The notes under the pieces were generated by a model. The model made no database searches. It saw only the letters and a program-made list of their open reading frames with translations, and was not told where the DNA came from. The position numbers and the translations under genes are program-made. Positions 1 through 64,000 of a stretch of 64,000 nt of DNA are shown piece by piece. The stretch is taken from positions 160,001 through 224,000 of the forward strand of contig CM000430.1 in NCBI GenBank assembly GCA_000165345.1, written 5' to 3'. The first letter of the stretch is position 1; every line of letters starts with the position of its first letter.

Positions 1-3000
1 TAAATTCTTCTCATTATTATTTCCTCCCTTAATTGTTGTTTTATCAAAAATATTTAATGATATATTATTTTTGTATTGATCTTCAGCTCCTAATCCTTTA
101 GTAAAATTGTTATTTATATTACTATTCCCTATATATTGACTTTCAAAATCTTCATCTTTATTTTCTTTCTTTTTTCCCTCTTCATCATCAATACGATCAT
201 TTGAATTCCCAAACATTTGATAATATCGATAATTATTATTTAAATTATCAAATTGATTCTGTTTTTTCTTATTTTGATTTGATTGAATTGGGTTAATTTC
301 TGATGATAATAATAAGTTGCTTGGACTATTACAGTGGCTCTGTTTGCCAAAACTAAATTCTTTATTTATATTACCACCAGTTTTCATAAAGGTAAAATTG
401 CTCGAACTATTAAAATCACTACAATTATTATTATTCATTGATTTTCGACGATAATTACCACCACTATTTGACCAAATAATGTTATTATTGTGTAAGTTTG
501 ATGGAAATGTATGGATTTCACCATTATTTTGAGAATACATACTTTTTATTGAAGATGATGAAGTTGATAACAATGATTTATTATTATTATTACCATTATG
601 TTGACTAACACTACCACTATAATGAAGTCCAGAATAATCATAGTTTGAATTTATCATATCAAAATTATTAACACTATTAGAATGATCTGTATATAAAGAT
701 GACATATTTTGAATACCATTCATGTAATTATTATTATTATTATTACGACGATTATTCATATTTGAACTCCAAGATGTTTGAAATGGTGAAGTATTATTAT
801 TACCAGTAAAACAACTTTGATTAGAAATTAAACTTTGTTGAGCAAAATGTAAATGTTGATGATGATAATGATGATTATCATTTACATTACGACTAGCATT
901 TTGGCCTTGTCCATATTGGTTATGAGACCATCCATGGTATCCATTATTACCAATACCATTACCAATGCCATTACCAATACCATTGCCATTACCGTTACCA
1001 TTACCATTACCGTTACCATTACCATTACCATTAAAATAACTATTATTATAATTATTATTATTACTAACAAAGCCATTAAAGTGATTGTTATTTTGGTGAG
1101 TTTTTTTTGATGAAGATTGATAATTTTGAAATCTACCAACATCTATCATTCCCATTCCTGATCTTCTTGTTCCATCAAAATTCGAAAAGTTACCTTCTTT
1201 GTTATTATATCCAATTAAGTTTTTTGTATGATTAATATTATTATTACCATTTAATCTACCATTTGAAAAAGCACCTCCTAATCTTCCAGAATAAAATTCA
1301 TTTTCTCTTGTTTGAACATATCCTCCTCCTAAAAGACGATTCTGCATAGAATTGTGTTTACGTTGTTGTGAAGATACATCCATAACACTCTTATCTAAGT
1401 TCTTGAAAGATTTCTGTCCTAAACCTGAAAAAGAAGAAACATCCATACCTGATGAAGAAGATTTCATTACTCTAGTATTCATATTACTAGCTCTGAATTC
1501 TCCTCTTATTCCTCCCATTCTTACTTCTCCTTCTTCTTCCTCTCCTACTCCTACCCCTAATCCTGCTCTTCTCCCTTCCTCCTCCATTGTCCCATTAAAA
1601 CCGGAACCATGACCAGGACCAGGGCCAAGACCAAGACCAATATCAAAACCAAATCCAAGCCGACTAAACTCCGCTTCTTGTCCTTGTAACAAACTATATG
1701 ACATCTTCCGAACTACATTATTGGAATTCAAAGATCTCGAGTAGTTATTATTACAGCTTACTGGAAGTGGAGGCGGACTTGGTATACCACTACTGCCACT
1801 AATGCTATTATTACTACTACTACCAACTCCACCACCAATACCAACGCCACCAACATTAACACCACTACCACCACTACTACCACCACCAACATCACCACCA
1901 CCACTGCTCTCAAAGCCACCCATCTCCACCACCGAGTTGTTTGACGCTGAAAACGATGAAAAAGATGGGTTTGAATTCATATTGGAATTTGATGTTGAAG
2001 CAGACAAATTCCCCCCGGAATTACTTAAACCATCATCTAAACTTTGGTTAGACGAAGTTATAGTGGAAATTGATGAAGAATATGGACGACATGATAGCAT
2101 ACCAAAAATATTATTGTTAATACTTTTGTTATTATTATTATTATTATTATTAATAAATCCCATATTAATATCGGTATCTAAGGTACTGATATTAAAATCA
2201 TATATAGAATCTAAAATGCCATCATTATTATTGCCATTACCATTGTTCACGTTATGTTCGGAAATCGAATTCAAATCAAAATCTTGGATTCCTGATTCTT
2301 CCTCCATATTGAATTCATCCTCGGTTTCATCATCAGAAGAAATAAAACCAACATTACTCACTGATGACTGAATCACAGTATCTATATCTAAAATCCCTGT
2401 TAATGATTTTGTATTTAAATAATGTTGAATACATAATTTAACAAATTTGTTTTCTACTTGAAGAGATTCTGGATTTCTACTCCACTTTGTATGGCAAATT
2501 GGACAATTCTTAAATGGACGATTCTTTATCTTCTTAAAAGAATATGGGGAACAACAATTCACGGAATTTGATACGGTTGTTTGATCTGAAACATTTAATA
2601 ATCCATCTGTTTCATAATCATCATATTGTTTCGAAATTATTGAAGGAGATTGTAATGCATTACTATTACTATTATTATTAGGGTTCAAATTAAAATCGTT
2701 TTTTGATGTATTTGAATCCAAATAAAATATCTCATCCACATTAATAATGCATTTCCAACATAATATATGATTACATATACTTTTAATAGGTTCACTGGTT
2801 TTTTTTTTACATTTCTGACAATAATCAGAAAACATATCTTTTCTAAACACTTTAAGCATTAGATTTCTTAAATTCTTATTCAAGTAATCCAAAGTAATAC
2901 TTTTGTAAAATTCGTGAGAGTTTAACAAAGAATAAGCATCCAATGGATTTTTTATATGTCTGTTGATTGAAACTTTTTTTCTCCTTTTTTTTAGTACTTT

Positions 3001-3597
3001 TATTACGGCAATACTATTCCAAATAATATAAGATCTTAATTTTGCGAGTTTGCCACAACATTCTAATAAGTTGTATAGCCATTCTATGACTCGCTTATCA
3101 TGTACTGATATTTCTATACCAGGATTTACTATATTTGAAAGAGATGAAAAGAACATGAATGATGTATTACCATTACAATTATTATTATTTTTATTGTTAT
3201 TATTATGAATAACATTTCCAATACTCTCACTAAAATGATCTCCATGAAAAACATTCATTTGACCAAAATTTTGATGACAAGATAATAATAGGCTCCAAAT
3301 GTCTCTAGACAAGATGCATAATAAGTCCCTAATATAATTGATATCTCGATTATACATTGCGTCCATTCTGTTCATATCTCGCAGTAGTATATCCTTAAAT
3401 ATTAAATCATATCTTTGAGCTTCAGTCCAATTCTCTTGAGACTCTTGCTCAGAAACCCAACGTATTTTTCGAATTAATAATTTGTAATTTAAATATCTAG
3501 TACCTCTATTATTTCTTGCTTGGACTTGTATTCCTTTAGAGAATTTTACAATCTCCAAGCCAGACTCGGAAATTCTTACGTTTGGTTTATTCGTCAT
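1..3597 (-). CDS. Partial gene, 3' end cut by the window edge. Very large low-complexity protein with an N-terminal globular region, an atypical RING-like Cys/His cluster (CQKC..CNHILCWKC...CPICH), then more than 700 aa of Asn/Gly/Ser-rich sequence including (NG)n and poly-N runs
   Basis: ATG at 3597-3595 on the minus strand. I translated every 60-nt block by hand from 3597 down to about 1560 and found no stop; the frame is still open at position 1 (at least 1199 codons). The track's plus-strand ORFs at 853-2371 are antisense shadows of this low-complexity region. Confidence 0.55.
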   Translation of the reverse strand, partial: MTNKPNVRISESGLEIVKFSKGIQVQARNNRGTRYLNYKLLIRKIRWVSEQESQENWTEAQRYDLIFKDILLRDMNRMDAMYNRDINYIRDLLCILSRDIWSLLLSCHQNFGQMNVFHGDHFSESIGNVIHNNNNKNNNNCNGNTSFMFFSSLSNIVNPGIEISVHDKRVIEWLYNLLECCGKLAKLRSYIIWNSIAVIKVLKKRRKKVSINRHIKNPLDAYSLLNSHEFYKSITLDYLNKNLRNLMLKVFRKDMFSDYCQKCKKKTSEPIKSICNHILCWKCIINVDEIFYLDSNTSKNDFNLNPNNNSNSNALQSPSIISKQYDDYETDGLLNVSDQTTVSNSVNCCSPYSFKKIKNRPFKNCPICHTKWSRNPESLQVENKFVKLCIQHYLNTKSLTGILDIDTVIQSSVSNVGFISSDDETEDEFNMEEESGIQDFDLNSISEHNVNNGNGNNNDGILDSIYDFNISTLDTDINMGFINNNNNNNNKSINNNIFGMLSCRPYSSSISTITSSNQSLDDGLSNSGGNLSASTSNSNMNSNPSFSSFSASNNSVVEMGGFESSGGGDVGGGSSGGSGVNVGGVGIGGGVGSSSNNSISGSSGIPSPPPLPVSCNNNYSRSLNSNNVVRKMSYSLLQGQEAEFSRLGFGFDIGLGLGPGPGHGSGFNGTMEEEGRRAGLGVGVGEEEEGEVRMGGIRGEFRASNMNTRVMKSSSSGMDVSSFSGLGQKSFKNLDKSVMDVSSQQRKHNSMQNRLLGGGYVQTRENEFYSGRLGGAFSNGRLNGNNNINHTKNLIGYNNKEGNFSNFDGTRRSGMGMIDVGRFQNYQSSSKKTHQNNNHFNGFVSNNNNYNNSYFNGNGNGNGNGNGNGNGNGIGNGIGNGIGNNGYHGWSHNQYGQGQNASRNVNDNHHYHHQHLHFAQQSLISNQSCFTGNNNTSPFQTSWSSNMNNRRNNNNNNYMNGIQNMSSLYTDHSNSVNNFDMINSNYDYSGLHYSGSVSQHNGNNNNKSLLSTSSSSIKSMYSQNNGEIHTFPSNLHNNNIIWSNSGGNYRRKSMNNNNCSDFNSSSNFTFMKTGGNINKEFSFGKQSHCNSPSNLLLSSEINPIQSNQNKKKQNQFDNLNNNYRYYQMFGNSNDRIDDEEGKKKENKDEDFESQYIGNSNINNNFTKGLGAEDQYKNNISLNIFDKTTIKGGNNNEKNL
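947..1034. repeat. Imperfect hexanucleotide coding repeat (CCATTA/CCGTTA)n, encoding (NG)n in the minus-strand gene
   Basis: Roughly 14 tandem units, directly visible. Confidence 0.8.
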
Positions 3598-4576
3598 TGC
3601 TCTTTTCCTTAAAAAGAACAAAATTTCTATTAATAATAGTTTCTTTAATTATTTCAAAAAAAAAAAACAATATATTTATATATATACTTTTGATTTATAT
3701 ATTGTTTATTTAGAATGTTAATGCATGCATAAATCTTATATTATTTATACCAAAATTAAACAAGAAGAAATGTTCAATCCAATTATTTTCCTCTTATTAA
3801 TATTATATGTATAAAATATACTTATCGATTTATTTCTTGTCCTTCTAAAACAGTAATCTTTTTGATACTCTTAACTAAGAACACAACTTGAATTATTCAA
3901 TAATCAATGATCTAATGTAAACATGTAACAACACTGATTAGTCTTTTGTATATTATATATTATATTTTGTATTCACACATTAATACATACATTCGAATAA
4001 TACTAATAAATAGTATGTATTTGTGCTAATACTTAACATAAAATATAAATATATATATATAACTAGTCCAATCAGCTGCTGTTATCTCGTACGTATAAAT
4101 GTTAAAGTTATGAAACACTTTAATTCATCTCCTATAAGACAAGACCAACAATTTAATTAAAGGGTTTGAGTTTCAACTTCTTGATAACATAAGAAAAAAA
4201 AAGTTTACTTTCTTTCTCTCCCTCTCCCACTTGTAATTCACTCACTTATTTATCTGCCTAATTTGAATATAATATAATATGAGATATATTTCATTAAATG
4301 CCCTTATATAATGATTATTTCTCCCTTAACCAAAGAAATAAAAAAAAAAGGAGAGGTAATAGAGAATGATAATTATAATAAAGTGAAAATATATAGATGA
4401 ACAGAATAAAATGAGACCCAACTCCCTTCTTTCTCTAATTCACCTTTATAATCACCTTGCTATTATTTATTAACTTTGTATATTCCAAAAGGTATTAATT
4501 TTAATCACTTTCTGTTTGTTAAGTATGTCAATTATTAGATAGGTGTTTCTTAACCTCTAATATTACATACATTAAG

Positions 4577-4660
4577 ATATAAATATATATTGTAAATGTA
4601 AATATAAATATAAATATAAATATATATATATATATATTTATATATTATATTTATATATAT
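4577..4660. repeat. AT-rich microsatellite, (AAATAT)n then (AT)n
   Basis: taaatataaatataaatataaatatatatatatatatat. Confidence 0.8.
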
Positions 4661-5150
4661 GTAATTCCAAGATTACTTTTTTTTTCTTTTATATATTTAT
4701 GTTTTTTTCTCCTTTTTTTTTCCCCTTATTCTTCTTTTTCCGTCCTTGAAATTCAAACAATATTTAATTTACTTATTTTTAATTTTACTATTATTGATTT
4801 CTAATGTTATTGGCCTTTAATTAGTATCAAAATCATTATTATTTTTTTTATTTAATTTATAAATTATTACGCCAAGTCTCATTTAGACAAATTATTTTCT
4901 TGACATTTTATATCTTTTCTAATATTTATTAATTATTAAGAAATAAAACAATAAAATAATAATAATAATAATTCTGCAGGATTTTACCGCCTAACACGTA
5001 ATTTATATAAAAATTAATAATTAAAATAGCCCGGGCAAATTGGGAACAAATAATTTTGCATGGCTAGGGTTAACATGTAGATTATTATTAAATTTTTTTT
5101 TTTTGAATGAGTGGCGATGGTAGTGGGAATGTAAAGAAGAAAAGAAATAC

Positions 5151-5350
5151 GAAGAAGAGAATTTTGAAGGAAATGGGTGTGGAGAAAAGAAGGATGTAGA
5201 TAAGTGTGAGGAGTGGGAGGAGGAATGAGAGAAGTAGGGGTATGGGGAATGGGAGGAATAGGAGTAGGGGTGAGAGGAGGAGGAATGAGGAGTATGAGGA
5301 ATGAGGAGTGAGAGGAGGAATGAGGAGTGAGAGGAGGAATGAGAGGATAT
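5151..5350. repeat. Cytosine-free GA-rich minisatellite with tandem roughly 19-nt units (GAGGAGGAATGAGGAGTGA, 3 near-perfect copies plus degenerate copies)
   Basis: Zero C in 200 nt on the plus strand. Lies 150-350 nt downstream of the corrected PMS stop codon. Confidence 0.8.
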
Positions 5351-5498
5351 CAATATCGTGACAGGTTTTGACAAGACCAATCTTTATCTAAATTTTGTGT
5401 TCTTTTTTTTTTTTTTGAAATATTTATTAGTGAATAACTCACTAGTGAATTAGTTAGTAAATTATATAGTTGGTTAAATTCCTATTATATACTCTGGA

Positions 5499-8400
5499 TT
5501 ATAAAGCTGAGAAATGTCCTAAATGTCTTATAGATGGCCTGCCATGAGGACAGTTCCAAGGCGACTTTAATGTACTCATAGTTTTAACAATACTTTTCAT
5601 CTTTGGAAGATTAAGATCATCTCCAATCATAACAGCACTTCTACAAGCTCTAAAATTAATTATTTAAGTAAAAAAAAAAAGAAGATATACGTATATGAAT
5701 AAACTTACTTGGAAGCAAGTATTGACCAAATCCTTCTTGGTCTTGGAACAATACCTGATGGACACCATAACGTGACATTAGTATTTTCTTGGTCTCCAGT
5801 TGATACTGAAATTGAGTCTTCTTTCTCTTCTTCTTCTTCCTCTTCTTCTACTTCTTCCTCTTCTTCTAATTCTTTGGTTTTCTTCTCCATTAGTTGTTTA
5901 TTTTGTCTACATTCTACACTGATATTAGAGGAAATCTGTCTTGGAAGATCTAAAATTTTTGACTTGGAATCATCAATAATAGATACTCTCACTTTATATT
6001 TATTAATTTGGGAAAGTAAATCCAAGAAATCAATTTGTTTCAATGGAATACCAAGAATTACTGGTAATTGAGTAAGTTGAATTCTAGATCCAATTTCACT
6101 ATTACTATTAAATATAAATCTGAACCCATTTTGCTCAAAGATATCTTTATAACTAATTACTAATTGTTCTTGAGACGGAGTTAAGGATACAGAAAGTGGA
6201 GAAATAAGTTTTTGAGTTTGGATATTACTTAAATCACTATTTAACTTCTCAAATCGAGCCTTTTCATCAGATGCATGTTGATCTATTATAAATATATGTA
6301 ATGATTCCATCATATTTTCCCCATTTTTTTCATTATTCTTATGATTTATGTAATTTTGTTCTTCTTTAATAGAAAGTTTTGTCAAGATAAATCCTTTGTT
6401 AAATTGTCCTATAACTTGTAATTGATTAAAGAGATGCTTCTTAAAGTTAAAACAACGATTACTACTTTGATCATTTTCGGTATCTTTTAACTCAGAAACT
6501 CCACTTTCATTTTTATGAATAATTTTAGTTATATCTTCATTGGGAAGAAACTTCTTTTCATCTCTATTGACTTTTTTTTTATTAAATCTTCCACCAAAAT
6601 GTATACAAACTCCTTTACTATTATTCCATATTCCTTCTTGTTCTGTCTTGTTATACCTCAACTCCATTATTGATTCTACTGGAATACAATTCTTTAGTCG
6701 AATCTTTGTTAAGTTCCTAGGGACTACCTGATTCAAAACAACCTTACCTTTATCCGTGTCCTTTTCCTTGTACTTTTCCTTGTACTTTTCCTTTTCCTCT
6801 TTCTCTTCATTTTCCTTGTTCTTGTCTTTGGTCTTGCTCTTATCCTTGTTTTTGCTCTTATCCTTGTTCTCATCCATATCCACATCCATGCCCTCATCCA
6901 TGTTCTCGTTAAATGAAGGCAAAACAATCTTTCTTATGTTTGAATCCTTTTCTTGATTTGTTAAAAAATCATTTGGATAAAATTCTCTCAAAGATACCTC
7001 ATCTGAACGATGCCTTTTAGTTCCTATAGTCTGATGGGATAATTCTATTGATTCCATTTTTGATTCAGAAAAAGATGTATTGCTAATTTCATCTTTATTC
7101 TCACTCTCATTATTATTTTTCTCATCCTCATTAATTTTCTTTTCTCCAAGTCTTGATGACTCCTCTGAAAAGACCAACTCTGGAGCTTTGCCAGAGTTGG
7201 ATAAATTATCAGTTAAGTGATTATAAGATAAAACAACTTTATCTTTAGGCTTTTGTGAAGAAGAAATCTGAGATTGAGAAATTTCCGTAGTTAAATGATC
7301 TTGAGATGTTGATGGATAATTTAATATACTATTCTGATAACGATTCTCCATAAATTCTTCTCTTTTTATTGGAATATTGTTCTGATAAGAATCTTGAAGA
7401 AATTGTTGTATATTTTCAGCTAATACTGTCTCAACTTTTGCTGGAAGCATAACTATTCTTTTATTTGGAGTAACATTAATATCCAATAAAGATTGGGGAA
7501 GATGAATATTAATCACAAAAGCTGGATAAAGTTTTCTATTATTAAAAGATGATAAAGTTGAATGAATTGAAGAAATTACACGAGAAATTCTTTTTATTGG
7601 ATCAACTGGCCTATTATTAACAGTAAATATTTGGTGATCTGGAGATGGTCTACCTTTATCTAATGATGATATAAAACCAGAAATAATCCATTTTCCACCA
7701 ACCAAAGACTCATCTTGTATTTTTGAATCCATATTTTGTAATTTTGGAACAAAAACTTCTCCCTCCAGTTTAAAGTCTAATGAATTCCCAAGAACAGATT
7801 TACCCCATATATACTGAGCAACTTCTTTTTGACTTGATACTTTTCCTCTTGTCATAATCAACTCTGATTGTATTTGGTTACTTTGATATTTAATTTCACT
7901 TGATTCTCCTATTAACAATCTCTTATGAATCTTCTCTTTCTCAGTATCTGAAAGTGTTCTATTTGAAAGTAAAAATCTGATCATTGGATAACATATAGCA
8001 TATTCTTCTATTAATACTATTAAAGACTTTAGTTGTAATCTTATATTTCTTAAAAATTGTGTTCTTCTTGAAATATATGGAAGAAAAAGACCAATAACTC
8101 TTATTCTTGTTCCTGATTTACTAGAAAAATGATACTTATGAAATTTATCAGAATTCTGATTTTTATTCTCTATTATTAATTCCTCTATCAGACATTTACC
8201 TTTCTCAAAAACAATTTTATTTTCCTTATTGTCATATTTTGTATCAATCTCAACAATCTCTGAACTATTAATTATTGAATTCAAACCTTCTCCTCTAAAT
8301 CCTAAAGTACTTAAATCTTCATGAATGTTATCAAAATTCTCCAATTTGGATGTTACACCTCTCTCACCAATCTTATTCAAGTCTTCTATACCTTTTCCAT

Positions 8401-8572
8401 TATCTAAAACTTCAATTGTTGATGATCCAAAATCTGTTAGAGAAATTAAAATTTCAGTACATCCAGCATCTATTGCATTATCTACTAACTCCTTAATACA
8501 ATCTTGTAATTCTGTTATTACTTGCTGACTACATATTCTATCCTGGTCCTCTTTACTCAATTTCTTTAACAT
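5499..8572 (-). CDS. PMS1: DNA mismatch repair MutL homolog of PMS1/PMS2 type. Two exons (8572..5709 and 5649..5499) with a 59-nt intron at 5650..5708
   Basis: N-terminal GHKL ATPase motifs (ELVDNAIDAG, LDNGKGI, GFRGEGL). C-terminal endonuclease motif IIDQHASDEKARFE. The track ORF ends ...ILASK with its TAA lying inside a GTAAGT donor. After TTTTAG the frame continues ACRSAVMIGDDLNLPKMK...PWNCPHGRPSIRHLGHFSAL*, which aligns residue for residue with the PMS2 C-terminus ([12 protein letters not shown]...HPWNCPHGRPTMRHI). Confidence 0.8.
6758..6905. repeat. In-frame coding minisatellites inside the PMS gene: TTTTCCTTGTAC units encoding (KEKY)n/DKSKNK, and a CATATCCACATCCATGCCCTCATCC unit
   Basis: Direct repeats visible. 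They translate to a charged K/E/D-rich linker between the ATPase and endonuclease domains. Confidence 0.7.
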
Positions 8573-8796
8573 AGTAGAAATATTTGCAACTTTAGTTTGA
8601 ATAATAAAACCTCCATAAATTTAACTATACTATTATAATTAAATAACAATGATTCCAATAATAAATTATTTGAGATCCCCTTGTCCTATTCTCCCTCTTT
8701 TTTTCCTCCTTTATCTCCTATTGTTTATTTTATTCCATCAAATTAATATTTAAAAAAAAAAAATTCCAATAATAATGTATTATTAGGTACGCACAT

Positions 8797-8816
8797 TTTG
8801 GCGCCTAATGTGGGTT
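8797..8816. promoter_or_regulatory. GGCGCC palindrome with adjacent AATGTGGG box (TTTGGCGCCTAATGTGGGTT) in the divergent intergenic region between the PMS and PPPDE genes
   Basis: GC-rich octamer in an otherwise 20% GC spacer. Matches the upstream motif class over-represented in Cryptosporidium intergenic DNA. Confidence 0.5.
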
Positions 8817-9143
8817 TCATGTTTTTTTTTTAATATTTATTAGGAAGCCACAAGAGTGAAAGAGCATTTAAAGAAATTAATTATTTAATTAATTAAAAGA
8901 ATACAAGAAGAAAATAACACATTGAGTATTATTATATTGACAAATAGATCTGTATACAAATAACTAAATATATACATATACAAGCTTAAACAACACTCCA
9001 CACAATAGAAAAACAATAAGAGAAATTATCTCGAATAGAGATTTTTTTTTTTTTTCTCCTTCCCATGGATAAATCAGAAATATTAAATAATATCAGTTTT
9101 AGTAAATTAGGCAATTAATTTCAATAATTATTTGGGTAAAACA

Positions 9144-9953
9144 ATGAATGGAGAATTGAATAAAACCCAATATAATACAAATATAAAAACAACAAATACA
9201 GATTATTTTGACCAAATGGAGAATATTTCAGGATCAAATGTAAGAGGACGCTTGACTTACTCTGATTTACATGTCAAGGATAGCTTCTCGCATGCATATA
9301 GTAATAATAATATTACCAGATGTTCATCAAATTATAGAGAAGAAAACTTTGACAGAGATTCTGGTAGCAACATGGTAATTCTTAATGTATATGATTTAGA
9401 TGCAATTAGTGGAAGTATTAATAGATTTACAAGAGTATTCGAATTGGGAGCTTTTCATGCAGGAATTGAAATTTATGGAGTAGAATACTGTTTTGGATCA
9501 ACTAGTGATGGAAGTAGTGGTATCACAGTAAATCTTCCAAGAAGGCATCCAATACATATCTATAGAGAAAGTGTTAAGATGGGTAGAACTAACTATTCTA
9601 GGGGAGAAATTAAGAGAATTATTAACGAAATGAAGCCTTTATGGCTTGGTTCAGATTATAATATATTCAGGAGAAATTGTTTAACTTTTGCTGACGAACT
9701 TTGTATGGTTCTAAATGTTGGACAAATTCCAAATTATGTCAAACTTCTCCCTGAACTTCTTTGTCAAGCTGGAGATGGACTTGACAAAGTCACCAAACAT
9801 ATTTCAACAATTTTTGACCGTATTGCCTCTAATTGTTCTAATCTTGCAATCGTTGAAAGCGAACAAGAAGAAAAAAATGATCAATCAACGACTAATTCCT
9901 CAGGAATGTCGCCCAAAAAATTTCCTTTTGGAATTAAAAATCCCCTTTTATAA
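9144..9953 (+). CDS. PPPDE/DeSI-type putative peptidase (DUF862, desumoylating isopeptidase family)
   Basis: Motifs VILNVYDL, GAFHAGIEIYGVEYCFG and RRNCLTFADELC match the PPPDE His/Cys dyad architecture. The track start at 9132 is TTG; the first ATG is at 9144. Confidence 0.7.
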   Translation: MNGELNKTQYNTNIKTTNTDYFDQMENISGSNVRGRLTYSDLHVKDSFSHAYSNNNITRCSSNYREENFDRDSGSNMVILNVYDLDAISGSINRFTRVFELGAFHAGIEIYGVEYCFGSTSDGSSGITVNLPRRHPIHIYRESVKMGRTNYSRGEIKRIINEMKPLWLGSDYNIFRRNCLTFADELCMVLNVGQIPNYVKLLPELLCQAGDGLDKVTKHISTIFDRIASNCSNLAIVESEQEEKNDQSTTNSSGMSPKKFPFGIKNPLL

Positions 9954-9987
9954 ATATTCCTTGTTACAAGCGCATTAATTAATGACA

Positions 9988-10004
9988 TTGGCGCCCAATG
10001 TGGT
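9988..10004. promoter_or_regulatory. GGCGCC plus AATGTGG composite (TTGGCGCCCAATGTGGT) upstream of the gene at 10496
   Basis: Near-duplicate of the 8797 element. Confidence 0.45.
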
Positions 10005-10325
10005 AAATAAAGATATGCAATGTTTGCATGTACAATTTTTAATTGAAAAAACGAGAATAAATATAATTTTAAAAGGAGAAAATAAATTAGATAAATTTTA
10101 TAAATTTCAAAAGGTACAAATTCAGGTAATTAAATCATTAGACTAAAGATTCTATTAAATTATGAGCCCTCACTTTTTTTTTCTTTTTTTGAATGAGATA
10201 GTCTGTCATTGAATTCATTTCTCCATTTTTTACGCAAAATCTACTTTTTTTAAAATTTTTAATAAATAATTTATTTTTATATATTTTCTAGAACTATTTG
10301 AGGTAGAAGGGGTACAAAGTTGGAG

Positions 10326-10343
10326 TTCCCGCCAAAAGTTCAG
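10326..10343. promoter_or_regulatory. E2F-like site TTCCCGCCAAAAGTTCAG
   Basis: Matches the E2F consensus TTTSSCGC in inverse orientation. The same 15-mer recurs at 31330. Confidence 0.45.
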
Positions 10344-10495
10344 GCTCTAAAGTTTATTAATAAGAGGAGATAGGCAGAAAAAACGATCAAGCTGAATATA
10401 CGGGCTATTATTATTTTTTTTCCTTGTAAAAATAAAAAACAATAAAATTTTAATAAAATTCTATTTACGACTTGTTGACCATTGTATTAAAAAAG

Positions 10496-11638
10496 ATGAT
10501 GAAATTTCTAAGAAAGGTACGTTAATTAGTAAGTATGAATTGGCCACATTTTACACGTAAATTTGGTCATAGGTATAGAATTAAATTTGAGCAAGTAAAT
10601 AACTCTTTTTTCTTTTAGATTTTTTATGTAAAGAAGATTGCTAATGATCCTTTAGAGTCTTTGACAGGAGAGTTGGATAATGTTTTAAAATTTGCAAAAA
10701 AAATGCAAATAGCTGTAGATAAAAGCATTACAAGTGTTACAAATCTATGTTATTCAAGAGAATTAATTCTAAATGGAATTGGAAATTTGTTTCCTCAAGA
10801 AGCTATAGAATATGGAAGCTTAATGAATTCTATGGAATGTATGGGTGGTTTAACAACAGCTAGAGAACATTTTAATGTTGATTGCGATCAGGTAAAAATC
10901 TTGATCCAGGAAATGGTTTTAAGTGTAAATAGTATCCAAAAGCGTCTAGTAAAGAGAAGAATCGCATACTCTGAGAGAATTCACTATGAAAAGAAATTAA
11001 AGAAGCGACAACAAAGAATGAATTCTGGAAAAAGTATTTCCTTAAACGATAACGTCAAATTGGATAGAACCCAAAGAAAATGCGGAGATGCTTTAGATGA
11101 GTTCACTAGAATTGATGATGATGTACAACAAGAACTCCAACAATTTTTAACAAGAAGCCATGAAATATCACTAAACATTATCTCCAAATATAACTACGCA
11201 GTCGGAAGCTTTTTCTCTTTTGTTTATTCTCATTATGATAATATGGTCAATGGAGAAATTCCAACTAATAATCTAATGATACCTGACCAGCCACAAGTAT
11301 CAATCACCAATTCTAATTCCACGCCAAATGCAGATTTAGTGGTTTCTCCAGGTAAGGTTTCTGGAACAGCCATGAACTCAGCGACATCCGTATCCACTTC
11401 TTCTTCAAACCAAGTACAATCAACGCCAAATCTCCGTCAAACTGGAAATACATCAATGGGTACCATTAACTCTCAAAAAATGGATAGCTCAGAAACATTA
11501 ACTAGACCAGCATCCACATCTACACTTAAAAAATCAGACTCAGGGTGCTTCTCTGGAGTGGAGTTTGCTTCAAGGAGAAATACAAAGAGTATGCATCAAA
11601 ATAGCTCCTCTATGGAAATTAACTTAAATAAAGCCTAA
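10496..11638 (+). CDS. Hypothetical protein, possibly BAR-domain-like, with a basic/Ser-Thr-rich tail. Candidate 21-nt first exon (10496..10516, MMKFLRK), a 102-nt intron (10517..10618, GTACGT...TTTTAG), then exon 2 from 10619. Alternative unspliced start at ATG 10703
   Basis: The track ORF starts at TTG 10661. The frame is open back to the acceptor at 10619 and there is a stop (TAG) inside the acceptor. An upstream ATGATG is followed by a GTACGT donor in the correct phase. Confidence 0.4.
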
Positions 11639-11748
11639 ATGATTTTTTTTAAAAAATTTTTAATTTGCACATGTATATATTTAAAATACTAGTGCTCAAG
11701 AGGTGAGAAAGAACGCGCGGGAAAATTCGGGAGAGGCAGAAAGCGATA

Positions 11749-12972
11749 TTAGCTATTCTCCAATTGTCTCATCTGTTCACATTTAAGTGAAAGTAACTCT
11801 CTAATTTGGTCAATTACCGACTTTTTAAGCCAACCTGATTCCCTTGTACATGATTCCAAAGGAACAGCCTCTTTTAATATTTTTTTAATGTGATTATCTT
11901 CTATGTTGGAAAGCTGATATAGTTGGGACCCCCTTTTTGGAGGTACTTTGAACTGCCAGTCTAAGATGGTTTCTCCCAAATCTTCTTCAACTTTAACATT
12001 GATCCCGATCCTTTTTTCTTTCAGAACTTTTCTAAGATATGGGTCCCTAAAATCCAAAGTTTGGTATATCCTCGACTCTGGATCTTTTCTTGGATCGTAA
12101 CCTAATCTACAAAGACATGCTCTCCATGGCCCGTCACTAATATTATAGCAGACCTGTGTAAACAATAATTTTCTCTTCCAAGTTGAGATTTCTGGAGAGA
12201 TTTTAGATTCTATCACTGGCCTTAGCCACAATGGCTGCTCCTCAAATAATTCTTTTAATGTGCCTAGTGCTTGTTTGTCCAGATTTATACTAGAAGATAT
12301 TTTTAACGGCATGCTTGGAACTATGCTGTCTGAATATTTAAATACTACATTCCAATACTGTTGACCCTCGCTTTTCATTTGTTCTTCCTGTTCTTCTGTT
12401 ATATCCATCATTTCTACTTCGTTTCCTCCAGATTCTACCCGAACATCCAATGCTGAGGGAGTCCCTGCTGTGTCTCCTGCTATACTAGATGCAATATTAT
12501 TGATATTTGTTGATTTATCAAAATTGTCATTAGTACTTATCCACTTGATATTTACAGGATGAGTCACTTTCGAAAATACCGCTGGAGGGATAAATGGTGT
12601 TCCAACAATTTCTTCATTAATCTCCTCGTGAATTGTCTTCTTATCTCTAAATCCTGGTGGAGGAATAAAATAAAAGTCAGCCATTTGGATAAATTGGTGG
12701 ACAAGAGAAACATCACCTATTACTCTCCACTCTATCCTCCCATTTGCATACTTCAACTTTCGTAGAAGGACTCCTGTTCTTTTCATGAAATCTGAGTAAA
12801 TAGGACGGTTATACGGATCTTCTCTACAAAACAATAGTTTCATTGGTGCTTTTGAGTTTATTGATTCCTCAATACCTTCCATACCTCCTAAAGCAAATAT
12901 TGCATTGTCCAAGTTCTCCACTCTACCAGGAATCTCAACACATACTATTGACTTTATTGGTATTTCAATCAT
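11749..12972 (-). CDS. GTF3C5: RNA polymerase III transcription factor TFIIIC subunit 5 (tau95/GTF3C5) homolog
   Basis: VCVEIPGRV...ALGGMEGIE matches the GTF3C5 N-terminus (VCVEYPGVV...LGGEEGV). GPWRACLCRLGYDPRKDPESRIYQTLDFR matches GPWRSLWIRFGYDPRKNPDAKIYQVLDFR. Confidence 0.75.
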   Translation of the reverse strand: MIEIPIKSIVCVEIPGRVENLDNAIFALGGMEGIEESINSKAPMKLLFCREDPYNRPIYSDFMKRTGVLLRKLKYANGRIEWRVIGDVSLVHQFIQMADFYFIPPPGFRDKKTIHEEINEEIVGTPFIPPAVFSKVTHPVNIKWISTNDNFDKSTNINNIASSIAGDTAGTPSALDVRVESGGNEVEMMDITEEQEEQMKSEGQQYWNVVFKYSDSIVPSMPLKISSSINLDKQALGTLKELFEEQPLWLRPVIESKISPEISTWKRKLLFTQVCYNISDGPWRACLCRLGYDPRKDPESRIYQTLDFRDPYLRKVLKEKRIGINVKVEEDLGETILDWQFKVPPKRGSQLYQLSNIEDNHIKKILKEAVPLESCTRESGWLKKSVIDQIRELLSLKCEQMRQLENS

Positions 12973-13021
12973 TTACCTTTCCCTTTTTCATATCATTGTT
13001 TATGCTATATTAGACTCTGAA

Positions 13022-13033
13022 TTGGCGGGAAAC
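13022..13033. promoter_or_regulatory. E2F-like site TTGGCGGGAAAC about 50 bp upstream of the GTF3C5 start
   Basis: Canonical E2F core. Confidence 0.5.
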
Positions 13034-13559
13034 CCAAATTGCCTTTGCTTTATCCCCACATTTCGTGGCAATTAAACGTATTTGTTTTCAAAATGTTGCA
13101 TGCGCATGCAGGAATAGCTTTTGAAATATTAAAGCGTATAGAGTTTACTATAATCTAGAAATATGATCAAATAAGAGATAATCTAGCGGATGATCATGAT
13201 AATTAGAGATAATATAGTAATAGATATACTGTATAAAAAAGGTCTAACACCTGATACAAAATTAAAGTTGGAATTGTTGGAATACACACACACAAACATA
13301 AATATTTTCCTTAGTGATAGTTAGGAGGAATCAAGCTAGGCTATTTGGTTTGATAATGCAAATAAACTTCATCTAACAGAAATGGGAATAGGTGAATATT
13401 CTCATGAATGTAATTACATAAAATTTCACAAATATAGCTTCAGATATTTGATATCACGGGATTTTTTTTCGAAATCTTTGAAGGAATTAAATTAATAGAA
13501 TACACTTAAAATATTTTAATTTAAAATTTATTTAAAAATAAAACAATTTCTTAACAAAA

Positions 13560-13571
13560 TAGGCGCCAAAG
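13560..13571. promoter_or_regulatory. GGCGCC/E2F-like (TAGGCGCCAAAG) about 135 bp upstream of DLC8
   Basis: sequence. Confidence 0.45.
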
Positions 13572-13700
13572 TCCCCACCTTACGTCTGTAATTTAGATCT
13601 GAGTGTATGTAAATATTACGAGGAAAATTTTGTAAAGACTGGAAGGAAAGAAAAAAAAAAAAAAGAAAAACAGGAATATTAATATTAAGAATAAATAAAA

Positions 13701-13970
13701 ATGAGTGAGAAGAAAGCAGTAATAAAAAATGCAGATATGTCCGATGAAATGCAACAAGATGCTATTTCATGTGCAGCTGCAGCTATTGAACGACACAATG
13801 TGGAAAAAGATATAGCAGCATATATAAAGAAGGAGTTTGACAGAAAGTATAATCCAACATGGCACTGCGTTGTTGGTCGTAATTTCGGATCTTATGTGAC
13901 ACACGAAACAAGACATTTTATTTACTTTTATATGGGTCAAATTGCTGTGCTATTATTTAAATCAGGATAA
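13701..13970 (+). CDS. DLC8: Dynein light chain LC8 (DYNLL/DLC8)
   Basis: 89 aa, near-identical to the LC8 family: [17 protein letters not shown]...[47 protein letters not shown]. Confidence 0.95.
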
Positions 13971-14174
13971 GCAATGTCAAGTATATGGAAAAAAAGAGAA
14001 ATAGGGGGGAAATGCTGCTTTTAGCAGAATCTATATTGAAAAAGAGTCTAATGGAAGGATGGTGAGCTTTGAGCAGAGAAACTTATAGAAATAATATTTT
14101 GATCAAAGTTCATGTTACAAATTTTTGTGATTTAGAAAACAGCTTGAAAAACAAGTATGTTTATAATAAAATAG

Positions 14175-15443
14175 CTATTCTAAGGGTTTGACTCCATGAA
14201 CAGAGTGGAATATGATGGAAGACCTCTGAACTGGAATGGAGTTAGACCCATCATTGGCCTGGTCTCTAGTTTCGGAGCTGAGTCTGCAGGACTGGTCGAA
14301 AGTATCACAGCACGAGGAAATTAAATAAGGAAGAGTTGGATGAAATTTCAAGGATGATATACTTTCGTTGCATACTCTGATAAGATTTTTATCAGAGTCA
14401 ACTAACTGGAAGTTTGAGTTCCTCCAAAGTCGTTTCTTTGCACTTGTATCCCAAAGAAAAACACTTGCATCGCTTCCTCCTGTAGCTAAAACATTTGCAA
14501 ATTGAGGATGAAAACACACACTATTGACGGGGTAGATAGTTTCAGTCATCATAGAGTTATCTTTGGTTCTGTGGCACTTAAATGCATAATTATCTTTAGG
14601 ACTTTCTTTACTATTGACCTCTCCTTTTAAAGCCTTTTCTACACTTGTGATTTGCACTCTTCCTTCTATAGAGCTTGTGGCAAACACATCTTTGTGTTTG
14701 TTTGCACAGATATTGCGTAGTTGATATTTCATGAAATTGGGGACAACTTCAGTTGGGGTTGTCGCCTCTATGCCAGATGAGAGTTTTTTCAGATTAATTA
14801 AGTTCATATTTTTTAAAGAATCTCCCACCAAGAGCCATTCTTCATTGTATGAATAATCCATACAAAATACCTTACCAGGAAGGGAGATTTTGGATATTTG
14901 AGAGCCAAAACTGCCTTCATTAACACAGGTTAATAGAACTTCTCCATTCCAATCCCCACTAGCCAGTATTGAACTATTTTCCAATAAAGAAAGACATCTT
15001 ACGGGAGCCAAGTGTCCTACTAACTTTCTCGGACTATAGAGAGAATCTTGCAAATTAATAACATCTACAGCTTCGTTAAACCCTCCAAAAAATATGGTTG
15101 AATCATTCTTAAATTTGCATGCAAGATAAATATACTCGCACTGAAGACTTTGTAAACACTTTCCCGTAGATATATACTTTGTATTTTGTACTGAGGTTGA
15201 AGTATTTTGCAATTCATCAGAGCGTTCTATTGACTCGTTGGAAGGGTTATACTTAAAATTATCATTTAAGCTCGCCCCATAAGGTATCTGAGGGTCGTAA
15301 AATTTCACACTCTTGTTCCAACAAGTCAGTGCCAAAAGGCAACCCTCGTTCTGACCAAGTATTTCTTGCCTATTGTAGCTTTTTATAACATCTATTGAAC
15401 CGATTGGTTCCTCAGGACATTCTGAAAGAAAATAGCTCTGCAT
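14175..15443 (-). CDS. BUB3: WD40 mitotic checkpoint protein BUB3 (BUB3/RAE1 family)
   Basis: YAFKCHR...IYPVNSVCFHP...ATGGSDASVFLWDTSAKKRLW and SSIEGRVQI match the BUB3 C-terminal blades. N-terminal blades are WD-like (LVGHLAPVRCL...ASGDWNGEV). Confidence 0.7.
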   Translation of the reverse strand: MQSYFLSECPEEPIGSIDVIKSYNRQEILGQNEGCLLALTCWNKSVKFYDPQIPYGASLNDNFKYNPSNESIERSDELQNTSTSVQNTKYISTGKCLQSLQCEYIYLACKFKNDSTIFFGGFNEAVDVINLQDSLYSPRKLVGHLAPVRCLSLLENSSILASGDWNGEVLLTCVNEGSFGSQISKISLPGKVFCMDYSYNEEWLLVGDSLKNMNLINLKKLSSGIEATTPTEVVPNFMKYQLRNICANKHKDVFATSSIEGRVQITSVEKALKGEVNSKESPKDNYAFKCHRTKDNSMMTETIYPVNSVCFHPQFANVLATGGSDASVFLWDTSAKKRLWRNSNFQLVDSDKNLIRVCNESISSLKFHPTLPYLISSCCDTFDQSCRLSSETRDQANDGSNSIPVQRSSIIFHSVHGVKPLE

Positions 15444-15528
15444 CGCCAGAGTTTTGTATTGTCTTTACCTTTTGTCCTCTTAATTCCACCTTTTTACTAG
15501 CAATTCTATTGACTAAAGAAAACAAGTG

Positions 15529-15546
15529 TTGGCGCCTTATGGCGGC
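15529..15546. promoter_or_regulatory. GGCGCC plus GGCGGC composite (TTGGCGCCTTATGGCGGC) in the 228-bp bidirectional BUB3/alpha-SNAP promoter
   Basis: Part of a 50-nt GC island (15529-15578) that also carries TGGGTTTGTGGG and a GTGCAC palindrome. Confidence 0.5.
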
Positions 15547-15671
15547 ACACTGGGTTTGTGGGACCCGTGCACTTGTTAGGGTAGTAAGGTAGAGAATAAA
15601 GGAGAAGGTTGAAAAAGAGATAATTGAAGATTTTGTATTGTATTACGAGCTTTAACTGTTGATGATTTGAT

Positions 15672-16682
15672 ATGGAAGAAGCTCAGGAATTATTTAGAAA
15701 GGCGGAGAAGGCAGGGAAAGGCTCCACAGGATTCTTTTCTTCATTATTATCAGGGGGCCCAGACTACGATGAAGCAATACAGTTATATTCTGAAGCAGGA
15801 AATAAGTTCAAGATTTTAAAGGCATGGATGGATGGTTGTGAATGCTTTAGTAGGGCAGCAGAGCTTTCTCTGAAACAGAATGATCTGGTCACTGCTTCTA
15901 ATTATTACACAGAGTGCGGAAATATAATGAAGAGGTCTGATTTGCAAAAGGCTATCCCATACTTTTTGAAAGCAGTAGAACTTTACAACAAGAATGGGAG
16001 GTTTAGCCAGAGTGGAAAGCTCTATAAGAATATCGCAGAGTCGCTTGAAAGTGATTTTCAATATGTAGAGTGTTGTGAATTCTATAAGAAGGCTGCTGAC
16101 ATGTTTGATATGGATGAATACAGCAAGACAGCTTATTCATCTTGCATTCTAAAGTATGCAGATAACTTTTCCCTTTCTATTAATGATGAATATTCTAACC
16201 ATTCGATTTCCAATACTGAGAAAACAGCTCTAGGAAATAACAGCCTTTTAGAGGCTGTTGAGATATATGAGAAAGAGGCAAAAAAAGCTCTAAGTAACTC
16301 CTTGATTAAGTATAATGCAAAGGAGTATTTGTTCAAGGCTTTTTTGATTATTCTTTCTTTGGAAGATAATGTGGACGCTCAAATTAAATGGGAAAAGTAC
16401 TCATCAATCGACCAGAGTTTTTGTACATCTCCTCAAGGAAAGCTTTGTCGCTCTATTCTGGATATAATGGAAAGAAGGCAAAACTCAGTTGGTGAAGAGA
16501 ATGACGATTTAGATAAGAATAGATTTGTTGAGGAGTTTACGAGTCTGATTGAAGAATATAATAACATATATCCAGTAGACGATTGGAAGGTCCATTTCCT
16601 TTCCATTATTAAAAAGAACTTATCAAGAATAGCTATGAATCTCATAGAAAAGGCAGAAAATAATGAATTTGACTTAACTTAG
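15672..16682 (+). CDS. SNAP: Alpha-soluble NSF attachment protein (alpha-SNAP)
   Basis: TPR-like architecture and motifs co-linear with alpha-SNAP: FFSSLLSGG..YDEAIQLYSEAGNKFK, GRFSQSGKLYKNIAE, YSKTAYSSCILKYAD, LIKYNAKEYLFKA. Confidence 0.8.
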   Translation: MEEAQELFRKAEKAGKGSTGFFSSLLSGGPDYDEAIQLYSEAGNKFKILKAWMDGCECFSRAAELSLKQNDLVTASNYYTECGNIMKRSDLQKAIPYFLKAVELYNKNGRFSQSGKLYKNIAESLESDFQYVECCEFYKKAADMFDMDEYSKTAYSSCILKYADNFSLSINDEYSNHSISNTEKTALGNNSLLEAVEIYEKEAKKALSNSLIKYNAKEYLFKAFLIILSLEDNVDAQIKWEKYSSIDQSFCTSPQGKLCRSILDIMERRQNSVGEENDDLDKNRFVEEFTSLIEEYNNIYPVDDWKVHFLSIIKKNLSRIAMNLIEKAENNEFDLT

Positions 16683-16783
16683 CTTAAATTATATTTCCCC
16701 TAAATCTAAATTAAACTTTGATTCTACATTAAGAAAAAGGTATAACTCAGTCTCTAAACTCAGTTTAACGGTACTTTTTGCCA

Positions 16784-18376
16784 CTATAGCGGAGCATAAG
16801 TCATTCTCATACCTAGTTGGAATCCCTCAAGCATATCTGTATTCCGATACTTTATTGGGGCTGAGAACAGTAAACTTAAGTCGGCAGGGCCTAACGGAAC
16901 AGAAAGTCCAATTCCAGTTGTCACCCTAATATTTTGTCTAAATTTTTCCAATACTGATCGCTTTTCCTTATTGTCATTTCTGTCAAGAACTATCGCGCCA
17001 CCTACAAAAGCCTGTACATCCGGCTTTACATCTGTCCCCATTCCACTTAGGTCCAGAGGATGAGAGATCCTCACCTCTGACGCAATAAATGAGTCCCCTC
17101 CCAAGTACACATTTTCTCTATTCTCAACTATTTTGGAATCTTCCTCTTTTCCTTGTGCTCTTGTAATGCGTGTGCATGGTCCGACTGATCTTGGTGCGAA
17201 ACCTGGCAAACAATAGTGAGCCCCACAGTTGCCGCCCAAAAAGAATTTGTCATGCATGGAAGCTTTAAATATAGACTTATTGATGAAATTTGGTAGTAGA
17301 GCGCCAAACCCAAGGCAAAAATCTAGACTTGGATTTTTCAGGAAATTGAAGCCATATCTATTCCTGGAGAACTTGGAGCTCCATGTATAGAAGCCTTGTG
17401 TCTTGATAAAACTTACATCTCCGTTAAATCCTGCGAGCTCAATGCTAAGCTGTTTAATAGTATGGTTGCTATTAATTTTGTAGAAAGCATTAGAACGTTT
17501 CTCAGTTTCAGCTTCAGATGAATCCTCTTCCTTTTCATTATAATGATTGCTTTTAATTTTGTTCCATGAATAACATATACTGTTTTTAAGAGTTTGAATA
17601 CTTTGACCAAAAAATCGATTTGAACTGTCAGTATCGCAATCTTGTAGTCTTTCCCCAATTTGTTCATGCAACAATCTGGGGAATTCTCTGATTCTAGATT
17701 CGACTGTAAGGTTGTGATGATTATTCGGGCCAGAAAACCTAACTAAACCTCCAAAAGAGTTTTCTGTATACGATGAACTTTTATTGTAATCTACTATTGA
17801 CTTTGAAAGATTATATAACATATCAATATTTGTAGAAAATATCTTTGGGGTAAAATGGCTTATACTTAGCTCTCTAGAACTGGTTCCAAAAGTCGCAATA
17901 CTAAATTTGCTCGTACTTAATGTTCCAAATAAGTTTGGGAAAAATGCTGAAGCTTCGAAACCTATTTTTCCTCGTCTGTTAATTGTACTTCCCAATGTGA
18001 ATCTTTTCTTGTTCTCCCTAAGTTTGAATACCACGTCAATATCTAAAGGATTGCCAGTATTTGGAGTCACATTATGTGAAACTGATGAGAAAGCATCTAA
18101 TGAAGAAAGTTCTTCTTGCACATTTTTGGCTTTCATTATAATATTCTCAAAATCACACTCTCCTTGGAATGCATGTTTGTAGCTATTTAGAAGATTGGGG
18201 TCTAATTAAATTCAAAAAAGATGTAAAACACAAAAATTCGAGTTTTAGTTATTATTATAACAAATTCTCACAATTTTTTTAAACTTACTTATACTCCTCA
18301 ATCCCTCAAAAACAACATTAACTCTACGAATTGGCTTCCCATCATTAGAATTAAATTCCATAGAAGCTCCAGGCAT
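16784..18376 (-). CDS. SAM50: Sam50/Omp85-family outer-membrane beta-barrel assembly protein (mitosome/mitochondrial). Two exons (18376..18289 and 18201..16784) with an 87-nt phase-1 intron at 18202..18288
   Basis: C-terminal Bac_surface_Ag features (FFLGGNCG, GDSFIASEVRISHPL, ..AFVGGAIV). Upstream exon MPGASMEFNSNDGKPIRRVNVVFEGLRSI looks like a POTRA start and ends at a GTAAGT donor. An AATTAG acceptor joins in frame to ...NPNLLNSYKHAFQGECDFENIIMKAKNV. An in-frame TGA lies upstream of the exon-1 ATG. Confidence 0.65.
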
Positions 18377-18461
18377 TTGATAAAATACTGTTACCTCTCA
18401 AATTAATTGTTATTGGTGAATTTCTAATTGACAATTCTTATCCCGGCGATGTAATTTAAAG

Positions 18462-18477
18462 TTTGGGCGGGAAAATT
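18462..18477. promoter_or_regulatory. E2F site TTTGGGCGGGAAAATT about 90 bp upstream of Sam50 exon 1
   Basis: Full E2F consensus. Its position relative to the inferred exon-1 ATG supports the spliced model. Confidence 0.55.
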
Positions 18478-19051
18478 GCAGTCAAAAAATACACATGGAA
18501 AAATGGTAATGATAAACTGAGCAAGATATTAAAAAGAGATGGATTTTTTGAGGGAGGTAAGTTAAAGAAAGTAAAATTGATATTTATTGGGCTGGTTAAT
18601 CTGGAATATGATTTAGAAATATTACTCCTCCAGAAAGTTTGAGAACACCACAATACAAACTCATTTAAATGGGTACGTTAAGAATATTACTAGATTTTTT
18701 GACTTAATTTTCAGCTAATATAATAAATATCTAAAAATGGTTAAAGAGTTTCAATAATTTTTTTTTCTTTCCCAAATACTCCTGAAAATAGATCATTTGA
18801 AAGTATTGAATTTACTGAAGAAATATTGGCAAATGTAGATAATATAAATGGGATAATGACAAAGAATATAAAAATATCACCAAATGATCCATTATGCACA
18901 ATAACTTTAAGAAATGGAGTAAAAGAAGTAATAAAAAGCCATATAGGTGGAGAATTGACTGAGATAAATATGAAAATAAAAAATATTAATGGTGAATGTA
19001 AATCTTCTTCTTGGATTGCTATAATAACTAATTCTAAATACTAATAAATGA

Positions 19052-20152
19052 CTATTTCGTAATCTTCATCATATTATTTTGGTATGTAAAGAAGTAATCT
19101 TGATCAGTAGGTCTTGTAGTAGCTTTTTGAAGTTCTCCATAAACGACTTTAGCATCAAATTTGGGATCATTAAGCCTTCCTAACCTGATCATAGCTTCAT
19201 TCTTCTCCTTGAAATCTTTCTTGACAATTGTATTAGGCATATCAAATTCTGTATTCCACATTACTCTACCCTGAAATACTGTGACTCTAAATCCTTCTGA
19301 AACCTTTAATCTTGTTTCATGATCATGACTAAATTCACTAATTACATGCTCCCTAAGGCTTTTAATATCTTTGAATCCGAAAACTCTTGGACCTGTTTCA
19401 TATTTTGAAGATGCATCCAATAATAAATATGTAACATTGGTTTTATCTTCGCTTGCTTGAGAGTAAAATGCAAAGCACCTTCCTCTAGAAATGATTGCAA
19501 GAATGGAATATTTTGGTGAATAATAACTTAGAATTTCATTAAATGCTTCATCAACTGTAACAGAAAGTCCATCCCTATGTAACTTCATGATTTGTAAATC
19601 AGGATTTGACTTATATTCTTTAATTATATCAGAAGTCTCTCTTCTTTCTTTGGCCGCTTCGAATATTTTTTGAATACTTTTTTCTGTAGTAACTAATCCA
19701 TATTCGTTCTTAATACCCCATAATAAGCAGGCAAATTGTCTTTGTGTTTCAGTGATAATTGGTATTCCATATTCATAGGGGACCAAAATATACCACATAA
19801 TGCTTTTACTTTGTTTTGAGAGAGTTTCCACATTTTCCGTTTCGTTTTCATTAATTCCAAATTTATTTGCTATTTCAATACTTGCAATGCTAGTTCTTGT
19901 GGTTGTAGAATATGACGAGATATTGATTTTAATTTTTTTTTCACTTCTAGATCTAGGAGCGCAACATTGCATAAAAGGTCGTAAAAAAAGCTGAATAGGA
20001 GAAAGAGCCTCCTCTTTAACTATTCTTTGTGGTGGCTTTTTGCATCTTGGGTCGTTTACTAATATAAAAGAATCAAATGAAAGTCCTTCAGAAAAAGAAT
20101 ATTCATCTCTAAAAGCGTCATACTGTGGCTTTGATGCTGTTGTAACTGACAT
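19052..20152 (-). CDS. MINDY-family (FAM63/DUF544) deubiquitinase-like protein
   Basis: IMWYILVPYEYGIPIITETQRQFACLLWGIKN resembles the MINDY catalytic-Cys region (VKWIQWKEENTPIITQNENGPCPLLAIMN). No other confident domain. Confidence 0.4.
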   Translation of the reverse strand: MSVTTASKPQYDAFRDEYSFSEGLSFDSFILVNDPRCKKPPQRIVKEEALSPIQLFLRPFMQCCAPRSRSEKKIKINISSYSTTTRTSIASIEIANKFGINENETENVETLSKQSKSIMWYILVPYEYGIPIITETQRQFACLLWGIKNEYGLVTTEKSIQKIFEAAKERRETSDIIKEYKSNPDLQIMKLHRDGLSVTVDEAFNEILSYYSPKYSILAIISRGRCFAFYSQASEDKTNVTYLLLDASSKYETGPRVFGFKDIKSLREHVISEFSHDHETRLKVSEGFRVTVFQGRVMWNTEFDMPNTIVKKDFKEKNEAMIRLGRLNDPKFDAKVVYGELQKATTRPTDQDYFFTYQNNMMKITK

Positions 20153-20355
20153 TTTCAGAATCTTATTCTATCTTTATTTATAGGCTTACAATGATTAGCT
20201 AACTTGTTGCTTTCACACAGAACTTTTTAAAACTTGAGTAGAGTAAACAAACTTCTAAATTTTTGTACATTAACTTTTATTTCTATTTGTTTATTTTCCT
20301 GATACTTATTTTATTAATAAATCAGCATCACAAAACATGTCAAAATGACGTAATA

Positions 20356-20378
20356 GGCGCCGCGAATTACCCGCCACG
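20356..20378. promoter_or_regulatory. GGCGCC followed by a CCCGCC box (GGCGCCGCGAATTACCCGCCACG) in the divergent MINDY-like/LCCL promoter
   Basis: sequence. Confidence 0.45.
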
Positions 20379-20905
20379 GCCTTGTTTTCATGTTGACATT
20401 TTAAAAGAAAATATTTTTCATGGGGGTAATATTTTTGGCAAGTGAAAGGTTTAATAAAATGATATTAAATTTTGTCAATTTACTTAGTATTCTATGCCTC
20501 TATATTTAGTTGTAAATATTCCGGAAAATTATATTAATTATTTTAAATCAGCAAAATTTAATTAAATCTCATTAGGAGTTTTTGTTTAATTTCATGCATT
20601 TTTTTGCATGCATGACTGGTTATTCTTTTTTGAATTAAAATTTAATGTGGACAAATATTTAGTACCGGTGTATTAGTAATGCGCATGCATGTGAAAGAAA
20701 AAATAATTGCAAAATGTTTGTATAGAATGAATTTTATAGAATTGTATAATTTGACCAAAAAAAAATTGCATGTATATTTATTAACTTTTTTTTCTTTAAA
20801 TTAAGAGTTATTAAAGAAAAAGTGGAGTGAACCAGAATTAAAAGAAAAAAGAAGAAATTCACTCTTCATTTACAAGAATTAGAGTTGAGAATAATTGACT
20901 AGAGG

Positions 20906-23900
20906 ATGAGTGCTACTCAGGGAAAAGCAGAATATGGAAAAAAGAGAGTGAGTACTATTATTAAGGCTTTGGCATGGATTGCAATAGTGTGTCTAGTTAA
21001 AAATGCAAGCTCAGAGGGATTATCTGGAGAGAAAAGGCATATTTCTAAGGACTATTGTAGAGCAGTCCCATTAGATGGATTTGCAGATTTTGCTGAATGC
21101 GCACCTCCAAGCAATGAAGCAGAATACACTATTGAAGTGGTCCCAGTGGTCGCATCTGGAATCGATTTAAGAAGTGAGGTAGATATAGTTTTATATGGAG
21201 GTGATGATACACAGACATCCCCAATTCCAATTTCATCGTCAATAACAGGTACTGTTAGATCTTTAAGTACAAAACAATTGGATATTGGAGCTCCACAGCA
21301 AGTCGGAATATTCTTAAAGAGTAATACAAGGTGGAAGTGTTTAAAGATTACTGTTGTTAAAGATTATAGATATTGGGTATTCTCATGTAATGGAGAACTT
21401 ACTCCTCAACACCGTTCATTGACTTATGGAGTTACTGGAAATAAATTATATACTGCAAGCATTATGACAGGAAAGAGTGGTGAAGCAGGAACAAAAGGTG
21501 GAGTAGAAATTAGCATTTCAGGAGAAGCTGGTCAAAGTGATAAGATTTTACTCAAACAAGGATTTTACTCTTCAACTTTGAGGAGGATGCTTTTCAGAGC
21601 TGCAGATGTTGGAAAGATTAAGGAAATTAGTTTAACAAATACAGCTTTAGATGATCCGTGGTACTGTGAGTATGTTAGAATTCAGTCTGAGGATGGTGAA
21701 AGTATCGACTTTACCGTTAGAAGATGGATTGGAAGGCCATTCTCTCAGATGGTAACACTAACAAACAGTATATCTGGGTCAGAAAACTCTCCTGCTCAAG
21801 ATATTGACTGCAATACCAGAGCAATTGATATTGTCCCAAGAGCTCCAGTTACTACAATTACTTTCAAAGTCAAATGCCCAGTAAATTGTGGTTCAGAAAA
21901 GTTTGCAACCATTTATGGTACAGGAATTCATGCAGCTTCATCTTCAATCTGTAAATCTGCGATATTTGACAATATTCTAACTCCTTCAGGAGGAGAGTTA
22001 GTACTAACAATAGTCCCAAGTTTACCAAAATATTTTGGTGGAAAGGGTGCATACTCTATAGAATCTTCAGATTTCTTCCCAAAGCCTGGAAGTGAAATTT
22101 TTAGCTTCTATACATATTTGAGTGACTCTATTGACTTTATACAGTCTGAAGTCAGAGTCGTTGATTCTACAGGTAACTTGGCATCTTCTGGTAGGCTTGA
22201 AGTCAGAAGAAATGGTATTTGGGGAAGCGTTTCATTAAAGGGAGAATCTACTGTAACTAATGAACTTGCTGCTACACTTGCATGCAAACAATTAGGTTAC
22301 TCATTTGGATCCATTCTTCCTTCTTGCACATATGTTAATGGAGGTAACGTTTGTACTCCGAAAGGATACCCAATCTCTGTTGCTGGATTACAATGTAATG
22401 GAAATGAAATCGATATTGCTCAGTGTATGTTCGAGGAACCAAAGACTACTAATAGCATGACAACTGTTGCCATACAGTGCAGTTCAATTGCTCCAAAAGA
22501 TACGATGCATGGAGCTCTCAGAATTGTTGATTCCACCGGTGTACCTTCAAGAACAGGAGCAGGAAGACTACAAGTTTATATGGATGGATGGGGATCAGTA
22601 TGTAGTGATGGTTTTAATAGTGTTTCTGAAAGAGTTGCATGTACACAAATGGGATACTCTGGAGTTAAAAATGGAGGAGCTTCAACTAAAAGTTGTAAAG
22701 ACTTTGGAGGCGAAGATGTATGCGGAAGTGAACAAGAACAAATTCTTATGGTAGATGTTGCATGTAAGGGTGACGAAGAAAAGCTTGTCAACTGTCAGCA
22801 CTACTCATCAAATAATATTTACTGTGTACATGAGGAAGATGTTGTTGTAAGCTGCTCAGGATCAGGTGACCCAACAGGTAATGGTGCCTATTTATCTGAA
22901 AAGTCTCCGTCAATCCTGCCATCTATTCCATACAATAAGTACCAATTCGACTGTAATGACAGTCCTGTAAGTATTAAAGGTGCTGTAGGTACAGGTGCAA
23001 TCATTGCATGTCCATCAAAATGTTCTAAAGCATCTTCTCACATTAAGGGAAGCTATATCTACTCTGACGATACTCCTGTATGTAAGGCTGCCATTCATGC
23101 AGGTATTATCACTGATGAAGTTGGAGGAGAAGTTGTTATTACCTTTGTATCTGGTCAGAAACAGTACTTTGGAAGCTTTAACAATGGAATTCAAAGTAGA
23201 AGTATTGAAACAAGCGCCTCTAAATCAAAGATTAGAGGCTCAGATTTAGCTTCTATAAGATCCTTCACTATTTCAAAGCTTTCAGCAACAATTAACAGAA
23301 GAGAAAATGATTTCAGTCAACAAATTGTTAATGAAGAGCTTCCAGCTATTTCTCCCCCAGTATTATCATGGGTCTGCCCAACAGACTATCCTGGATTCAG
23401 AGGTGGAAAGAATGACTTTATTGATGCCACTAACTTACCAGGAGGTGATAGAATCAGCTCTCTAGATGATTTTACTATCTCTGCTAGAGTTCTCATTACT
23501 GGTGGACAAGGTACCTGGAGAACTATTATGGCACATACTGAATGCTTGGGTATATCATTATACATTGATAGAGACAACACTATTCATTTTGATCAATTAT
23601 GTAATTCTGATACTGTCTCAACTTCATATGCACCAGCTATTAACGAATGGTTATTCTTAACTGTTGCATACAACTTTAATGAAAAGAGAGTTGTAATGTA
23701 TATAAATGGTAACGAAGTTGCTAATAAGGTAACAGGTTTTGTTTTCAATCTCAAGACTAAGCTAATAATTGGAAGAAGTTCAGATTCTGACAGTGAATAC
23801 TTCTTGGGCCAAATTTCTAATGTTAATATATGGGATAAATTCTTCACTCCAAGTGAGGTCAAATCTGCTATGGAGAAATCTTGGCATCAAAAAGGAATAT

Positions 23901-24649
23901 CTGGTGGTGGAGAGCTTAAAGGTAAAAGACATACAATTGATGGAAGACAATGTATCACTTCCTGTCAATCAGAATTCCCTGTTGCCTATAAAATGGGAGG
24001 AATTAACTATGCAACTAATCCATCCATTCAAATCAAATGCGATACTAATTTAGACAATGCAAGATTCTCATCAAAAGCCAATAAATTCAGAGTTGAATGC
24101 CCAGCTGGATGTTCAAAAAGTCGATATCCTGTTAAAGGTCATAAAGTATATTCACCAAAGAGTTCAATCTGTCAAGCCGCTATGCATATGGGCATAATAA
24201 GTGATACAGGTGGTGAATTTGTTGTTGCTCTTTATCCAGGACTTAAGCAATATACTGGGGCTGCTGGAAAAAACAATATTGTTAGTACCGATGAAAATAC
24301 TCCACAAACAAGATCATTTGTTGTTGGAGCTGCTCCAAAACCAAGACAACTTACTTGCTCTGATACTGCAAGCTTTATTTTCCAGTTACCAGTTGGTGAG
24401 AGAGAACTAGTTTCTTGCCCAAGCAACTGTGGATTAGAATCTGATGCTAAAGTCTACGGAATGGATATCTATTCTCCTATAAGTTCTATTTGCAGAGCTG
24501 CAATTCATGCTTCCAAGCTTTCTTCTGGCACTGCTGGTGAAATTCAAATTGAAGTCGGACCTGAGCAATTCCACTTTGAACAATCTAATAGAAATGGTAT
24601 TCAGTCTCAATCTACAGGGTATTATATAAGAAGCTTCAAAATAGTCTAA
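20906..24649 (+). CDS. CCp3: Secreted multidomain LCCL-domain adhesive protein (LAP/CCp family, LAP1/CCp3/PbSR-like). Order: signal peptide, PLAT/LH2, LCCL, two SRCR, LCCL, pentraxin/LamG-like, two LCCL
   Basis: Hydrophobic N-terminal signal (IIKALAWIAIVCLV). PLAT-like block (KCLKITVVKDYRYW...WYCEYVRIQSEDGESIDFTVRRWIG). Repeated LCCL signature C..C...V.G...Y...S.IC.AA.HAG (for example CPSKCSKASSHIKGSYIYSDDTPVCKAAIHAGII). SRCR modules (GRLEVRRNGIWGSV..., LRIVDSTG...GRLQVYMDGWGSVCSDGF). LamG/pentraxin-like segment at residues ~820-940. Confidence 0.8.
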   Translation: MSATQGKAEYGKKRVSTIIKALAWIAIVCLVKNASSEGLSGEKRHISKDYCRAVPLDGFADFAECAPPSNEAEYTIEVVPVVASGIDLRSEVDIVLYGGDDTQTSPIPISSSITGTVRSLSTKQLDIGAPQQVGIFLKSNTRWKCLKITVVKDYRYWVFSCNGELTPQHRSLTYGVTGNKLYTASIMTGKSGEAGTKGGVEISISGEAGQSDKILLKQGFYSSTLRRMLFRAADVGKIKEISLTNTALDDPWYCEYVRIQSEDGESIDFTVRRWIGRPFSQMVTLTNSISGSENSPAQDIDCNTRAIDIVPRAPVTTITFKVKCPVNCGSEKFATIYGTGIHAASSSICKSAIFDNILTPSGGELVLTIVPSLPKYFGGKGAYSIESSDFFPKPGSEIFSFYTYLSDSIDFIQSEVRVVDSTGNLASSGRLEVRRNGIWGSVSLKGESTVTNELAATLACKQLGYSFGSILPSCTYVNGGNVCTPKGYPISVAGLQCNGNEIDIAQCMFEEPKTTNSMTTVAIQCSSIAPKDTMHGALRIVDSTGVPSRTGAGRLQVYMDGWGSVCSDGFNSVSERVACTQMGYSGVKNGGASTKSCKDFGGEDVCGSEQEQILMVDVACKGDEEKLVNCQHYSSNNIYCVHEEDVVVSCSGSGDPTGNGAYLSEKSPSILPSIPYNKYQFDCNDSPVSIKGAVGTGAIIACPSKCSKASSHIKGSYIYSDDTPVCKAAIHAGIITDEVGGEVVITFVSGQKQYFGSFNNGIQSRSIETSASKSKIRGSDLASIRSFTISKLSATINRRENDFSQQIVNEELPAISPPVLSWVCPTDYPGFRGGKNDFIDATNLPGGDRISSLDDFTISARVLITGGQGTWRTIMAHTECLGISLYIDRDNTIHFDQLCNSDTVSTSYAPAINEWLFLTVAYNFNEKRVVMYINGNEVANKVTGFVFNLKTKLIIGRSSDSDSEYFLGQISNVNIWDKFFTPSEVKSAMEKSWHQKGISGGGELKGKRHTIDGRQCITSCQSEFPVAYKMGGINYATNPSIQIKCDTNLDNARFSSKANKFRVECPAGCSKSRYPVKGHKVYSPKSSICQAAMHMGIISDTGGEFVVALYPGLKQYTGAAGKNNIVSTDENTPQTRSFVVGAAPKPRQLTCSDTASFIFQLPVGERELVSCPSNCGLESDAKVYGMDIYSPISSICRAAIHASKLSSGTAGEIQIEVGPEQFHFEQSNRNGIQSQSTGYYIRSFKIV

Positions 24650-25454
24650 GCAACTTAATTATATAGCAACCATAATATTAAAAAAGTCAATTATTGTTAA
24701 ATAGTTTACTAATTTATTTAATAATGAATTTAATGACTTGATAATATTAAGAGAACAAAAAACATATAGAAAGAAACAAGTAAGAAAACTAAATACGCTT
24801 TTTGTCCCTAAAATTAATTATATTTTCTATTTCCATTTCTTCTTTAATTTAGTAACATTGAAATTTAATTCATAATAAGAATTTCAAAAGAAAACTAATG
24901 AATAGAAACGAGATATGTGAAGTTATGGAAACTCAATTCCTAACTAATATACTTTCCTGAGCTCCTTAATTCATTCGTAATTGTCAAATAATGGCTCCGA
25001 AAACTAGAAAGTTGCTATTCCATAATAACTTATTTAACAAATAATTAATAGTTTTTATATATAAAAATAAATTACGTGTGAAAATGAATTCATGTGGCGG
25101 TATATAATTAGATTATAAATTTTTATGTAATTGCTAATTTAGGAAAAACCAAAGCAGAAATAATTTTTTTTAGAAAAGAAAAGAGGAAAAAACAGATTCT
25201 AATACGAGGCTTATTCCAGATAACCAAATTCTATGAAAGAAGATCCAAGCAGATTTTCAAGCTAGAAATTCGAAATTACAAATAATTAATTAACAAAGTT
25301 TTGGCTATATTAAAAAAAAAGCCGAGTAGATTTTGGCAACACACACACAAATTAATTTAGTCCAAAGACCAATAAGCTCATTTTTGTATTCATGTATGCA
25401 TGCAAAATAGCGAAAACCACTTAATACACAAAAAAAAACAATATATAGTTAGGA

Positions 25455-27269
25455 ATGAGTGTTGGAACAGTTTCAACAGCATCAACCCCATCAAAATCCC
25501 ATAGATCTAGGTCTGAATCTTATCAAAAGTTAAAAGAAGAAAAAGATTTTGCAACAACATCTTTTGAAAGCGATACAGATGATGGTTTGTATAGAAAATT
25601 GATACCAAGTCTTTATGCTTACTCCTCTCTACATGGATGTATTGACCAGCTAATCCCTACAAACTACAAATTCTTAGAAAGTTCGATAGGGCTCTCACCA
25701 AAATCTTTGGGAATGCTAACTTTTGCTCAGAAATTCACACAAGGACTATTCACAATTATTAGTGGGATAATATGTGACCGACAAATAAGTGCTACTAATA
25801 AACAACTTGAGAATAACCACAAGAATTTAATTTCCCTAGAGGAAGGTGATAGAGACTCAGAATTTACTCAAGTCAGTTATAGAAATGTAGAGGATGGAAA
25901 TCAAAGTGGAAACAGGATAGAAAGGGGGAGTGAATATGGAGAGGAGGAATACGAGGCTAGAAGCCTTTCCTCCAGGTCAGAGGCTTCTGAAGAAAGCCAA
26001 CTTCTACAGTACTCGGAAGATATTAATTTCTTAAGAATTTGGCCTGCCTATTTTATGATGGTAACCACAATTGGATGGGGAATGGTAATGATTTCAATGA
26101 TATTTGCCTCAAATTTTCTCCAAATGCTTATCTTACTTTGCTTCATGGGAGCTTTTTTGTCACTCATGGGGCCGCTCACACAATCAGTCATTGGAACTTT
26201 CAACAATATTGGTAGAAGTGAGCATTTTGGAAATCTCTTTCTCTCACAAAATATTGGAAGACTATTCTGTATCTCTGCTACTGCCAATATTATGGGGCAT
26301 TACTTTGACTTCACATGGGCCCTACTTACATTTTCTTTCCTCTCCTTCTTGTTTTCTATTTTCCTATACAAGTCATGCATTGAACATGCACTCCAACAAA
26401 AAGGCGGCAAAACCCTCCATAGGAAAATTTTGTCATATACCGGCGAACATGCATATATTATCCACATAAGTATGCAAATAAGAGGAATTTTTAGTAAGTT
26501 ATCATATGGAAAGTTGAAGGAATTTGTAAATGATTATTCATATGTGATATCAAATAAAAGTGCCTGGTTGATGTTGGTGATGGGTATTGTTAATGGAATC
26601 CCAAGACACTCTTTAAATTTTACAATGATGTGGTTACAATATTGTGGGTTAAGCCCTTTATTGGCAACTACAGTATATTCCTCCAGTTGGATCTCTGCAA
26701 TTTTGATCTCTCCATTTGTAGGGAAGGCTTCTGATTATATTGAGTCCATTTATCCTTGGATTGGAAGACAAGCATTGGCTCAAACTGCTATATTATTAAG
26801 AATTATATTTATGATCATCCTATTGAGATATATTCCTTGGGGAAGTCATTATTTCTTCTACTACTTAGTGGTCAGTATTTTAATTGGTTTTATGGCAGGA
26901 TGGCCAGGAGTTGGAGCGAGCAGACCTATTCTTTGCCAAATTGTTTTGCCTCACCATAGAGCAACATTGTTTGCAATGTTTTCATTATTTGAGACCATCG
27001 GATCTGCAATCTTTGGAGCTCCTATTGTTGGTCTTTTAGCTCAAAATTATTTTGGTTATGATTCATCCCTAAAGAAGGAAATTGGAGAAATTATATCATC
27101 CAACAATCTACATGCTTTACAAACTCTTCAACTTAATGCAAATGCTCTCGCTAATTCCATGCTTATTATGACTGTTATTCCCTGGATCCTAACTATTGCT
27201 TTATTTGGGCTTTTGAGATTAACCTATAAGCAAGATCAAAATGGTAATAACCAGGCAATTCTTAGCTAA
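25455..27269 (+). CDS. Polytopic membrane transporter, MFS-like, about 12 predicted TM segments with a large hydrophilic loop
   Basis: Alternating hydrophobic helices (LFTIISGIICD, MVTTIGWGMVMISMIF, ILLCFMGAFLSLMGPL, WLMLVMGIVNGIP, ILLRIIFMIILL, VVSILIGFMAGWPGVG, LFAMFSLFETIGSAIFGAPIVGLLA, SMLIMTVIPWILTIALFGLL). No specific family signature. Confidence 0.45.
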   Translation: MSVGTVSTASTPSKSHRSRSESYQKLKEEKDFATTSFESDTDDGLYRKLIPSLYAYSSLHGCIDQLIPTNYKFLESSIGLSPKSLGMLTFAQKFTQGLFTIISGIICDRQISATNKQLENNHKNLISLEEGDRDSEFTQVSYRNVEDGNQSGNRIERGSEYGEEEYEARSLSSRSEASEESQLLQYSEDINFLRIWPAYFMMVTTIGWGMVMISMIFASNFLQMLILLCFMGAFLSLMGPLTQSVIGTFNNIGRSEHFGNLFLSQNIGRLFCISATANIMGHYFDFTWALLTFSFLSFLFSIFLYKSCIEHALQQKGGKTLHRKILSYTGEHAYIIHISMQIRGIFSKLSYGKLKEFVNDYSYVISNKSAWLMLVMGIVNGIPRHSLNFTMMWLQYCGLSPLLATTVYSSSWISAILISPFVGKASDYIESIYPWIGRQALAQTAILLRIIFMIILLRYIPWGSHYFFYYLVVSILIGFMAGWPGVGASRPILCQIVLPHHRATLFAMFSLFETIGSAIFGAPIVGLLAQNYFGYDSSLKKEIGEIISSNNLHALQTLQLNANALANSMLIMTVIPWILTIALFGLLRLTYKQDQNGNNQAILS

Positions 27270-28139
27270 ACTTTGCAATATAAGATTAAGAAAGTCCATT
27301 AGACGTTAGAATTTTAATTCGGCCTACCTTATTTTGAAGAAAGTTGTAGATAATACTTTCTCTCTAATACACTTAATAGATATTTGTAATACAAACACAA
27401 TATCTAAGCTAAATATTTACAAATGCATAAAGAAGTCTAGTTATACTAATCAACTTTTCCCTAACTTTAAATCTACTCAAAAACTCTCTACTAAATACAA
27501 TTCAATCATACAAAAAAAAACACACACAATACCTCATTCATTTTAAAAATGACTTAGTGTTATTCTGATTGTGATATTTTCATTTGTAACTAACGATTAA
27601 TATGATAATCATATACTCCATTTTATTGAATTCGATTTCTATTATAGTTTAGCGCTTTTCAACATTCAAAAGAACTTGTCAATCATTTTGAACTAATAGA
27701 AGGAATAACCACAAGCCTTAGAAATTACAGAAAGCATTGGAATAAGCTGACTCGATACCTGTAACCTTTATTGTTACATTGGATGAGTTAAAACAAGACA
27801 CATCCGATATTTACTGAGGTCATATCCTCAATGCTATAAACTCATTCCTGTACTTATTTGGACTGTTTGGTTCTTCCTCATTCTACTAATACTCTTTAGA
27901 ATGAATAAGATGATAAATATAGCAATTCTTAGCAGTAATTTGGAAGAGTAAGGAAGAAGAGGAGGAGCAATTAGATATAATATTACAAGGCATTCCAACC
28001 AATTTCTTGGCAGTTCGCTATACCTTGTTGCAATCAGCTCAGCTTTGAATAACAAAAGGTAAAATTGAGCCAAACATTTTCTTCATCTACAAATTATTGC
28101 TTTAAGATCGATGAAACATTAGAGCAACAAAAAATCCAA

Positions 28140-28589
28140 TTACTTGGAAAGCATCATCTTAGTGAACTCCTCGTACATAATCTGACCGTCACCATCAACG
28201 TCAGCTTCTCTAATCATTTCATCGACTTCTTCGTCAGATAACTTCTCACCCAAATTTGTCATTACGTGTCTCAATTCAGCTGCAGAAATAAAGCCATTGC
28301 CATCTCTATCAAATACCTTGAATGCTTCAATAAGTTCATCTTCAGTATCAGTATCCTTCATTTTTCTAGCCATAAGACTTAAAAATTCTGGGAAATCGAT
28401 TGTACCATTACCATCAGCATCAACTTCATTAATCATATCAAGCAACTCAGCTTCAGTCGGATTCTGTCCAAGAGATCTCATTACAGTTCCCAACTCCTTT
28501 GTAGTAATGCTACCATCACCATCCTTATCAAAGAGTGAGAAAGCTTCCTTGAATTCTGCAATCTGTTCTTCAGTTAATTGTTCTGCCAT
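28140..28589 (-). CDS. CAM: Calmodulin
   Basis: 149 aa with four EF-hands ([48 protein letters not shown]), about 90% identical to apicomplexan and animal calmodulin. Confidence 0.97.
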
Positions 28590-28931
28590 TTTCTAGATTC
28601 TCTTAGATTACAGTAAAATAATAGGAATATAAATATAACAAAAAGATTTCAATACCAAATAGTACCTATTTATTTGCAGAAATATAACTCTTGGCTTTCA
28701 AAAAAAAGATTAAAGAGTTTATTACTTCAAATATTAAATTATCTATGTATATGAAATTGGAGTATTATATATTTCCAAAAAAAATAATAATAAATTTTAG
28801 GGAAAAATTTATTATTTACATATATATTATTTTCTTGGATTTTATTAATTTATTAATTCTTTAATTGGGTTCTTATATACATGAATTAGTAATTATGGAT
28901 AGGTGTGTGAATCACGTCTTGTCCCCGCAAA

Positions 28932-28945
28932 TTTTAGGCGGGGGG
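28932..28945. promoter_or_regulatory. E2F-like TTTTAGGCGGGGGG upstream of calmodulin
   Basis: sequence. Confidence 0.4.
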
Positions 28946-29464
28946 TCGTGCAGGTTGAGAAATCTATACCTTGGAAAAATTAAATATATAAAAAATATGC
29001 TTGAACAATAATGCTTGATGAAGATTCAATTACATCTCCCAACTTGGAATATTTAGCAAAAAACAAAAAAGGAACATTTAGTCGAATCAGCCTCTCAAGT
29101 ATCTCAGAACTACGGTAAAGAACAAGAAATGCGAGAAAATACGTTAAAAATACTTAAATATTCGTTATCTCTAATGGTAGCCATTAATAGAAATTTAAAT
29201 GTCAAAATAGCACTTTTTTTGAACTAGGAATACGCTAGCTACTATTTAAACTAGTTAGATTAAAATTATTCCCGGTAGAGGTGAGTTTGAACGTGTTATA
29301 AAAGAATAATGATAGGGTGGTGATCGTCGTATTAATCTATGAAGTTTTGAAATAGCTTCATGAACGAAGTATTGCACATAGGAGCTTCTCCTAATGTATC
29401 CCCAAGAAAAAAAAAAGTTAATATGACTCAGACCTTGTGAAAATTGAGTGGTTCCTGAAAAGTC

Positions 29465-29803
29465 TCAAGCTCCGTGTATCTTTATTTCGTCAGAATTAAC
29501 AATATTCTCTCCAACTAGGAACCTAGCTACGTTGTGTCGATGATCTCCCTGAATTTGAAGAATTGGTCCATGCTCTGGGTCATCAATTATTGTTCCATTA
29601 CAGCTGAAGTTTTTCTTGAAAGCTTTTAATAACCTTTTTAAGTCAAACTCAGCGCTGAGTCCCTGTACAGTTGTTAAACTCTTCTTGCCATTACGTTGTT
29701 GGTTTCTTATGTGAACGTAGCCAGAGGAGCTCTTTCCAACTTCTGATAGTGCGTCTACGACAAACGGTGTGGGAATTCCAACCGTATCTGAAGATGAGGC
29801 CAT
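29465..29803 (-). CDS. SUI1: Translation initiation factor eIF1 (SUI1)
   Basis: 112 aa. YVHIRNQQRNGKKSLTTVQGL...FSCNGTIIDDPEHGPILQIQGDHR is the SUI1 family core. Confidence 0.93.
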   Translation of the reverse strand: MASSSDTVGIPTPFVVDALSEVGKSSSGYVHIRNQQRNGKKSLTTVQGLSAEFDLKRLLKAFKKNFSCNGTIIDDPEHGPILQIQGDHRHNVARFLVGENIVNSDEIKIHGA

Positions 29804-29913
29804 ACAATTAAACTTGAACTTTTAAGCAAAAATTGCCTTGCAATAATTATTTATCCATTTAAAAGGATAAAAAAAGGAGACGCGGCCATTTATACCGCCA
29901 AGTAATATTTTGA

Positions 29914-29927
29914 GGGCTGGCGCCCGC
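29914..29927. promoter_or_regulatory. GGCGCC-containing GC box (GGGCTGGCGCCCGC) about 115 bp upstream of eIF1
   Basis: sequence. Confidence 0.45.
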
Positions 29928-30561
29928 AATATAAACTTTCCAAGTAATGTCTACTATAATAATATCCTTTAAGATAAGTTTTGGGTGGGGTGTGTCGAGG
30001 GGGGAAGATATGTGCGTAAAAAAGTAAGAAACAGTACAAAATTTAAATATAATAATATTGGTATTAATCATTTTATTTTCGTAACTACTCTGAGCAAATA
30101 ATTGCCACTGTCAAATTTTTGTATAAATATCAATTTACTGCCTCCCAACTTTTTTCTTTTATTTCTGATAGTTGGCGCTGCCGACGTTTTAACTTAATAG
30201 CTAGGCATTAAATTAAATTAAATTTTGAAATATATTCAAGGAATGTTTGAAAGAATTCCCTTTCATTGTGTTTAACATAATTTTTTTATTGCTACAATCG
30301 TGTGGCTTGTATTTGAGCACCCCAAAATCTTACCTATTCAAGGGATTCCCTGTCATTTTAAGAACACTGGCCTCTGCAGTTTTTTTTAGCAGATTCATGA
30401 TTGTATATAAAGATAGTAATAGGTAAGAGTAGATATATCGTTACTATTATAAAGTTTGCTCGACTGTTTAACTTTGATTTGTACTACTCTTTGTCCGGTT
30501 AGAAATCTTTTTTCCTAAATACGATAATTTATTGGTTTTGCATCGAAAATTATAGTAAGGA

Positions 30562-31242
30562 CTAAACCATATTTTGAGCATTACTCATAATTGTCTTAAC
30601 TGCAATATTAGTAATCCAATCCTTTTGAATATTTCTGGACGAACGAATACACTTTGTATATCCAATTAAGTTTGAGAATGAAAGTGTAATAGCTATTACT
30701 GAAAGTGAAATCCACTGAAATTTCAGTGAAAGAAATTGAAATACTATAATAACAACCCAAAGTAAAGCCCATCCATATGTTGTAACCCAAAAGACTGATT
30801 TGTCAGTGCTTGATGAAACATTGGTATTTGTATTTTTAGATTCATTACAATTTTCAAACATCCAAACGGTCTCCCCGTCCTTAGTAATCTCATACCACCA
30901 TCTCATTCCAACCAAAATTCTTCCTGTCACATTCTTTACAGTCCAGAAATCCAAAGAAAGTAATATAGATGTAAGGAAAAATGTCAAAATAAAGCTATTA
31001 TTAGAAAAAAATCTGAAAAAAAATGGTCCAAAAATAAAAGATAAAAATGCTAGAACCTTAAATAGAACTTGGAAAAGACAAATCGTAGGATGAGTTGCGG
31101 AATTTAGTATGCTTGCCATAATTGGTGCTCCTGCTACATCTTCATTCATCATTGCATTCTTATGATTAACGTTATTTAGCTGATTCATGCCAGCTGGATT
31201 AGACAGGCTACTTTGCCCCACAAACTCCAACTCCATATTCAT
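30562..31242 (-). CDS. TVP23: Golgi apparatus membrane protein TVP23 (FAM18/DUF846)
   Basis: Four TM helices plus the diagnostic LDFWTVKNVTGRILVGMRWW motif. Confidence 0.75.
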   Translation of the reverse strand: MNMELEFVGQSSLSNPAGMNQLNNVNHKNAMMNEDVAGAPIMASILNSATHPTICLFQVLFKVLAFLSFIFGPFFFRFFSNNSFILTFFLTSILLSLDFWTVKNVTGRILVGMRWWYEITKDGETVWMFENCNESKNTNTNVSSSTDKSVFWVTTYGWALLWVVIIVFQFLSLKFQWISLSVIAITLSFSNLIGYTKCIRSSRNIQKDWITNIAVKTIMSNAQNMV

Positions 31243-31329
31243 ATGCCAGTCCTGTTATAAACATATATTTACTTTGCTTCCTTAATTATCACTTTTTATT
31301 CTTTCAGCTTTAAGTAATATGGACAGCCA

Positions 31330-31347
31330 TTCCCCGCCAAAAGTTCA
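31330..31347. promoter_or_regulatory. E2F-like TTCCCCGCCAAAAGTTCA in the divergent TVP23/PIG-P promoter
   Basis: Shares the 15-mer CCCGCCAAAAGTTCA with the site at 10326. Confidence 0.5.
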
Positions 31348-31496
31348 TGTATTATTTTCAAGCCAAATTTTCTTATAAACCTAAATCAAAAAAACTAAAA
31401 TAAGAGAATGTAATAGCATTTAATTTGATTGATTTCATATTAATTCCAAAAGGGGTATAATCAACTCATTTAAATTATAAGATCAGCTTTGAAAGT

Positions 31497-32338
31497 ATGA
31501 GTATAACAGTGCCTGCTGCCGATGTATCGAGTTTTGTAAGCTGGATATTAAGTTGGATTTCTATAGGTAAGTTCAATTTGTCTTGGTATTTAGTGGTTTT
31601 GGGCTAAAATCCAAATTATTGAGCTTTTCCTTACTTTTTAACTGCAATTTGTTGTCAAAGCTATTGAAATAAGTTTTCATGAGTAATTCAAGGGAAAAGC
31701 AAATTTAATAATAATGGATGTGAGATTCAGAAACGCTAACTCAAAAAACTAAATATTTCAATTCTATTAACTGCTGTTTTAATTTAGTTGTATATTTATG
31801 TTGGATGTTTATACCTGATGAGTACTTAAATCAAATCAATATAACATATTACCCAGATAGGATGTGGGGAATTACTGTTCCAATATATATGTTATTTTTG
31901 CCCTTCATGACAATAATAACATATAATTGTATATCAATTCTTAATGTCAGGCCAACCAATTCATTTGACCTGATTATAGATGAATCAACAAGATACATTG
32001 ATCTATCGTTTCTTTATAAATTCGAGGATTTAGAACAAATTAAGTCAATTTGCAAATCAACCTTGAAAATTTATACAATGGTAAATAAAAATCCTGGTGA
32101 AAAAATTACTGAAGGAGGTAGAAGTGACCACGAGAAAAAGTATGAACTCTATGACGATCCAAAAAGTGCTGTAATTAGACAAGCTTTTAAAAGTGAAGAT
32201 GTGACTTTAGATCTAGTCCATTTAAATAACGAAATAGATTCGATACATAACAATAAAAACATTATTCCAGTGGCAGACTTGCCACTTCCTTTAGTTTGTG
32301 AAATGATATACTCGGATAAGTTTGCAGGGAAACAGTAA
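31497..32338 (+). CDS. PIGP: GPI-GlcNAc transferase subunit PIG-P. Two exons (31497..31566 and 31788..32338) with a 221-nt phase-1 intron at 31567..31787
   Basis: Exon 2 (YLNQINITYYPDRMWGITVPIYMLF...PTNSFDLIID...IIPVADLPLPLVCEMIY) is co-linear with human PIG-P ([24 protein letters not shown]...PLDSIHTITD). The track ORF starts mid-TM1. Upstream exon MSITVPAADVSSFVSWILSWISI ends at a GTAAGT donor. The TTTAG acceptor restores ...IVVYLCWMFIPDEYL, matching PIG-P [14 protein letters not shown]. Confidence 0.7.
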
Positions 32339-32428
32339 TTAAGAGAATATACTAGATGTATTTCGAGGTTATTAATATTGTTTCTATCATTACTAATGCT
32401 TATTTTCTTTTTTTTTTTTTTAACTACC

Positions 32429-33367
32429 TTAAGCAGTAACGAAAGTTAGTATGTTTCTGAATGAAACAGATACTGTATCAAACATTTTTGACATTCTGTA
32501 TGGACATGCATTTTCGTGGCATGGCTGAACATAATCGTTATTGACAAATCTTCGACTTACGAACCCGTTAGAATATCCCTTACCCCAAACAGGTGAGTTT
32601 AAGTTAAATGATAAAGGTGTAAATTCTTTTAGAATATTCTGTGGTCCACTACTTTCATAATGAATGACTCCCCATTCTCCTTTATTATAAATGTCCCTAA
32701 TTGTATACCAGCCATATAACAATCGATCTCCTTTAATACAGGATCCTTGGAACTTGGAGCAGGGTAGATAACCATCTTCTAAAACATTTAATAAAAATGC
32801 TGTATCAAAAAGTGGGAGAGGACTTTCTGTTGCCTCATGTTGAGGTATTAATGATTGAACTAACTTATAACCAATAATATCCATATTTCTTACGTGGTAA
32901 ATGGATGCAACTCTTAACTGGGTTCCTTGATCATATATATATGCAACACCATCCATTGACCTCAATAAGCATAGACCTGACAATTGTGGTCTCTCTGGTG
33001 TCTCGACTACCTTAAATTGAGATTTGAATGCTGGAATGATTGATAATATTCCTCCCCCAAAACCATTAAATGTATTACCAATTGAACATGCTGGAAGTCC
33101 TGCAATATCAACATCAGTCATTTCCTTGAAGAAATCTAACGATTTTCTTTCTAAATCTTCAATTTCACTCTGAGAAGCTCTCCAAATACGCCTATATACG
33201 TCGTAGTTGTTATCTGGAGGGAGATCGCCTCCTGTTGCCAATGGTACAATAATATCCGCCTGGAAATTTAATACATTCGTTATTTCACCTATTACGTGTT
33301 TAAATTTTATTAATACGTGTAAAATTAAAAAAAGTATTATACCTTCCCATCTATTAGTTTTTCTCAT
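32429..33367 (-). CDS. Hypothetical secreted protein with N-terminal signal peptide and no recognisable family
   Basis: ATG at 33367 followed by a hydrophobic h-region (WEGIILFLILHVLIKF). 312 aa ORF with several Cys; no conserved catalytic signature recognised. Confidence 0.4.
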   Translation of the reverse strand: MRKTNRWEGIILFLILHVLIKFKHVIGEITNVLNFQADIIVPLATGGDLPPDNNYDVYRRIWRASQSEIEDLERKSLDFFKEMTDVDIAGLPACSIGNTFNGFGGGILSIIPAFKSQFKVVETPERPQLSGLCLLRSMDGVAYIYDQGTQLRVASIYHVRNMDIIGYKLVQSLIPQHEATESPLPLFDTAFLLNVLEDGYLPCSKFQGSCIKGDRLLYGWYTIRDIYNKGEWGVIHYESSGPQNILKEFTPLSFNLNSPVWGKGYSNGFVSRRFVNNDYVQPCHENACPYRMSKMFDTVSVSFRNILTFVTA

Positions 33368-33964
33368 TTTTTTTCTTTTAAAAGATACTTCCTGGTTCTA
33401 AAAAACTAATTAGACTAGCGAATTTTTTTTTTTTTAGTATTGACTTTCCTTATAGATATTCAATAAAAAATCAAACTTTTGTATTTCTTTTCTTTTTGCC
33501 CTTTTATTGCTGAAATGTAGTCGGCAGAAGAAAAAAAAATAATAAATAATTTACCTTTTATATTTGACACGTTTCTTAATCAGAAACTTAAATATTAAAT
33601 GCTGTTGTCATTTATTCTTTAATTGTTGTCCTAGAGTATATTTTTTTCAGAGTTATCACTTTTTCAACAGCTCAATACACAATTTCACTAGAATACGAGT
33701 TACATGCATTTTTTGTGTTGTCCACATAAAATACTATAATATTAATGTGAATTTACATGCATGCAATTAATAAGAAGCAACAAATAGGAGAGGAAGAAAA
33801 ATATGACGGAATAATATCAATAATTAATAGGTAATTAAAGCTACTCTAATGTATTCGTGTCTTTTTTAAATTATTAAAATGTTTTCTTAATACTACCTAT
33901 CCTAAATTCAAATGAGATAGAATACTCTCTTAACTAAATAAAGGTAATTATTAATAGAAGAGTT

Positions 33965-34597
33965 TTATAGGTTAGGAACGTCTTCTCCAGGAACTACAAA
34001 TTCCTCCACTCCACTCTTGTTAATGACTATAATTCTGATAATGCCACCAGAAGAAGAGTCTCTGAACATAGCGTGGGAAACTAAATCCCTAGCAAAAGAT
34101 TTACATTCATCAAGGTCCATTTCTGAATGGTACTTAGAGTCTAACATAGAGTAAATATAGCCTGATCCTGATCCTGATATTGCATATGAACCTTCAATCA
34201 AAGTTCCCCCCAATGGGATCCTGAAAACTTTAAATTCACCATTTGGATCCATTCCTGCAATGATCATATCTGCTAATAAGTGTTCTTTATTCTGATATGA
34301 TATCAATCTAGCAACAGAAGCGACAGACTTCACTTTTGTATCTTCGCCAGTCTCAAGCTCGTGATCCTGAACAATTCGGCGTACATATCTAGAAATAATT
34401 TGGGTGTCTGCTGCAGATCCAGAACGGCACATAAATACTTTATCAGTAATTTGAGTTATCTTCCTTGCTGCTCTAAAAGCAATAATTGGTCCAGTGGAGG
34501 TTCTTCCATCTGCTGCTAGAACCAACCCATCCTTGTATTTCAATGCCACAATTGTGGTTCCTGTCTCAATTTCTCCATTCAAAAAATCCAGTTCCAT
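33965..34597 (-). CDS. PSMB6: Proteasome subunit beta type-6 (beta1, catalytic Thr)
   Basis: Propeptide ...EIETG then TTIVA. Motifs CRSGSAADTQ, MIIAGMDP, SGSGSGYIYS, RDSSSGGIIRI and KSGVEE align with PSMB6. The track start at 34657 is GTG; the first ATG is at 34597. Confidence 0.85.
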   Translation of the reverse strand: MELDFLNGEIETGTTIVALKYKDGLVLAADGRTSTGPIIAFRAARKITQITDKVFMCRSGSAADTQIISRYVRRIVQDHELETGEDTKVKSVASVARLISYQNKEHLLADMIIAGMDPNGEFKVFRIPLGGTLIEGSYAISGSGSGYIYSMLDSKYHSEMDLDECKSFARDLVSHAMFRDSSSGGIIRIIVINKSGVEEFVVPGEDVPNL

Positions 34598-34667
34598 GAT
34601 TTTCTGATCCTTTGTTCTAGCTTTCTTACTTATTTTAAATTCGTTTATTAAGCACACTAATTCAAAA

Positions 34668-34678
34668 TTGCGCCAAAG
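34668..34678. promoter_or_regulatory. E2F half-site TTGCGCCAAAG about 70 bp upstream of proteasome beta1
   Basis: sequence. Confidence 0.35.
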
Positions 34679-35072
34679 AGGTTCACAGAATAAATTATGG
34701 GAAAATATATTTCAAACATTACGCGCAAATTAAAACAATAAAGATTTATTTGTTAGTTAATGAAATGGGAGTAATGGGGGTTTCTTTAAACTTTATATAC
34801 ATCCAATCAATCTAAGGATACCCTCCCCCCAAATATTTCTAGTACTTTCTGTCTGTTTCCCCTTATTTATGTGTATACAAGTAGTAACTAAAGTAGAATA
34901 GAAATAACAGTGAAAGATCTCCATATCTGCTCGGTAAAAATGAGGAAACATCTAATTTTTTTTCTCCACAGCAGTCATAAAGTGCAATATTTGATATAGA
35001 ATTAGACTTTACTAATGCTATTCAAATCAACTAAATAATGTGATAAAAAAAAGAATATCTGTCCTTTTTTTT

Positions 35073-35756
35073 TCAAGTAAGTTTAGGATTTTCGTTCATA
35101 GGATTCTCAGGAGACTTCTTCCAATTCTTTTGTAACATCTGAAGAAGTTGAGACCTTTTTAATGTGGGATTCTCATTCTTTAGAATTGGAAGGTTGTTAT
35201 CTACGTAAGCTAGCCATGCAGCTTTTTGTCTCTTCTCTGGATGCATATCTGCACTCTGCTTATCATCAACTCCAAGAGCCAAAAGAGCTTCATCAAGTGT
35301 TGATGCAGAAATATATTCAATATTCTTAGACTCAGTTTCAATCCTAAGTTCTTTCTCAATCCTATTGGGATTCTCCACAAGTAAATCGTCGTATCCTGAC
35401 TCTTCACTTTTGTTGCGAGAAATACCTGAAGAAGACTGCATTGCAAACATCAAAGTTCTTTTCGCTATCTCAGCCTTTGTAAGCTTGTTTCCTGTTGCTG
35501 TCTTGGCTTTGTTTGAAATTATCTTAGAATCTTCTTCCTCATATAACTTCTTTAACTCCTGTTTCTTTTGTTGTTTCTCTTCTTGCTTATTTAATGCCTC
35601 CTTTCTTCTTTCAATCTTCCTATTAGCATGTTTGTCATCATCTCTCCACTTTTCGTTCTCTGCACGTTCCTCCTCTTTTCTCTTCTTTTCTAAAGCTGCT
35701 GCCTGTTTTCTTTCTCGGGCTTCAAGAGCCTTCTGATTCATACCACCATATCCCAT
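35073..35756 (-). CDS. CCDC124: Coiled-coil domain-containing protein 124 homolog (CCDC124/Lso2 family ribosome-associated factor)
   Basis: WRDDDKHANRKIERRKE, LYEEEDSKI and HPEKRQKAAWLAYVDNNLPILKNENPTLKRSQLLQMLQKNWKKSPENPMN are co-linear with human CCDC124. Confidence 0.75.
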   Translation of the reverse strand: MGYGGMNQKALEARERKQAAALEKKRKEEERAENEKWRDDDKHANRKIERRKEALNKQEEKQQKKQELKKLYEEEDSKIISNKAKTATGNKLTKAEIAKRTLMFAMQSSSGISRNKSEESGYDDLLVENPNRIEKELRIETESKNIEYISASTLDEALLALGVDDKQSADMHPEKRQKAAWLAYVDNNLPILKNENPTLKRSQLLQMLQKNWKKSPENPMNENPKLT

Positions 35757-35884
35757 CTATTCTCTCATCTAACTAAAGCTTTTTATTCGGTAATTATTAC
35801 TTATTAGATAAATAATAACTCTTATTTCTAATCTTGGGTTAATTCCTTTACATTTATTTCTTAATTATTTTACTCATATAAGAT

Positions 35885-35896
35885 TGAGCGCCAAAA
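35885..35896. promoter_or_regulatory. E2F half-site TGAGCGCCAAAA upstream of CCDC124
   Basis: sequence. Confidence 0.35.
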
Positions 35897-36301
35897 TGAC
35901 AAACCTAATTTAAATAGCATGCAAAAGGAATATTAACAAGATTAACACAGATATTACAAACTAGATAAAAAATAGCAATAAAATTACGGTAAAACTATGA
36001 AATCTCTAAATTCATAAATAGCAATATTATAAACAACATCTATTACACCTCTAGTTTTATCCCTGCTAGTTTTCTTTTGAAGTTACTAGCATTTATATGC
36101 TTTTAAGATGCAATTATTAGTACTATAAATATACAACGCGTTTCCCCCACGTAATTTTATTCTTCCTTTATGTGTATAAATACCTTAAATTTCAGTGAAT
36201 GAGTATTTAGTAAGCTGGAAAAAAAAAACTAAATAGCTCATTTTTTTCTTCTTTTTATTTCATTGTATATTTAAAAGTTTTGAGAATCTTTAGTATTTTT
36301 A

Positions 36302-38197
36302 CTAGTAAAGGAATATCCTTCCAGTATCATTCTTATCAAAATTTATGTGACACAAAGGACACTTCCTATTTCTTGATGATAAATTTCTATCAATACAGTC
36401 TCTGCAAAATAGATGTCCGCACCTATTAATTACAGTATCTTTAACTTTATCACAGCATACTGAACATTTCATTAAAGTTAAAAGTTCTTGATTCTCTGAT
36501 TTGAGTGAATTAATTTCTTTATCATAATCATCAATCTGTAGATTTATATTTTCTTCAGTATCATCAAAATTAATCTCCAAGTTGGTGAGCTTATGTACCC
36601 TATTTAGAATATATTGTACTCTGTTCTTAAGGATTGAAATTGTTGTATTATAATTTAATTCTTTATTTTCAATAGATTTCAATTTTTCCTTAAGCTTGCA
36701 ATACTCAGATTTGTAAAATTCAAGATCTAGTTTGTGTTTCTCAGTTATTGTCTTTTGCTCGATTAAAGACTTGTATACATCATTAAAATCATTTCCATGT
36801 TGTGTTTGGTAGTTACTCACTTGTTTATCTTCGCTGAGTTTGTTAATAAAGGATAAATGCTTATTTAAGAATTCAGATATCCTTGTCTCTTGGTTTTGTT
36901 GTATTCTATCAGAGTTAAGTACTTCTCTTGGTGATTCATTTTTGTTGGTTCTTCGAACCAAAGATAACTTCTCCTCATATAAAATCTTAATAGTTTCCAT
37001 TTCTTTGAGAGTTTGCTTAATGTCATCAATCCCTATTTTGAAATCATCATACTCCTTCTCCTTTTCTTTAAGTTTCTGCCGTAAATCGTCACATTCCAAA
37101 CTCTTTTCTTCAAAAGCATTACTTAATTCCTCGTATTCATTCATTAAATTTTCGATTACTTCTTCTTTTTCTCCTTTTTCCAGCTTTAAGTTGACGGTCT
37201 TAATGAACTCTGTTATTCTCATCTTCTCTGATTCAATTTTGCTATTTGCAAGCTCAAGTTCTCTGATTTTCTTTTTTTGCTCTTTATCTCTAGTATCCAA
37301 AGTCCTCTTAGAACTCTCTAAAGAAAATAGATCTTGTTTTAAAGAATTATACCTGTATTTAATATCCTCTAATTCTTGTATTATTACCTTGTTATGTTCC
37401 TCACAACTTTTTTGGTTTGCTAGAAAGTCCTTTATATCTTTAAGCAACTTGCTTTCAATCAAAGTAACGAATTTGAGCTTTTCAGAATTAAGTTGAGTTC
37501 TTAATTCAAAAATTTCTCCTATAATGCTTTGCACACAAATACAAAATTTGTCATCATCATCTTCCTTTTTACTGCTAATTTTCCCTTCAAAACTCTCATA
37601 TGGAGCGCACTTATTCACATTTTTTCTTAACTCGAAATTCTCCTGAGAGATCGCTTCGTACTTATTGGTCAATTCAGAAATTTGTTTTTCTTTTTCAATC
37701 AATTTCGACTTAATATCGCTTGAAATGATGTCAATTCTATCAACCTCAGATGAACAATCGTTTATTGGCTCGCTTAAAGTGGCTCCTTGTCTATTTGATT
37801 GATCAGTTTTACCAGACATACCAATTGAGTTCGTATTGGAGTTTGGATTTCCGGGTGAATAGAATCTTTTGAAGACATTCTGCATACTCAAACGTTGATT
37901 TTCGTTCCTTAAAGACAATATTTCATCATCTTTTTGTTGTATTATATGTTCAAACTTTTTTGATAGATTTTCTTCCTCAGATTTTCCTTCATCTTGAATT
38001 TTGTCAAAGATTGGAACCATTTCAGATATCTTAGCCTCCAGCTCATTAATTCTACGCCTGTACTGTTTACTAGATTCTTGCAGCTGAACTACATGGTAAT
38101 TAGTCAATTCCTGTGATTCTAATGGCAAATTTTCAGCCTTTGAAGAAATAGAGGGTCTTTTTGATTCATTTTCCTCTCTCTTCCTTTTACTAATCAT
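36302..38197 (-). CDS. BRE1: BRE1-type E3 ubiquitin ligase (RNF20/40 family; histone H2B monoubiquitination), a long coiled coil with a C-terminal C3HC4 RING
   Basis: C-terminal CSVCCDKVKDTVINRCGHLFCRDCIDRNLSSRNRKCPLCHINFDKNDTGRIFLY matches the BRE1 RING (CPCCN..KDAVLTKCFHVFCFECV...[22 protein letters not shown]). The rest is heptad-rich. The track start at 38203 is TTG; the ATG is at 38197. Confidence 0.7.
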   Translation of the reverse strand: MISKRKREENESKRPSISSKAENLPLESQELTNYHVVQLQESSKQYRRRINELEAKISEMVPIFDKIQDEGKSEEENLSKKFEHIIQQKDDEILSLRNENQRLSMQNVFKRFYSPGNPNSNTNSIGMSGKTDQSNRQGATLSEPINDCSSEVDRIDIISSDIKSKLIEKEKQISELTNKYEAISQENFELRKNVNKCAPYESFEGKISSKKEDDDDKFCICVQSIIGEIFELRTQLNSEKLKFVTLIESKLLKDIKDFLANQKSCEEHNKVIIQELEDIKYRYNSLKQDLFSLESSKRTLDTRDKEQKKKIRELELANSKIESEKMRITEFIKTVNLKLEKGEKEEVIENLMNEYEELSNAFEEKSLECDDLRQKLKEKEKEYDDFKIGIDDIKQTLKEMETIKILYEEKLSLVRRTNKNESPREVLNSDRIQQNQETRISEFLNKHLSFINKLSEDKQVSNYQTQHGNDFNDVYKSLIEQKTITEKHKLDLEFYKSEYCKLKEKLKSIENKELNYNTTISILKNRVQYILNRVHKLTNLEINFDDTEENINLQIDDYDKEINSLKSENQELLTLMKCSVCCDKVKDTVINRCGHLFCRDCIDRNLSSRNRKCPLCHINFDKNDTGRIFLY

Positions 38198-38275
38198 CTC
38201 CAAAGTGAAATTTCTTATACAAGTTATTCAGACTTTGAACCACCGAAAAAGTTGTGTTTCCGTTCGCTTTACTAC

Positions 38276-38298
38276 CTCTCTCTTTCTCTCTCTCTCAC
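38276..38298. repeat. (TC)n dinucleotide tract immediately upstream of the BRE1 start
   Basis: ctctctttctctctctctc. Confidence 0.7.
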
Positions 38299-39065
38299 TA
38301 CCTACTTTTTTTCTTACTTTATTCACTAAGCCAAGCAATAATTACTTGAGCAGTTTTCATGTATGACTAATTGGCAATTAAGCGCCAAGCAACTTTTTCG
38401 TCTCTAAATTAATATTAGTGAGGGGGAAGCCAATATAATATTAAAGAAAAAATAATCAAAATGTAAATAGATATATATATGAATGACTTGTTTTTGATAT
38501 ATTTTGGGTGAGTATTTAGCTCTGAGCATCAGTGTCCAAATAACTGTTTCCCAATGATACTTTGGGGTCGTTGTTCTTATATAAAATTAAGATTATATCA
38601 TTTGACTCAACGGTAATTATTTTTCTAAAAATAAGTTAGGAAATGAGAATTTAAGTTAAACTTGTGCGTGTGTTCAGTGAATAAACTTACTTTTTTGTTG
38701 TTTCTATAGTTATTGAAATATTCTCACTCAAAATTGAGCTTGATAAAGAACTTCTAATTTGTGTGATAGTAGAACAAAACTCTGAGACTTCATGTTTAAT
38801 ATGTTTAGATCCATATTCTGATTAATATTTAGAGATTATTTACTAGAACAGCAATAAGATTAATATAATTTACCTTGAATTGGTAGGCCTGTTTTTGTAA
38901 AAGATGCCATTCCTATGAATCCTGGTGAATTCTTTAATATCTCATAAGTAGAACTCATTTTATTAAGACTAAAAATATAAATATGCACTAAATTTGAATC
39001 TTAGAAATTTAATTATTTAATTTTTATTACTTTATTCTTGTTTCAATTCAGTCAATTAAATTCGT

Positions 39066-39089
39066 GTGGCGCCGAACACGTATTGTGGG
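39066..39089. promoter_or_regulatory. GGCGCC plus ATTGTGGG composite (GTGGCGCCGAACACGTATTGTGGG)
   Basis: Lies in the 1.1-kb spacer upstream of BRE1. Could also serve the candidate small gene at 38958. Confidence 0.4.
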
Positions 39090-39288
39090 AATCTACTGTG
39101 CAAATTCAACAATGTTAAAAAATTAGGATAAAAAAACAGAAAAAAAATAGTATTAGCAACTATTAAGACTATAAATATATATATATATAGCAATGTAGAT
39201 AATATAAAAAGATTTTTCTAGTATTTGTTAGCATTAGCTATGCCTTCGGTATATATGAAGTCCAAATATTTGTAAATAACAAATCACA

Positions 39289-40515
39289 TCAACACCCATT
39301 ATATACATCCGAACGAGTAAATTTGGGTCGGTTGTTCTGGTTTGATACTTGTAACTTACTATATTGAGGAGGTGTACCAGAATTTCCATTTGAGCAATTT
39401 GCATTTGGAGATGTTGCAATATTCCTATTTACAGATATGGTAGGTTTGGACCAATTAAGGAAAATCTTTGCTTCATTTCGAAGTTTATATGAAACATCAG
39501 AGGAAATTAAAGGTTGGGTAAAGCTGTTCTTGTTTGAAGATTGTTGTGAAGAGTCTAATGAGTCCAATGTTTGAATATTCAATACTTGGCCTGTTGGCTT
39601 TTCAGTACAAGTACCTGAACTATCATTTTCATCAGAAAATTTTACTGCAATATGCGATAATTTTTCAATATTATCTTCAGAATTGTTTTTATGAATAATT
39701 TCGCCGCTATTTTTAGTACTTTGTTTTTTTAGCATTGTTATACGATTTTGCTCCTTCTTCTGAAAGATTTGACTATTAATTTGTATAGAAGTAGTCATGC
39801 CTGGTCCATTAGAAATGCTTGAACAACCATTTTCGACTAAAGATTCTGACTCCTCTAGATTGGACCTTCTTTCATTTTTTTGTTCAACCTTTGAAAGAAC
39901 GTCATTCAATAATCCATAATGCTTATGAGCATTTGGAGGAATACCATTAATCTTAATGTGCACATATAATGACCAGGAAGGGTAAAGAAAGAAACAAATC
40001 GATATAATACATAGTAAATAAGCACAAGAGTATGTAATATATCCACGGATAACGGAAGCAATTAGAGCGTAAACATTGGCTATTAGTTGAAAGTTCAATT
40101 GTATAAAAAAGAAATATACGCATCGAGAATTTGAAATTGTGCATCCAATATAACCAAGCACACCACAAAATATACCAAAAGATATCAATAATAGACCTAA
40201 TACCATTATAATGGCGACAAAGAGAACAGTTTGAGTTCCAATTACTTCAGTAAATAAGTAAGATCCCTCGAATACCAGCAAACTTAACCAAATACATATC
40301 GACATTATAGAGATAAGCCTTACAAATGTGTCAAGTTCACAGCCTAGTATATTTGAGGCAGGCTTGATAGGAATACAAAATAGGAATTCTGGATAACTCT
40401 CGCACTTCTTACCATGTGTTGTTCTAGTCGCTTTTCCAGGGTAAGGAAGTAAATGGTGTTTAAACTGTTCCCTTTCACCCTTCTTAGAGTAAGATAAACG
40501 ACGCTGATGTCGCAT
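39289..40515 (-). CDS. Hypothetical multipass membrane protein (4-5 TM helices) with a Ser/Asn-rich C-terminal tail
   Basis: ATG at 40515. Hydrophobic helices (LISIMSICIWLSLLVF, VLFVAIIMVLGLLLISFGIFCGVLGYIGC, IANVYALIASVI, SCAYLLCIISICFFLY). No family signature. Confidence 0.4.
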   Translation of the reverse strand: MRHQRRLSYSKKGEREQFKHHLLPYPGKATRTTHGKKCESYPEFLFCIPIKPASNILGCELDTFVRLISIMSICIWLSLLVFEGSYLFTEVIGTQTVLFVAIIMVLGLLLISFGIFCGVLGYIGCTISNSRCVYFFFIQLNFQLIANVYALIASVIRGYITYSCAYLLCIISICFFLYPSWSLYVHIKINGIPPNAHKHYGLLNDVLSKVEQKNERRSNLEESESLVENGCSSISNGPGMTTSIQINSQIFQKKEQNRITMLKKQSTKNSGEIIHKNNSEDNIEKLSHIAVKFSDENDSSGTCTEKPTGQVLNIQTLDSLDSSQQSSNKNSFTQPLISSDVSYKLRNEAKIFLNWSKPTISVNRNIATSPNANCSNGNSGTPPQYSKLQVSNQNNRPKFTRSDVYNGC

Positions 40516-40608
40516 ATTATGGATTCTGTTCTTGCATGCTCTATAAGCTTTTTCCAGGCGATATTTCCTAATCAGTTGATTAATTCTTTTTTAATTCACT
40601 CCCACCAT

Positions 40609-40620
40609 CCCCCCCCCCCC
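40609..40620. repeat. C12 homopolymer about 95 bp upstream of the membrane-protein gene start
   Basis: Twelve consecutive C in an about 25% GC region. Confidence 0.8.
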
Positions 40621-41209
40621 AAATATTCACTTGCCCGCTCAAACTATCGTAGTACCGGCATTGTCATTTTATATTTGCATTTATGCAAATTTTCATTAAA
40701 AATTATTGCATGTGGACAAAATTAATTACGTGGAATAACGAAAGAAGCATTTAACAGCACACAAATTATTTAATAATTTAACTTTTCAGGAAAAAAATTA
40801 AAATTCATAGGACTTTGGATTGGATGAAATGTGTATATTTATCAAACAGAAAAATTCATAGACAAATTAAAAAGAAGAAAAAAGGTTGGCAATAAACAAT
40901 ATGAAGTTTAACAATATTAATGAATGCCTGAAGATCAAATACCTTTAAATAAAAAAAACACAAGTAAAAAAAATTAATAAATAATATATTATGAATTAAT
41001 AAGTGGAAATAATCTAATTGTGAAGTTAATGTTATCTTTATTCAAAGAACTTAGATGTAATAGGAAGTCAATAGCAAGAGGATATGAGCCAAAGCAGTAT
41101 AAGCAATAGCAAGAAATTTTCTATTTTAAGTTATTTTTTGCTTCCTCTCAATTATTCCCTATAAAATAATTGCTCCTTTTTACGTAAATCTAATCTTTCC
41201 ATCAACTTT

Positions 41210-43054
41210 TTAGTCCATGTCATCGTTTTGAGAACGGGGCTTTGGACCTCCTGCAGGCTTTGCCATAATGATTTCATCTATTTTAAGAATAGTAACAGCT
41301 GAGTCTGTTGCTAATTTTAAAGCAGAACAAAGAGTGCCCAAATGATCGACAATCAATCCTACTCCCTGCTCATTATTTGAGATACAGTCAATAATTGGAG
41401 AAGTTCCAGAACCACAGAAAACATTTATTCCTTTATGTGGTTGAGAACCTTGTTGATGTATTGCATGTAGTGATGCCAGAAGATCGGTGGAGTTTAGTCC
41501 AGAATTCTCAGCCAATAGTCTTGGGAAAACGTCTAAAGCTTCAGCAAACATATTTACTGCGTACTCCTCCATTCCAGGAACAGGTACATCTACAGAATTT
41601 TGTTGGTATTTGTTTTCAGACTTATCATATGCTCTCAAGCATTTAGAAAGCTCAACAAATGTAGCCCCAGCGCCAGCAACAAATCGATTATCTTTTGTAG
41701 ATGATTTAACAACAGAGACAGAATTCGCAATAGCCCTTTCCATTTCATCCAAAATTCCCTGAGTAGCACCTCTAAGAATAACTGAGCTTACTTTGGTATT
41801 AAGAGCATTAATCACAGTGACCTTCTTCGATCCAATTTCCTCAACCCTGATAGAACTAGCCTTTCCTATTTCTTCTGGAAGAGGAACTCCCAATCTAACC
41901 ATTGCAACAGCTCCAATACTTCGGCAAATGCGCCTCAGTTCCCATTTAGATGTAATTCTTAGAGTTAATATATCGTACTTGTTGCAAAAGTGTTGTGCAA
42001 TATCAGAAATTGGACCGCCTGCGATAATAGCATCGATCTTACCGGTTTGTTTAATATCTTTAATCAAGTTTTCAACCAGAGATTCCTCACCTCTAGTAAA
42101 ATCCAAAAGCTCTTGAGCATTATTTAAAACAACTGTACCTTTCGCCTCTGTTCCAGTCATCTCTAGTCCACATCCTAAAACCATAACATTTGAGACCTTT
42201 TCCAATTTTCTTATTGTACCTCCAGGCTCTCTATTAACCATCATACCATTTATTGTAAATGATTGCATTGGGGATCCTCCCAAAAGCTTAACAATTCTTA
42301 CATTGTCTATATTGAATTCTTTTAATTTATCTTCATCTGGCATTATGCTTGTAATGGCTTCACATGTCAATCTCGTAATTAAATCAGAATATCCTATATT
42401 CTTTGTTGAAACCAAAGGCCTTACAATTCCAGATAAGTCACTAACATTCTTAAAATTAGCAACTCTATGTGCTACCATTCCATTTAGTAAAGATAATGAT
42501 CTTTCTAAGGCTATTTCATATCCTGCTACAATATCTGAAGGATGTAAACCATTATCATTAAGTAGCTTTGCAGCATTTCTTAATAATTCTCCTGCAAATA
42601 TCAAAACTGTATTGCTCGCATCACCGTACTCTTCAGCCTGCCTCTTACATGCCATTACTACCATATTTGCTGCTGGATGCTGGATATCAAGTTCTTCTAT
42701 AATTGTTGACAAGTCACTAGTGATGAACTGTTTTCCAAGATGATTCACAATTAACTTATTCATGCTATTTGGACCATATGATGTTTGAGTCATCTCACTT
42801 AAATTTACGCAAGCCTCAATATTCCTCAATACGGCCTCATCCAGGCCGGAAAATGCCCTGCTTCCATCTTTTAATAAATTTGTAATTCCTGGTCTTAATT
42901 GGAACTAAAAACAATCAGAGGAAATTAATTAATGAAAATAATAATTAAAAAAATTGACCAATAAGTAGCTCAAGCTAAAAAGAATGAAGGCAAATGGGCC
43001 ATATCGCCATGTTCACCTTATTATTGACCAATTTTTATACTCTAAACTTACCAT
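41210..43054 (-). CDS. CCT8: T-complex protein 1 subunit theta (CCT8). The first exon holds only the ATG (43054..43052); a 147-nt intron (42905..43051) precedes exon 2 (42904..41210)
   Basis: Protein co-linear with human CCT8 throughout (NIEACVNLSEMTQTSYGPNSMNKLIVNH..., GGPKP C-tail). The track start at 42829 is TTG and the frame is open upstream to a TTTTAG acceptor (FQLRPGITNLLKDGSRAFSGLDEAVLRNIEAC, matching VPKAPGFAQMLKEGAKHFSGLEEAVYRNIQAC). The in-frame TAG is the acceptor AG. The upstream sequence AAGCAATGGTAAGTTTAG places an ATG directly on a GTAAGT donor. Confidence 0.7.
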
Positions 43055-43250
43055 TGCTTCCTATTCTTTTTTTCTTGGCCAAACAATTTTAAATTAATTG
43101 GTATAATTGACCACACAATACACCCTCTTTCTAAAAAAAAAACAAGAAAAAATGTATTTCCACTTCGCAAACTTCTTCCGGTTCCCCCCTATTTGGCTCA
43201 TTTTCAAGTATGAGACATGATGTCTTTAATGATTATTTGAAGGGCTCTAT

Positions 43251-43259
43251 GTTTCCCGC
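43251..43259. promoter_or_regulatory. E2F core TTTCCCGCC in the divergent CCT8/kinase promoter
   Basis: sequence. Confidence 0.4.
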
Positions 43260-43507
43260 CTATTCTTAAAAAATTATATTAAAAATATACTATGGGGAAA
43301 AAGTTAAGTATTGTGTGGAAAATATGTTTTCTGAGTAAAAATTTGTTGAAATAAAAAAGTGCAATATTTTGACCAAACATTGAAGTTTTGTGATAGTTAT
43401 TGAATAGCTTGGTTGAACACACAATATCGGGCATTTTTGAAGTTCTAATGGTTGATTTTGAAGTAAAATGCTAAATATATTGAAAATATAGGAAAATAAA
43501 TAAGAAA

Positions 43508-44638
43508 ATGAAATTCCCAAATACATTAGAAATTAAGGAAAAGATTTCAAAAAGAGTATTTAATGCAAAATACAAAAGCCAGGACGTTGTGCTTAAATTA
43601 TTTACACCTGACGATTTGGATGGCTGTGCCGCCCAAATAAAACATGTTTTCGATGAGTATGAAGGCACAGATTGTGATTACTTGGAAACATCATTGGATG
43701 ACAGAGTTTTATATTGTATAAATATACATTATTTAATCCAAAGAAAGCTAGGGATATCCATGACATCAGAATATTACCGCAAAGATATGCAGGAATGGGT
43801 TTTTGAAACGATTGTAGATGGTCAAAGAGATTATTTAGAATCATCTCTGTCCGAAGAAAACAGATCTAGAACTAGCAAAGATATGAAAAATTCTTTCATA
43901 CAGCTGATTCATGTTTTTGGTGTGAGATTTGATCAGAAATCTCAAGTTTTTACTTCCCAGGATCAATTTATTGGCCTCATTTTTCCTAAGTTGGGGCAGC
44001 CATTGATGAATTTTGCACAAAACCAAAGATGGGTTCCAAATCCCATTTATCTATCTTCCGTCTTTAGTGATGAATTGTCTATTGCTCATATCTTCAAGGA
44101 TGTTGTAAAATCTGCTTTATTTCTTTTAAGAGAGTTGAATATTGTCCATAAAGATATTAAGATCGAAAATATATGCACTGTATTAGACAACCCAGAATCA
44201 AATAAAATACATCCTATAATAATTGATTTTGGTGAATCTCAGATTCTAAGTAATAATGGAATGCTCAGAGACGCATATGGGACTCATACAATGCTACCTC
44301 CAGAAGCATTTACATATTCATTTTGTTCTCACAATGATGAAAATTATATGGGTTATTCTGCTGAAAAAAGAGAAGTTTGGACTCTCGGCTGTTTATTGCA
44401 TACTCTAGTTTTTGGTTATCCCCCTTATTTTGATATATTCTCAAAAAAATCTCCCATAGAATTTCAGTTGAAACTGTGTGATGAAAGCATTACTATTGAT
44501 ATTCCTACCTACTCAAGTGTGCTAAATGCAGATATCTCACACAATTTGAGAAACCTCCTTAGTAGTATACTAGTCAAAGCCCCTAATAATAGACTTTGTC
44601 TTGAAAATATTTTATTACATCCATGGCTCCAACCCTAG
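43508..44638 (+). CDS. Atypical Ser/Thr protein kinase with a degenerate glycine-rich loop
   Basis: Catalytic loop HKDIKIEN, DFGES, GTHTMLPPE (APE-like) and EVWTLGCLLHTLVFGYPPY (subdomain IX) are present. The N-terminal lobe lacks the GxGxxG loop. Confidence 0.6.
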   Translation: MKFPNTLEIKEKISKRVFNAKYKSQDVVLKLFTPDDLDGCAAQIKHVFDEYEGTDCDYLETSLDDRVLYCINIHYLIQRKLGISMTSEYYRKDMQEWVFETIVDGQRDYLESSLSEENRSRTSKDMKNSFIQLIHVFGVRFDQKSQVFTSQDQFIGLIFPKLGQPLMNFAQNQRWVPNPIYLSSVFSDELSIAHIFKDVVKSALFLLRELNIVHKDIKIENICTVLDNPESNKIHPIIIDFGESQILSNNGMLRDAYGTHTMLPPEAFTYSFCSHNDENYMGYSAEKREVWTLGCLLHTLVFGYPPYFDIFSKKSPIEFQLKLCDESITIDIPTYSSVLNADISHNLRNLLSSILVKAPNNRLCLENILLHPWLQP

Positions 44639-44814
44639 AATATATAGATTAGAGGTTGAACCATCTCCAATATCCCACAAATATTAACTAGCAATTCGCT
44701 GTTCATAATGTTTATTTTTATTCATATATAAATATCCCCCCTTTCGTATTTTCAATTTTGCATGTATTCTCGCATTTTATTTGCATGTGAATATATTTTA
44801 ATAAATAAAGATCG

Positions 44815-44829
44815 TTGGCGCCATACGTG
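44815..44829. promoter_or_regulatory. GGCGCC box (TTGGCGCCATACGTG) about 150 bp upstream of INS paralog 1
   Basis: sequence. Confidence 0.45.
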
Positions 44830-44971
44830 TCTTATAAATTAATAGGTCAAATTATTAGCAAAATGCCATTCGATAATAAAAATAGATTGGTCTATTGATA
44901 AGTACTCACAGCTGTTAATAACTACCTAAATAAATATATTTGAAGAATTAAAATTATCCCTATAAGAGAAA

Positions 44972-47900
44972 ATGATTAATAATTCACAGGAACTGGTTCA
45001 AAAAGTGGATGACATTGTACTTCCAGAATGTGAAGATAGAAAGTACAGAGCTTTAGAGCTTAAGAACGGTCTAACAGCCTTTTTAGTATCAGATAAGGAA
45101 ACTAAAACAAGTGGATGCTGCCTTACAGTCTACATTGGAGCTATGTACTCTCCTAAAAATTTAAATGGATTGGCACACTTTTTAGAGCATATGTTATTCT
45201 GTGGAACAAAAAAATATCCGAACGTGGATGAATATCAAAAATTTATTGCAAGCCATGGAGGAAAGAGGCATGGATCTACTACAAGATCAACTACAACATA
45301 TTACTTTGAAATAAAAAATAATGCTTTTAATGAAGCATTGGATAGATTTTCTTCATTCTTTACAGAACCATTGTTTTGCAAGGATATGACAGAAAAAGAG
45401 GTTTCTGCCATTGAAAATGAGTTCCATCTTAAATATCACAGTGATGAAAGAGTTAGATTCCATTTACTTGGTCAATTGTCAAACAAATCACATCCTTTGA
45501 ATTGTTTTACTACCGGGAATAAAGAAACTTTGGAATTCAAACCCAAAAAATTGGGAATCAATCTCCATTCTGAACTTTTAAAGTTCTACTCTTCCTATTA
45601 CAGCAGTAATATTATGTCAATTATTCTTTATGGAAAAGAAGATCTAGACACATTGGAAAAGTATACTATTGAATATTTTTCAAAAATTCCAAATCACCAA
45701 GTTAATTGTTTTGATTATACAAAGATTTTCATGGAAATTCCTCCTTATACAAGAGAAACTTCAATTGGAAAAATTATTAAGTTAATACCTTATGAAACTG
45801 ACAAAAGATTAAAAATCTACTTCCCACTTCCTCCTTTAGACAAATATAACGATAGTTGTGCTCCTGCTTATATTGCAAACATTATTGGACATAAAGGTGA
45901 AGGAGGAATATCATCAATATTAAGAGCTAAAAAACTTGCTACTGGTGCTTCTTTTGCTATTACTAATGAAGATCCATGTGCACTAGCTCAGTTTGGGGTT
46001 GTTCTAACTGATGAGGGGTATAATAATATTGGACAAGTATTGGAAATCATTTTCAACTTTTTAGTATTATTTAAGGCAACACCTGTTATTCCAGAACTAG
46101 TTGATGAGTTTATTGGGATTACTAGAGCAGGTTTTACTTATCAACCCAAATTCTCAATTCGTGACTTATTCTCATTACCAGCAAAGTATCTCAAATACAA
46201 ATGTAAATTTGAAGAAATCCTCTCTTCCGGTTTTGTTGTGAAAAAATTTTCACAAGATGATGTATTCTCTATTTTGGAATACTTAAGTAATGACAATTTT
46301 TTTATCTTACTATCTTCGCAAGCAATTGAGGAGGAGTATAAGAAAAATCAAGAAAACTTTATTGTTGAACATTATTATGGAACAAAATATAGTATTTCAG
46401 AACTAGATGAAGATTTGCTTTCAATAATTAATTCCTCCTCACCAGAAAAGGCTTTAAAACTTGGGTTAATTTTGCCAAAGCCGAATCAATTTGTATCAAC
46501 AGATTTCTCAATATTAAACCCACAAAAGGTTTGTGTTAATGATTACTTGAGAATTCCTGAGCTTCTAAATTTTGATGAATTGAAAGCTCAAGGTAATACC
46601 GATTCTTACAATATTCATTCACATCCTTTAAATATTTGGTTTAAACCAGATTCAACCTTTAATTCTCCTCATTCATTAATCAATATGAGATTAGTTGCTG
46701 AGAGAATTCTAGAATTTAAAGAAAACTCATCTTTTGAGAAATTGTCAAATTTTTCAAATGAATTAGTTTTCCAAGTATTTGGTGAAATCTTAAATGAAGT
46801 TATGTATAGAAGTATGCATGAGCTTTCTTCAGATATATTAGCAGCAAGTTTATCTTATACAATTAATTTCAATTCTAGAACAAATGTATTTGTTTTACAA
46901 GGATTTGGACTTTCTCACAAATTAAATTATTTGATTTCAATAATGTTCGAGAAATTATATCATGGAACAGAGGTTAGAAAATATTATGATGAAGCCATAT
47001 TAATTATAAGCAAAGATTGGAAGAATAAGATAATAAAACCAAATTTGACTTCACTTTCACTAGAATGTATCTCAGAATCTTTGTCACCTTTTTTCTTCAA
47101 TCGTCAAGAAAAATTAAATGTTTTGGAATCATTTACTTTTGAATTGTTTTGTTCTATAAGACAACACTTTTTATCAAACTGTAGACTTGAAGGGTTAATT
47201 ATGGGTAATTTTTCAGAACCAAATGCAAAGTGTATTTCAATACAACATTGGAAAAATTTGATAAATTTCCAGAATTCTGTTAAAAATGAAGTAAAATCTT
47301 GTGGAATAAAAGTAGAACAATTTTCAATTGTTAATTTAAAAAAGGATATTTATACTTTAAATTATATTCCAAATAGTTCGGACAAAAATGGATGTTGGAT
47401 GTTGAGTTTCTTCCTTGGAGAGTATAATTTGAGGAAACAAGTCCTATGTGATTTGATTTTACCGTTTGTCTCAAGTGAAGCTTTTGCTGATCTCAGAACT
47501 AATCAACAACTAGCTTATGTTGTTAGAGCTACACAGATATTTTCTTCTCCTGCAATTATTATTGGATACTATTTACAATCATCTGAGTATACTAATGCTC
47601 TAACTCTTGAGAGGCTTTTAGAGTTTCATATAAACAAAACAAAAGTGGAACTAAAAAGTAAATTGAATAAGGAAATGTTTATAAAATTGAAGGATTCCAC
47701 AATTCAAACCCTTTCATCAAATCCAAAAAGTATCTTTGATGAGTATAAGACTTATCTTCATGAGATTAATGAAAGATCATATTTATTTGATATAAGACAA
47801 AGGAAAATAGATATATTAAATAATGTACAATACAATGAATTTATTGAATTTTATGATAGTATATGGACTTCAAACTCCGTATTAACAGAAATAAGATCTC

Positions 47901-48052
47901 AAATAGATGATACTAAGAATTCTGGTGTGGGTTCTGAATATAAAGATCCATCTATTCCAGAAGGATATTTAAAATTGGAGTCAATTACTCAGATTTCAAG
48001 GAACAAAAATACACCCATGATTTCGCTGGAAGATAAACTAAAGAATTTGTAA
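44972..48052 (+). CDS. INS: Insulinase-like M16A metallopeptidase (INS family), paralog 1
   Basis: Inverted zinc-binding motif HFLEHMLFCGTKKYP and downstream ENEFH glutamate. The four-domain, about 1000 aa architecture is typical of insulysin. No signal peptide. Confidence 0.85.
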   Translation: MINNSQELVQKVDDIVLPECEDRKYRALELKNGLTAFLVSDKETKTSGCCLTVYIGAMYSPKNLNGLAHFLEHMLFCGTKKYPNVDEYQKFIASHGGKRHGSTTRSTTTYYFEIKNNAFNEALDRFSSFFTEPLFCKDMTEKEVSAIENEFHLKYHSDERVRFHLLGQLSNKSHPLNCFTTGNKETLEFKPKKLGINLHSELLKFYSSYYSSNIMSIILYGKEDLDTLEKYTIEYFSKIPNHQVNCFDYTKIFMEIPPYTRETSIGKIIKLIPYETDKRLKIYFPLPPLDKYNDSCAPAYIANIIGHKGEGGISSILRAKKLATGASFAITNEDPCALAQFGVVLTDEGYNNIGQVLEIIFNFLVLFKATPVIPELVDEFIGITRAGFTYQPKFSIRDLFSLPAKYLKYKCKFEEILSSGFVVKKFSQDDVFSILEYLSNDNFFILLSSQAIEEEYKKNQENFIVEHYYGTKYSISELDEDLLSIINSSSPEKALKLGLILPKPNQFVSTDFSILNPQKVCVNDYLRIPELLNFDELKAQGNTDSYNIHSHPLNIWFKPDSTFNSPHSLINMRLVAERILEFKENSSFEKLSNFSNELVFQVFGEILNEVMYRSMHELSSDILAASLSYTINFNSRTNVFVLQGFGLSHKLNYLISIMFEKLYHGTEVRKYYDEAILIISKDWKNKIIKPNLTSLSLECISESLSPFFFNRQEKLNVLESFTFELFCSIRQHFLSNCRLEGLIMGNFSEPNAKCISIQHWKNLINFQNSVKNEVKSCGIKVEQFSIVNLKKDIYTLNYIPNSSDKNGCWMLSFFLGEYNLRKQVLCDLILPFVSSEAFADLRTNQQLAYVVRATQIFSSPAIIIGYYLQSSEYTNALTLERLLEFHINKTKVELKSKLNKEMFIKLKDSTIQTLSSNPKSIFDEYKTYLHEINERSYLFDIRQRKIDILNNVQYNEFIEFYDSIWTSNSVLTEIRSQIDDTKNSGVGSEYKDPSIPEGYLKLESITQISRNKNTPMISLEDKLKNL

Positions 48053-48293
48053 TACATACTTTATTTGCAGGTTATAATACTGTATAATTTCTTAAAATTA
48101 ACACACTCAATAATGAGATTGCAAAAAATTAGTTCAAGACTAAGTAATTTAATTACATTATTTTAAAAAAAAGTCACATAAAAAACACAAAATAGTCAGT
48201 TTCGATTCAAAATTTGTAAATTATTTTTTTTATTTTATTTTTGTATCTGAATATTTGTTATTTCATCCGATAAAGGAAATTATTGCAATTTTG

Positions 48294-48308
48294 AAATGGC
48301 GGGAACAT
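48294..48308. promoter_or_regulatory. E2F-like AAATGGCGGGAACAT about 175 bp upstream of INS paralog 2
   Basis: sequence. Confidence 0.45.
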
Positions 48309-48477
48309 TCAAAATGTTATGTGGGTTAATAGCACAAATATCTGGGAAAAATGTCAAAAGGGGGGGTAATTTTTGTATAGAAATTAGGCATAAAGATAAA
48401 AATAAAATAATCTGAAAACCAAGAAAAGAAAAAAGAGACACGAGGAAATTATTTTTTCAGAGATTTAAATAGAATAG

Positions 48478-51400
48478 ATGACAGAAATAAAGACGAATTT
48501 AAAAGAAATTCAGAATGAAATAACGAAGCCAATTTATGATGACAACAAATATAGAGCTCTGGTATTGAAAAATAATTTGAGGGTATTATTGGTTCAGGAT
48601 GAGAATACGGATATTTCAGGAGCAAGTATGTCAGTATTTGTTGGTTGTCAGCAAGATCCTGAAGAACTGAATGGCCTTGCCCATTTTTTGGAGCATATGT
48701 TATTTTTAGGCTCAGCCAGACATCCAAACCCTAGTGATTTTGATGACTATATGAAATTGAATGGAGGGAGTTCAAATGCATTCACAGATAATTTGTCAAC
48801 ATCTTACTTTTTCGAAATAAAAAATGAGTCATTTGAGCATGCATTAGACTTATTTTCTGCTTTTTTTATATGTCCTTTATTTGATACAAAGTATGTAGAT
48901 AGGGAAGTTAATGCAGTAAACAGTGAGCATAACAAAAATTTGTTATCAGATTTATGGATAAGATATCATGTAATTTCTTCAATAGCTAGGAATGGGCATC
49001 CATTGAGAAAGTTTGGTACTGGAAGTATAGAAACATTAAAATATGAGCCAGAAAAGAAAGGAATTGATTTGATTGCAGAACTGAAGAATTTTCATAATAA
49101 ATATTATAGTTCAAATAATATGTTTCTTACTTTGGTTTCAAATTGTGATCTTGATGAGCTTGAGAGTTATGCAATAAAGTATTTTTCAGAAATAGTTGAT
49201 AAGAATATTGCTCGTGTTGATTATTTTGGTGAATTCCAAAAAGAAAGACCATATTTAAGTATTATGGAATCTCCAGAAGATGGTGCTCTTGAGTCAATGG
49301 TATATGTAATACCTAATAAAGATGAAAAAAAAGTATCTTTTAATTTTCAGATTCCTGATTTACGTAAATTTAGAAAAGGACTTCCTGAAATGTATTTTAC
49401 AAATATTTTAGGACATGAAGGGCCAGGAAGTTTGACTTCAGCTTTGAGAAGAAATGGTTGGTGTCTTGCTCTAAGCAGCGGATTAAATGAAATGTATTCC
49501 GCTAATTTGTTTGAAATAATAATAACTTTAACAGAGAAAGGTGCAAGAGAAGTTTTGAGTGTTATTGAATACACATTAAATTTTGTGAATTTGGTTATAA
49601 AGAATGAAATAGATATGGAAGTAGTTTCAGATCTTGAAAAACTTTCTCAGCTTGTCTTTGATTATAGAAATAGACCAAGTCTAGATGAAACTATAAGTAA
49701 TAATGTATTTGCTCTTGCAAATTTACCTCCTCTAAAGGAACTTCTTACTTTTGGGAATAGAGTTGAAAAAATGGATGTAGATGCAGTAAAATATCTTAAA
49801 CAATATTTTGATCCCAAGAATATGTTTATTTTACTTTCAATTCCGGAAAATAAAGCTCTTATTGAAGATGAAAGACTTAAAGATAAATTAATTTATGACA
49901 GACATTATAATATAAACTATTTGAAGTTAGAGTTTGGACCAGAAATTAAGGAAATTATCTCTAATATAAGTCTTTCTAATGCTAGCAGATTTGGACTCAA
50001 AATGCCAACAAAAAATAATTATATTCCAGAGAATTTTGACTTAATGAACACGTATGGCGGCAACATGCAGGCATTCCCCACAATTTTGGAGATTCCTGGA
50101 AATTCATTTAGTGACAGAGTGGTTGCATATTATAAGCCTGATACAAATTTTCAAACTCCACACGGTTTTTCTCAATTCTTTTTCTTCTCATCAAGTAAGG
50201 TTACATGTGAATTACTTGTTCTTGATACTTTGACATCTTTAACATTAAGTAAATTTGTTGCAGAAGAGGCTTATAATGCAACCATTGCCAATTTAGACTA
50301 TAAGATTTCGGGTGGGTACAATTTAAGAAATTCAATGAATTGTTTATCTATCACAATTTCTGGTTTTAATGATAAAATGCACACATTATTAAAGTTTTTG
50401 ATCAAATCTCTAGTTGAACTCAAAAATGATGGTAAAAAGCAACTATATAAATCATTCTTTGAAGATGCTCTGGAGGAAAGTAGACTATCAGTCAGAAACT
50501 CACTTTTTAATCCAGATATACTTGCCCATTTGACTTCGTATAATTTCAGGGAGTTTTATTCTGTTTATACTCCTTCAAAAGAGGAGATTTTATCTATATT
50601 AAGTACAACTACATACGAAAGGTTGTGTGATCATATATCAACATTTTTCTCACAGTGTTTGATAAAATCGATCACAGTTGGTAACTTAAATAAGGAACAA
50701 GCACGAGAACTTGTTGAAACTGTGACTATCAAGGAATTGTTATCGTCTGAACAACTAAATTCTAAAATGGAAAAGACTATCATTAGAAACTGCATAGATT
50801 TGGAAAAAGCAATAGAATCAGATCCTGAAATAAAATCCAATAGGATCATTCTATCTAAGTCTGTGATAAACCCAATGGATAAGAATGGTTCAGTTATATA
50901 TTCAATTGATATGGGAGAGTACAATTTAAGAAACTACGTTCTTTTGGAGCTGTTGTCAAAATATTTGGATTCAAATTGCTACTTAGAACTTCGTACAAAT
51001 CAACAATTAGGGTATATTGTGCATGCATGTAGCTATAATTTAAAGCCAGCTATTGGTATTTATGTTTGTGTTCAGTCTTCAGACTTCAGTAATTCTCATG
51101 TTATAAACCGCATTCATAATTTACTTGATGATCTTTTGGTCGTAAAATTATCGGAAAAGCTTGATGAGGATCAGTTTAACATTTTAGTGGATTCTGAAAT
51201 TAAGATTTATTCAAACAAACCAAAAAATATTAAAGAGGAAGTTGCTCAATACTTGACAGCAATCACTAATGGAGAGAGCAATTTTGATTGGAAAGACAAG
51301 TCCATTAAAATTCTTGAAAATTTAACTTATCAAGAATTCTGCTCTTTTGTTACAGATCTAATCAGTAGGCCAAGGACTATTGTACAATCTGTATCAGCCT

Positions 51401-51519
51401 TGGACGCCAGCAAAAAATGTGAAGATGTGGCTAATGATTTTGTTCCAAATGGATTTATAGTTATCAAAGATTTCAAACATTTTAGAAATACTGACGCACT
51501 ACTTAACATAACTATATAA
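48478..51519 (+). CDS. INS: Insulinase-like M16A metallopeptidase (INS family), paralog 2; a diverged tandem duplicate of the upstream gene
   Basis: HFLEHMLFLGSARHP, NSEH..N. It is co-linear with paralog 1 (YRALVLKNNLRVLLVQD vs YRALELKNGLTAFLVSD; C-terminal LRTNQQLGYIV vs LRTNQQLAYVV). Confidence 0.85.
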   Translation: MTEIKTNLKEIQNEITKPIYDDNKYRALVLKNNLRVLLVQDENTDISGASMSVFVGCQQDPEELNGLAHFLEHMLFLGSARHPNPSDFDDYMKLNGGSSNAFTDNLSTSYFFEIKNESFEHALDLFSAFFICPLFDTKYVDREVNAVNSEHNKNLLSDLWIRYHVISSIARNGHPLRKFGTGSIETLKYEPEKKGIDLIAELKNFHNKYYSSNNMFLTLVSNCDLDELESYAIKYFSEIVDKNIARVDYFGEFQKERPYLSIMESPEDGALESMVYVIPNKDEKKVSFNFQIPDLRKFRKGLPEMYFTNILGHEGPGSLTSALRRNGWCLALSSGLNEMYSANLFEIIITLTEKGAREVLSVIEYTLNFVNLVIKNEIDMEVVSDLEKLSQLVFDYRNRPSLDETISNNVFALANLPPLKELLTFGNRVEKMDVDAVKYLKQYFDPKNMFILLSIPENKALIEDERLKDKLIYDRHYNINYLKLEFGPEIKEIISNISLSNASRFGLKMPTKNNYIPENFDLMNTYGGNMQAFPTILEIPGNSFSDRVVAYYKPDTNFQTPHGFSQFFFFSSSKVTCELLVLDTLTSLTLSKFVAEEAYNATIANLDYKISGGYNLRNSMNCLSITISGFNDKMHTLLKFLIKSLVELKNDGKKQLYKSFFEDALEESRLSVRNSLFNPDILAHLTSYNFREFYSVYTPSKEEILSILSTTTYERLCDHISTFFSQCLIKSITVGNLNKEQARELVETVTIKELLSSEQLNSKMEKTIIRNCIDLEKAIESDPEIKSNRIILSKSVINPMDKNGSVIYSIDMGEYNLRNYVLLELLSKYLDSNCYLELRTNQQLGYIVHACSYNLKPAIGIYVCVQSSDFSNSHVINRIHNLLDDLLVVKLSEKLDEDQFNILVDSEIKIYSNKPKNIKEEVAQYLTAITNGESNFDWKDKSIKILENLTYQEFCSFVTDLISRPRTIVQSVSALDASKKCEDVANDFVPNGFIVIKDFKHFRNTDALLNITI

Positions 51520-51887
51520 ATAGAACATCTTTTTTTCTCGCTCTTCCTTTTTAGCTGGACAAAATTACTTATAAATCACCATGCAGACTTAAACAGACAA
51601 GTTAAATCAACATTAGAACAAAATACTGGCACTTATGAGATTTACATCATACGTATCTATTTCAGACTAATTTAAATTCAAATATCTGTATATTCACAAG
51701 TTAAGAAATTTATTTGACAAGGACTACTTATTAAGAAAAAGATAACTAGTTTAGAATCATTAGAAATGTAGATCAACAATTATATTATCTCATTGGAGAA
51801 AACAATTTTTTAAAAATTTCTTCATTTTTTTATGAATTTACTATCATTTTGACAATTTTAATTAGAATTTTTAAAGGATATTTGCAA

Positions 51888-51902
51888 TTTAGGCGGGAAG
51901 TG
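51888..51902. promoter_or_regulatory. E2F-like TTTAGGCGGGAAGTG about 165 bp upstream of the mucin-like gene
   Basis: sequence. Confidence 0.45.
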
Positions 51903-52060
51903 AAAAAACGACATAAATACTTACTATAGAGGAAACAATAATGGAGGAATAATATTAAGATAAAATAGCAAAAGTAAATCTTTTAAGTATATAATAGGTT
52001 AAAAGTAATTTTAAATACTAATTATTTGGAACATTTTGATGGGATTATCTAAGGATTACA

Positions 52061-55000
52061 ATGAATAAGTATCTACTTATTTACCATTTTTTCCTACAGG
52101 TGGTAATTCTATTATCAATTAATGGAATTTCATTAGGAAAAGAATCTGATTTGGTAGATAACGAGGAATGTGAAAATCCGGAGTATTTGTTTCCCTGGGG
52201 GAACGATTATCTTAATTCATGTTTGAGTTTTCAATGCCATAGGGTCCGAGAACATAAAAGTTGGTATCGCTTTTGGGAAAAAAAACCAAAATATGTTCAT
52301 AAAAATATTAATGGAAGTGAACGGGTGATACAATGTTCAGACTGTGAAGGTTTTTTAAAGAAAGGAGCTCTATTTGGTGGAATGTCAATTTGTACTCCAA
52401 TTGAGTTTGGTGGTAGTTTTGATATACCAAAAGGTTGGGTATCTATAGCTACTGCAAGCTTGCAATTAAATAAGGAAATTAAGAATAAAAGCTCAATTAA
52501 GTTAATTCCAGATAACTGGAGAATTGATGGACAGACTAAAAAGACAACCTTGGACTTGTCCGCTTGTTCCACTTCTGATGATTCTGAAGTAGCTTTATCT
52601 ATATTAGTAACTTTATCAAATATAGCCGAACCTTCCAGAAAGTCCTCAAAATATAGACGTATTTTGGGTCTTCATGATGATTCAATTAATGTGAGGATTA
52701 AAACTCTTGGAGTTGATATGGGAGACTCAGCGGATGGTTTTGACGATGATGATTTGGATGATGACTTTGATGACGAATTTGATAGTGAAGATGTTCAACA
52801 AAGCATGCAACCTGATAATGGGTATAATGAGTACTTTTTGTATGATATGAATAAATTAGCTTCAACACAGCATAGGGTACCTAGAGACAACCCATCCAAG
52901 GGCAAAAAAAATAAGCGAAAAGTAAGAAAGCAAAAACCATTTACTGGTGCAGAAAAACTCCCAAGAAAATGGAAACTTAGCAAAGGCCATGCTTCGATAT
53001 ATTCATCGTCCGATGTTGTGAGGCTTGATCTTGCTTCAGATATTCACCCCAATGAACTTGTCCAAGTTATTCTTACATGTAATAACAAATATATGAATTG
53101 CAATATCCAAGACTTTGTTTCGTGCTTCAATATTCTCTGTAGATCTGTAACCAAGGAAGAGCTTATTCGTAGAGCAGCTTTAATGAAAGCTAAACGGTTC
53201 ATTTCAAATTCTATTATTTCAGGTCAAGTAGTGCCTAAAATGGCTTATAACGGCATGCCATTTCAACCCGGTTTCCCGCCTGCTATTCCAGGGCCTTTCA
53301 ATGGTCAATTCCAGTATCCACATGCAAATAATATAGTAAATGGGAATTTCATACAAAGAAATTCAACTTTGCCTATTCAAGGAGTTTCGAGTGTAGGAGC
53401 AAATTATATTCAAAATAGGGGAAAAAATGGGATTGTTATGGTTAACAATGGAGTAGGAAAGCCTGCTGAAGTAAGTAACCAAGCTAACGTTTTTGTTGGA
53501 AATAATGATGGCGTACAAAATGTAAATATAAATACCAATACTAAGACTGCTGGAATTTCTAATATTTCCCTTCAGCAACCTCCTGCAAATGTTAAAACTT
53601 CTCAGAGTACCGCAGCATCAAAGGGTATTCAAATAATTTTTGTACCAGCACAGAGTCAAACGAATGCCCACTGCCAAAGCCAAACTAACATGGTTAATGT
53701 AAATAAAGCTGTGACTAAATCATCGTTAAAACAGAAAAAGCAAAAAACCTTCATAAGTCAAAACATCATTCCAAAGGAAAACACTAATATTCCAAATCAA
53801 ATTAATAATCCTCAAATACCTACACCAAAACAATCTAAGTCTCAAATAAACCAGATCGGAGTTTATGGCCCTGCTAATCACACCGTTGTTACCTCGTATA
53901 ACTCAAATGTATTAAACACTGATATTTATCAAACTTCCTCTGAGAAAAACTTGGAGAGTCAACCAACAACAGTTTGTATACTAGCTATGGAACCTAAAAG
54001 TGAATCTAAAGTAAATGTTGCGAGTTCAAACACAATTCAGCCCGTAGAACAAACTCAATTCAGCAATGTAAAACAAGATGTTACAGTAGTTTTTAATCCT
54101 ATAAATACAGTTACAAAAACCTCAAAAACTAGCAAACGCAATACTGTGAAACAAACAACAACTAAAACTCAAGCACCAACTTTAAATATTTTATTAGTTC
54201 CTAGTAAGACTGTTAAAAGAAAGAATAATTTCAAGAAAGTTTCTAAAGTCTCTAAAAACGAGGTTAAACATGCAAATAAAACAGTAGACATTATTTTGTT
54301 AAATAGTAATTTAAATCATAAACCTAAAAAGGCTGTTGATAAAAGTAATTCAGATTATATGGCTTTGAATACAAATAATGTCCTAAAACCTCCAAAAATA
54401 ATAACAGGCAAGATAACCTACAAATTGCCTAAAAAAATCAAGAAAAGTAGCAAATCAACAAAGCCAGAGTTTAATATTATAGATACCATAGTTTTAGAAA
54501 AGGTTGATAATAAGGAACCCAGAAACAAAATTGAAAAGTTAGTCCCTGTGGATAGCTCTTCTTTAAGTGATGAGAATATTTTATTATCAGATTCTGAAAT
54601 TAGTAGCCAATACATTTCTAGTAGCCAGAAGAAACATTCTAGACAGTCGCATAGCTCCCGTTCGAAGAATAAAGCTCATAGAAAGAAGTCCATAAAAGTT
54701 ATATCTCGAGAAGACGGAGCAACTGAAAACGTTCTGCTAGATTCCAACAAACATATTTCTAATTCCGATAATAAGGCTTCTTCGGTCAAAGTAGAAAAAT
54801 ATATTCTACATCCAGTTGGCACTTCAGAAAGTTCTGAGGACTCTGAAAGTTTTAGCGAATATGAATTTGGCTCGGAAGAAATTGGATATCTGAGTGATGA
54901 AGATTTCAGTGCCCTAATTCTGAAAAAAGTTAAAGATGATTCTGCAAAGTCAGATAAATCAGTGAAAACGGAGTCCAATTCTAAAGTCTCTATTCAGTCA

Positions 55001-55252
55001 CAGAAAACAAAAAACGAAGATGATGATCAAGTTAATGAGGAGATAAAGATCAAAAATATAGAAAAGAGTGAATCTAAAGTTGAAATAGAAAATAGCCCTT
55101 TAAGTGATTCTTCTGATTATGAAATTTTTACCAAACAAAAACATTATAATTACGAAACAAGAAGCACAATGAAGTCTATCTTGGGATATTCAATATTGAT
55201 CAGTGTTTTTCTGTTCATAGTGTTCATTATTATGAAACTACTCCTGCTTTAA
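52061..55252 (+). CDS. Secreted, membrane- or GPI-anchored mucin-like low-complexity glycoprotein, lineage-specific. Parts are a signal peptide, a Cys-containing N-domain, an acidic D-rich stretch, a Ser/Thr/Lys/Asn-rich body, and a C-terminal hydrophobic anchor
   Basis: N-terminal signal (LLIYHFFLQVVILLSINGISLG). C-terminal ILGYSILISVFLFIVFIIMKLLLL directly before the stop. Long T/S/K/N/Q/P-rich repeats (TVTKTSKTSKRNTVKQTTTKTQAPT). DDDDLDDDFDDEFDSED acidic block. Confidence 0.55.
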   Translation: MNKYLLIYHFFLQVVILLSINGISLGKESDLVDNEECENPEYLFPWGNDYLNSCLSFQCHRVREHKSWYRFWEKKPKYVHKNINGSERVIQCSDCEGFLKKGALFGGMSICTPIEFGGSFDIPKGWVSIATASLQLNKEIKNKSSIKLIPDNWRIDGQTKKTTLDLSACSTSDDSEVALSILVTLSNIAEPSRKSSKYRRILGLHDDSINVRIKTLGVDMGDSADGFDDDDLDDDFDDEFDSEDVQQSMQPDNGYNEYFLYDMNKLASTQHRVPRDNPSKGKKNKRKVRKQKPFTGAEKLPRKWKLSKGHASIYSSSDVVRLDLASDIHPNELVQVILTCNNKYMNCNIQDFVSCFNILCRSVTKEELIRRAALMKAKRFISNSIISGQVVPKMAYNGMPFQPGFPPAIPGPFNGQFQYPHANNIVNGNFIQRNSTLPIQGVSSVGANYIQNRGKNGIVMVNNGVGKPAEVSNQANVFVGNNDGVQNVNINTNTKTAGISNISLQQPPANVKTSQSTAASKGIQIIFVPAQSQTNAHCQSQTNMVNVNKAVTKSSLKQKKQKTFISQNIIPKENTNIPNQINNPQIPTPKQSKSQINQIGVYGPANHTVVTSYNSNVLNTDIYQTSSEKNLESQPTTVCILAMEPKSESKVNVASSNTIQPVEQTQFSNVKQDVTVVFNPINTVTKTSKTSKRNTVKQTTTKTQAPTLNILLVPSKTVKRKNNFKKVSKVSKNEVKHANKTVDIILLNSNLNHKPKKAVDKSNSDYMALNTNNVLKPPKIITGKITYKLPKKIKKSSKSTKPEFNIIDTIVLEKVDNKEPRNKIEKLVPVDSSSLSDENILLSDSEISSQYISSSQKKHSRQSHSSRSKNKAHRKKSIKVISREDGATENVLLDSNKHISNSDNKASSVKVEKYILHPVGTSESSEDSESFSEYEFGSEEIGYLSDEDFSALILKKVKDDSAKSDKSVKTESNSKVSIQSQKTKNEDDDQVNEEIKIKNIEKSESKVEIENSPLSDSSDYEIFTKQKHYNYETRSTMKSILGYSILISVFLFIVFIIMKLLLL

Positions 55253-55276
55253 TTACTCAGAGAATTTAATTTTTAG

Positions 55277-55290
55277 TTCTGGCGGGAAAC
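55277..55290. promoter_or_regulatory. E2F-like TTCTGGCGGGAAAC
   Basis: sequence. Confidence 0.4.
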
Positions 55291-55663
55291 GAGTGTAATT
55301 TAATCAAATGTTTATTGATACTTCACGGACGTTAAGTTTTTTTTTAATTTATCCATCATTAACACATTTTAACTAGTAAGTCTAAGAATGAAGAGTCAGA
55401 AATTATGCTTTAGTTTTTTAGATTTATTTTAATTCAATTATTATTTCATTAGAGTAGGTATTTAGGTATTTTTAAGGATTTTTTCATGATTTCCGTTTTC
55501 CGGATATATGCCATATTCTCAGTAAATAATAACTTAAACCTAGTAGGGATAAATTAGTAACTTGGATTTATTATAGAAAACGAAACATGGCAAAACTTAT
55601 TTGTTTTATAACTATTGCAATAATATTGAGATTTTTCTTCCAAACAAATGAATTTTCTGTCAA

Positions 55664-55680
55664 ATTGTGGTTGGCGCCAA
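55664..55680. promoter_or_regulatory. ATTGTGG plus GGCGCC composite (ATTGTGGTTGGCGCCAA) about 120 bp upstream of the PPTA-repeat gene
   Basis: sequence. Confidence 0.45.
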
Positions 55681-55795
55681 GTTGTCTTTTGAGATAAATA
55701 ACAGAAATTATTCAAGGAATTCAAAAGTATTGTAAACCAGACAGATGATGAATACATTATGATAGTAAAGAAGGCACACATTGTTTTAGTTTAAA

Positions 55796-57109
55796 ATGAT
55801 AGTAGATTTAGAATTATATCCTAAACAGTCACTCAGATTATTATTGTTTATTAATGAGCAAGAAAAACAAAGTAAGAAAAGTACAAAATTTCTGGAATAC
55901 TGTAATGAAGAGGAAGTAAAAGAATTCCAATATTTGGATGAAGAAGATAGAATAATTATATCTGAGAGCTTCAGGGAAGTGGTGAGAGCTGAAATTAGAG
56001 AGTATATTGATTTATACATGGAGCAGTACCAAGAACCATTAAATGATAAAGAAGCTTTGGATATTAATGAAAAGCAATATACAGTTTACGGGAATTTTCA
56101 ACTCTTCAATGAACAAAAAGACACTATTTTATGGGACCTACTAACATTATTGATATACCTAGATAGCATGAATCCACAAATATGGGATAGAAGGGCAGTA
56201 TTAATAGGAGAATTATTACAAAGAATAGGATTGGAATCTGAATATATGAGATTCTTAAGCAGTGAGTTAAATCTTACAAAGCTCGCACTATGTCATACCT
56301 TTAAGTATGGGGAAATCTGGAGTTATTTGGAGTACATATTAACTGAATACTATGAAAGAATTAAAGGAAACGAGTTTAAAAGTTTGAATAATGATGAAAT
56401 TATCAATTATGTTTTAAAAGATAATTTTGAGTTTATTTGTCTACAGATAGACTCCTATGAACACAACTACCATGCTTGGAGTTTAGTTAATTGGTTAATT
56501 TATGAATTAATCCCTACAATAATTTCATCAGATGATTCAAATAAGCCTTATAAATACAATGAAATCAGGATGATCGAAAGTTGGGTAATCAAATTATTAC
56601 AAAGACATCCATCTCATTATGGAGGTTACCATGCGCTTGTGAATCTGAATGAAAGCAAAATTAATTCACAAAGTAAATCAAATAAGCTCGAAGTATGCAC
56701 AGTAATAGGGTTAGTGTACCCAGAAGAAATTATTAATATGCTTAGAGTTATTATTGAGTGTTTTGATCATCATCTTATTAACTGTTTCTCAGTAATTCTA
56801 GGCTTCAGATATGCTAATTTCATGCTTTTGATTGATTCAGTAGATGAAAGATCTCATCTTGAAATTTTTGAAAACGAAATAATGTGGTTTCAAAAACAAG
56901 ATTTGGTTGAAAAAATGTCCAAGAGTCCGAAACATCTTGAAGAATTGAGAGAACACTTTTACTCCATTTTATCAGAGATATCAAGCTATAATTATAATAA
57001 AAGCATTATACAAAAATTCTACGACCTATTAGATTCAGAAATACAAATAATAAGGCAAGAATCAACGCTGTTTTACAATAGTGATTGTTCCTATAAAGGA
57101 CTGGTTTGA
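55796..57109 (+). CDS. Protein prenyltransferase alpha-subunit repeat (PPTA) protein, PTAR1-like or prenyltransferase alpha-like
   Basis: PPTA-like repeats: PQIWDRRAVLIGELL, EHNYHAWSLVNWLIYEL and HPSHYGGYHALVNL resemble the FNTA and RabGGTA repeats (NYQVWHHRRVLVEWL, NYHAWQHRQWVI). Confidence 0.45.
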   Translation: MIVDLELYPKQSLRLLLFINEQEKQSKKSTKFLEYCNEEEVKEFQYLDEEDRIIISESFREVVRAEIREYIDLYMEQYQEPLNDKEALDINEKQYTVYGNFQLFNEQKDTILWDLLTLLIYLDSMNPQIWDRRAVLIGELLQRIGLESEYMRFLSSELNLTKLALCHTFKYGEIWSYLEYILTEYYERIKGNEFKSLNNDEIINYVLKDNFEFICLQIDSYEHNYHAWSLVNWLIYELIPTIISSDDSNKPYKYNEIRMIESWVIKLLQRHPSHYGGYHALVNLNESKINSQSKSNKLEVCTVIGLVYPEEIINMLRVIIECFDHHLINCFSVILGFRYANFMLLIDSVDERSHLEIFENEIMWFQKQDLVEKMSKSPKHLEELREHFYSILSEISSYNYNKSIIQKFYDLLDSEIQIIRQESTLFYNSDCSYKGLV

Positions 57110-57180
57110 GCTATTCACACTAAATTTTTCCCACAACTAATCAATTGATTGCTAATTTAACAAGGTTATAATTTATACTA

Positions 57181-57204
57181 TTTGGCGCCATTTGCCCACA
57201 ATAT
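57181..57204. promoter_or_regulatory. GGCGCC plus CCCACAAT composite (TTTGGCGCCATTTGCCCACAATAT; the reverse complement reads ATTGTGGGCAAATGGCGCC) about 130 bp upstream of the SAS-4-like gene
   Basis: sequence. Confidence 0.45.
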
Positions 57205-57322
57205 TAAATACCACATGTAATATAAATTAATCTTGAAGTTAAAGGAAAAATTAGAAAGCAGATGTTCTAGAATACTGAAGTAGTACTCAAGGGTGTAATT
57301 TGTAGGTAATTTATTCACTAAA

Positions 57323-59155
57323 ATGGCAGATACTCACTATCCAAATGGAAGCTTTGAAGAATATGAAGAAGAGAGCGTATATGAAATGGATAGATTAAAT
57401 ATTAATGATGAGTATATTGATGAACAAGGCGCAGAACATAATACTTCTGCATGCGCTACTAATTTGGGACTGTATAACTTTGACAGCGAGGATGATGAGA
57501 TATCAAGAGAAATTTATAAAGGATATGGAATAAAAAATGAGACAGATGGCTCAGTTACTGAAACTGAAAGAACAATCCATGAAAATGAAAATGAGAAAGA
57601 AAGTCAATTGAAAACACCACCAAAAAGACCATTTTTAAGGAAGGGAGAAGGTAAGTCCTTGGTAATAAGTAACTCAAGAAAAGCAAATGGAGAATCTATT
57701 TCTAGAAGAAGTTCCCAAATTAGGTCGAACGCAGCAGCCAAGATTGTTCCGAGCTCAGCTCCTTCCAGAAGGTTTATACGTTCAAACAAGTCAGTTGTGC
57801 CAGAAGCAGGTAGAAACAGCAAACTAGACTCGTTATTATTGGGAATTGAAAGCTCAAATTTGACCACCGAGAGTGGGGTGGAAGGATTTGAAATCTTCGA
57901 TGCTGAAGAAGAGTTTCTAGGGATTGACTGGGGCAAAGAACAGAATATTGTCAATGCAAAAAGTAATAGGGATGAGAAAATTAAGGGAAATATTACAGAA
58001 AAGGACCAAGAAAAAGACTATGACAAATTGATTCAACAAAAGTTGGATTTACTTGATGAGAAGATGGAATATATACATGAGACACACGAGGAAATGCTTA
58101 AGAAAAAGACTTTGTTGGCCAGAGAAAGAAAACTTCTTGAAAGCCAAAAAGTGACTTTTGAAAAAGAGTTGAGGGCTAAGTTTGAAAAGAGTAAGCAAGA
58201 AATAGAATCAGAAAAACGACGTTTGGAAAGAGAAAATAACAAGCTAACCAAGGATAAGATTGCCTTGAGCGATCAGGTAACTCGTTTAAAGATGACAATC
58301 AAGGCAAAAGACGCTGAGATCAATCGACTCACTAAAGAAATTACAATGATGGAGAAGAAAGAAAAAGAGAGAGAAAGTATGCAAAATAGAATCCCTATAG
58401 GAAAGAAAGAAAGCTCATCTGAAAGTGTGGAAAAGAAACGAGCTGTTAATCTGAGAGCTAATAATCAGAAAAATGGAGAATTTGAAAGAGCCAGACTTGC
58501 AGGAAACACCGGTATTACTACATTGACTACCAATTTGCAGACGACTACATCAATTTCTTCCAACTCTTCAGGTTCATTTATAGATCGGGATTTAGTTATT
58601 GAAGAACAATTGGCAGCCTTTGACTTTGAAAAGGAATTGGATTTACTATATGGAATCTTAAGTACTTGCTTTGAGTTTGTAAGTGAAGGGGAAGACTTCA
58701 CAACTTTACCAGGTATTCCTGAAGACGTAGGGAGACCATGGTGTGATATTGAAAAGCCGTATAAAGTTCAGAAAGACGACGATTTGAGAACTATTACCTA
58801 TAAGTTCCCTAGTGGACTTGTTGAAATTGTATTTTATGATGAGCAAGAGGATTCTGTTTGTCCAAAAAACACAAGAAAGTTACTTTGGACTCATCTTGGT
58901 TGGTGTATTCTAGTTTATCCAAATGGAGATATTAAAGCAATCAAACCTGACAAAAATATTACTTACCATTATGTTGAAAAAGATATTGTAAAATGCGTAG
59001 TAAGTACTATGGATCTATTGAACTATGATGGAGAAACAACTAAGCTACATTTTAGCAAGTTTTTCTCTCTTGGGCAGTTGCAATGTGTCGATCCTGAGAC
59101 TAGAAAAACATACATAATTCATTCCGATATGTCTAAGCAAATCCTTAATGGTTGA
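57323..59155 (+). CDS. Centriolar SAS-4/CPAP (CENPJ)-like protein, a coiled coil plus a C-terminal TCP10_C G-box domain
   Basis: Central heptad-rich coiled coil (about residues 230-340). The C-terminus has G-box-like repeats (ITYKFPSGLVEIVFYDEQEDSV.., ILVYPNGDIKAIKPDKNITYHYVEKD, LNYDGETTKLHFSKF). Confidence 0.5.
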   Translation: MADTHYPNGSFEEYEEESVYEMDRLNINDEYIDEQGAEHNTSACATNLGLYNFDSEDDEISREIYKGYGIKNETDGSVTETERTIHENENEKESQLKTPPKRPFLRKGEGKSLVISNSRKANGESISRRSSQIRSNAAAKIVPSSAPSRRFIRSNKSVVPEAGRNSKLDSLLLGIESSNLTTESGVEGFEIFDAEEEFLGIDWGKEQNIVNAKSNRDEKIKGNITEKDQEKDYDKLIQQKLDLLDEKMEYIHETHEEMLKKKTLLARERKLLESQKVTFEKELRAKFEKSKQEIESEKRRLERENNKLTKDKIALSDQVTRLKMTIKAKDAEINRLTKEITMMEKKEKERESMQNRIPIGKKESSSESVEKKRAVNLRANNQKNGEFERARLAGNTGITTLTTNLQTTTSISSNSSGSFIDRDLVIEEQLAAFDFEKELDLLYGILSTCFEFVSEGEDFTTLPGIPEDVGRPWCDIEKPYKVQKDDDLRTITYKFPSGLVEIVFYDEQEDSVCPKNTRKLLWTHLGWCILVYPNGDIKAIKPDKNITYHYVEKDIVKCVVSTMDLLNYDGETTKLHFSKFFSLGQLQCVDPETRKTYIIHSDMSKQILNG

Positions 59156-59256
59156 TTGGGATCTGGAAATTACCATGAAACAATTTAGTCATTAGTTATT
59201 AATTAGAATTTTCTTATTTTGTAAATATTAATATAGTTTTCAAGATATAACTAGAA

Positions 59257-61566
59257 CTAAACTAAGCTTTTCTCTAATTGAATTGTATAATGGTTTTGTA
59301 GGTGACTGGATTCCTCAAAGTCTGATATAGTTCTCCAAATACAAATTGGAAGCCTGTTAAATTTGATAATAGATTCACTGAGCTCACTATTAAGTTTAGG
59401 TAATTCAATGGAATTTACTCTATTAAGACTGAGAATCGCCCTTTCACACCCTCCTTTTGTCCCATGAGACGAAATCTCTATTTGATTTGGTTGATTTGAT
59501 GAGACAATTTGAGTAATCATTGTCTTATTGAAAATGGGTGTCAAAAAGATGGTAGGTTGAGCTTCTTGGATGTTCTGGTCTGAATAGTATTTGATTGTAG
59601 ATCTAATTAACTTCTTTGAAATGTCCCAGGAACAATTATAAGTTTTAAGTATATTCGATATATAACATACAGGAATAAGTTTCTTTAGTCTTCCAAGTAG
59701 CTCCTTATTATTTTGATGTAATTCTATCAAATTAAACTCTTCCAAAAACTTCTTAGATTTTGAATACAAGCCGTTCAAGTGCCAGTCAAAACTAGTATCA
59801 TCAATTAAGGGTTCACTTTTTCTAACATGCATTTTCATATCTGCTATTATACTTTCAAAGCCTATTTCCATTAGTATAAACTTTAAAGCTTTGATTTCTC
59901 CAAAATATTTCTTCTTTATTGATTCCCATTGAGAATATTTTTCTTTTAAATCAGAATCTTCATTTTCTGGAGAGTTTTCGTATCTCCGTCCTAAGTGTTG
60001 AGTTTCTTTGTAAATTTCGATTGCAATCCTTATAAGTTGAGAAAAAATTGTTGTATTGTCATTTCTTACTTGAGGGATAAATCTATTCTCGTAAAGTTGT
60101 TGAGTGGAAGATTTCTCCAGTTCATCAAGCAAAAGCAAAACTATTTTGAAGATGAGATTTTCGTCTCTAATACTCACAAGAAAGCTCCAAAGTAAATCCG
60201 TATAATCAGCATCAATCCTTGAACTGGAAGAGCCTTTCAACTCAAATTTATCATTTTCCACGTATGTATTAGCTTCATTATCTTGTTGTTTTGAATCAAA
60301 ATGTTCCATTATGGAGTACCCCCACATTTTGGAAAGACTTCTAATAAATTTGAAAGAGATAATTTGCAACTCTTTCTTTTCAAATTCGGTACTTGGGTTA
60401 GATGAACAATGATTTTGTAGAGTGGTATCTTTGAAATCGGAGCTGGAGTTAATTAACAGTTCCAAAAAGTTAATTCCTTCAATAATTGATACAAGAGACG
60501 GATCTTTGATTTGGTTGATGTCAATTTTCAGAAAAATTAATCCTTCATCTATACTTGAAGGATTGAGCTTTGGTATATTTGGGTATAAGACATCGTCGAT
60601 TCCCAAATTCCATCTTACAAAGAGTGAAAAACAGGTTCCAGAGAATGTATTAATACATTTTAGCCTATTAAGTTTGTTGTATAGAATGGTTTCATCATTA
60701 AGAAGAGGGTAGTTTTCCTTATTACTATTCTCATAGTAGTCACTATTATTAATTTCTGAATAAATGTCAAATCTGGAGACTGCAGAATAAGCACTTTGAT
60801 CTGAAGGTTGCGAAGAAGAGTCAGTAACTTTGCTTGGAATGATCTCATTGATTACAATTTTGTCACAAGAAGATTCCCGGTTTTCAAGTTTTGTTAATAA
60901 TCCAGTTGGATTACAAACCATATACACATTAAACTCGCAAGTTCCATCTTCTTCATTTGGATCCAATATTATATATGACACCAAACCTCTCTGTGTGGGT
61001 CCTATTTCTACTCCTAGTTGTTCTTGTTCAACATAAAATACCATTCTAGAATTCAGTTTTACTTGTTTAATAACCATAATATATAAAAGATCCCTAACAG
61101 CCTTAAAACTTAGAGGAATAAGGTTCGATTCCAGAACGATGTACTTATACTTAATATTAAAAATGATAACCTCTTTTGATATATCCTCACATTGTTCTAC
61201 GTTAGAATTGATGCCAAGAAATTGACTATAATGCTTTAATAGTCCAAGGAGGCAGTTTCTATTCATAGGAGAATTAATATCTTGACAAATACAAAGTTTT
61301 ATAGAATCAAAATCTGGATGGTCAAAAATTCTGGTTCGGAGAGATCTCACAACAGTTTGTTGCAGTTCTGGGTTCATATCTTCTTCTTGTTGAATATCTT
61401 TAAACTGTGAAATTAAAAGGAAACCCCCAGGAAACCTATTATTCAAAGAATGAAAGTTCTCATCTCTCGTGTCCAATATTAACAAATTTCCCAGTATTCC
61501 CGTCAAGTTTCCCGTATTTTCTGAAGCAAGTTCATTTAACTTGAGTAACTCGTCATAGAAGTCCAT
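59257..61566 (-). CDS. Conserved hypothetical protein, 769 aa, no recognised domain
   Basis: Long ORF from ATG at 61566 with non-repetitive composition. The GGTTCGATTCC string inside it is coincidental. Confidence 0.5.
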   Translation of the reverse strand: MDFYDELLKLNELASENTGNLTGILGNLLILDTRDENFHSLNNRFPGGFLLISQFKDIQQEEDMNPELQQTVVRSLRTRIFDHPDFDSIKLCICQDINSPMNRNCLLGLLKHYSQFLGINSNVEQCEDISKEVIIFNIKYKYIVLESNLIPLSFKAVRDLLYIMVIKQVKLNSRMVFYVEQEQLGVEIGPTQRGLVSYIILDPNEEDGTCEFNVYMVCNPTGLLTKLENRESSCDKIVINEIIPSKVTDSSSQPSDQSAYSAVSRFDIYSEINNSDYYENSNKENYPLLNDETILYNKLNRLKCINTFSGTCFSLFVRWNLGIDDVLYPNIPKLNPSSIDEGLIFLKIDINQIKDPSLVSIIEGINFLELLINSSSDFKDTTLQNHCSSNPSTEFEKKELQIISFKFIRSLSKMWGYSIMEHFDSKQQDNEANTYVENDKFELKGSSSSRIDADYTDLLWSFLVSIRDENLIFKIVLLLLDELEKSSTQQLYENRFIPQVRNDNTTIFSQLIRIAIEIYKETQHLGRRYENSPENEDSDLKEKYSQWESIKKKYFGEIKALKFILMEIGFESIIADMKMHVRKSEPLIDDTSFDWHLNGLYSKSKKFLEEFNLIELHQNNKELLGRLKKLIPVCYISNILKTYNCSWDISKKLIRSTIKYYSDQNIQEAQPTIFLTPIFNKTMITQIVSSNQPNQIEISSHGTKGGCERAILSLNRVNSIELPKLNSELSESIIKFNRLPICIWRTISDFEESSHLQNHYTIQLEKSLV

Positions 61567-62079
61567 TTTAATCTAAGGCTCCCTTTTATAAATTCTTGAA
61601 TGTCACTGATTACACTATTTCTTTTGAATCTAATTACAATCTAGATAATCTCATTTTATCAAAATTTATCCCCTTTTGTTACTTCCAGTAATTATCCCTT
61701 TCACACAAATTTTTTTTGATTATTTTCTGGTTATTTAAACATATATTAATTTATTAGCGCATTATTATACAAATATTGGCGCTAAAAAAAGTACCGTATT
61801 ATTTTGACCAGGAAAAAAGCAAGGACAAAAAGAATAGGGAATAGGAATACTTGATTCAAAAAAAGTTTAAAGTTTTCTTGGACTAGAGCTTCGAAATTCG
61901 GATTTAGGACTGAATGTCTCTTAGGAGTTTGACTGCTCTTTAGTCTAGAGGGATCCAGAGGAAAACACAAAAGGTAGTCGTTTTTAGAGCTGAATAGTTT
62001 ACCAACGGAAAGGTAGCAAACAACCATCTATCTGGATTCTTAATACTTATAAGACAGAGTTAGGTGTATTTTAATAATC

Positions 62080-62697
62080 ATGGACAGTAGTGATAACCGA
62101 TTTTTTCGAGCAAGGAGGACGCTTTGTGAGATGCTAGAGGATAGGGGGTACATTGTTTCAAGCCAAGATAAAGAGGAAGACTTTTCAACCTTTAAGGAAA
62201 GGTTCGAGTCTCATCAACGCTTGAGGTCGAGGATGCTGATGGTTGCTTCCCATAGACAGGACCAAACTAAGCGAATTATTTGTTATTTTGCAGATGAATC
62301 AAAGAAAACCGGAGTCAAGCCAATTAGAGATATTGTAGAAAAGATGGATGAGCATGCGATACAACGAGCAATACTTATTTCTCAAAATGTATTGACAGCT
62401 CATGCTAAAGTGGCCATACTAGATGCTGCTCCGAAACATTATATTGAGAGCTTTTTGGAAAACGAGCTTTTGGTTAATATTACTAAGCATGAGTTAGTTC
62501 CTAAGCATATTTTATTATCAGACGACGAAAAGCTTCAACTTTTGGATAGATATAAAATCAAAGAAACTCAACTACCAAGGATCCAATATGCTGATCCAGT
62601 TGCTCGCTATTTTGGTTTGGCTAAAGGCCAAGTCGTCAAAATCATTCGTCCTTCAGAAACTGCTGGTAGATATGTCACTTATAGGTTGGTAGTATAG
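62080..62697 (+). CDS. RPB5: DNA-directed RNA polymerases I, II and III subunit RPABC1 (RPB5)
   Basis: [20 protein letters not shown] and the C-terminus [73 protein letters not shown] are near-identical to the RPB5 family. Confidence 0.93.
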
Positions 62698-63216
62698 AGG
62701 TGGGTTCTATTTACAAGCAGCTCCAGTTTCTATTAATTAGTACTATACAACAATAGCTAGTAGAAATGATGGATAGACTAGTAGCTACGCTAGAGAACTA
62801 ACATCTATTTGTCACTAACAATCCTGAAAACAAACATTCTCTTCACTCTATTCTCTCCCACACCTAACCTAACAAAGAAAAACAAAGGGATCAAGTTATG
62901 CATCCATTATCTTAAATCCTATGTTAATTATCTAAGTAATACAAAATCTTTTGGGCTAAAGATCCCCAAATACTAACGCCAAGTGTTAACAAAAATGGTA
63001 TTCAAAGTAAAATACCCATAAGTAAACTTGCATTGTTATTAAAACTTCGAGTTCGCTTTATTCAAGAGAAATGTAATTCTTTTTGAAATCCAAACAATAG
63101 TTGAGTTTCAATTAAAAATATAGCAAGAGTAAATTCAAGTCATATTTTTAAAAGTACTTGAGCTTGCATAACAGCATAAAATACCGTCTATCGTCATCTA
63201 TTTTTACTTTTCACGA

Positions 63217-64000
63217 TCAATCTTTCTGTAATCTTCCCTTCATTCCATCAAATGTGTAAGTTTCCAATGCTGGTTCTGGTAACTTAATTGGATGAATTTG
63301 AAGATCAGTTTGCGTATACATAAACCAAGCCACAAAATCTTCGAGTATTCCATCAATGATAGACCTCCTTATCGACAATAATAAACCTTGATATTGCCAA
63401 TAGTTGTGCATGAATAACAATGAAAACCCTAAAATCTCACCGGAGTTGATTAAGTGGTGGATATATGCTCTCGAATGAGAGACTGGACTATTCTTTGTTA
63501 GTTTATCCGAGTCACAAGAATGTCTTCTATCATTCAGATTTAAATATTTGGCGCCACCGAAAAAACATACTCCTGCATCTACTTGCGCTCCCCCATTTTT
63601 CTCCAAAACTATTCCGCACTCATTACTTGAAAAATCAAACTCTAACAAAAATCTTTCAACATTCTTCTTCTCTTCGTCACTATAATTGATGATCTCTCTT
63701 TGCTTCAAAAACTCGTCAAGTTCAAATGATAGTGCGACTCCGCTTAGACTACATCTGTAAACATAAGGGCACTCAATAATGTCCATCCCAAGGTACACCG
63801 CTTGCAATATCTCTATAGGGCTACCCGTACTAAGTGAAATTAGCCTTAATTTATCATCAGGAACGTGATCCACAACAGCTTTAATGCACTCAGCCCTTAC
63901 TGACGACTTCTCTGAGTACCCCAGACCTCCTATGGCCACACCCAAAATCACTTCATCCAGTTCGCTGATCGCTTCGGGTCCACTTGAGCTATCAACCCTA
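63217..64000 (-). CDS. QTRT2: Queuine tRNA-ribosyltransferase family protein, probably the accessory subunit QTRT2/QTRTD1. Partial: the N-terminus lies beyond the window
   Basis: ILGVAIGGLGYSE, STGSPIEILQAVYLGMDIIECPYVYR (Glu in place of the catalytic Asp of QTRT1, as in QTRT2 DLFES) and LLFMHNYWQYQGLLLSIRRSIIDG. The track M at 63951 is GTG and the frame stays open to 64000. Confidence 0.6.
   Translation of the reverse strand, partial: RVDSSSGPEAISELDEVILGVAIGGLGYSEKSSVRAECIKAVVDHVPDDKLRLISLSTGSPIEILQAVYLGMDIIECPYVYRCSLSGVALSFELDEFLKQREIINYSDEEKKNVERFLLEFDFSSNECGIVLEKNGGAQVDAGVCFFGGAKYLNLNDRRHSCDSDKLTKNSPVSHSRAYIHHLINSGEILGFSLLFMHNYWQYQGLLLSIRRSIIDGILEDFVAWFMYTQTDLQIHPIKLPEPALETYTFDGMKGRLQKD

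Follow-up and report, generated by a model that had tools for sequence, protein, structure and literature searches.

The window, the whole stretch of 64,000 nucleotides that we analysed, carries on its minus strand a gene for a MutL-type mismatch-repair protein, which the ORF list presents as one frame of 955 codons (Table 1). On the one hand, this frame looks complete, as it ends in ...RPRRIWSILASK followed by a TAA codon. On the other hand, this TAA sits within a GTAAGT splice donor, and a TTTTAG acceptor follows downstream on the same strand. When the interval between them is excised, the AA at 5710..5709 is fused with the A at 5649, which restores a Lys codon, AA/A, in phase 2. From exon 2 the spliced frame then reads (K)ACRSAVMIGDDLNLPKMKSIVKTMSTLKSPWNCPHGRPSIRHLGHFSAL up to a new stop codon, and the product has 1004 aa. 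The excised interval has a GC content of 15% and contains stops in all three frames, and its context, with GTAAGT, a pyrimidine tract and TTTTAG in succession, is that of the U2-type consensus. At the other end of the gene, the ATG is preceded by an in-frame stop, and the start agrees with that of all Cryptosporidium orthologues. The first-pass annotation had placed the terminating TAA inside the donor and had derived the acceptor, the length of 59 nt and a spliced product of 1004 aa with its stop at 5499-5501; reading of the minus strand and in-silico splicing reproduced each of these, with the intron in phase 2.

Table 1. Positions of the features discussed, numbered from the first letter of the window.
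Feature	Position	Strand	Remarks
PMS1/PMS2-type gene, ORF of 955 codons	8572..5705	-	as in the ORF list; TAA at 5707..5705
Exon 1	5709..8572	-	residues 1-954 and first two bases of Lys955; ATG 8572..8570; GHKL ATPase, DNA_mis_repair and MutL_C domains (Pfam)
K/D/E-rich runs KDKSKNKDKSKTKDKNKENEEKEEKEKYKEKYKEKD and EEEEEVEEEEEEEEKE	~6700..7000 and 5790..5870	-	low complexity
DQHA(X)2E(X)4E endonuclease/zinc motif, DQHASDEKARFE	6248..6283	-	exon 1; residues 764-775
QKLISP	6197..6214	-	exon 1; residues 787-792
Acidic segment	~5740..6010	-	residues ~854-945
GT-AG spliceosomal intron	5650..5708	-	59 nt, phase 2; donor GTAAGT 5708..5703; acceptor AG 5651..5650
Polypyrimidine tract, TCTTC + T11	5670..5685	-	inside intron; 16 nt
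Candidate branch region, ACTTAAAT		-	after pyrimidine tract, ~20 nt upstream of AG
Exon 2, coding part	5499..5649	-	last base of Lys955 and residues 956-1004; stop TAA 5501..5499
ACR motif	5640..5648	-	first codons of exon 2; residues 956-958
CPHGRP motif (C(P/N)HGRP)	5535..5552	-	exon 2; residues 988-993
PPPDE/Peptidase_C97 ORF	9132..9953	+	273 aa
Intron-like element	38625..38690	-	66 nt
CCT/TCP-1 theta chaperonin gene	41210..43054	-	ATG 43054..43052
Putative CCT theta intron	43051..42905	-	147 nt, phase 0

The domains of the protein are those of a complete MutL homologue. In Pfam searches, the N-terminal GHKL ATPase was recognised by HATPase_c_3 (31.3 bits, cut-off 25) and HATPase_c (31.2 bits, cut-off 26.4), and the ATPase motifs ELVDNAIDA, DNGKGI and GFRGE were all found in the window protein. 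The transducer domain DNA_mis_repair (PF01119) reached 53 bits against a cut-off of 26 over residues 289-392, and the dimerisation domain MutL_C (PF08676) reached 62.2 bits against a cut-off of 25 over residues 759-863. Comparison with these two profiles had been proposed at first pass as a check of the spliced product; both matches exceed the curated cut-offs, and the C-terminal motif is covered by an alignment to yeast Pms1, described below. Within exon 1, the peptide QKLISP fits QXX[LI]XP, the clamp or PCNA-binding motif of MutL endonucleases, and aligns to QKLIIP of yeast Pms1. Following the definition of DQHA(X)2E(X)4E and the roles of the endonuclease motifs given in PMC6048502, this motif is encoded by exon 1, and the ACR and CPHGRP motifs are present only in the spliced product. 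Since exon 2 holds both of the latter, the unspliced model loses two of the three endonuclease motifs borne by the PMS subunit. The loss of CPHGRP from the unspliced model had been pointed out before, and we find that ACR, with another metal-ligand cysteine, is lost with it.

The homology of the C-terminal part extends across the splice junction. The exon-2 peptide alone (49 aa), searched against all PDB chains, retrieved only chains of the MutL family, with yeast Pms1 as the best match (E = 8.3e-13). When aligned to 4E4W_B, the C-terminal domain of yeast Pms1, the spliced sequence crosses the junction without a gap, query positions 242-295 being paired with chain positions 172-225 (RRIWSILASKACRSAVMIGDDLN... 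in the window, SKIRSMFAMRACRSSIMIGKPLN... in 4E4W_B). Accordingly, the alignment of residues 988-993 to yeast Pms1 confirms the earlier claim that CPHGRP, the zinc-site motif of the MutL-alpha endonuclease, is encoded by the last exon. Cys957, Cys988 and His990 pair with chain positions 183, 214 and 216, which we take to be the residues C817, C848 and H850 that act as zinc ligands in yeast. The C-terminus also aligned free of gaps with PMS2 and PMS1 proteins from insects, fungi and a rotifer, and the columns of A-C-R and C-P-H-G-R-P were invariant in an alignment of 15 sequences.

The yeast Pms1 C-terminal domain (4E4W chain B; 4FMN/4FMO) matches residue for residue at DQHASDEK..FE, QKLI.P, ACR and PWNCPHGRP. 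In contrast, the dimerisation part and ACR are separated in the Cryptosporidium protein by about 90 additional, largely acidic residues, and there is an added stretch behind the FNKGFIL motif. Yeast Pms1 spans the position of the acidic segment with about 16 residues, and this segment differs in length and in sequence across Cryptosporidium species. Human PMS2 is alike in domain order and in the three endonuclease motifs (PMC6048502). The position-for-position alignment to human PMS2 claimed at first pass was checked against yeast Pms1 (4E4W_B) and against insect, fungal and rotifer PMS2/PMS1, and the metazoan PMS2 proteins among these align free of gaps over exon 2.

In terms of paralogue identity, a PDB search with the C-terminal 300 residues of the spliced protein ranked Pms1 (5.5e-30) ahead of Mlh3 (1e-10) and of bacterial MutL (E values of at least 1e-7). 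The best database matches were all from Cryptosporidium, and the best ones outside this genus bear the names PMS2 or PMS1. Cryptosporidium has been reported to possess Mlh1 and Pms1 and to lack Mlh2 and Mlh3 (PMC2488364).

We compared the locus with its orthologues from C. hominis, chipmunk genotype I, C. ryanae, C. xiaoi, C. muris, C. meleagridis, C. ubiquitum, C. canis and C. felis. Except for C. canis, whose contig stops inside the intron right behind the same AAGTAAGT, all eight loci reach far enough, and all eight have AA/GTAAGT...YAG/A in the identical Lys codon and the identical phase, so that both the position and the phase of the intron proposed at first pass are conserved in eight other species. 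In these species the flanks read ...TC[CA] AA/GTAAGT......[TC]AG/A GC. TG...., and translation through the donor terminates at once in each species that we compared. The length of the intron is variable: 59 nt in the window, 64 nt in C. hominis, 58 nt in C. meleagridis, 125 nt in chipmunk genotype I, 65 nt in C. ubiquitum, 48 nt in C. felis, 62 nt in C. ryanae, and 61 nt in both C. xiaoi and C. muris. The nine species thus cover a range of 48-125 nt that includes all three length classes modulo 3. The C. ryanae intron has a canonical TACTAAC where the window has its branch candidate. The branch point of the window intron may lie within that candidate.

Exon 2 behaves differently from the intron. 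It is 150 nt long in all nine species, and its pairwise differences among them are distributed by codon position as 247/170/888, a pattern that clearly points to purifying selection on a translated sequence. The interior of the intron is much more divergent than exon 2 in the more distant species; in chipmunk genotype I, identity is 37% for the intron interior and 87% for exon 2. The window and C. hominis share an identical exon-2 peptide.

Among the database matches, the C. hominis protein is the closest to that of the window, with 94% identity. The DNA of the C. hominis locus is about 97.5% identical to the window over the first 3.2 kb, a value at the margin of the 3-5% divergence reported between C. 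parvum and C. hominis (PMC4637869), so that the window probably belongs to C. parvum or to a very close relative. The C. hominis orthologue likewise consists of two exons, with an intron that splits the same Lys codon but is 64 nt long where the window has 59 nt. Most of the differences between the two proteins are length changes of low-complexity runs, and with the lengths of these K/E-rich runs the total varies from 1004 aa in the window to 976 aa in C. hominis and 987 aa in C. tyzzeri. The K/D/E-rich runs listed in Table 1 explain most of the protein divergence. Upstream, the ORF of a PPPDE/Peptidase_C97 protein is transcribed divergently from PMS1; C. hominis has the same divergent neighbour, and considering that it lies in the same orientation in all nine orthologous loci, the synteny is genus-wide. 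With respect to the intron itself, C. parvum introns have been described as 84-100 bp long on average with 22% GC, and about 10.8% of the genes have introns (PMC4637869); the size and composition of the window intron are consistent with these statistics.

Two-exon models that include ACR...CPHGRP have already been deposited for C. hominis (OLQ16826.1/PPA63657.1/PPS96651.1, 976 aa), C. tyzzeri (TRY53134.1, 987 aa), C. meleagridis (915 aa), C. ubiquitum (991 aa), C. felis (868 aa) and C. muris RN66 (919 aa). The C. hominis entries carry the names 'PMS1/MutL family ATPase' or 'Mismatch repair endonuclease PMS2'. In each of the five two-exon models that we checked, the deposited gene range equals exactly the sum of the CDS and the derived intron length. 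The spliced model of C. tyzzeri, TRY53134.1, presumably stems from the comparative annotation of the C. parvum IOWA-ATCC re-annotation study. According to its authors, every intron in the C. parvum IOWA-ATCC re-annotation is supported by RNA-seq (PMC8744675). We found no mention of the PMS1 gene in the supplements of one Cryptosporidium re-annotation paper. The exact products of 1004 aa and 955 aa had no identical entry in the protein collection, and a search of a collection of 5.8 billion proteins with an 88-aa query spanning the junction gave 12 candidates, none of them a Cryptosporidium protein, and hence no cDNA-derived fragment of this genus. Because two-exon models are deposited for several species, the intron is known within the genus and is not new.

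Other deposited models are truncated at ...SILASK, namely those of C. hominis UdeA01 (CUV04425.1, 927 aa), chipmunk genotype I (892 aa), C. ryanae (794 aa) and C. xiaoi (785 aa), and the model of C. canis (807 aa) is partial owing to the contig end. The DNA of the truncated models itself holds the GTAAGT...AG intron and the 150-nt last exon; in the fetched loci, the region concerned is at 4173..4451 in chipmunk genotype I, at 3879..4094 in C. ryanae and at 3852..4066 in C. xiaoi. All four truncated models could therefore be repaired by adding the 150-nt exon.

Taken by themselves, the splice motifs are weakly above chance and not convincingly significant. In the AT-rich window (31.7% G+C), the pattern GTAAGT-N35-65-TTTYAG occurs four times against 1.03 expected, a count that was reached in 4 of 100 shuffles, and GTAAGTT is found 16 times, with 10.3 expected. 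Accordingly, the case for the intron rests on the homology and on the comparative data, and the latter come close to the strongest support that DNA comparison can give to an intron. On this basis, we put the probability that the gene is a single-copy Cryptosporidium orthologue of yeast PMS1 and human PMS2, interrupted by one U2-type intron, at about 0.95. The intron is real, conserved, ordinary and already known, and it is no surprise.

We considered whether the interruption could mean something other than an ordinary intron. If there were no intron at all, the break in the frame would be an error of sequencing or assembly, or the 3' end would be a decaying pseudo-exon, and the T11 homopolymer is indeed of a sequence type prone to length errors. 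However, none of the three frames of the 59-nt interval is free of stops, and nine independent assemblies from different species share the same interruption at different lengths. Exon 2 is under purifying selection, and its peptide is unchanged in C. hominis. The recurrence with varied lengths, together with the selection on exon 2, rules out both a sequencing error and a dead pseudo-exon, so that we regard this explanation as having next to no probability; the earlier concern about a frameshift between assemblies is settled in the same way, by the interruption common to the assemblies of nine species. The choice of acceptor was a separate matter. The next AG, at 5642..5641 (TGTAG/A), lies nine bases downstream, and as the main acceptor it would give an intron of 68 nt and a junction ...SILASK-SAVMIG... 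that stays in frame. It would, however, delete the invariant ACR with its metal-ligand cysteine. This AG simply falls within the codons TGT AGA for Cys-Arg, and it is displaced in C. muris, which has TGT CGT AGA; moreover, all deposited two-exon models take the first AG. Main use of the second in-frame AG is thus extremely unlikely, and we rejected it on account of the ACR loss, in the same way as sequencing error and pseudo-exon were rejected on account of the nine-assembly recurrence and the selection on exon 2.

Somewhat less remote, but still very improbable, is a regulated retention in which a substantial share of the transcripts would keep the intron and encode a nuclease-dead, possibly dominant-negative isoform of 955 aa that has neither ACR nor CPHGRP. 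Such an isoform would retain the ATPase and dimerisation regions, including the MutL_C match at residues 759-863, and the immediate stop upon read-through is common to every species examined. Yet this stop is an automatic outcome of a phase-2 GTAAGT donor: the G of GTAAGT would complete the codon and the next triplet would be TAA, which gives the apparent stop of the ORF. As this geometry explains the immediate stop, its conservation is no sign of function. The full GTAAGT hexamer and an acceptor behind a pyrimidine tract of 16 nt also fit efficient splicing rather than retention. We similarly see very little chance that retention is specific to certain stages and supplies a conserved 955-aa isoform that would dimerise with MLH1 and be unable to nick DNA. 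If it were true, the retention isoform would lower mismatch-repair activity, for example in meiosis or in rapid merogony.

For the ordinary intron, which we prefer, splicing would almost certainly be constitutive. The spliceosome would join ...TCC AA (5709) to A GCT TGT AGA... (5649), the transcript would read ...TCCAAAGCTTGTAGA... at the junction, and the protein of 1004 aa would contain ACRSAVMIGDD... and SPWNCPHGRPSIR. In this protein, ACR and CPHGRP, with DQHA(X)2E(X)4E and the C-terminus of MLH1, would coordinate both zinc ions at the nuclease site. We consider that the protein is probably an active endonuclease and a subunit of MutL-alpha. The match of QKLISP to the clamp motif and the Mlh1 reported for Cryptosporidium (PMC2488364) may bear on heterodimer formation with MLH1 and on PCNA-activated nicking.

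Considering that Mlh2 and Mlh3 are reported to be absent (PMC2488364), the PMS1 gene would carry the only MutL-type endonuclease site of the parasite, and the single-ORF model would falsely imply that this site is missing. The value of the two-exon structure lies solely in the correction of a gene model, with no new biology.

The CCT/TCP-1 theta chaperonin gene is a second case in the window in which the ORF track misses exon structure. In the ORF list the gene begins with a TTG at 42829, although the frame is open up to 42904, just behind a TTTTAG with its AG at 42906..42905. The extension shows homology to bovine CCT8 from its residue 4 (4B2T_Q residue 8, E = 4e-42), and upstream of it there is an ATG directly followed by the donor, ATG/GTAAGT. 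This arrangement suggests a first exon that consists of the ATG only, followed by the intron given in Table 1. Elsewhere in the window, the intron-like element GTAAGTTTATTCA...TTATTTTTAG has the same first 13 bases as the PMS1 intron and is flanked by no long ORF. It may be an intron of a UTR or of a non-coding RNA, a part of a small multi-exon gene, or a chance occurrence.

What the first reader, a model, noticed from the sequence alone, without database searches (positions are those of the whole stretch)
8797..57204. Recurrent GC-rich promoter grammar: E2F-like GGCGGGAAA sites and palindromic GGCGCC, often paired with an (A)TTGTGG(G) box
Nearly every 5' intergenic region carries one short GC-rich element against a 20-25% GC background: TTTGGCGGGAAA-type sites (13022, 18462, 48294, 51888, 55277; inverse CCCGCCAAAA at 10326, 31330, 43251) or GGCGCC (8800, 9990, 13562, 15531, 20356, 29919, 39068, 44817, 55673, 57184). 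In at least five cases GGCGCC lies within 0-14 nt of an ATGTGG or ATTGTGG box (8800, 9990, 39068, 55664, 57181). This suggests a bipartite element. Sites fall mainly in divergent or 5' spacers, and convergent 3' spacers are mostly devoid of them. The E2F and GGCGCC classes are known over-represented upstream motifs in Cryptosporidium. The regular pairing with the TTGTGG box is the less obvious observation
Basis: partly seen in the sequence, partly recalled or inferred. Interest (0 to 1): 0.6.

Follow-up and report, generated by a model that had tools for sequence, protein, structure and literature searches.

The report
Cryptosporidium E2F promoter boxes, some G-box-paired
The short GC-rich boxes upstream of almost every gene in this Cryptosporidium window are the already published E2F-type promoter motifs, and about a third have a nearby TGTGGG box that is also published, so the grammar is known and only the closeness of the two sites may be new.

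Summary
The window is a compact Cryptosporidium chromosome segment of the parvum/hominis/tyzzeri group. GGCGCC occurs 11 times against 0.58 expected, and GGCGGGAA 8 times against 0.16. Twenty of the 22 strict boxes lie in the 26% of the window that is non-coding. They occur in 16 of 24 spacers that contain a 5' gene end (21 of 24 with half-sites), at a median of about 170 nt from an ATG. None occur in the 7 convergent spacers. The boxes sit at orthologous positions in four other species. They match the published C. parvum E2F-like motifs 3 and 4. [quoted passage not shown] The pairing is real but modest. TGTGGG is the top hexamer within 40 nt of the boxes. Three different null models give a 3-5-fold excess (p about 0.001-0.01). 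Seven pairs are conserved, two of them across the genus. Gaps range from 2 to 24 nt and both orientations occur. This is a loose two-site module, not a rigid bipartite element. A genome-wide test could not be run.

The parts
8784..8826 (+). Composite block TAGGTACGCACATT-T-TGGCGCCTAATGTGGGTTTCATGTTTTT in the MutL(-)/PPPDE(+) divergent promoter. It holds GGCGCC at 8800-8805 and the box ATGTGGG at 8808-8814 (gap 2), followed by TTTCATGT.
   Evidence: The 28-nt run 8799-8826 is identical in the window, chipmunk genotype I and C. ubiquitum, and is among the longest such runs. The block is also kept in C. felis (ACCGCCCTATGTGGGTTTCATG), C. bovis (TGGCGCGTAATGTGGGCTTCATGC) and partly in C. muris (AGCGCCAAGTGGGTTAC), where the flanks no longer align.
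9990..10003 (+). GGCGCC-CA-ATGTGG, 37 nt after the PPPDE stop codon and 507 nt before the next ATG.
   Evidence: The GGCGCC is conserved just after the stop codon in chipmunk genotype I, C. ubiquitum, C. felis and C. bovis. The box is not conserved (ACGTGG, ACATGG, AGGTGG).
10326..10335 (-). TTGGCGGGAA-type E2F site, 169 nt upstream of the hyp311 start (upstream exon inferred from C. ubiquitum).
   Evidence: CCCGCCA conserved as far as C. felis
13022..13061 (+). TTGGCGGGAA (13022-13031), then 24 nt, then CCCCACAT (13054-13061, which is ATGTGGGG on the minus strand). It lies 50 nt upstream of the Tau95(-) ATG.
   Evidence: Both parts are conserved in chipmunk genotype I and C. ubiquitum. TCCCCACATTTCGTGG is a 16-nt run identical in all three species.
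13562..13600 (+). GGCGCC (13562-13567), then 5 nt, then CCCCAC(C) (13573-13579), then TTACGTCTGTAATTTAGATCT. It lies 140 nt upstream of the dynein light chain gene (13701-13970, +).
   Evidence: The E2F core, the CCCCAC box and the downstream block are conserved in all six species. The spacer between E2F core and box varies from 5 to 8 nt and varies in sequence.
15531..15562 (+). GGCGCC (15531-15536), TGGCGG (15540-15545) and TTGTGGG (15556-15562) in the 228-nt WD40(-)/SNAP(+) divergent promoter.
   Evidence: Conserved in chipmunk genotype I (as GGCGCG) and C. ubiquitum, but not in C. felis or C. muris.
18462..18473 (+). TTTGGGCGGGAA E2F site upstream of Omp85(-).
20356..20375 (.). GGCGCC (20356-20361) and CCCGCC (20370-20375) in the hyp366(-)/LCCL(+) divergent promoter. 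A conserved AACATGTCAA lies 21 nt to the left.
   Evidence: The double site is conserved in C. felis (GGCGCC...CCGCCA) and C. bovis (AGCGCC...CCGCCA).
28937..28942 (+). GGCGGG(GGG) upstream of calmodulin(-).
   Evidence: Conserved as far as C. felis.
29895..29924 (.). CCGCCA (29895-29900) and GGCGCC (29919-29924) upstream of SUI1(-).
31330..31353 (-). CCCCGCCAAAAGTTCATGTATT in the DUF846(-)/PIG-P(+) divergent promoter.
   Evidence: A 21-nt run identical in three species. CCGCCA is present in C. felis.
39068..39089 (+). GGCGCC, then 9 nt (containing CACGTA), then TTGTGGG. It lies 108 nt upstream of a two-exon 106-aa gene at 38516-38958(-).
   Evidence: Conserved in chipmunk genotype I and C. 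ubiquitum with gaps of 10-11 nt.
43253..43260 (-). GGCGGGAA site in the TCP1(-)/kinase(+) divergent promoter.
44817..44822 (.). TTGGCGCCA, 157 nt upstream of insulinase-like gene 1. No box lies within 40 nt.
   Evidence: It sits in a 29-nt run identical in three species. GGCGCCA is present in C. felis.
48298..48325 (+). TGGCGGGAA, then 15 nt, then ATGTGGG(TT). It lies 182 nt upstream of insulinase-like gene 2.
   Evidence: TGGCGG and ATGTGGGTT are conserved in chipmunk genotype I and a C. ubiquitum-like contig, and the spacer varies.
51892..51899 (+). GGCGGGAA, 170 nt upstream of hyp1063.
   Evidence: Conserved as far as C. felis.
55281..55288 (+). GGCGGGAA, 28 nt after the hyp1063 stop codon.
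   Evidence: Found. It is not conserved in chipmunk genotype I or the C. ubiquitum-like contig.
55665..55678 (+). TTGTGG-TT-GGCGCC, 125 nt upstream of the 437-aa gene.
   Evidence: GGCGCCA is conserved as far as C. felis. The box is specific to the window sequence.
57184..57216 (+). GGCGCC, then 5 nt, then CCCACAA (57195-57201), then CCACAT (57211-57216). It lies 141 nt upstream of hyp610.
   Evidence: GGCGCC followed by CCCACA or CCACA at a gap of about 5 nt is present in chipmunk genotype I, the C. ubiquitum-like contig and C. felis.
34670..34675 (-). Half-site TTTGGCGCAA. This is one of the looser E2F-like sites. The others are at 25095, 30173, 35888, 38382 and 61777.
   Evidence: Those at 34670, 35888 and 38382 are conserved as far as C. 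felis.

Best explanation
The GC-rich boxes are binding sites of the E2F/DP type. TTGGCGCCA is the palindromic form and TTGGCGGGAA the asymmetric form. They act as the main promoter element of this compact genome. There is usually one, sometimes two, per 5' spacer, typically 50-230 nt from the ATG. In divergent spacers one site probably serves both genes. About a third of these sites have a second short site close by, with the core TGTGGG or GTGGGG. This second site is the published G-box-like motif, and the in vitro candidates for binding it are ApiAP2 proteins. The two sites form a small two-factor promoter module with flexible spacing and orientation. They do not form a rigid bipartite site read by one protein. 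What is shown here: the enrichment, the placement, the conservation between species, the excess proximity of the two motifs, and the variable geometry. What is inferred from the literature and not tested here: which proteins bind, and any cooperation between them.
For: Enrichment is very strong, and strict boxes are about 29 times denser in non-coding than in coding DNA. The median distance to the nearest ATG is 168 nt, and 22 of 28 sites lie within 51-227 nt. In a three-species alignment, 12 of 17 strict hexamers are fully conserved against 8.3% of background hexamers (p = 5e-10). The sites recur at orthologous positions as far as C. felis and C. bovis. The sequences match motif 3 DTTGSCGCCH and motif 4 TTTGGCGGGAAV of PMC3734150. 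Open chromatin peaks from ATAC-seq in sporozoites are dominated by a single E2F motif, and more than half are annotated as bidirectional promoters (bioRxiv 10.1101/2025.01.17.633476). For the pairing, TGTGGG is the top hexamer near the boxes. The excess is 3-5-fold under three null models. GTGGG is also the top partner among fully conserved 5-mers, with 5 of 6 copies within 40 nt of a box. Seven pairs are conserved, and two of them (the MutL/PPPDE and dynein light chain promoters) are conserved across the genus although the flanks no longer align. In the distant species, GTGGG is again nominally enriched near E2F-like sites (7 near against 9 elsewhere, p = 0.0015). The box matches motif 2, which has known AP2 binders.
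Against: There are only 5-9 pairs, and the motif was picked by eye from the same sequence. After correction for the number of k-mers tested, the k-mer scan is only about 0.006, and the scan of conserved k-mers is not significant. The closely related species are not independent samples. Most boxes have GTGGG followed by T, A or C, not the GTGGGG core of the array-defined G-box. Unpaired boxes are conserved about as often as paired ones. No binding or expression data were available here.
Confidence: 0.65

Rival explanations
1. The pairing is coincidental. Both motifs are independently enriched in the short nucleosome-free part of tiny promoters, and the reader selected the partner motif after seeing the data. 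Only the E2F boxes are meaningful.
For: (A/T)TGTGG is not enriched in the window as a whole. There is no replication in C. felis for the stated motif. Gaps and orientations vary. Sequence within 40 nt of E2F sites is in general more conserved than elsewhere (60% against 49% of columns).
Against: The excess persists when each box keeps its own distance to the ATG and when boxes are shuffled within their own spacer. TGTGGG and GTGGG come out top in scans that were not given the motif in advance. In the dynein light chain and MutL/PPPDE promoters both sites are conserved across the genus, while the few bases between them, and in the distant species the flanks, change.
Confidence: 0.25
2. This is a rigid bipartite element. 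One protein or a fixed complex reads GGCGCC plus (A/T)TGTGG at a set spacing, in the manner of the animal CDE/CHR element.
For: Three pairs have a gap of exactly 2 nt (8800, 9990, 55673). GGCGCCNNATGTGG at the first site is conserved in three species.
Against: The three 2-nt pairs do not share an orientation, and two of them are not conserved. The conserved pairs have gaps of 2, 5, 5, 9, 15, 19 and 24 nt. The gap changes between orthologues (5-8 nt at the dynein light chain promoter, 9-11 nt at 39068). The pattern GGCGCCNNWTGTGG occurs nowhere else in about 250 kb of fetched orthologous loci.
Confidence: 0.04
3. The TGTGGG box, together with the recurrent (T)TCATGT nearby, is part of the core promoter or the start of the transcript (an initiator or 5' UTR element) positioned next to the E2F site. 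It is not an independent activator site.
For: CATGT/ACATG is the top 5-mer near the boxes in three species. The most conserved block reads ATGTGGGTTTCATGTTTTT. In the dynein light chain and insulinase-2 promoters, conserved sequence continues beyond the box on the side of the gene.
Against: The box occurs on both strands and on either side of the E2F site relative to the gene, which is unusual for an initiator. No transcription start data were available to test this.
Confidence: 0.06

Closest known systems
C. parvum E2F-like upstream motifs 3 (DTTGSCGCCH) and 4 (TTTGGCGGGAAV), Oberstaller et al. 2013 (PMC3734150). They are also the dominant motif in sporozoite ATAC-seq peaks (Xiao et al. 2025 preprint).
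   Same: The sequences are the same and the genus is the same. Both are upstream and often in bidirectional promoters. Both are the most frequent motif, present upstream of most genes.
   Different: Nothing differs materially. This window adds positional conservation at orthologous sites in five further species.
[quoted passage not shown]
   Same: The boxes here read ATGTGGG(G/T), TTGTGGG(A/C) and GGTGGGG. They match DTGTGGG at 7 of 8 positions in six of eight cases. They are upstream and mildly enriched (19 against 10.3 expected).
   Different: Only 2 of 9 carry the full GTGGGG core. Those papers tabulate co-occurrence only per expression cluster. In the papers searched I found no description of physical adjacency to E2F sites.
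Animal CDE/CHR and E2F-plus-partner composite promoters (from general knowledge, not tested here).
   Same: An E2F-type GC box with a second short element a few bases away in promoters without a TATA box.
   Different: CDE/CHR has a fixed 4-nt spacing and a TTYGAA partner read by LIN54. Here the spacing is free and the partner sequence is unrelated. Published orthologue searches report no Rb protein and few other components of the complex in Cryptosporidium (PMC3734150).
E2F motifs upstream of antisense long non-coding RNAs (PMC7840661) and between the genes of polycistronic transcripts (Xiao et al. 2025) in C. parvum.
   Same: This would explain the boxes placed just after stop codons (9990 and 55281).
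   Different: No transcript data were available for this window, so the link is only a suggestion.

Membership tests
Cryptosporidium E2F-like upstream motif (motifs 3 and 4) | Core [C/G]GCGC[G/C] or GGCGGG with T-rich and A-rich flanks (DTTGSCGCCH / TTTGGCGGGAAV) | tested here: met
   The contexts read TTGGCGCC(A/T), TTGGCGGGAA and TTCCCGCCAAAA. They were compared with Table 1 and Table S3 of PMC3734150.
Cryptosporidium E2F-like upstream motif (motifs 3 and 4) | Over-represented in upstream non-coding DNA | tested here: met
   11 against 0.58 expected and 8 against 0.16 expected. There are 20 non-coding against 2 coding sites, in 16-21 of 24 5' spacers and 0 of 7 convergent spacers.
Cryptosporidium E2F-like upstream motif (motifs 3 and 4) | Under purifying selection, as expected of a functional site | tested here: met
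   12 of 17 are fully conserved against 8.3% of background hexamers (p = 5e-10). Orthologous sites are present as far as C. felis and C. bovis.
Cryptosporidium E2F-like upstream motif (motifs 3 and 4) | Bound by the E2F/DP heterodimer | not testable with these tools
   No direct demonstration of binding was found in the papers read. PMC3734150 itself calls for ChIP-seq to test this. E2F and DP genes are reported in the genome.
[quoted passage not shown] | Sequence DTGTGGGG, or core G[T/C]GGGG | tested here: inconclusive
   Six of eight boxes match DTGTGGG. Only 13054 (ATGTGGGG) and 13573 (GGTGGGG) carry GTGGGG. The boxes at 9998 and 55665 have only TGTGG.
[quoted passage not shown] | Enriched upstream of genes | tested here: met
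   DTGTGGG occurs 19 times against 10.3 expected, and no shuffle reaches 19. Nine of these lie in the 26% of the window that is non-coding.
[quoted passage not shown] | Bound by the AP2 domain of cgd8_810, cgd2_2990 or cgd1_3520 | not testable with these tools
   Array data exist only for the generic motif (PMC4117751).
Rigid bipartite element (CDE/CHR-like) | Fixed spacing and fixed relative orientation of the two halves | tested here: not met
   Gaps range from 2 to 24 nt, both orientations occur, and the gap varies between orthologues. The fixed pattern occurs only at the orthologous MutL/PPPDE site in the fetched loci.
Rigid bipartite element (CDE/CHR-like) | Partner half is a CHR (TTYGAA) | tested here: not met
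   The partner is TGTGGG or GTGGGG. No TTYGAA-containing k-mer appears among the k-mers most enriched near the boxes.

The most novel reading that the evidence does not exclude
A defined subset of Cryptosporidium promoters uses an E2F/DP site closely juxtaposed (2-25 nt) with a TGTGGG/GTGGGG site as a cooperative two-factor module. In this reading the module has been kept since before the split of the gastric and intestinal lineages, as in the MutL/PPPDE and dynein light chain promoters. It would be the first concrete sequence-level link between the retained E2F system and the ApiAP2 (or another) system in an apicomplexan.
Probability: 0.3. Interest if true: 0.5.

Novelty: already known. Interest (0 to 1): 0.27.

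Why it matters
E2F/DP is thought to drive much of Cryptosporidium transcription. It is absent from the other apicomplexans studied, yet no partner factor or promoter architecture has been established. The motifs in this window are not new. If the adjacency of E2F and G-box-like sites holds genome-wide, it would offer a simple testable handle on how one ubiquitous motif can give different expression patterns. The 43-nt block at 8784-8826 would be a ready-made probe for binding and reporter experiments. As it stands, the finding mostly confirms published promoter grammar.

Tried and rejected
(1) A rigid bipartite pattern. GGCGCCNNWTGTGG occurs only at the orthologous MutL/PPPDE site in the 12 fetched loci, so this was rejected.

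(2) Replication of (A/T)TGTGG pairing in distant species. It failed in C. felis and in C. felis, C. bovis and C. muris pooled. Only the shorter GTGGG core is nominally enriched there.

(3) Orientation of the asymmetric GGCGGGAA sites relative to the gene. Four point one way, three the other, and three sit between divergent genes. There is no rule.

(4) Whether shared promoter position explains the pairing. A null model that keeps each box's distance to the ATG still gives a 3-5-fold excess, so this is not sufficient as the sole explanation.

(5) A non-coding RNA or tRNA origin for the conserved blocks and the long spacers. There were no Rfam or tRNA hits.

(6) A genome-wide spacing test from the published supplement. 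Tables S3 and S4 of PMC3734150 give per-cluster consensus sequences and presence or absence only, with no positions. A few MEME consensus sequences extend the E2F core (GGCGCCAACC, GGCGCCACATAGGGG), but nothing could be counted from them.

(7) More genome sequence.

(8) Earlier motif papers (PMC1779779, PMC2832001). Text searches for E2F, G-box and spacing returned nothing useful.


Full report
**What the window is.** The window has about 31% G+C. It is densely packed with mostly intron-free eukaryotic genes: MutL, a PPPDE peptidase, TFIIIC Tau95, SNAP, an LCCL/SRCR protein, calmodulin, SUI1, a proteasome subunit, TCP-1, two tandem insulinase-like M16 peptidases, Rpb5 and others. The best protein matches are 96-99% identical to clusters represented by C. 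tyzzeri, and 92% to a C. meleagridis cluster. More distant orthologues occur in chipmunk genotype I, C. ubiquitum, C. canis, C. felis, C. bovis, C. ryanae and C. muris. The window is therefore Cryptosporidium of the parvum/hominis/tyzzeri group.

I fetched syntenic loci from five species. I used their annotation to correct my ORF-based gene model. The corrections are a dynein light chain gene at 13701-13970(+), a two-exon 106-aa gene at 38516-38958(-), and upstream exons for TCP-1, PIG-P and hyp311.

**Check of the observation.**
- GGCGCC occurs 11 times against 0.58 expected. GGCGGGAA occurs 8 times against 0.16, and GGCGGG 11 times against 1.46.
- With the refined gene model, 20 strict boxes lie in 16.5 kb of non-coding DNA and 2 in 47.5 kb of coding DNA.
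- Strict boxes occur in 16 of 24 spacers that contain a 5' gene end. Counting half-sites (TGGCGC, TGGCGG) raises this to 21 of 24.
- None of the 7 convergent spacers has a box. Those spacers total only 1995 bp, so this contrast alone gives P = 0.027.
- The median distance from a box to the nearest ATG is 168 nt, and 22 of 28 sites lie 51-227 nt away.

**Conservation of the GC boxes.** In a three-way alignment of all spacers (window, chipmunk genotype I, C. ubiquitum), 50.5% of columns are identical in all three species. Only 8.3% of hexamer windows are fully identical. Among the strict boxes, 12 of 17 are fully identical (p = 5e-10). E2F-like sites recur at the orthologous place in nearly every 5' spacer as far as C. 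felis, and often in C. bovis.

**What the GC boxes are.** They match the published C. parvum E2F-like motifs. Table 1 of Oberstaller et al. 2013 (PMC3734150) lists motif 3 DTTGSCGCCH (114 expression clusters) and motif 4 TTTGGCGGGAAV (47 clusters). These are the most abundant upstream motifs in the genome. A 2025 preprint (10.1101/2025.01.17.633476) reports that sporozoite ATAC-seq peaks carry mainly a single E2F motif. It annotates more than half of the peaks as bidirectional promoters and finds E2F motifs between the genes of polycistronic transcripts. Li et al. 2021 (PMC7840661) found E2F motifs within 100 bp upstream of antisense long non-coding RNAs that start near the 3' ends of genes. 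That would fit the boxes at 9990 and 55281, which lie 37 and 28 nt after a stop codon. The box at 9990 keeps that position in four other species. I could not find direct E2F/DP binding data for Cryptosporidium, so the assignment to E2F rests on sequence and the literature.

**What the box is.** [quoted passage not shown] Its per-cluster MEME consensus sequences include GATGTGGGG, TGTGGGG, GAATGTGGGGA and TTCCCCACA. Array experiments show that the AP2 domains of cgd8_810, cgd2_2990 and (as a secondary motif) cgd1_3520 bind G[T/C]GGGG (PMC4117751). The boxes here read ATGTGGGT, TTGTGGGA (twice), TTGTGGGC, ATGTGGGG, ATGTGGGT and GGTGGGGA, plus the weaker ATGTGGTA and TTGTGGTT. DTGTGGG is mildly over-represented in the window, at 19 against 10.3 expected.

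**Is the pairing more than chance?** (A/T)TGTGG alone is not enriched in the window. Its proximity to the GC boxes is.
- In a scan of all hexamers within 40 nt of the 20 strict non-coding boxes, TGTGGG/CCCACA ranks first of 690. Six of its nine non-coding copies lie there (p = 8.6e-6). TGTGG and GTGGG rank second and third among 5-mers.
- When boxes are shuffled within their own spacer, 5 GGCGCC sites have a box at a gap of 12 nt or less, against 1.03 expected (p = 0.001). For all strict sites within 35 nt the figures are 8 against 3.06 (p = 0.001).
- A stricter null model moves boxes between promoters but keeps each box's distance to the ATG. It still gives 5 against 0.99 (p = 0.001) and 8 against 3.15 (p = 0.004).
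- Among k-mers identical in three species, GTGGG is again the top partner (5 of 6 copies within 40 nt), and TGTGGG has 4 of 4.

The GGCGGG class shows no tight pairing. None of its 10 sites has a box at 12 nt or less, and 2 have one within 35 nt.

The weaknesses are the small numbers, the choice of motif after seeing the data, and the non-independence of the close species. Only the shorter core GTGGG is nominally enriched there (3 against 0.58 at a gap of 12 nt or less). In C. felis, C. bovis and C. muris pooled, GTGGG has 7 copies near against 9 elsewhere (p = 0.0015, rank 2 of 469).

**Anatomy of the pairs.** Seven pairs are conserved:
- 8800/8808, gap 2
- 13024/13054, gap 24
- 13562/13573, gap 5
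- 15531/15556, gap 19 (or 10 from the second site at 15540)
- 39068/39083, gap 9
- 48298/48319, gap 15
- 57184/57195, gap 5

At 9990 the orthologues read ACGTGG, ACATGG or AGGTGG. At 55673 the box is absent even in chipmunk genotype I.

Two pairs are conserved across the genus. The first is the MutL/PPPDE block, which reads as follows in each species:
- Window, chipmunk genotype I and C. ubiquitum: TGGCGCCTAATGTGGGTTTCATGTTTTT
- C. felis: ACCGCCCTATGTGGGTTTCATGTTTTTT
- C. bovis: TGGCGCGTAATGTGGGCTTCATGCTTTTT
- C. muris: AGCGCCAAGTGGGTTAC

The second is the dynein light chain promoter. It keeps GGCGCC, CCCCAC(C) and a downstream TACGTCTGTAATTTAGATCT in all six species. The 5-8 nt between the first two elements change in both length and sequence. 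That is the signature of two separate sites, not one long site.

Relative to the nearest gene, the box can lie before or after the E2F site and on either strand. The fixed pattern GGCGCCNNWTGTGG occurs only at the orthologous MutL/PPPDE site in the fetched loci. The asymmetric GGCGGGAA sites also show no consistent orientation towards the gene.

**Mechanism.** The most likely reading is as follows. E2F/DP sites act as the general promoter element, serving both genes of divergent pairs. In a subset, a neighbouring G-box-like site recruits a second factor, for which ApiAP2 proteins are the in vitro candidates. This gives a compact module with flexible geometry. Shown here: enrichment, placement, conservation, excess proximity and variable geometry. 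Inferred: the identity of the proteins and any cooperation between them. I considered three rivals:
- Coincidence within very small promoters. I give this about 0.25.
- A rigid bipartite element. The sequence essentially excludes this.
- A core-promoter or 5' UTR role for the box together with the nearby (T)TCATGT. This is not excluded, because no transcription start data were available.

**Comparison and novelty.** The two E2F classes, the G-box-like motif and the dominance of E2F in Cryptosporidium promoters are all published. The papers I could search tabulate co-occurrence of motifs only per expression cluster (Table S4 of PMC3734150; Supplementary File S7 of PMC4117751). They do not describe physical adjacency of E2F and G-box-like sites. 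The adjacency is therefore a possible small addition, not a new kind of element. Animal CDE/CHR elements are the closest analogy for an E2F box with a close partner, but their defining fixed spacing and TTYGAA partner are not met here.

**Verdict.** The 'regular pairing' is better described as a modest, statistically supported tendency involving another known motif, with two strikingly conserved examples. Confirming it needs a genome-wide spacing test, which these tools could not provide.

Noticed in passing
window 8818-8822, 10036-10040, 20327-20332, 20398-20402, 31346-31350, 38351-38355, 43208-43212, 44786-44790: CATGT/ACATG (often TTCATGT or ACATGT) is the most enriched 5-mer within 40 nt of the E2F boxes in the window (11 near against 23 elsewhere, p = 1.7e-5), in chipmunk genotype I (p = 1.2e-5) and in C. 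ubiquitum (p = 5e-7), and is nominally enriched in C. felis. AACATGTCAA next to the 20356 box is conserved as far as C. felis and C. bovis. It resembles FIRE motif 7 (ACATGY) of Oberstaller 2013.
   Followed up: partly
window 9990-9995 and 55281-55288: These E2F boxes lie 37 and 28 nt after a stop codon and more than 500 nt from the next ATG, in tandem spacers that hold a second box nearer the downstream gene. The box at 9990 keeps its position just after the stop codon in four other species. Published antisense-RNA promoters, or the E2F motifs between genes of polycistronic transcripts, could explain them.
   Followed up: partly
window 43198-43226: A 29-nt run, TCATTTTCAAGTATGAGACATGATGTCTT, is identical in three species. 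It contains the palindrome AGACAT-G-ATGTCT and lies 30 nt from the E2F box in the TCP-1/kinase divergent promoter. Its function is unknown.
   Followed up: no
window 3920-3946, 4876-5001 and 27568-27671: There are fully conserved runs of 14-27 nt in the 2.1-kb spacer upstream of MutL, which has no strict E2F box, and in the 870-nt 'convergent' spacer between the MFS transporter and calmodulin. There is no Rfam or tRNA hit. They may be unannotated small genes, UTRs or non-coding RNAs.
   Followed up: partly
window 13701-13970(+), 38516-38958(-), 42794-43054(-), about 31482-31804(+), 10496-10702(+): A plain ORF scan misses several genes or exons: a dynein light chain, a two-exon 106-aa gene, and first exons of TCP-1, PIG-P and hyp311. 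Adding them moves several GC boxes from apparent 3' or distant positions to 100-200 nt upstream of a start codon.
   Followed up: yes
window 63550-63555 and 53273-53280: One GGCGCC and one GGCGGGAA lie inside coding sequence (the queuine tRNA-ribosyltransferase gene and hyp1063). They are the only strict boxes in 47.5 kb of coding DNA.
   Followed up: no
window 39074-39082, 13580-13586, 44823-44830: CACGTA/TACGTG-like sequences sit directly beside several E2F boxes or G-box-like boxes (GGCGCCgaaCACGTAttgtggg; CCCCACCTTACGTCTG; GGCGCCATACGTGTC). FIRE grouped CACGTA/TACGTG with motif 2 in Table S3 of Oberstaller 2013.
   Followed up: no

Follow-up and report, generated by a model that had tools for sequence, protein, structure and literature searches.

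The window analysed here is a stretch of 64,000 nucleotides of Cryptosporidium parvum chromosome 2, and all positions below refer to it. At 16784..18376, on the minus strand, it carries a two-exon gene that we assign to Sam50, an Omp85-family protein, and that lies head to head with a small neighbouring gene on the plus strand. The features of the locus, with the evidence for the coding segments in brackets, are as follows:

18376-18374, minus strand: Sam50 start codon ATG in the A-rich context CAAATG (sequence)
18376..18289, minus strand: coding part of exon 1, 88 nt, encoding Met1 through Ile29 and ending on the first base of codon 30 (sequence, translation)
18288..18202, minus strand: phase-1 spliceosomal intron, 87 nt, GTAAGT...AATTAG
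18201..16784, minus strand: coding part of exon 2, remainder of the POTRA domain and Omp85 beta-barrel (translation, Pfam, Foldseek)
18014..18325, minus strand: POTRA-encoding region, residues ~18-92, split by the intron (profile alignment, AlphaFold2)
18134..18136, minus strand: codon of Met52 (MKAKNV), at which the 450-aa model of 2004 starts; it falls midway along POTRA helix alpha2
18400-18398, minus strand: in-frame TGA, 8 codons 5' of Met1
18462..18477, plus strand: E2F-like site TTTGGGCGGGAAAATT, 86-101 nt 5' of the Sam50 ATG
18539..19044, plus strand: divergent neighbour 2g775, three exons, encoding a 108-aa hypothetical protein; not part of Sam50

Exon 1 translates to MPGASMEFNSNDGKPIRRVNVVFEGLRSI plus a single carried-over A, and its product comprises a variable N-terminus of 17 residues followed by POTRA strand beta1 (RVNVVFE). 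Joining the exons in phase 1 across the junction A/GTAAGT...TTAG/AC restores one open frame of 501 aa, in which the carried-over A and the AC at 18201-18200 form Asn30, exon 2 opens with (A)AC CCC AAT (NPNLLNSYKHAFQGECDFENIIMKAKNV), and translation ends at a TAG stop at 16786-16784. The first-pass annotation, made from the sequence, had proposed this arrangement of an 88-nt exon and an 87-nt intron with a GTAAGT donor and an AATTAG acceptor, and it agrees base for base with the publicly annotated gene. The TGA that it placed just upstream of the ATG lies in frame and closes the reading frame 5' of Met1. It had also described a single in-frame stop downstream of the ATG, inside the intron; the intronic location holds, and the number is three (TAA, TGA, TAA). 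As the length of the intron is divisible by 3, an unspliced message would keep the frame of exon 2 and run into these stops. With a GC content of 18%, as against 36% in exon 1, the intron is typical in size and composition for C. parvum, whose introns have a mean length of 84-99 nt and 22% GC (PMC4637869). By eye, and with no statistics applied, a YTNAY-like TTTAC can be seen ~24-28 nt ahead of its terminal AG.

The mechanical list of open reading frames contains a stand-alone frame of 450 aa at 16784..18136, which begins MKAKNV. As the first-pass annotation recognized, the supplied gene model started at this point, internally to the barrel protein: its first codon is Met52, at 18136, and the model is the superseded 2004 annotation. 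The 450-aa frame is exactly identical to EAK88870.1/XP_626311.1 from the 2004 C. parvum Iowa II annotation, while the spliced 501-aa protein is exactly identical to the C. parvum GenBank proteins QOY43158.1 (CPATCC_000872), WKS76370.1, and WRK30863.1. CPATCC_000872 corresponds to gene 2g770/cgd2_770 and bears the record name 'Bacterial surface antigen (D15)'.

The surrounding segment of the window (15284..19876) is 100% identical to the chromosome 2 records CP044421.1 (GCA_015245375.1, IOWA-ATCC) and CP029781.1, and the gene annotated on both (1593 nt, 501 residues) exactly matches 16784..18376. CPATCC_000872 of C. parvum IOWA-ATCC thus has the same DNA, gene range, and 501-aa product without any difference, and is the same object; among these records, the older XP_626311.1/EAK88870.1 (450 aa) is the sole one that omits exon 1. 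Deposited orthologues of 501 aa exist for C. hominis, C. meleagridis, and C. tyzzeri. The only recorded sources of the 501-aa sequence are NCBI, EukProt, and MetaClust; Logan (SRA assemblies) holds just the 450-aa frame. In the 2015 reannotation, the identity between cgd2_770 and CHUDEA2_770 is given as 0.958 (Isaza et al, 2015; PMC4637869, supplementary table), a value that is obtained with the spliced models (480/501) but not with the 450-aa models (0.962). This supplementary table was the only match in a literature search for cgd2_770, which returned no match in the main text of any indexed article. The two-exon 501-aa model is therefore already present in current public annotations, and its recovery from the sequence is a sound correction, not a discovery.

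We next consider the conservation of the gene structure in a set of 10 species, consisting of the window and nine other Cryptosporidium loci: C. ubiquitum, C. canis, C. felis, C. xiaoi, chipmunk genotype I, the gastric species C. muris, C. ryanae, and two further species from SRA assemblies. All nine loci keep the same gene neighborhood, with a 366-aa gene, Sam50, a SNAP-domain gene, and a WD40 gene. Exon 1 starts with ATG and is open over 82-88 nt in 10/10 species (88 nt in seven), and a phase-1 intron with a GTAAGT donor follows at the same codon position in every one of them. The introns (47-92 nt in the orthologous genes) contain in-frame stops and end in (T/C/A)AG in all 10 species, and the orthologues carry CTAAC, TTAAC, or ACTAA 9-28 nt before the AG, again with no statistics applied. 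Nucleotide identity of the orthologous introns to that of C. parvum ranges from 0.46 to 0.83. Since the intron is present in the deep-branching C. muris, it is ancestral to the genus. Judged by sequence comparison, the exon/intron arrangement is more than a chance occurrence, because it recurs in 10 species with an invariant Met1, phase 1, and GTAAGT.

The two candidate start codons differ in their conservation. Met1 is invariant in an alignment of 11 protein sequences, whereas 6 of the 11 have R, Q, S, H, or E at the position of Met52, which is kept only in the group of C. parvum, C. hominis, C. meleagridis, C. tyzzeri, and the chipmunk genotype. In the orthologues that lack it, the next methionine lies more than 100 residues downstream. 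At the nucleotide level, exon 1 does not exceed the intron in identity (0.70 vs 0.76 between C. parvum and C. ubiquitum), which we attribute to the freedom of the first 17 residues to vary. Constraint in exon 1 is focused on residues 18-26, where N20, V21, F23, E24, and G25 show little or no variation. Given the null result of the identity comparison, the case for a coding exon rests on the open frame, the constant phase and length, Met1, and residues 18-26, and not on substitution rates.

The spliced protein contains an Omp85 barrel (Pfam PF01103) at residues 119-494 (E = 2.3e-14; score 54 bits, cut-off 24), and the same Pfam family is matched by 11/11 orthologues. A search of the spliced product for both a POTRA domain and this barrel had been suggested in the first-pass annotation; the barrel was found, and the Pfam POTRA HMM (PF07244) gave no significant match, the C. 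parvum protein having no hit at E <= 10 and the 11 orthologues a single one (E = 0.031). The missing match reflects the limited sensitivity of this HMM for divergent eukaryotic POTRA domains and not the absence of the domain. We do not count it as evidence against a POTRA domain because both a profile-to-PDB alignment and the predicted fold reveal one. Specifically, when a profile of the orthologues was compared with PDB sequences, residues 9-193 aligned with residues 340-523 of Escherichia coli BamA (E ~1e-5), a segment that we take to be POTRA5 and the first barrel strands. This alignment pairs 'nvvfeGlkninplllksykeelqg' with a 24-residue stretch of BamA, and the same profile matches the isolated BamA POTRA-domain fragments 3og5 and 3q6b (E = 0.02-0.09).

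The predicted structure points in the same direction. AlphaFold2, run on the C. hominis protein (96% identical) with an alignment of eight sequences, places strands and helices at E18-24, H31-41, H47-62, E67-76, and E83-92, a beta-alpha-alpha-beta-beta order that is followed by a multi-stranded barrel; confidence is moderate, with a mean pLDDT of 64 and values of 65-87 over residues 11-90. A second homologue search seeded with the alignment returned only the same eight Cryptosporidium proteins, and the alignment consequently stayed shallow. Sixteen barrel strands are the count in the solved BamA and Sam50 structures. In Foldseek, the model matches BamA, the mitochondrial SAM complex, and TamA at ~1e-13; among the top matches, the highest query TM-score is 0.46, shared by the SAM complex 6wul_B and the POTRA-truncated BamA 4k3c.

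Relatives outside the genus show the same beginning of the domain. An exhaustive HMM search recovered 174 relatives, many of which align from query position 9-14, and the named ones are Sam50 of Babesia microti and Albugo laibachii or D15-domain proteins of Vitrella, Colponema, and oomycetes. A V-x-V-x-F-E-G-L start is common to the Sam50 proteins of Vitrella, Babesia, Colponema, and oomycetes (e.g., VTVRFEGLRRV and VKVTFEGHKTT). The earlier suggestion that RVNVVFEGL resembles the start of a POTRA domain is thus borne out by the BamA profile alignment, by the predicted strand at residues 18-24, and by this shared motif. On the evidence of the profile and the structural model, exon 1 supplies strand beta1 of a POTRA domain that is present in one copy and is incomplete without this exon.

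In its architecture, the protein resembles mitochondrial Sam50 (yeast Sam50/Tob55 and human SAMM50; 6WUL, 7E4H, 7BTW), which likewise combines one N-terminal POTRA domain with an Omp85 barrel. The likeness extends to a Foldseek match with 6wul_B (E = 2.3e-13) and to a profile match with 7e4h_A and 7vku_A over the last barrel strands (E = 4e-4), and the beta1 motif V-x-V-x-F-E/D-G-L is shared with the Sam50 proteins of alveolates and stramenopiles. In contrast to its mitochondrial counterparts, the C. parvum protein is very divergent in sequence (13-18% identity in structural alignments) and would sit in a mitosome, which has no genome. It also differs in the loop-6 region, where CLPGFAPRSVGP aligns with sLRGFAGGSIGP of BamA in the profile alignment. 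The G and F of this motif are kept, whereas the arginine of the (V/I/L)RGF motif, which is R or K in other Sam50 proteins, is replaced by proline (LPGF) in most intestinal Cryptosporidium species; C. xiaoi and C. ryanae have I or M instead, and C. muris retains the arginine. The best sequence-profile match is bacterial BamA (E. coli; 4C4V, 5D0O), with which the C-terminal strands align as well. BamA, however, is a bacterial protein with five POTRA domains, while the C. parvum protein has one and is encoded by a spliced eukaryotic gene.

Upstream of Sam50, the first-pass annotation had reported a full E2F site about 90 bp 5' of the ATG. A site is present 86-101 nt upstream and its core is exact, although, compared with C. 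parvum upstream motif 4, TTTGGCGGGAAV (Oberstaller et al, 2013; PMC3734150), it has an additional G that separates the T-run from the core. It otherwise fits the description of this motif, with a GGCGGG core and T- and A-rich flanks 5' of a gene. The strict palindromic E2F pattern TTTSSCGSSAAA has 0 matches, and the site fits the asymmetric motif-4 form instead. The window contains five copies of the core GGCGGGAAA, as against 0.11 expected. At the aligned position, 7/10 species have TTCCCGCC or TTGGCGCC, and an eighth, C. ryanae, has CTGGCGCC.

The site lies within the 162-bp head-to-head gap between the ATG of Sam50 (18376) and that of 2g775 (18539), and its core is within ~100 nt of both start codons. 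The hand-spliced product of 2g775 is exactly identical to KAL5369869.1/WKS76371.1 (CPHLJ_2g775), whose annotated range of 833-1338 in L010 corresponds to 18539..19044, and this exact match of the neighbor corroborates the number 2g770 for Sam50. A Pfam search with the 108-aa protein found no family. The E2F-like site, a putative promoter element and putative E2F/DP target, may serve Sam50, 2g775, or both. E2F-like motifs are over-represented upstream of clusters totalling ~2,379 C. parvum genes (PMC3734150) and are the predominant motifs in open-chromatin peaks, of which many are bidirectional (bioRxiv 10.1101/2025.01.17.633476); the E2F-like motif is the commonest upstream motif of the C. parvum genome. 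Because the motif is so widespread and the promoter is common to two genes, a site is to be expected here and says little that is specific to Sam50.

Taking these observations together, we consider the gene to be 2g770 (cgd2_770), the two-exon Sam50 gene of C. parvum chromosome 2, with exon 1 completing the POTRA domain and the 450-aa model as an artefact, at a probability of about 95%. The 88-nt exon 1 supplies the initiator methionine, the variable 17-residue tail, and POTRA strand beta1; the spliceosome would then remove the 87-nt phase-1 GT-AG intron, and exon 2 supplies the remaining POTRA domain and the barrel. The intron is probably spliced in vivo, as indicated by its conservation and by the statement that every intron in the IOWA-ATCC annotation is supported by RNA-seq (Baptista et al; PMC8744675). 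A 30-mer spanning the spliced junction had 0 matches in JGI metagenome contigs, a result that is uninformative on splicing.

Yeast and human Sam50 are insertases of the Omp85 family whose POTRA domain lies in the intermembrane space. By orthology and by analogy with these proteins, the C. parvum product is a putative mitosomal insertase: it would reside in the mitosomal outer membrane with its POTRA domain facing the intermembrane space, and would insert beta-barrel precursors such as Tom40 via a lateral gate.

We weighed this reading against three others. If the 450-aa product from Met52 (18136) were the real or main one, the upstream frame and its GTAAGT/AG signals would be due to chance or to a feature of the 5' UTR. 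Such an interpretation could draw on the self-standing nature of the 450-aa frame, on its place in the original annotation, and on the nucleotide identity of exon 1, which is no higher than that of the intron. It has to contend with the loss of Met52 in more than half of the aligned orthologues, with the recurrence of the exon 1 frame, intron phase, and GTAAGT in every species compared, and with the 501-aa model in current annotations. Moreover, according to the structural model, a start at Met52 would cut the POTRA domain within helix alpha2, deleting beta1, alpha1, and half of alpha2 of the BamA-POTRA5-like domain. The lack of conservation and the truncated domain in practice exclude Met52 as the sole start, and we regard this interpretation as extremely improbable; the 450-aa MKAKNV model is an artefact that arose because ORF calling for the 2004 annotation took no account of introns. 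Met52 could still serve as a second start, so that the C. parvum/C. hominis group would produce both the 501-aa protein and a Sam50 without a POTRA domain, through intron retention or internal initiation. In this clade, Met52 does exist in an A-rich context, and a retained 87-nt intron would end the upstream frame at its three stops, making reinitiation at Met52 conceivable; furthermore, yeast Sam50 is viable without its POTRA domain. However, the restriction of Met52 to one clade is better explained by an ordinary internal methionine, and we consider dual forms improbable. Similarly improbable is a mechanistically reduced system in which a POTRA-less isoform is combined with the missing loop-6 arginine of intestinal species. 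If true, the isoform and the change from LRGF to LPGF would point to a reduced SAM machine in the mitosome.

Another question is whether the protein, spliced as proposed, belongs to a different kind of Omp85 (BamA-, TamA-, or Toc75-like). The profile comparison favors bacterial BamA (E = 3e-7 to 1e-5) over yeast Sam50 (E = 4e-4). Against this stand the single POTRA domain, as in Sam50, the Sam50 annotation of the nearest named relatives outside the genus (B. microti and A. laibachii), and the shared first rank of the SAM complex 6wul_B in query TM-score among the top Foldseek matches. In addition, this is an intron-containing nuclear gene of a eukaryote that possesses a mitosome and is not known to have a plastid. 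C. parvum has also been listed in the literature with a putative Sam50 (PMC3044749). An assignment to another Omp85 kind is accordingly very hard to credit, and we retain the identification as Sam50.

The practical value of the two-exon model is in quality control, as anyone working with the C. parvum Iowa II proteins of 2004 (XP_626311.1) obtains a Sam50 with a truncated POTRA domain, while GenBank has contained the correct 501-aa model from the reannotations onward (C. hominis CUV04432.1 and C. parvum QOY43158.1). It implies no new biology: a Sam50 with a single POTRA domain, short AT-rich introns with GTAAGT donors, and E2F-like promoter motifs are all established. The records of other species likely carry errors as well. 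The protein record of chipmunk genotype I lacks exon 1, the C. felis record may use wrong splice sites, and the records of C. xiaoi and C. ryanae appear to have wrong C-termini.

The Sam50 record of the Cryptosporidium chipmunk genotype I shares the annotation error of the 2004 C. parvum model, which lacks exon 1. Its deposited protein, ELE39_003696 (451 aa), begins at MKAKNV, and upstream of this start the DNA carries an 86-nt intron with a GTAAGT donor, preceded by the conserved exon 1 (MPGTSGEFNSDDGKSVGRVNVVFEGLKNT). Exon 1 is likewise missing from the gene calls (462 and 458 aa) at L006 and L007, two syntenic Sam50 loci on SRA-derived contigs (SRR31860986 and SRR31861040, respectively). 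The proteins encoded there are only 57-58% identical to C. parvum Sam50, GC content is higher (43-50% in exon 1), and neither locus matches any of the Cryptosporidium species compared here. The deposited models of three further species likely contain errors of other kinds. The Sam50 regions concerned are:

L005:1262-1435 (SCFC02000045.1), chipmunk genotype I: 5' region with conserved exon 1 and intron
L003:1501-1656 (JABXOJ010000013.1), C. felis: intron region, annotated as 'SAM50 isoform X1', 493 aa
L004, C. xiaoi: 3' end of the gene, deposited protein of 448 aa
L009, C. ryanae: 3' end of the gene, deposited protein of 439 aa

The C. felis isoform uses a GTTTTT donor located 4 nt downstream, with a 62-nt intron. 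If the conserved GTAAGT donor is used instead, the intron is 47 nt long and the product, now 498 aa, regains the segment SLFLKSY, which aligns with LLNSY/LLKSY of other species. At the opposite end of the gene, the deposited C. xiaoi and C. ryanae proteins terminate in unrelated tails (…GIGKLTRLKECNLE and …GIGELE). A single-intron model extends both to 476-477 aa and, as demonstrated for C. xiaoi only of the two, regains the conserved C-terminus …LSLLFSMPLRHQETDAFERMQFGMRINYAPI. These annotations likely contain a spurious 3' intron.

Three further features lie in the C. parvum window:

about 17285..17320, minus strand: Sam50 loop-6 motif, residues 360-371 (CLPGFAPRSVGP)
18539..19044, plus strand: small three-exon gene 2g775, head-to-head with Sam50
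13024, 43252, 53272 and 55281: four additional exact E2F-like cores, GGCGGGAAA

At the Omp85 loop-6 motif (V/I/L)RGF, most intestinal Cryptosporidium species have LPGF, with C. xiaoi (LIGF) and C. ryanae (LMGF) as exceptions, whereas C. muris, C. andersoni and C. serpentis carry LRGF, and Sam50 proteins of Vitrella, Babesia, Colponema and oomycetes have R or K at the basic position. One Cryptosporidium clade therefore appears, from these alignments, to have lost an otherwise conserved basic residue.

In the divergent neighbor 2g775, hand splicing gives a first exon of only 18 nt, encoding MDFLRE, and both introns start with GTAAGT or GTACGT. The resulting protein of 108 aa is identical to 'hypothetical protein CPHLJ_2g775' (KAL5369869.1, WKS76371.1), and we found no Pfam family for it. 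Since a 123-aa product is called over the same range in CP044421.1, the C. parvum IOWA-ATCC chromosome 2 record, the splicing of this gene differs between the two annotations. Including the copy in the Sam50/2g775 promoter, GGCGGGAAA occurs five times in the 64-kb window (0.11 expected from shuffles), an excess consistent with the E2F-like promoter motif that C. parvum carries across its genome.

Follow-up and report, generated by a model that had tools for sequence, protein, structure and literature searches.

The PIG-P gene of Cryptosporidium parvum, cgd2_840 on chromosome 2, is on the sequence evidence almost certainly a two-exon gene on the plus strand, from which a 221-nt phase-1 intron would be removed to yield a 206-residue product with two transmembrane (TM) helices. 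We regard this spliced model as correct because profile homology, a ten-species comparison, hydropathy and identity to curated models all point to it, and splicing at the C. parvum locus is strongly indicated. The model is already known, having stood in public annotations (GenBank, CryptoDB) for years, and the intron is of the ordinary spliceosomal kind, the gene being a housekeeping one. An earlier note, made from the DNA alone, had put forward the same two-exon interpretation, which is supported here by the gain in Pfam score, the two helices, the conserved junction and the identity to the deposited product.

Gene structure and splice junction

Within the window, that is, the whole 64,000-nt stretch of DNA analysed (31.7% GC), coding exon 1 occupies 31497..31566 on the plus strand, and its 70 nt comprise the ATG, 22 further codons and the first base of codon 24, coding for MSITVPAADVSSFVSWILSWISI plus one G and thereby for the N-terminal two thirds of TM1. 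The phase-1 spliceosomal intron follows at 31567..31787 (+; 221 nt, 27.6% GC), beginning at the donor G|GTAAGT (GTAAGT at 31567-31572) and ending, as TGCTGTTTTAATTTAG, in a T-rich tract (31775-31785) ahead of a TTTAG acceptor at 31783-31787, the AG of which lies at 31786-31787 in the context ...TTTTAATTTAG. Two candidate branch points were identified by motif, CTAAC at 31736-31740 and TTAAC at 31767-31771, lying 48 and 17 nt, respectively, ahead of the 3′ splice site, and the sequence characters of a canonical U2-type intron are present, namely GT-AG termini, a consensus donor, a T-rich 3′ end and a branch-point-like motif. Compared with the C. parvum means of 99 nt and 22% GC, the intron is approximately twice as long and, at 28% GC, richer in G and C (PMC4637869 Table 1). 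Exon 2, at 31788..32338 (+), is 551 nt long including the TAA stop at 32336-32338, and codes for the end of TM1 (VVYLCWMFI), TM2 (residues ~49-77) and a C-terminal tail with the conserved IPVADLPLPLVCE motif. Across the junction the protein reads ...SWISI-V-VYLCWMFIPDEY, the codon of Val24 being split G|TT, and the spliced product amounts to 206 amino acids.

The coordinates and sequences that the earlier note had assigned to the ATG (31497), exon 1, the donor, the 221-nt intron and the acceptor proved right to the base, and the longest contiguous ORF does begin MFIPDEY as it had reported, at ATG 31805, with a length of 177 aa. This internal ATG (Met30, 31805..31807, +) is the start that is obtained from prokaryote-style or intron-blind gene calling. 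A further exon upstream of exon 1 was considered and rejected, as the frame is closed 12 codons before the ATG, no earlier ATG is present, and the same Met starts all orthologues.

Homology to PIG-P and predicted helices

In eukaryotes PIG-P, or Gpi19, is a subunit of the GPI-GlcNAc transferase together with PIG-A, -C, -H and -Q, and is needed for GlcNAc-PI synthesis. The latter four subunits have been reported in the C. parvum genome (PMC9713705), and cgd2_840 would presumably serve in the same enzyme. The spliced protein matches Pfam PF08510 (curated gathering threshold, 39.3 bits) with 103.9 bits and E = 6.4e-30 over profile positions 3-121 of 121, whereas the match of the unspliced 177-aa ORF, with 78.7 bits, covers positions 24-121, and exon 1 therefore makes up precisely the portion of the domain that the ORF leaves uncovered. 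When 1.84 billion representative proteins were searched exhaustively with an HMMER profile, 697 relatives were returned at E ≤ 0.001, and among the best 150 of these the match starts at profile position 12 or earlier, within the exon-1 residues, in 139. C. muris and other eukaryotes were reached by this exhaustive search, a word-indexed profile search having returned no relatives past the first eight, and no PIG-P chain came up in the PDB when it was searched by sequence, either with the single protein or with a profile of nine species, the hits being noise at E ≥ 0.19.

Alignment with proteins from a glaucophyte, two amoebozoans, a mollusc, a stramenopile and others established that F13, W29, P33, Y44, P46, P55, Y69 and D88 are invariant, while V14, S19 and W50 are nearly invariant across eukaryotic supergroups; F13, V14 and S19 are located in the conserved PIG-P segment (D/E)VYGFVxWIxS. 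The Cryptosporidium protein shares with the PIG-P/Gpi19 family the two-TM hairpin as well as the motif series (D/E)VYGFVxWIxS...YLxWAFxPDE...GITYYPxKYWA, and its match to PF08510 is full length. It differs from other eukaryotic PIG-P proteins, which are 115-170 aa long, by an insertion of ~70-80 residues that is absent from them. The insertion falls within C. parvum residues ~95-180, where it separates the two-helix core from the C-terminal IPVADLPLPLVCE motif (IPxxDxPxxxVN-like), and holds stretches that are invariant within the intestinal clade (LDLVHLNN).

Two helices had been expected on the spliced product, and Kyte-Doolittle analysis in 19-residue windows predicts them towards the N-terminus, where they would form a hairpin, with peaks at residues 13-32 (2.05) and 49-67 (1.78), the second helix extending over residues ~49-77; for the ORF alone, as for the read-through models discussed below, only the second helix was obtained. 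The description of exon 1 as the exon of TM1 holds in that the missing helix is restored by it, but TM1 (residues ~13-32) straddles the junction, residues 24-32 (VVYLCWMFI) being encoded by exon 2 and lying partly upstream of Met30.

Conservation across Cryptosporidium

Nine loci of the intestinal clade were compared, namely that of the window, those of C. felis, C. ryanae, C. xiaoi, C. sp. chipmunk genotype and C. meleagridis, and those of three SRA-derived assemblies; the addition of C. muris, of the gastric clade, completes the ten-species set. Exon 1 is 70 nt long, the junction is in phase 1 and GT[AG]AGT stands at the same base in all nine intestinal-clade loci, the C. felis donor being GTGAGT, and a compatible YAG acceptor is found just ahead of xxYLxWMF in every fetched locus of this clade. 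In C. muris the same junction is present, with an exon 1 of 64 nt, phase 1, a GTATGT donor and an intron of 64 nt (16% GC). Donor and acceptor are retained throughout the ten species.

C. ryanae and C. xiaoi possess a tandem NAGNAG acceptor (TTTTAG|GAG and TTCCAG|GAG, respectively), at which either AG preserves the frame; the deposited models of both species take the upstream AG, which keeps the Gly seen in most species.

Within the intestinal clade exon 1 shares 76-94% identity with the window and exon 2 67-95%, as compared to 49-86% for the intron and a similar 48-89% for the upstream spacer. Variable sites of exon 1 among the nine intestinal-clade loci are distributed 4/4/19 over the three codon positions (19 of 27 at third positions, binomial P = 9e-5). 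The recurrence of the exon, donor position and phase in eight loci besides that of the window, with this excess at third positions, goes far beyond chance. Exon 1 is under purifying selection while the intron drifts neutrally. A dN/dS of 0.109 is on record for cgd2_840 (PMC4637869 supplement). The residues VVYLCW precede Met30, and conservation at the protein level reaches back as far as the acceptor and no further. The interior of the intron is conserved only among close relatives, apart from a CTAAC/TTAAC-like block that lies 30-50 nt upstream of the acceptor. Intron length ranges from 172 to 300 nt across the intestinal clade and all three residues modulo 3 occur, therefore no conserved read-through frame is possible. 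Positions 31200-31900 gave no match when scanned against Rfam at E ≤ 1, hence no indication that the intron hosts a snoRNA or any other known RNA.

Neighbouring genes and the upstream spacer

The gene divergent to PIG-P, at 30562..31242 on the minus strand, encodes a DUF846/TVP23-type membrane protein of 226 aa (Pfam PF05832, 143 bits) and, judged from the gene order, corresponds to cgd2_830. All fetched Cryptosporidium loci are syntenic for this gene, with the order SUI1, DUF846, PIG-P, a 312-aa gene and a proteasome subunit, and in the window a spacer of 254 nt separates it from the PIG-P gene. The 312-aa ORF, which is convergent (32429-33367, -), has a hydrophobic N-terminus and is syntenic genus-wide (276-316 aa), no Pfam family being recorded for it in any orthologous locus.

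Alignment of the sequences upstream of the nine intestinal-clade loci revealed a sole retained block, TT(C/A)CCGC(C/A/T)AAA with the core CCGC..AA, and in the window this corresponds to an E2F-like element at 31330..31343 (minus-strand reading, TTTGGCGGGGAA), which is located ~155-165 nt ahead of the PIG-P ATG. The minus-strand sequence TTTGGCGGG(G)AA matches the E2F-like Motif 4 published for C. parvum, TTTGGCGGGAAV (PMC3734150). The C. parvum element (TTTGGCGGGGAA) contains one extra G as compared to the consensus TTTGGCGGGAA, which is retained in C. meleagridis, the chipmunk genotype and one SRA-derived species, and in C. muris a GGGCGGAA-like site is situated at a similar distance. No E2F-like motif was found in any of the PIG-P introns compared across Cryptosporidium, and its presence upstream together with its absence from the introns fits a transcription start 5′ of exon 1. 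The site is a candidate promoter element that the two divergent genes would share, with putative E2F-type binding. The earlier note had judged the position of such a promoter, 5′ of exon 1, to be fitting, and this stands, but its wording placed the element in the intron, and it is in the spacer that it resides.

Transcription would most likely start in this 254-nt spacer shared with the divergent DUF846 gene, after which the 221-nt GT-AG intron would be removed and exons 1 and 2 joined to produce an mRNA for a 206-aa protein with two transmembrane helices.

Alternative readings of the locus

The gene could be read instead as a single exon that starts at ATG 31805 and encodes a 177-aa PIG-P without TM1, the upstream ORF fragment being coincidental. 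That ORF is the longest contiguous one and passes the Pfam threshold by itself (78.7 bits), and the corresponding model is still deposited for the chipmunk genotype and is also found among prokaryote-style gene calls on Logan contigs. Such a protein would lose profile positions 1-23 along with the first helix, however, although this helix is present in distant PIG-P proteins, as illustrated by the 139 of the best 150 relatives that match into the exon-1 residues. Moreover, purifying selection acts on VVYLCW and on the whole of exon 1 across the ten species, and exon 1, donor and acceptor are intact even in the chipmunk-genotype locus, which makes a start at Met30 very unlikely. Still less credible is the read-through model of 2004, in which coding extends from exon 2 upstream into the last part of the intron (DSETLTQKTKYFNSINCCFNL-VVYLCW...) and which is represented by EAK88926.1 (204 aa, no Met) and by XP_667773.1. 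Models of this kind do exist in GenBank, and in the window the exon-2 frame is open for 66 nt upstream of the acceptor, yet the extension contains no ATG in eight of nine species, its open length varies between 9 and 87 nt and its peptide is unconserved. It adds neither a hydrophobic helix nor Pfam coverage, later annotations of the same species have replaced it, and the comparative data effectively refute it.

The window also contains two in-frame, stop-free AGs, at -57 and -63 relative to the acceptor, to which exon 1 might be spliced with the gain of ~19-21 residues between the two halves of TM1. Neither AG is conserved, a single compatible acceptor being available in most species (C. felis, the chipmunk genotype and two SRA-derived loci), and neither is preceded by a T-rich tract like that at 31775-31785; the added residues would furthermore disrupt both the helix and the family alignment. 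It is thus scarcely conceivable that one of these sites is the acceptor in place of that at 31786-31787, but minor use of them may occur alongside the main acceptor. The two-exon gene with the 221-nt intron is the reading that we retain.

Prior annotation

Residue for residue, the spliced 206-aa product equals the C. parvum PIG-P entries QOY43150.1, WKS76378.1, WRK30871.1 and KAL5369876.1, and it differs from the orthologues of C. hominis, C. tyzzeri and C. meleagridis, which identifies the DNA of the window as C. parvum. In CryptoDB, cgd2_840 is listed as PIG-P with 206 aa and 2 TMDs (PMC9713705 Table 5). The same two-exon model has been deposited for C. hominis (CUV04440.1 and others), C. 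tyzzeri, C. meleagridis, C. felis and C. ryanae, and likewise for C. muris (XP_002140811.1) and C. andersoni, whereas the superseded 2004 entries EAK88926.1/XP_626317.1 (204 aa) and the C. hominis TU502 entry XP_667773.1 carry translated intron in place of the exon-1 residues. The re-annotation of 2015 raised the proportion of intron-containing genes from 4.3% to 10.8%, models being altered only with RNA-seq or cDNA support (PMC4637869), and the IOWA-ATCC annotation of 2022 reports RNA-seq support for 100% of its introns (PMC8744675). The PIG-P intron is contained in both annotations, and both statements are general ones rather than records per gene.

Two deposited models depart from this structure. 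For C. sp. chipmunk genotype (GCA_004936735.2) the deposited 177-aa model begins only at the internal Met and leaves out exon 1, although an intact exon 1 is present at the locus, followed by a GTAAGT donor, an intron of 197 nt and a TTTAG acceptor. For C. xiaoi (GCA_037039495.1) the deposited 187-aa model splices out 45 nt in frame and so loses GVTFPVYFFFLLIIS, which represents most of TM2. This segment is conserved in C. ryanae, and a 202-aa C. xiaoi model fits the family; the 45-nt intron is probably spurious.

Age of the intron

The first PIG-P intron is also in phase 1 in the stramenopile Tribonema minus and the mollusc Biomphalaria pfeifferi, where it splits a Gly codon that is aligned with V24 of C. 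parvum, the junctions being SFILY-G-FYLLW and SFIGF-G-LYIVW, respectively, as compared to SWISI-V-VYLCW in C. parvum. The genes of these two organisms differ from that of Cryptosporidium in the possession of extra downstream introns, none of which is present in Cryptosporidium; exon 1 and the first intron measure 67 and 528 nt in T. minus, and 94 and 7568 nt in B. pfeifferi. On the comparison of these three lineages, the most economical reading is that the position is of LECA age, which is probable, and that Cryptosporidium would have kept it through heavy intron loss, the alternative being that it came to be shared by independent insertion at an AG|G-type proto-splice site.

The intron itself is longer in the intestinal clade (172-300 nt) than in C. 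muris (64 nt), and it is improbable that this expansion is non-neutral, whether through an internal promoter or alternative start for a TM1-less 177-aa isoform from the conserved Met30, or through an expression-enhancing element. Retention of the intron position since LECA is more likely than such a functional expansion. Being common to an alveolate, a stramenopile and a mollusc, the phase-1 position represents a small data point on intron antiquity.

Significance

As GenBank and CryptoDB already contain the gene model, its recovery has little discovery value. Reasoning from the sequence, by way of a missing helix and a donor and acceptor that restore the frame, nevertheless recovered the correct eukaryotic structure of a gene that was misannotated in the first genome annotations of both C. 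parvum and C. hominis and that is still wrong in at least two public Cryptosporidium assemblies. The GPI-anchor pathway, including PIG-P, makes the anchors of major Cryptosporidium surface antigens, and a truncated model of PIG-P without TM1 would mislead work on topology or localisation, or the design of knockouts.

Follow-up and report, generated by a model that had tools for sequence, protein, structure and literature searches.

The Cryptosporidium parvum gene for CCT theta very probably opens with a start-codon intron, so that the coding part of its first exon is the ATG alone. In the model we propose, exon 1 would consist of the 5' UTR and this ATG. A U2-type phase-0 intron of 147 nt (ATG/GTAAGT...TTTTAG/TTC, where slashes mark splice sites) would be excised, joining the initiator Met to Phe-2, and the product would be the full-length 565-aa subunit, MFQLRPGITNLLKDGS.... 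The evidence lies in the anatomy of the sequence, in a spliced product that equals deposited proteins, in the conservation of both splice sites, in coding constraint that begins at the acceptor and in a spliced-type contig from a relative.

The reading frame encodes full-length CCT theta

We analysed a 64,000-nt stretch of DNA, called the window below, which is AT-rich (GC about 31%). At the 5' end of the CCT-theta gene, a 241-nt comparison of the window with C. parvum chromosome 2 (CP044421.1, CP029781.1) showed 100% identity. CCT theta occupies a single long minus-strand frame, 42904..41210. When searched with the TIGR02346 (CCT theta) profile, this ORF scored 620.9 bits (E = 1.5e-186) against a curated equivalog cutoff of 455.9. 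Positions 1-530 of the 531 in the profile correspond to residues 6-559 of the ORF read from the acceptor, so the match is full-length and includes the N-terminus. The models of the other seven CCT paralogues gave 163-255 bits, each below its own cutoff, and TIGR02346 was the top match among the eight. By score and coverage, the protein is a member of the TIGR02346 equivalog (CCT theta / TCP-1 subunit theta). Its best matches among solved structures are human, bovine and yeast CCT8, and residue 8 of human CCT8 aligns with residue 4 of the ORF. A divergently transcribed protein-kinase gene lies upstream and has its ATG at plus-strand position 43508, and the CCT-theta 5' end must therefore fall within about 600 nt. 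The features of the gene and its 5' end are as follows.

43111..43120, minus strand: conserved upstream motif TATTGTGTGG, found in six Cryptosporidium species; putative promoter or 5'-UTR element
43055..43138, minus strand: probable 5' UTR part of exon 1; 5' limit inferred; colinear with the leader of contig L006 (see below)
43052..43054, minus strand: start codon ATG, the only codon in exon 1; aligned with the gene start in CP044421.1
42905..43051, minus strand: phase-0 GT-AG intron of 147 nt; donor GTAAGT 43051-43046, acceptor TTTTAG 42910-42905
41210..42904, minus strand: exon 2, CCT-theta codons 2-565 and the stop codon, by translation of the spliced CDS

A start codon is fused to a canonical donor

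On the minus strand, AAGCA is followed by ATG (43054-43052), GTAAGT (43051-43046) and TTTAG. The 3' end of the intron reads GATTGTTTTTAG, with its AG at 42906-42905, and exon 2 opens at 42904 with TTC CAA TTA AGA CCA GGA. Translation of 42907..41210 (minus strand) gives a stop followed by FQLRPGITNLLKDGSRAFSGLDEAVLRNIEAC..., and the acceptor TAG is therefore itself an in-frame stop. An initial annotation, made from the sequence alone, had proposed this structure, and its positions for the ATG, the GTAAGT, the TTTTAG and the TTC at 42904 all hold on direct reading. It was also right that the acceptor AG creates the in-frame stop, the codon before TTC being TAG. Likewise, CCT8 homology does run 25 codons upstream of the TTG start at 42829: FQLRPG...DEAV lies between the acceptor TAG and this TTG, as judged by the profile and by alignment to human CCT8.

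Within the ORF, an in-frame Met does not come until residue 38 (Met-38, ATG 42793-42791). Read without splicing, the ATG at 43054 encodes only MVSLEYKNWSIIR before a stop. An in-frame TAG lies 3 codons 5' of it, and the gene strand from 43201 to 43054 holds no other ATG upstream of the start codon. The initial annotation erred in calling this ATG the nearest upstream initiator. ATGs at 43010 and 43002 are closer; both are inside the intron and run to a stop without reaching an in-phase GT donor.

The intron has a GC content of 28% and ends in TTTTTAG after a T-rich tract. Published means for Cryptosporidium introns are 84-99 nt and 22% GC (PMC4637869), and GTAAGT starts 84% of them (PMC2483917). 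The donor, the YAG acceptor and the short AT-rich sequence all fit, and the CCT-theta intron is a canonical U2-type GT-AG intron. A search for branch points found only TTAAT-type candidates in the C. parvum intron, and ACTAAC near the 3' end in C. bovis and C. ryanae. According to the literature, a clear branch-point consensus is absent from C. parvum (PMC2483917).

We then asked how often such a junction arises by chance. ATGGTAAGT occurs twice in 128 kb (both strands), with 0.63 expected, and its expectation in the 603-nt gene-strand stretch just 5' of the ORF is about 0.003. The intergenic region has no GTAAGT on its gene strand other than the one at 43051. Within these 603 nt there are seven candidate phase-0 ATG...GT first exons that could splice to 42904, and the ATG-only exon is the one that uses GTAAGT. 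The second ATGGTAAGT (58961-58969, minus strand) has no acceptor with a long ORF after it and is apparently a chance match that falls in coding sequence or antisense to it. A scan of the window for ATGGTA(A/T)G with a YAG and an ORF of at least 120 codons returned CCT theta only, with no further start-codon intron. Searching 42700-43600 against Rfam for RNAs hosted in the intron, snoRNAs for instance, returned no matches at E <= 1.

Further introns are annotated in a neighbouring 106-aa gene (38516-38958, minus strand). They span 38873-38818 (56 nt) and 38690-38625 (66 nt), and the spliced CDS is a clean 106 aa. The CCT-theta donor 9-mer, GTAAGTTTA, is identical to the second donor in this gene.

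The spliced product matches current public annotation

Joining ATG 43054-43052 to 42904, as the initial annotation had suggested, yields 565 aa that equal QOY43143.1 (CPATCC_000856; P0121) residue for residue. The same C. parvum sequence is also deposited as WKS76385.1 and WRK30878.1. The gene in the IOWA-ATCC assembly (GCA_015245375.1, CP044421.1) is 1845 nt long, which is 3 + 147 + 1695, and its first base aligns to window position 43054, so the annotated span matches exactly. Between CPATCC_000856 and the window there is no detectable difference: the DNA is identical over the region compared, and the 565-aa product, the 1845-nt span and the start ATG are the same. Models of 565 aa beginning MFQLRPG are also present in C. 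hominis (CUV04446.1, OLQ19233.1), C. meleagridis, C. canis, C. ubiquitum and chipmunk genotype I.

GCA_015245375.1 is the IOWA-ATCC assembly of Baptista et al. 2022, who describe its annotation as manually curated, with RNA-seq backing for 100% of introns (PMC8744675). From this published annotation and its authors' RNA-seq statement, we infer that C. parvum itself splices the transcript at exactly these sites. An earlier RNA-seq re-annotation had raised the share of intron-containing C. parvum genes from 4.3% to 10.8% (Isaza 2015, PMC4637869). If ATG/TTC splicing is true, the predicted N-terminal peptides include (Ac-)MFQLRPGITNLLK and FQLRPGITNLLK.

Other records differ at the 5' end. C. parvum Iowa II XP_626322.1 is a 564-aa 'partial' protein whose first residue is Phe, C. 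hominis TU502 XP_668422.1 has 527 aa and begins at Met-38, and C. tyzzeri TRY53001.1 (528 aa) is truncated at Met-38. The remark in the initial annotation that such an exon is easily missed by gene finders is borne out by the early models, Iowa II (564 aa) and TU502 (527 aa), but these have since been corrected and the observation is not new. A CCT-theta gene model with the start-codon intron is already public, and the structure is of a known, ordinary kind. Its biological weight is accordingly small, and its annotation value modest: the 5' end is wrong in C. hominis TU502, C. tyzzeri and C. felis, and probably in C. andersoni. The Iowa II record remains 'partial' at this end, and Eimeria records are possibly affected too.

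Both splice sites are conserved in six Cryptosporidium species

The initial annotation had named comparison with orthologous gene models as a check. We set the C. parvum locus beside its orthologues in C. meleagridis, C. felis, C. bovis, C. ryanae and C. andersoni. All six species have ATG/GTAAGTT, an intron of 119-147 nt and a YAG acceptor, followed by TT(C/T) CA(A/G), which encodes Phe-Gln. The comparison thus favours the model, with donor and acceptor conserved throughout the six and the intron position found in Toxoplasma gondii and Vitrella as well (see below). Between C. parvum and each of C. felis, C. bovis, C. ryanae and C. andersoni, the intron interiors are 28-36% identical, which equals alignment background. 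Over the first 150 nt of exon 2, the identity to the same four distant species is 77-87%.

Differences in the codons between the acceptor and Met-38 fall mostly at third positions. Relative to C. parvum, these 37 codons carry 14 synonymous and 0 non-synonymous differences in C. felis, 16 and 3 in C. bovis, and 17 and 5 in C. andersoni. Change is mostly synonymous, and the segment is therefore translated, which argues strongly against a start at an internal Met or in an unspliced frame.

Two deposited models depart from this structure. In C. felis (JABXOJ010000013.1, L005 1832-2003), the deposited model has 555 aa and a CTG start inside exon 2. The C. felis locus itself holds ATG at 1832-1834 fused to GTAAGT and a 139-nt intron ending TTCAG/TTCCAA, and this arrangement gives a 565-aa MFQLRPG protein.

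The deposited C. andersoni model (LRBS01000069.1, L004 2001-2228) has coding exons of 7 nt and 8 nt and the acceptor TTTCAG/. We could reproduce it exactly as ATGTGTG, a 75-nt intron, GTCAAATG, a 138-nt intron and GTAAGACC (MCGQM/VRPGV). It uses the same donor as the other species, and its two added upstream micro-exons turn the conserved ATG into an internal Met. When the C. andersoni ATG-only exon is spliced to TAG/TTTCAG instead, the protein begins MFQVRPGV, in line with all other species. Judging from sequence, the deposited 5' end is probably a gene-finder artefact, and MFQVRPGV is the more plausible N-terminus. We also considered the tandem acceptor TTTCAG/ of this model, 6 nt downstream, for the other species. 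C. parvum and C. felis cannot use it, since they have TTCCAA there, and it is unused in contig L006, whose mRNA-type sequence keeps TTTCAG.

A contig from a relative resembles the spliced mRNA

Logan contig L006 (SRR26126320), of 1896 nt, has gene-sized ends, the ORF being flanked by only about 100 nt on each side. It encodes a CCT theta 87-88% identical to C. bovis-clade proteins. Its 97-nt 5' UTR is colinear with the genome directly upstream of ATG/GTAAGT in C. ryanae and C. bovis. This leader begins about 20 nt 5' of a TGTGTGG motif, contains no upstream ATG and has an in-frame stop 13 codons 5' of the ATG. In L006 the ATG is contiguous with TTTCAGCTAAGACCG (TTTCAG), with no intron between them. 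The contig looks like a spliced mRNA from a relative in the C. bovis clade in which the TAG/ acceptor was used. Alternatively, the CCT-theta gene itself might be intronless in the species from which L006 came. A degenerate spliced-junction pattern (ATGTTYCARYTRAGRCC...) had 0 matches in JGI metagenome contigs.

Other starts are improbable

If no splicing took place, translation could start at Met-38 (42793-42791) and give a 527-aa protein without the N-terminal 37 residues, as in the deposited XP_668422.1 and TRY53001.1. We regard this as very improbable, because those 37 codons are under clear purifying selection (14 synonymous and no non-synonymous differences in C. felis), align to the conserved CCT-theta N-terminus from profile position 1, and lie downstream of an ATG/GTAAGT donor conserved in six species. 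The unspliced ORF could also be initiated at a non-AUG codon, for example TTG 42829 or a near-cognate codon close to the TAG. Such starts do appear, TTG in the mechanical ORF list and CTG in the C. felis GenBank model, but they are artefacts that arise when ORFs are called in bacterial style or models are truncated. The coding constraint reaches as far as the acceptor, where the TAG closes the frame, and an AUG with its donor is perfectly conserved upstream in every species compared. We give non-AUG initiation next to no credence.

A different or additional upstream coding exon might instead be spliced in, leaving ATG 43054 internal or unused. The C. andersoni annotated model is of this type, and the C. 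parvum intergenic region offers six other phase-0 ATG...GT candidates. However, their donors (GTGTGT, GTATAT, GTGTAT, GTGGTC, GTCAAT) are weak and the encoded peptides are not conserved. In C. parvum the TAG 3 codons before the ATG closes the frame, and the L006 5' UTR, with an in-frame stop of its own, runs colinear with the genome. Moreover, the first C. andersoni 'exon' sits in a conserved non-coding motif that reads ATTGTGTGG, without an ATG, in the five other species. An upstream coding exon therefore has only a very slim chance of being correct, and the ATG-only first exon is the reading we retain.

Motifs upstream of the gene and within the intron

In each of the six Cryptosporidium species, the motif TATTGTGTGG lies 62-86 nt 5' of the CCT-theta ATG, in surroundings that have otherwise diverged. 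A second copy faces the kinase gene in the opposite orientation, 138-190 nt from the kinase ATG, in C. parvum, C. meleagridis and C. felis. Motif positions in the window are 43111-43120 (minus), 43309-43318 (plus) and 43418-43426 (minus), and the window holds 3 copies of TTGTGTGG, where 1.1 would be expected. TATTGTGTGG is a possible promoter or initiator element of a bidirectional intergenic region. An E2F-like GGCGGGAAA is located at 43252-43260 (minus), in the middle of the region between CCT theta and the kinase gene, and is identical in C. meleagridis. In C. felis only GCGGGAA is left of it, again about 200 nt from the ATG. We did not find GGCGGGAAA in the C. bovis, C. ryanae or C. andersoni loci.

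Inside the intron, a near-palindromic CCAAT-like 10-mer, ATTGGTCAAT, occurs twice (42953-42962 and 43023-43032), and a related copy at 43102-43113 abuts the upstream TGTGTGG motif. Both intronic copies are kept in C. meleagridis, a species too close for this to be informative, and they cannot be aligned in the distant species. One could speculate that this is an ancestral intron which selection has preserved in the intron-depleted Cryptosporidium genome for its contribution to expression, either through intron-mediated enhancement or through ATTGGTCAAT and TATTGTGTGG acting as a transcriptional signal. We consider this unlikely.

The intron position is probably ancestral

In the annotated T. 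gondii CCT theta (L009 601-1245), the ATG is fused to GTGAGA, and a 639-nt phase-0 intron ends in TTGCAG before a Phe codon. The chromerid Vitrella brassicaformis has the same arrangement in its annotated gene (L010 601-810), with ATG/GTAAGC, a 204-nt phase-0 intron and TTGCAG before a Phe codon. These two genes have a longer start-codon intron and many further introns, whereas Cryptosporidium CCT theta retains this one only. Theileria equi and Perkinsus chesapeaki CCT theta, in contrast, read ATGTTC uninterrupted and lack the start-codon intron. N-termini beginning 'MF...' are general in alveolate CCT theta, transcriptome-derived sequences included.

The intron position is probably ancestral to apicomplexans and chromerids and was retained in the intron-poor Cryptosporidium genome. 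Its presence in T. gondii and Vitrella and absence from Theileria equi and Perkinsus suggest an ancestral intron with lineage-specific loss. A position common to Cryptosporidium, Toxoplasma and Vitrella is a small data point on the retention of ancient introns in intron-poor parasites.

Eimeria CCT-theta models are heterogeneous at the N-terminus. Several (P0025, P0028, P0035, P0044, P0046) carry assorted, unrelated extensions before FAARHGL, and others start MFAARHGL. This heterogeneity may come from the same start-codon intron being mis-modelled.

Finally, the initial annotation regarded a 3-nt coding first exon as unusual. That view does not fit the survey of Nielsen and Wernersson (2006, BMC Genomics 7:256, PMC1626468), which found an excess of phase-0 introns directly behind the start codon in vertebrates, arthropods, fungi and plants; in eukaryotes such an exon is not unusual. 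The proteins of this class are mainly short, conserved and lysine-rich, ribosomal proteins being an example (PMC1626468). CCT theta resembles the class in having a phase-0 intron after the ATG, a conserved protein, no signal peptide and an intron position kept in orthologues. It differs in the kind of protein encoded: the class is enriched in short lysine-rich proteins, whereas CCT theta is a 565-aa chaperonin subunit.
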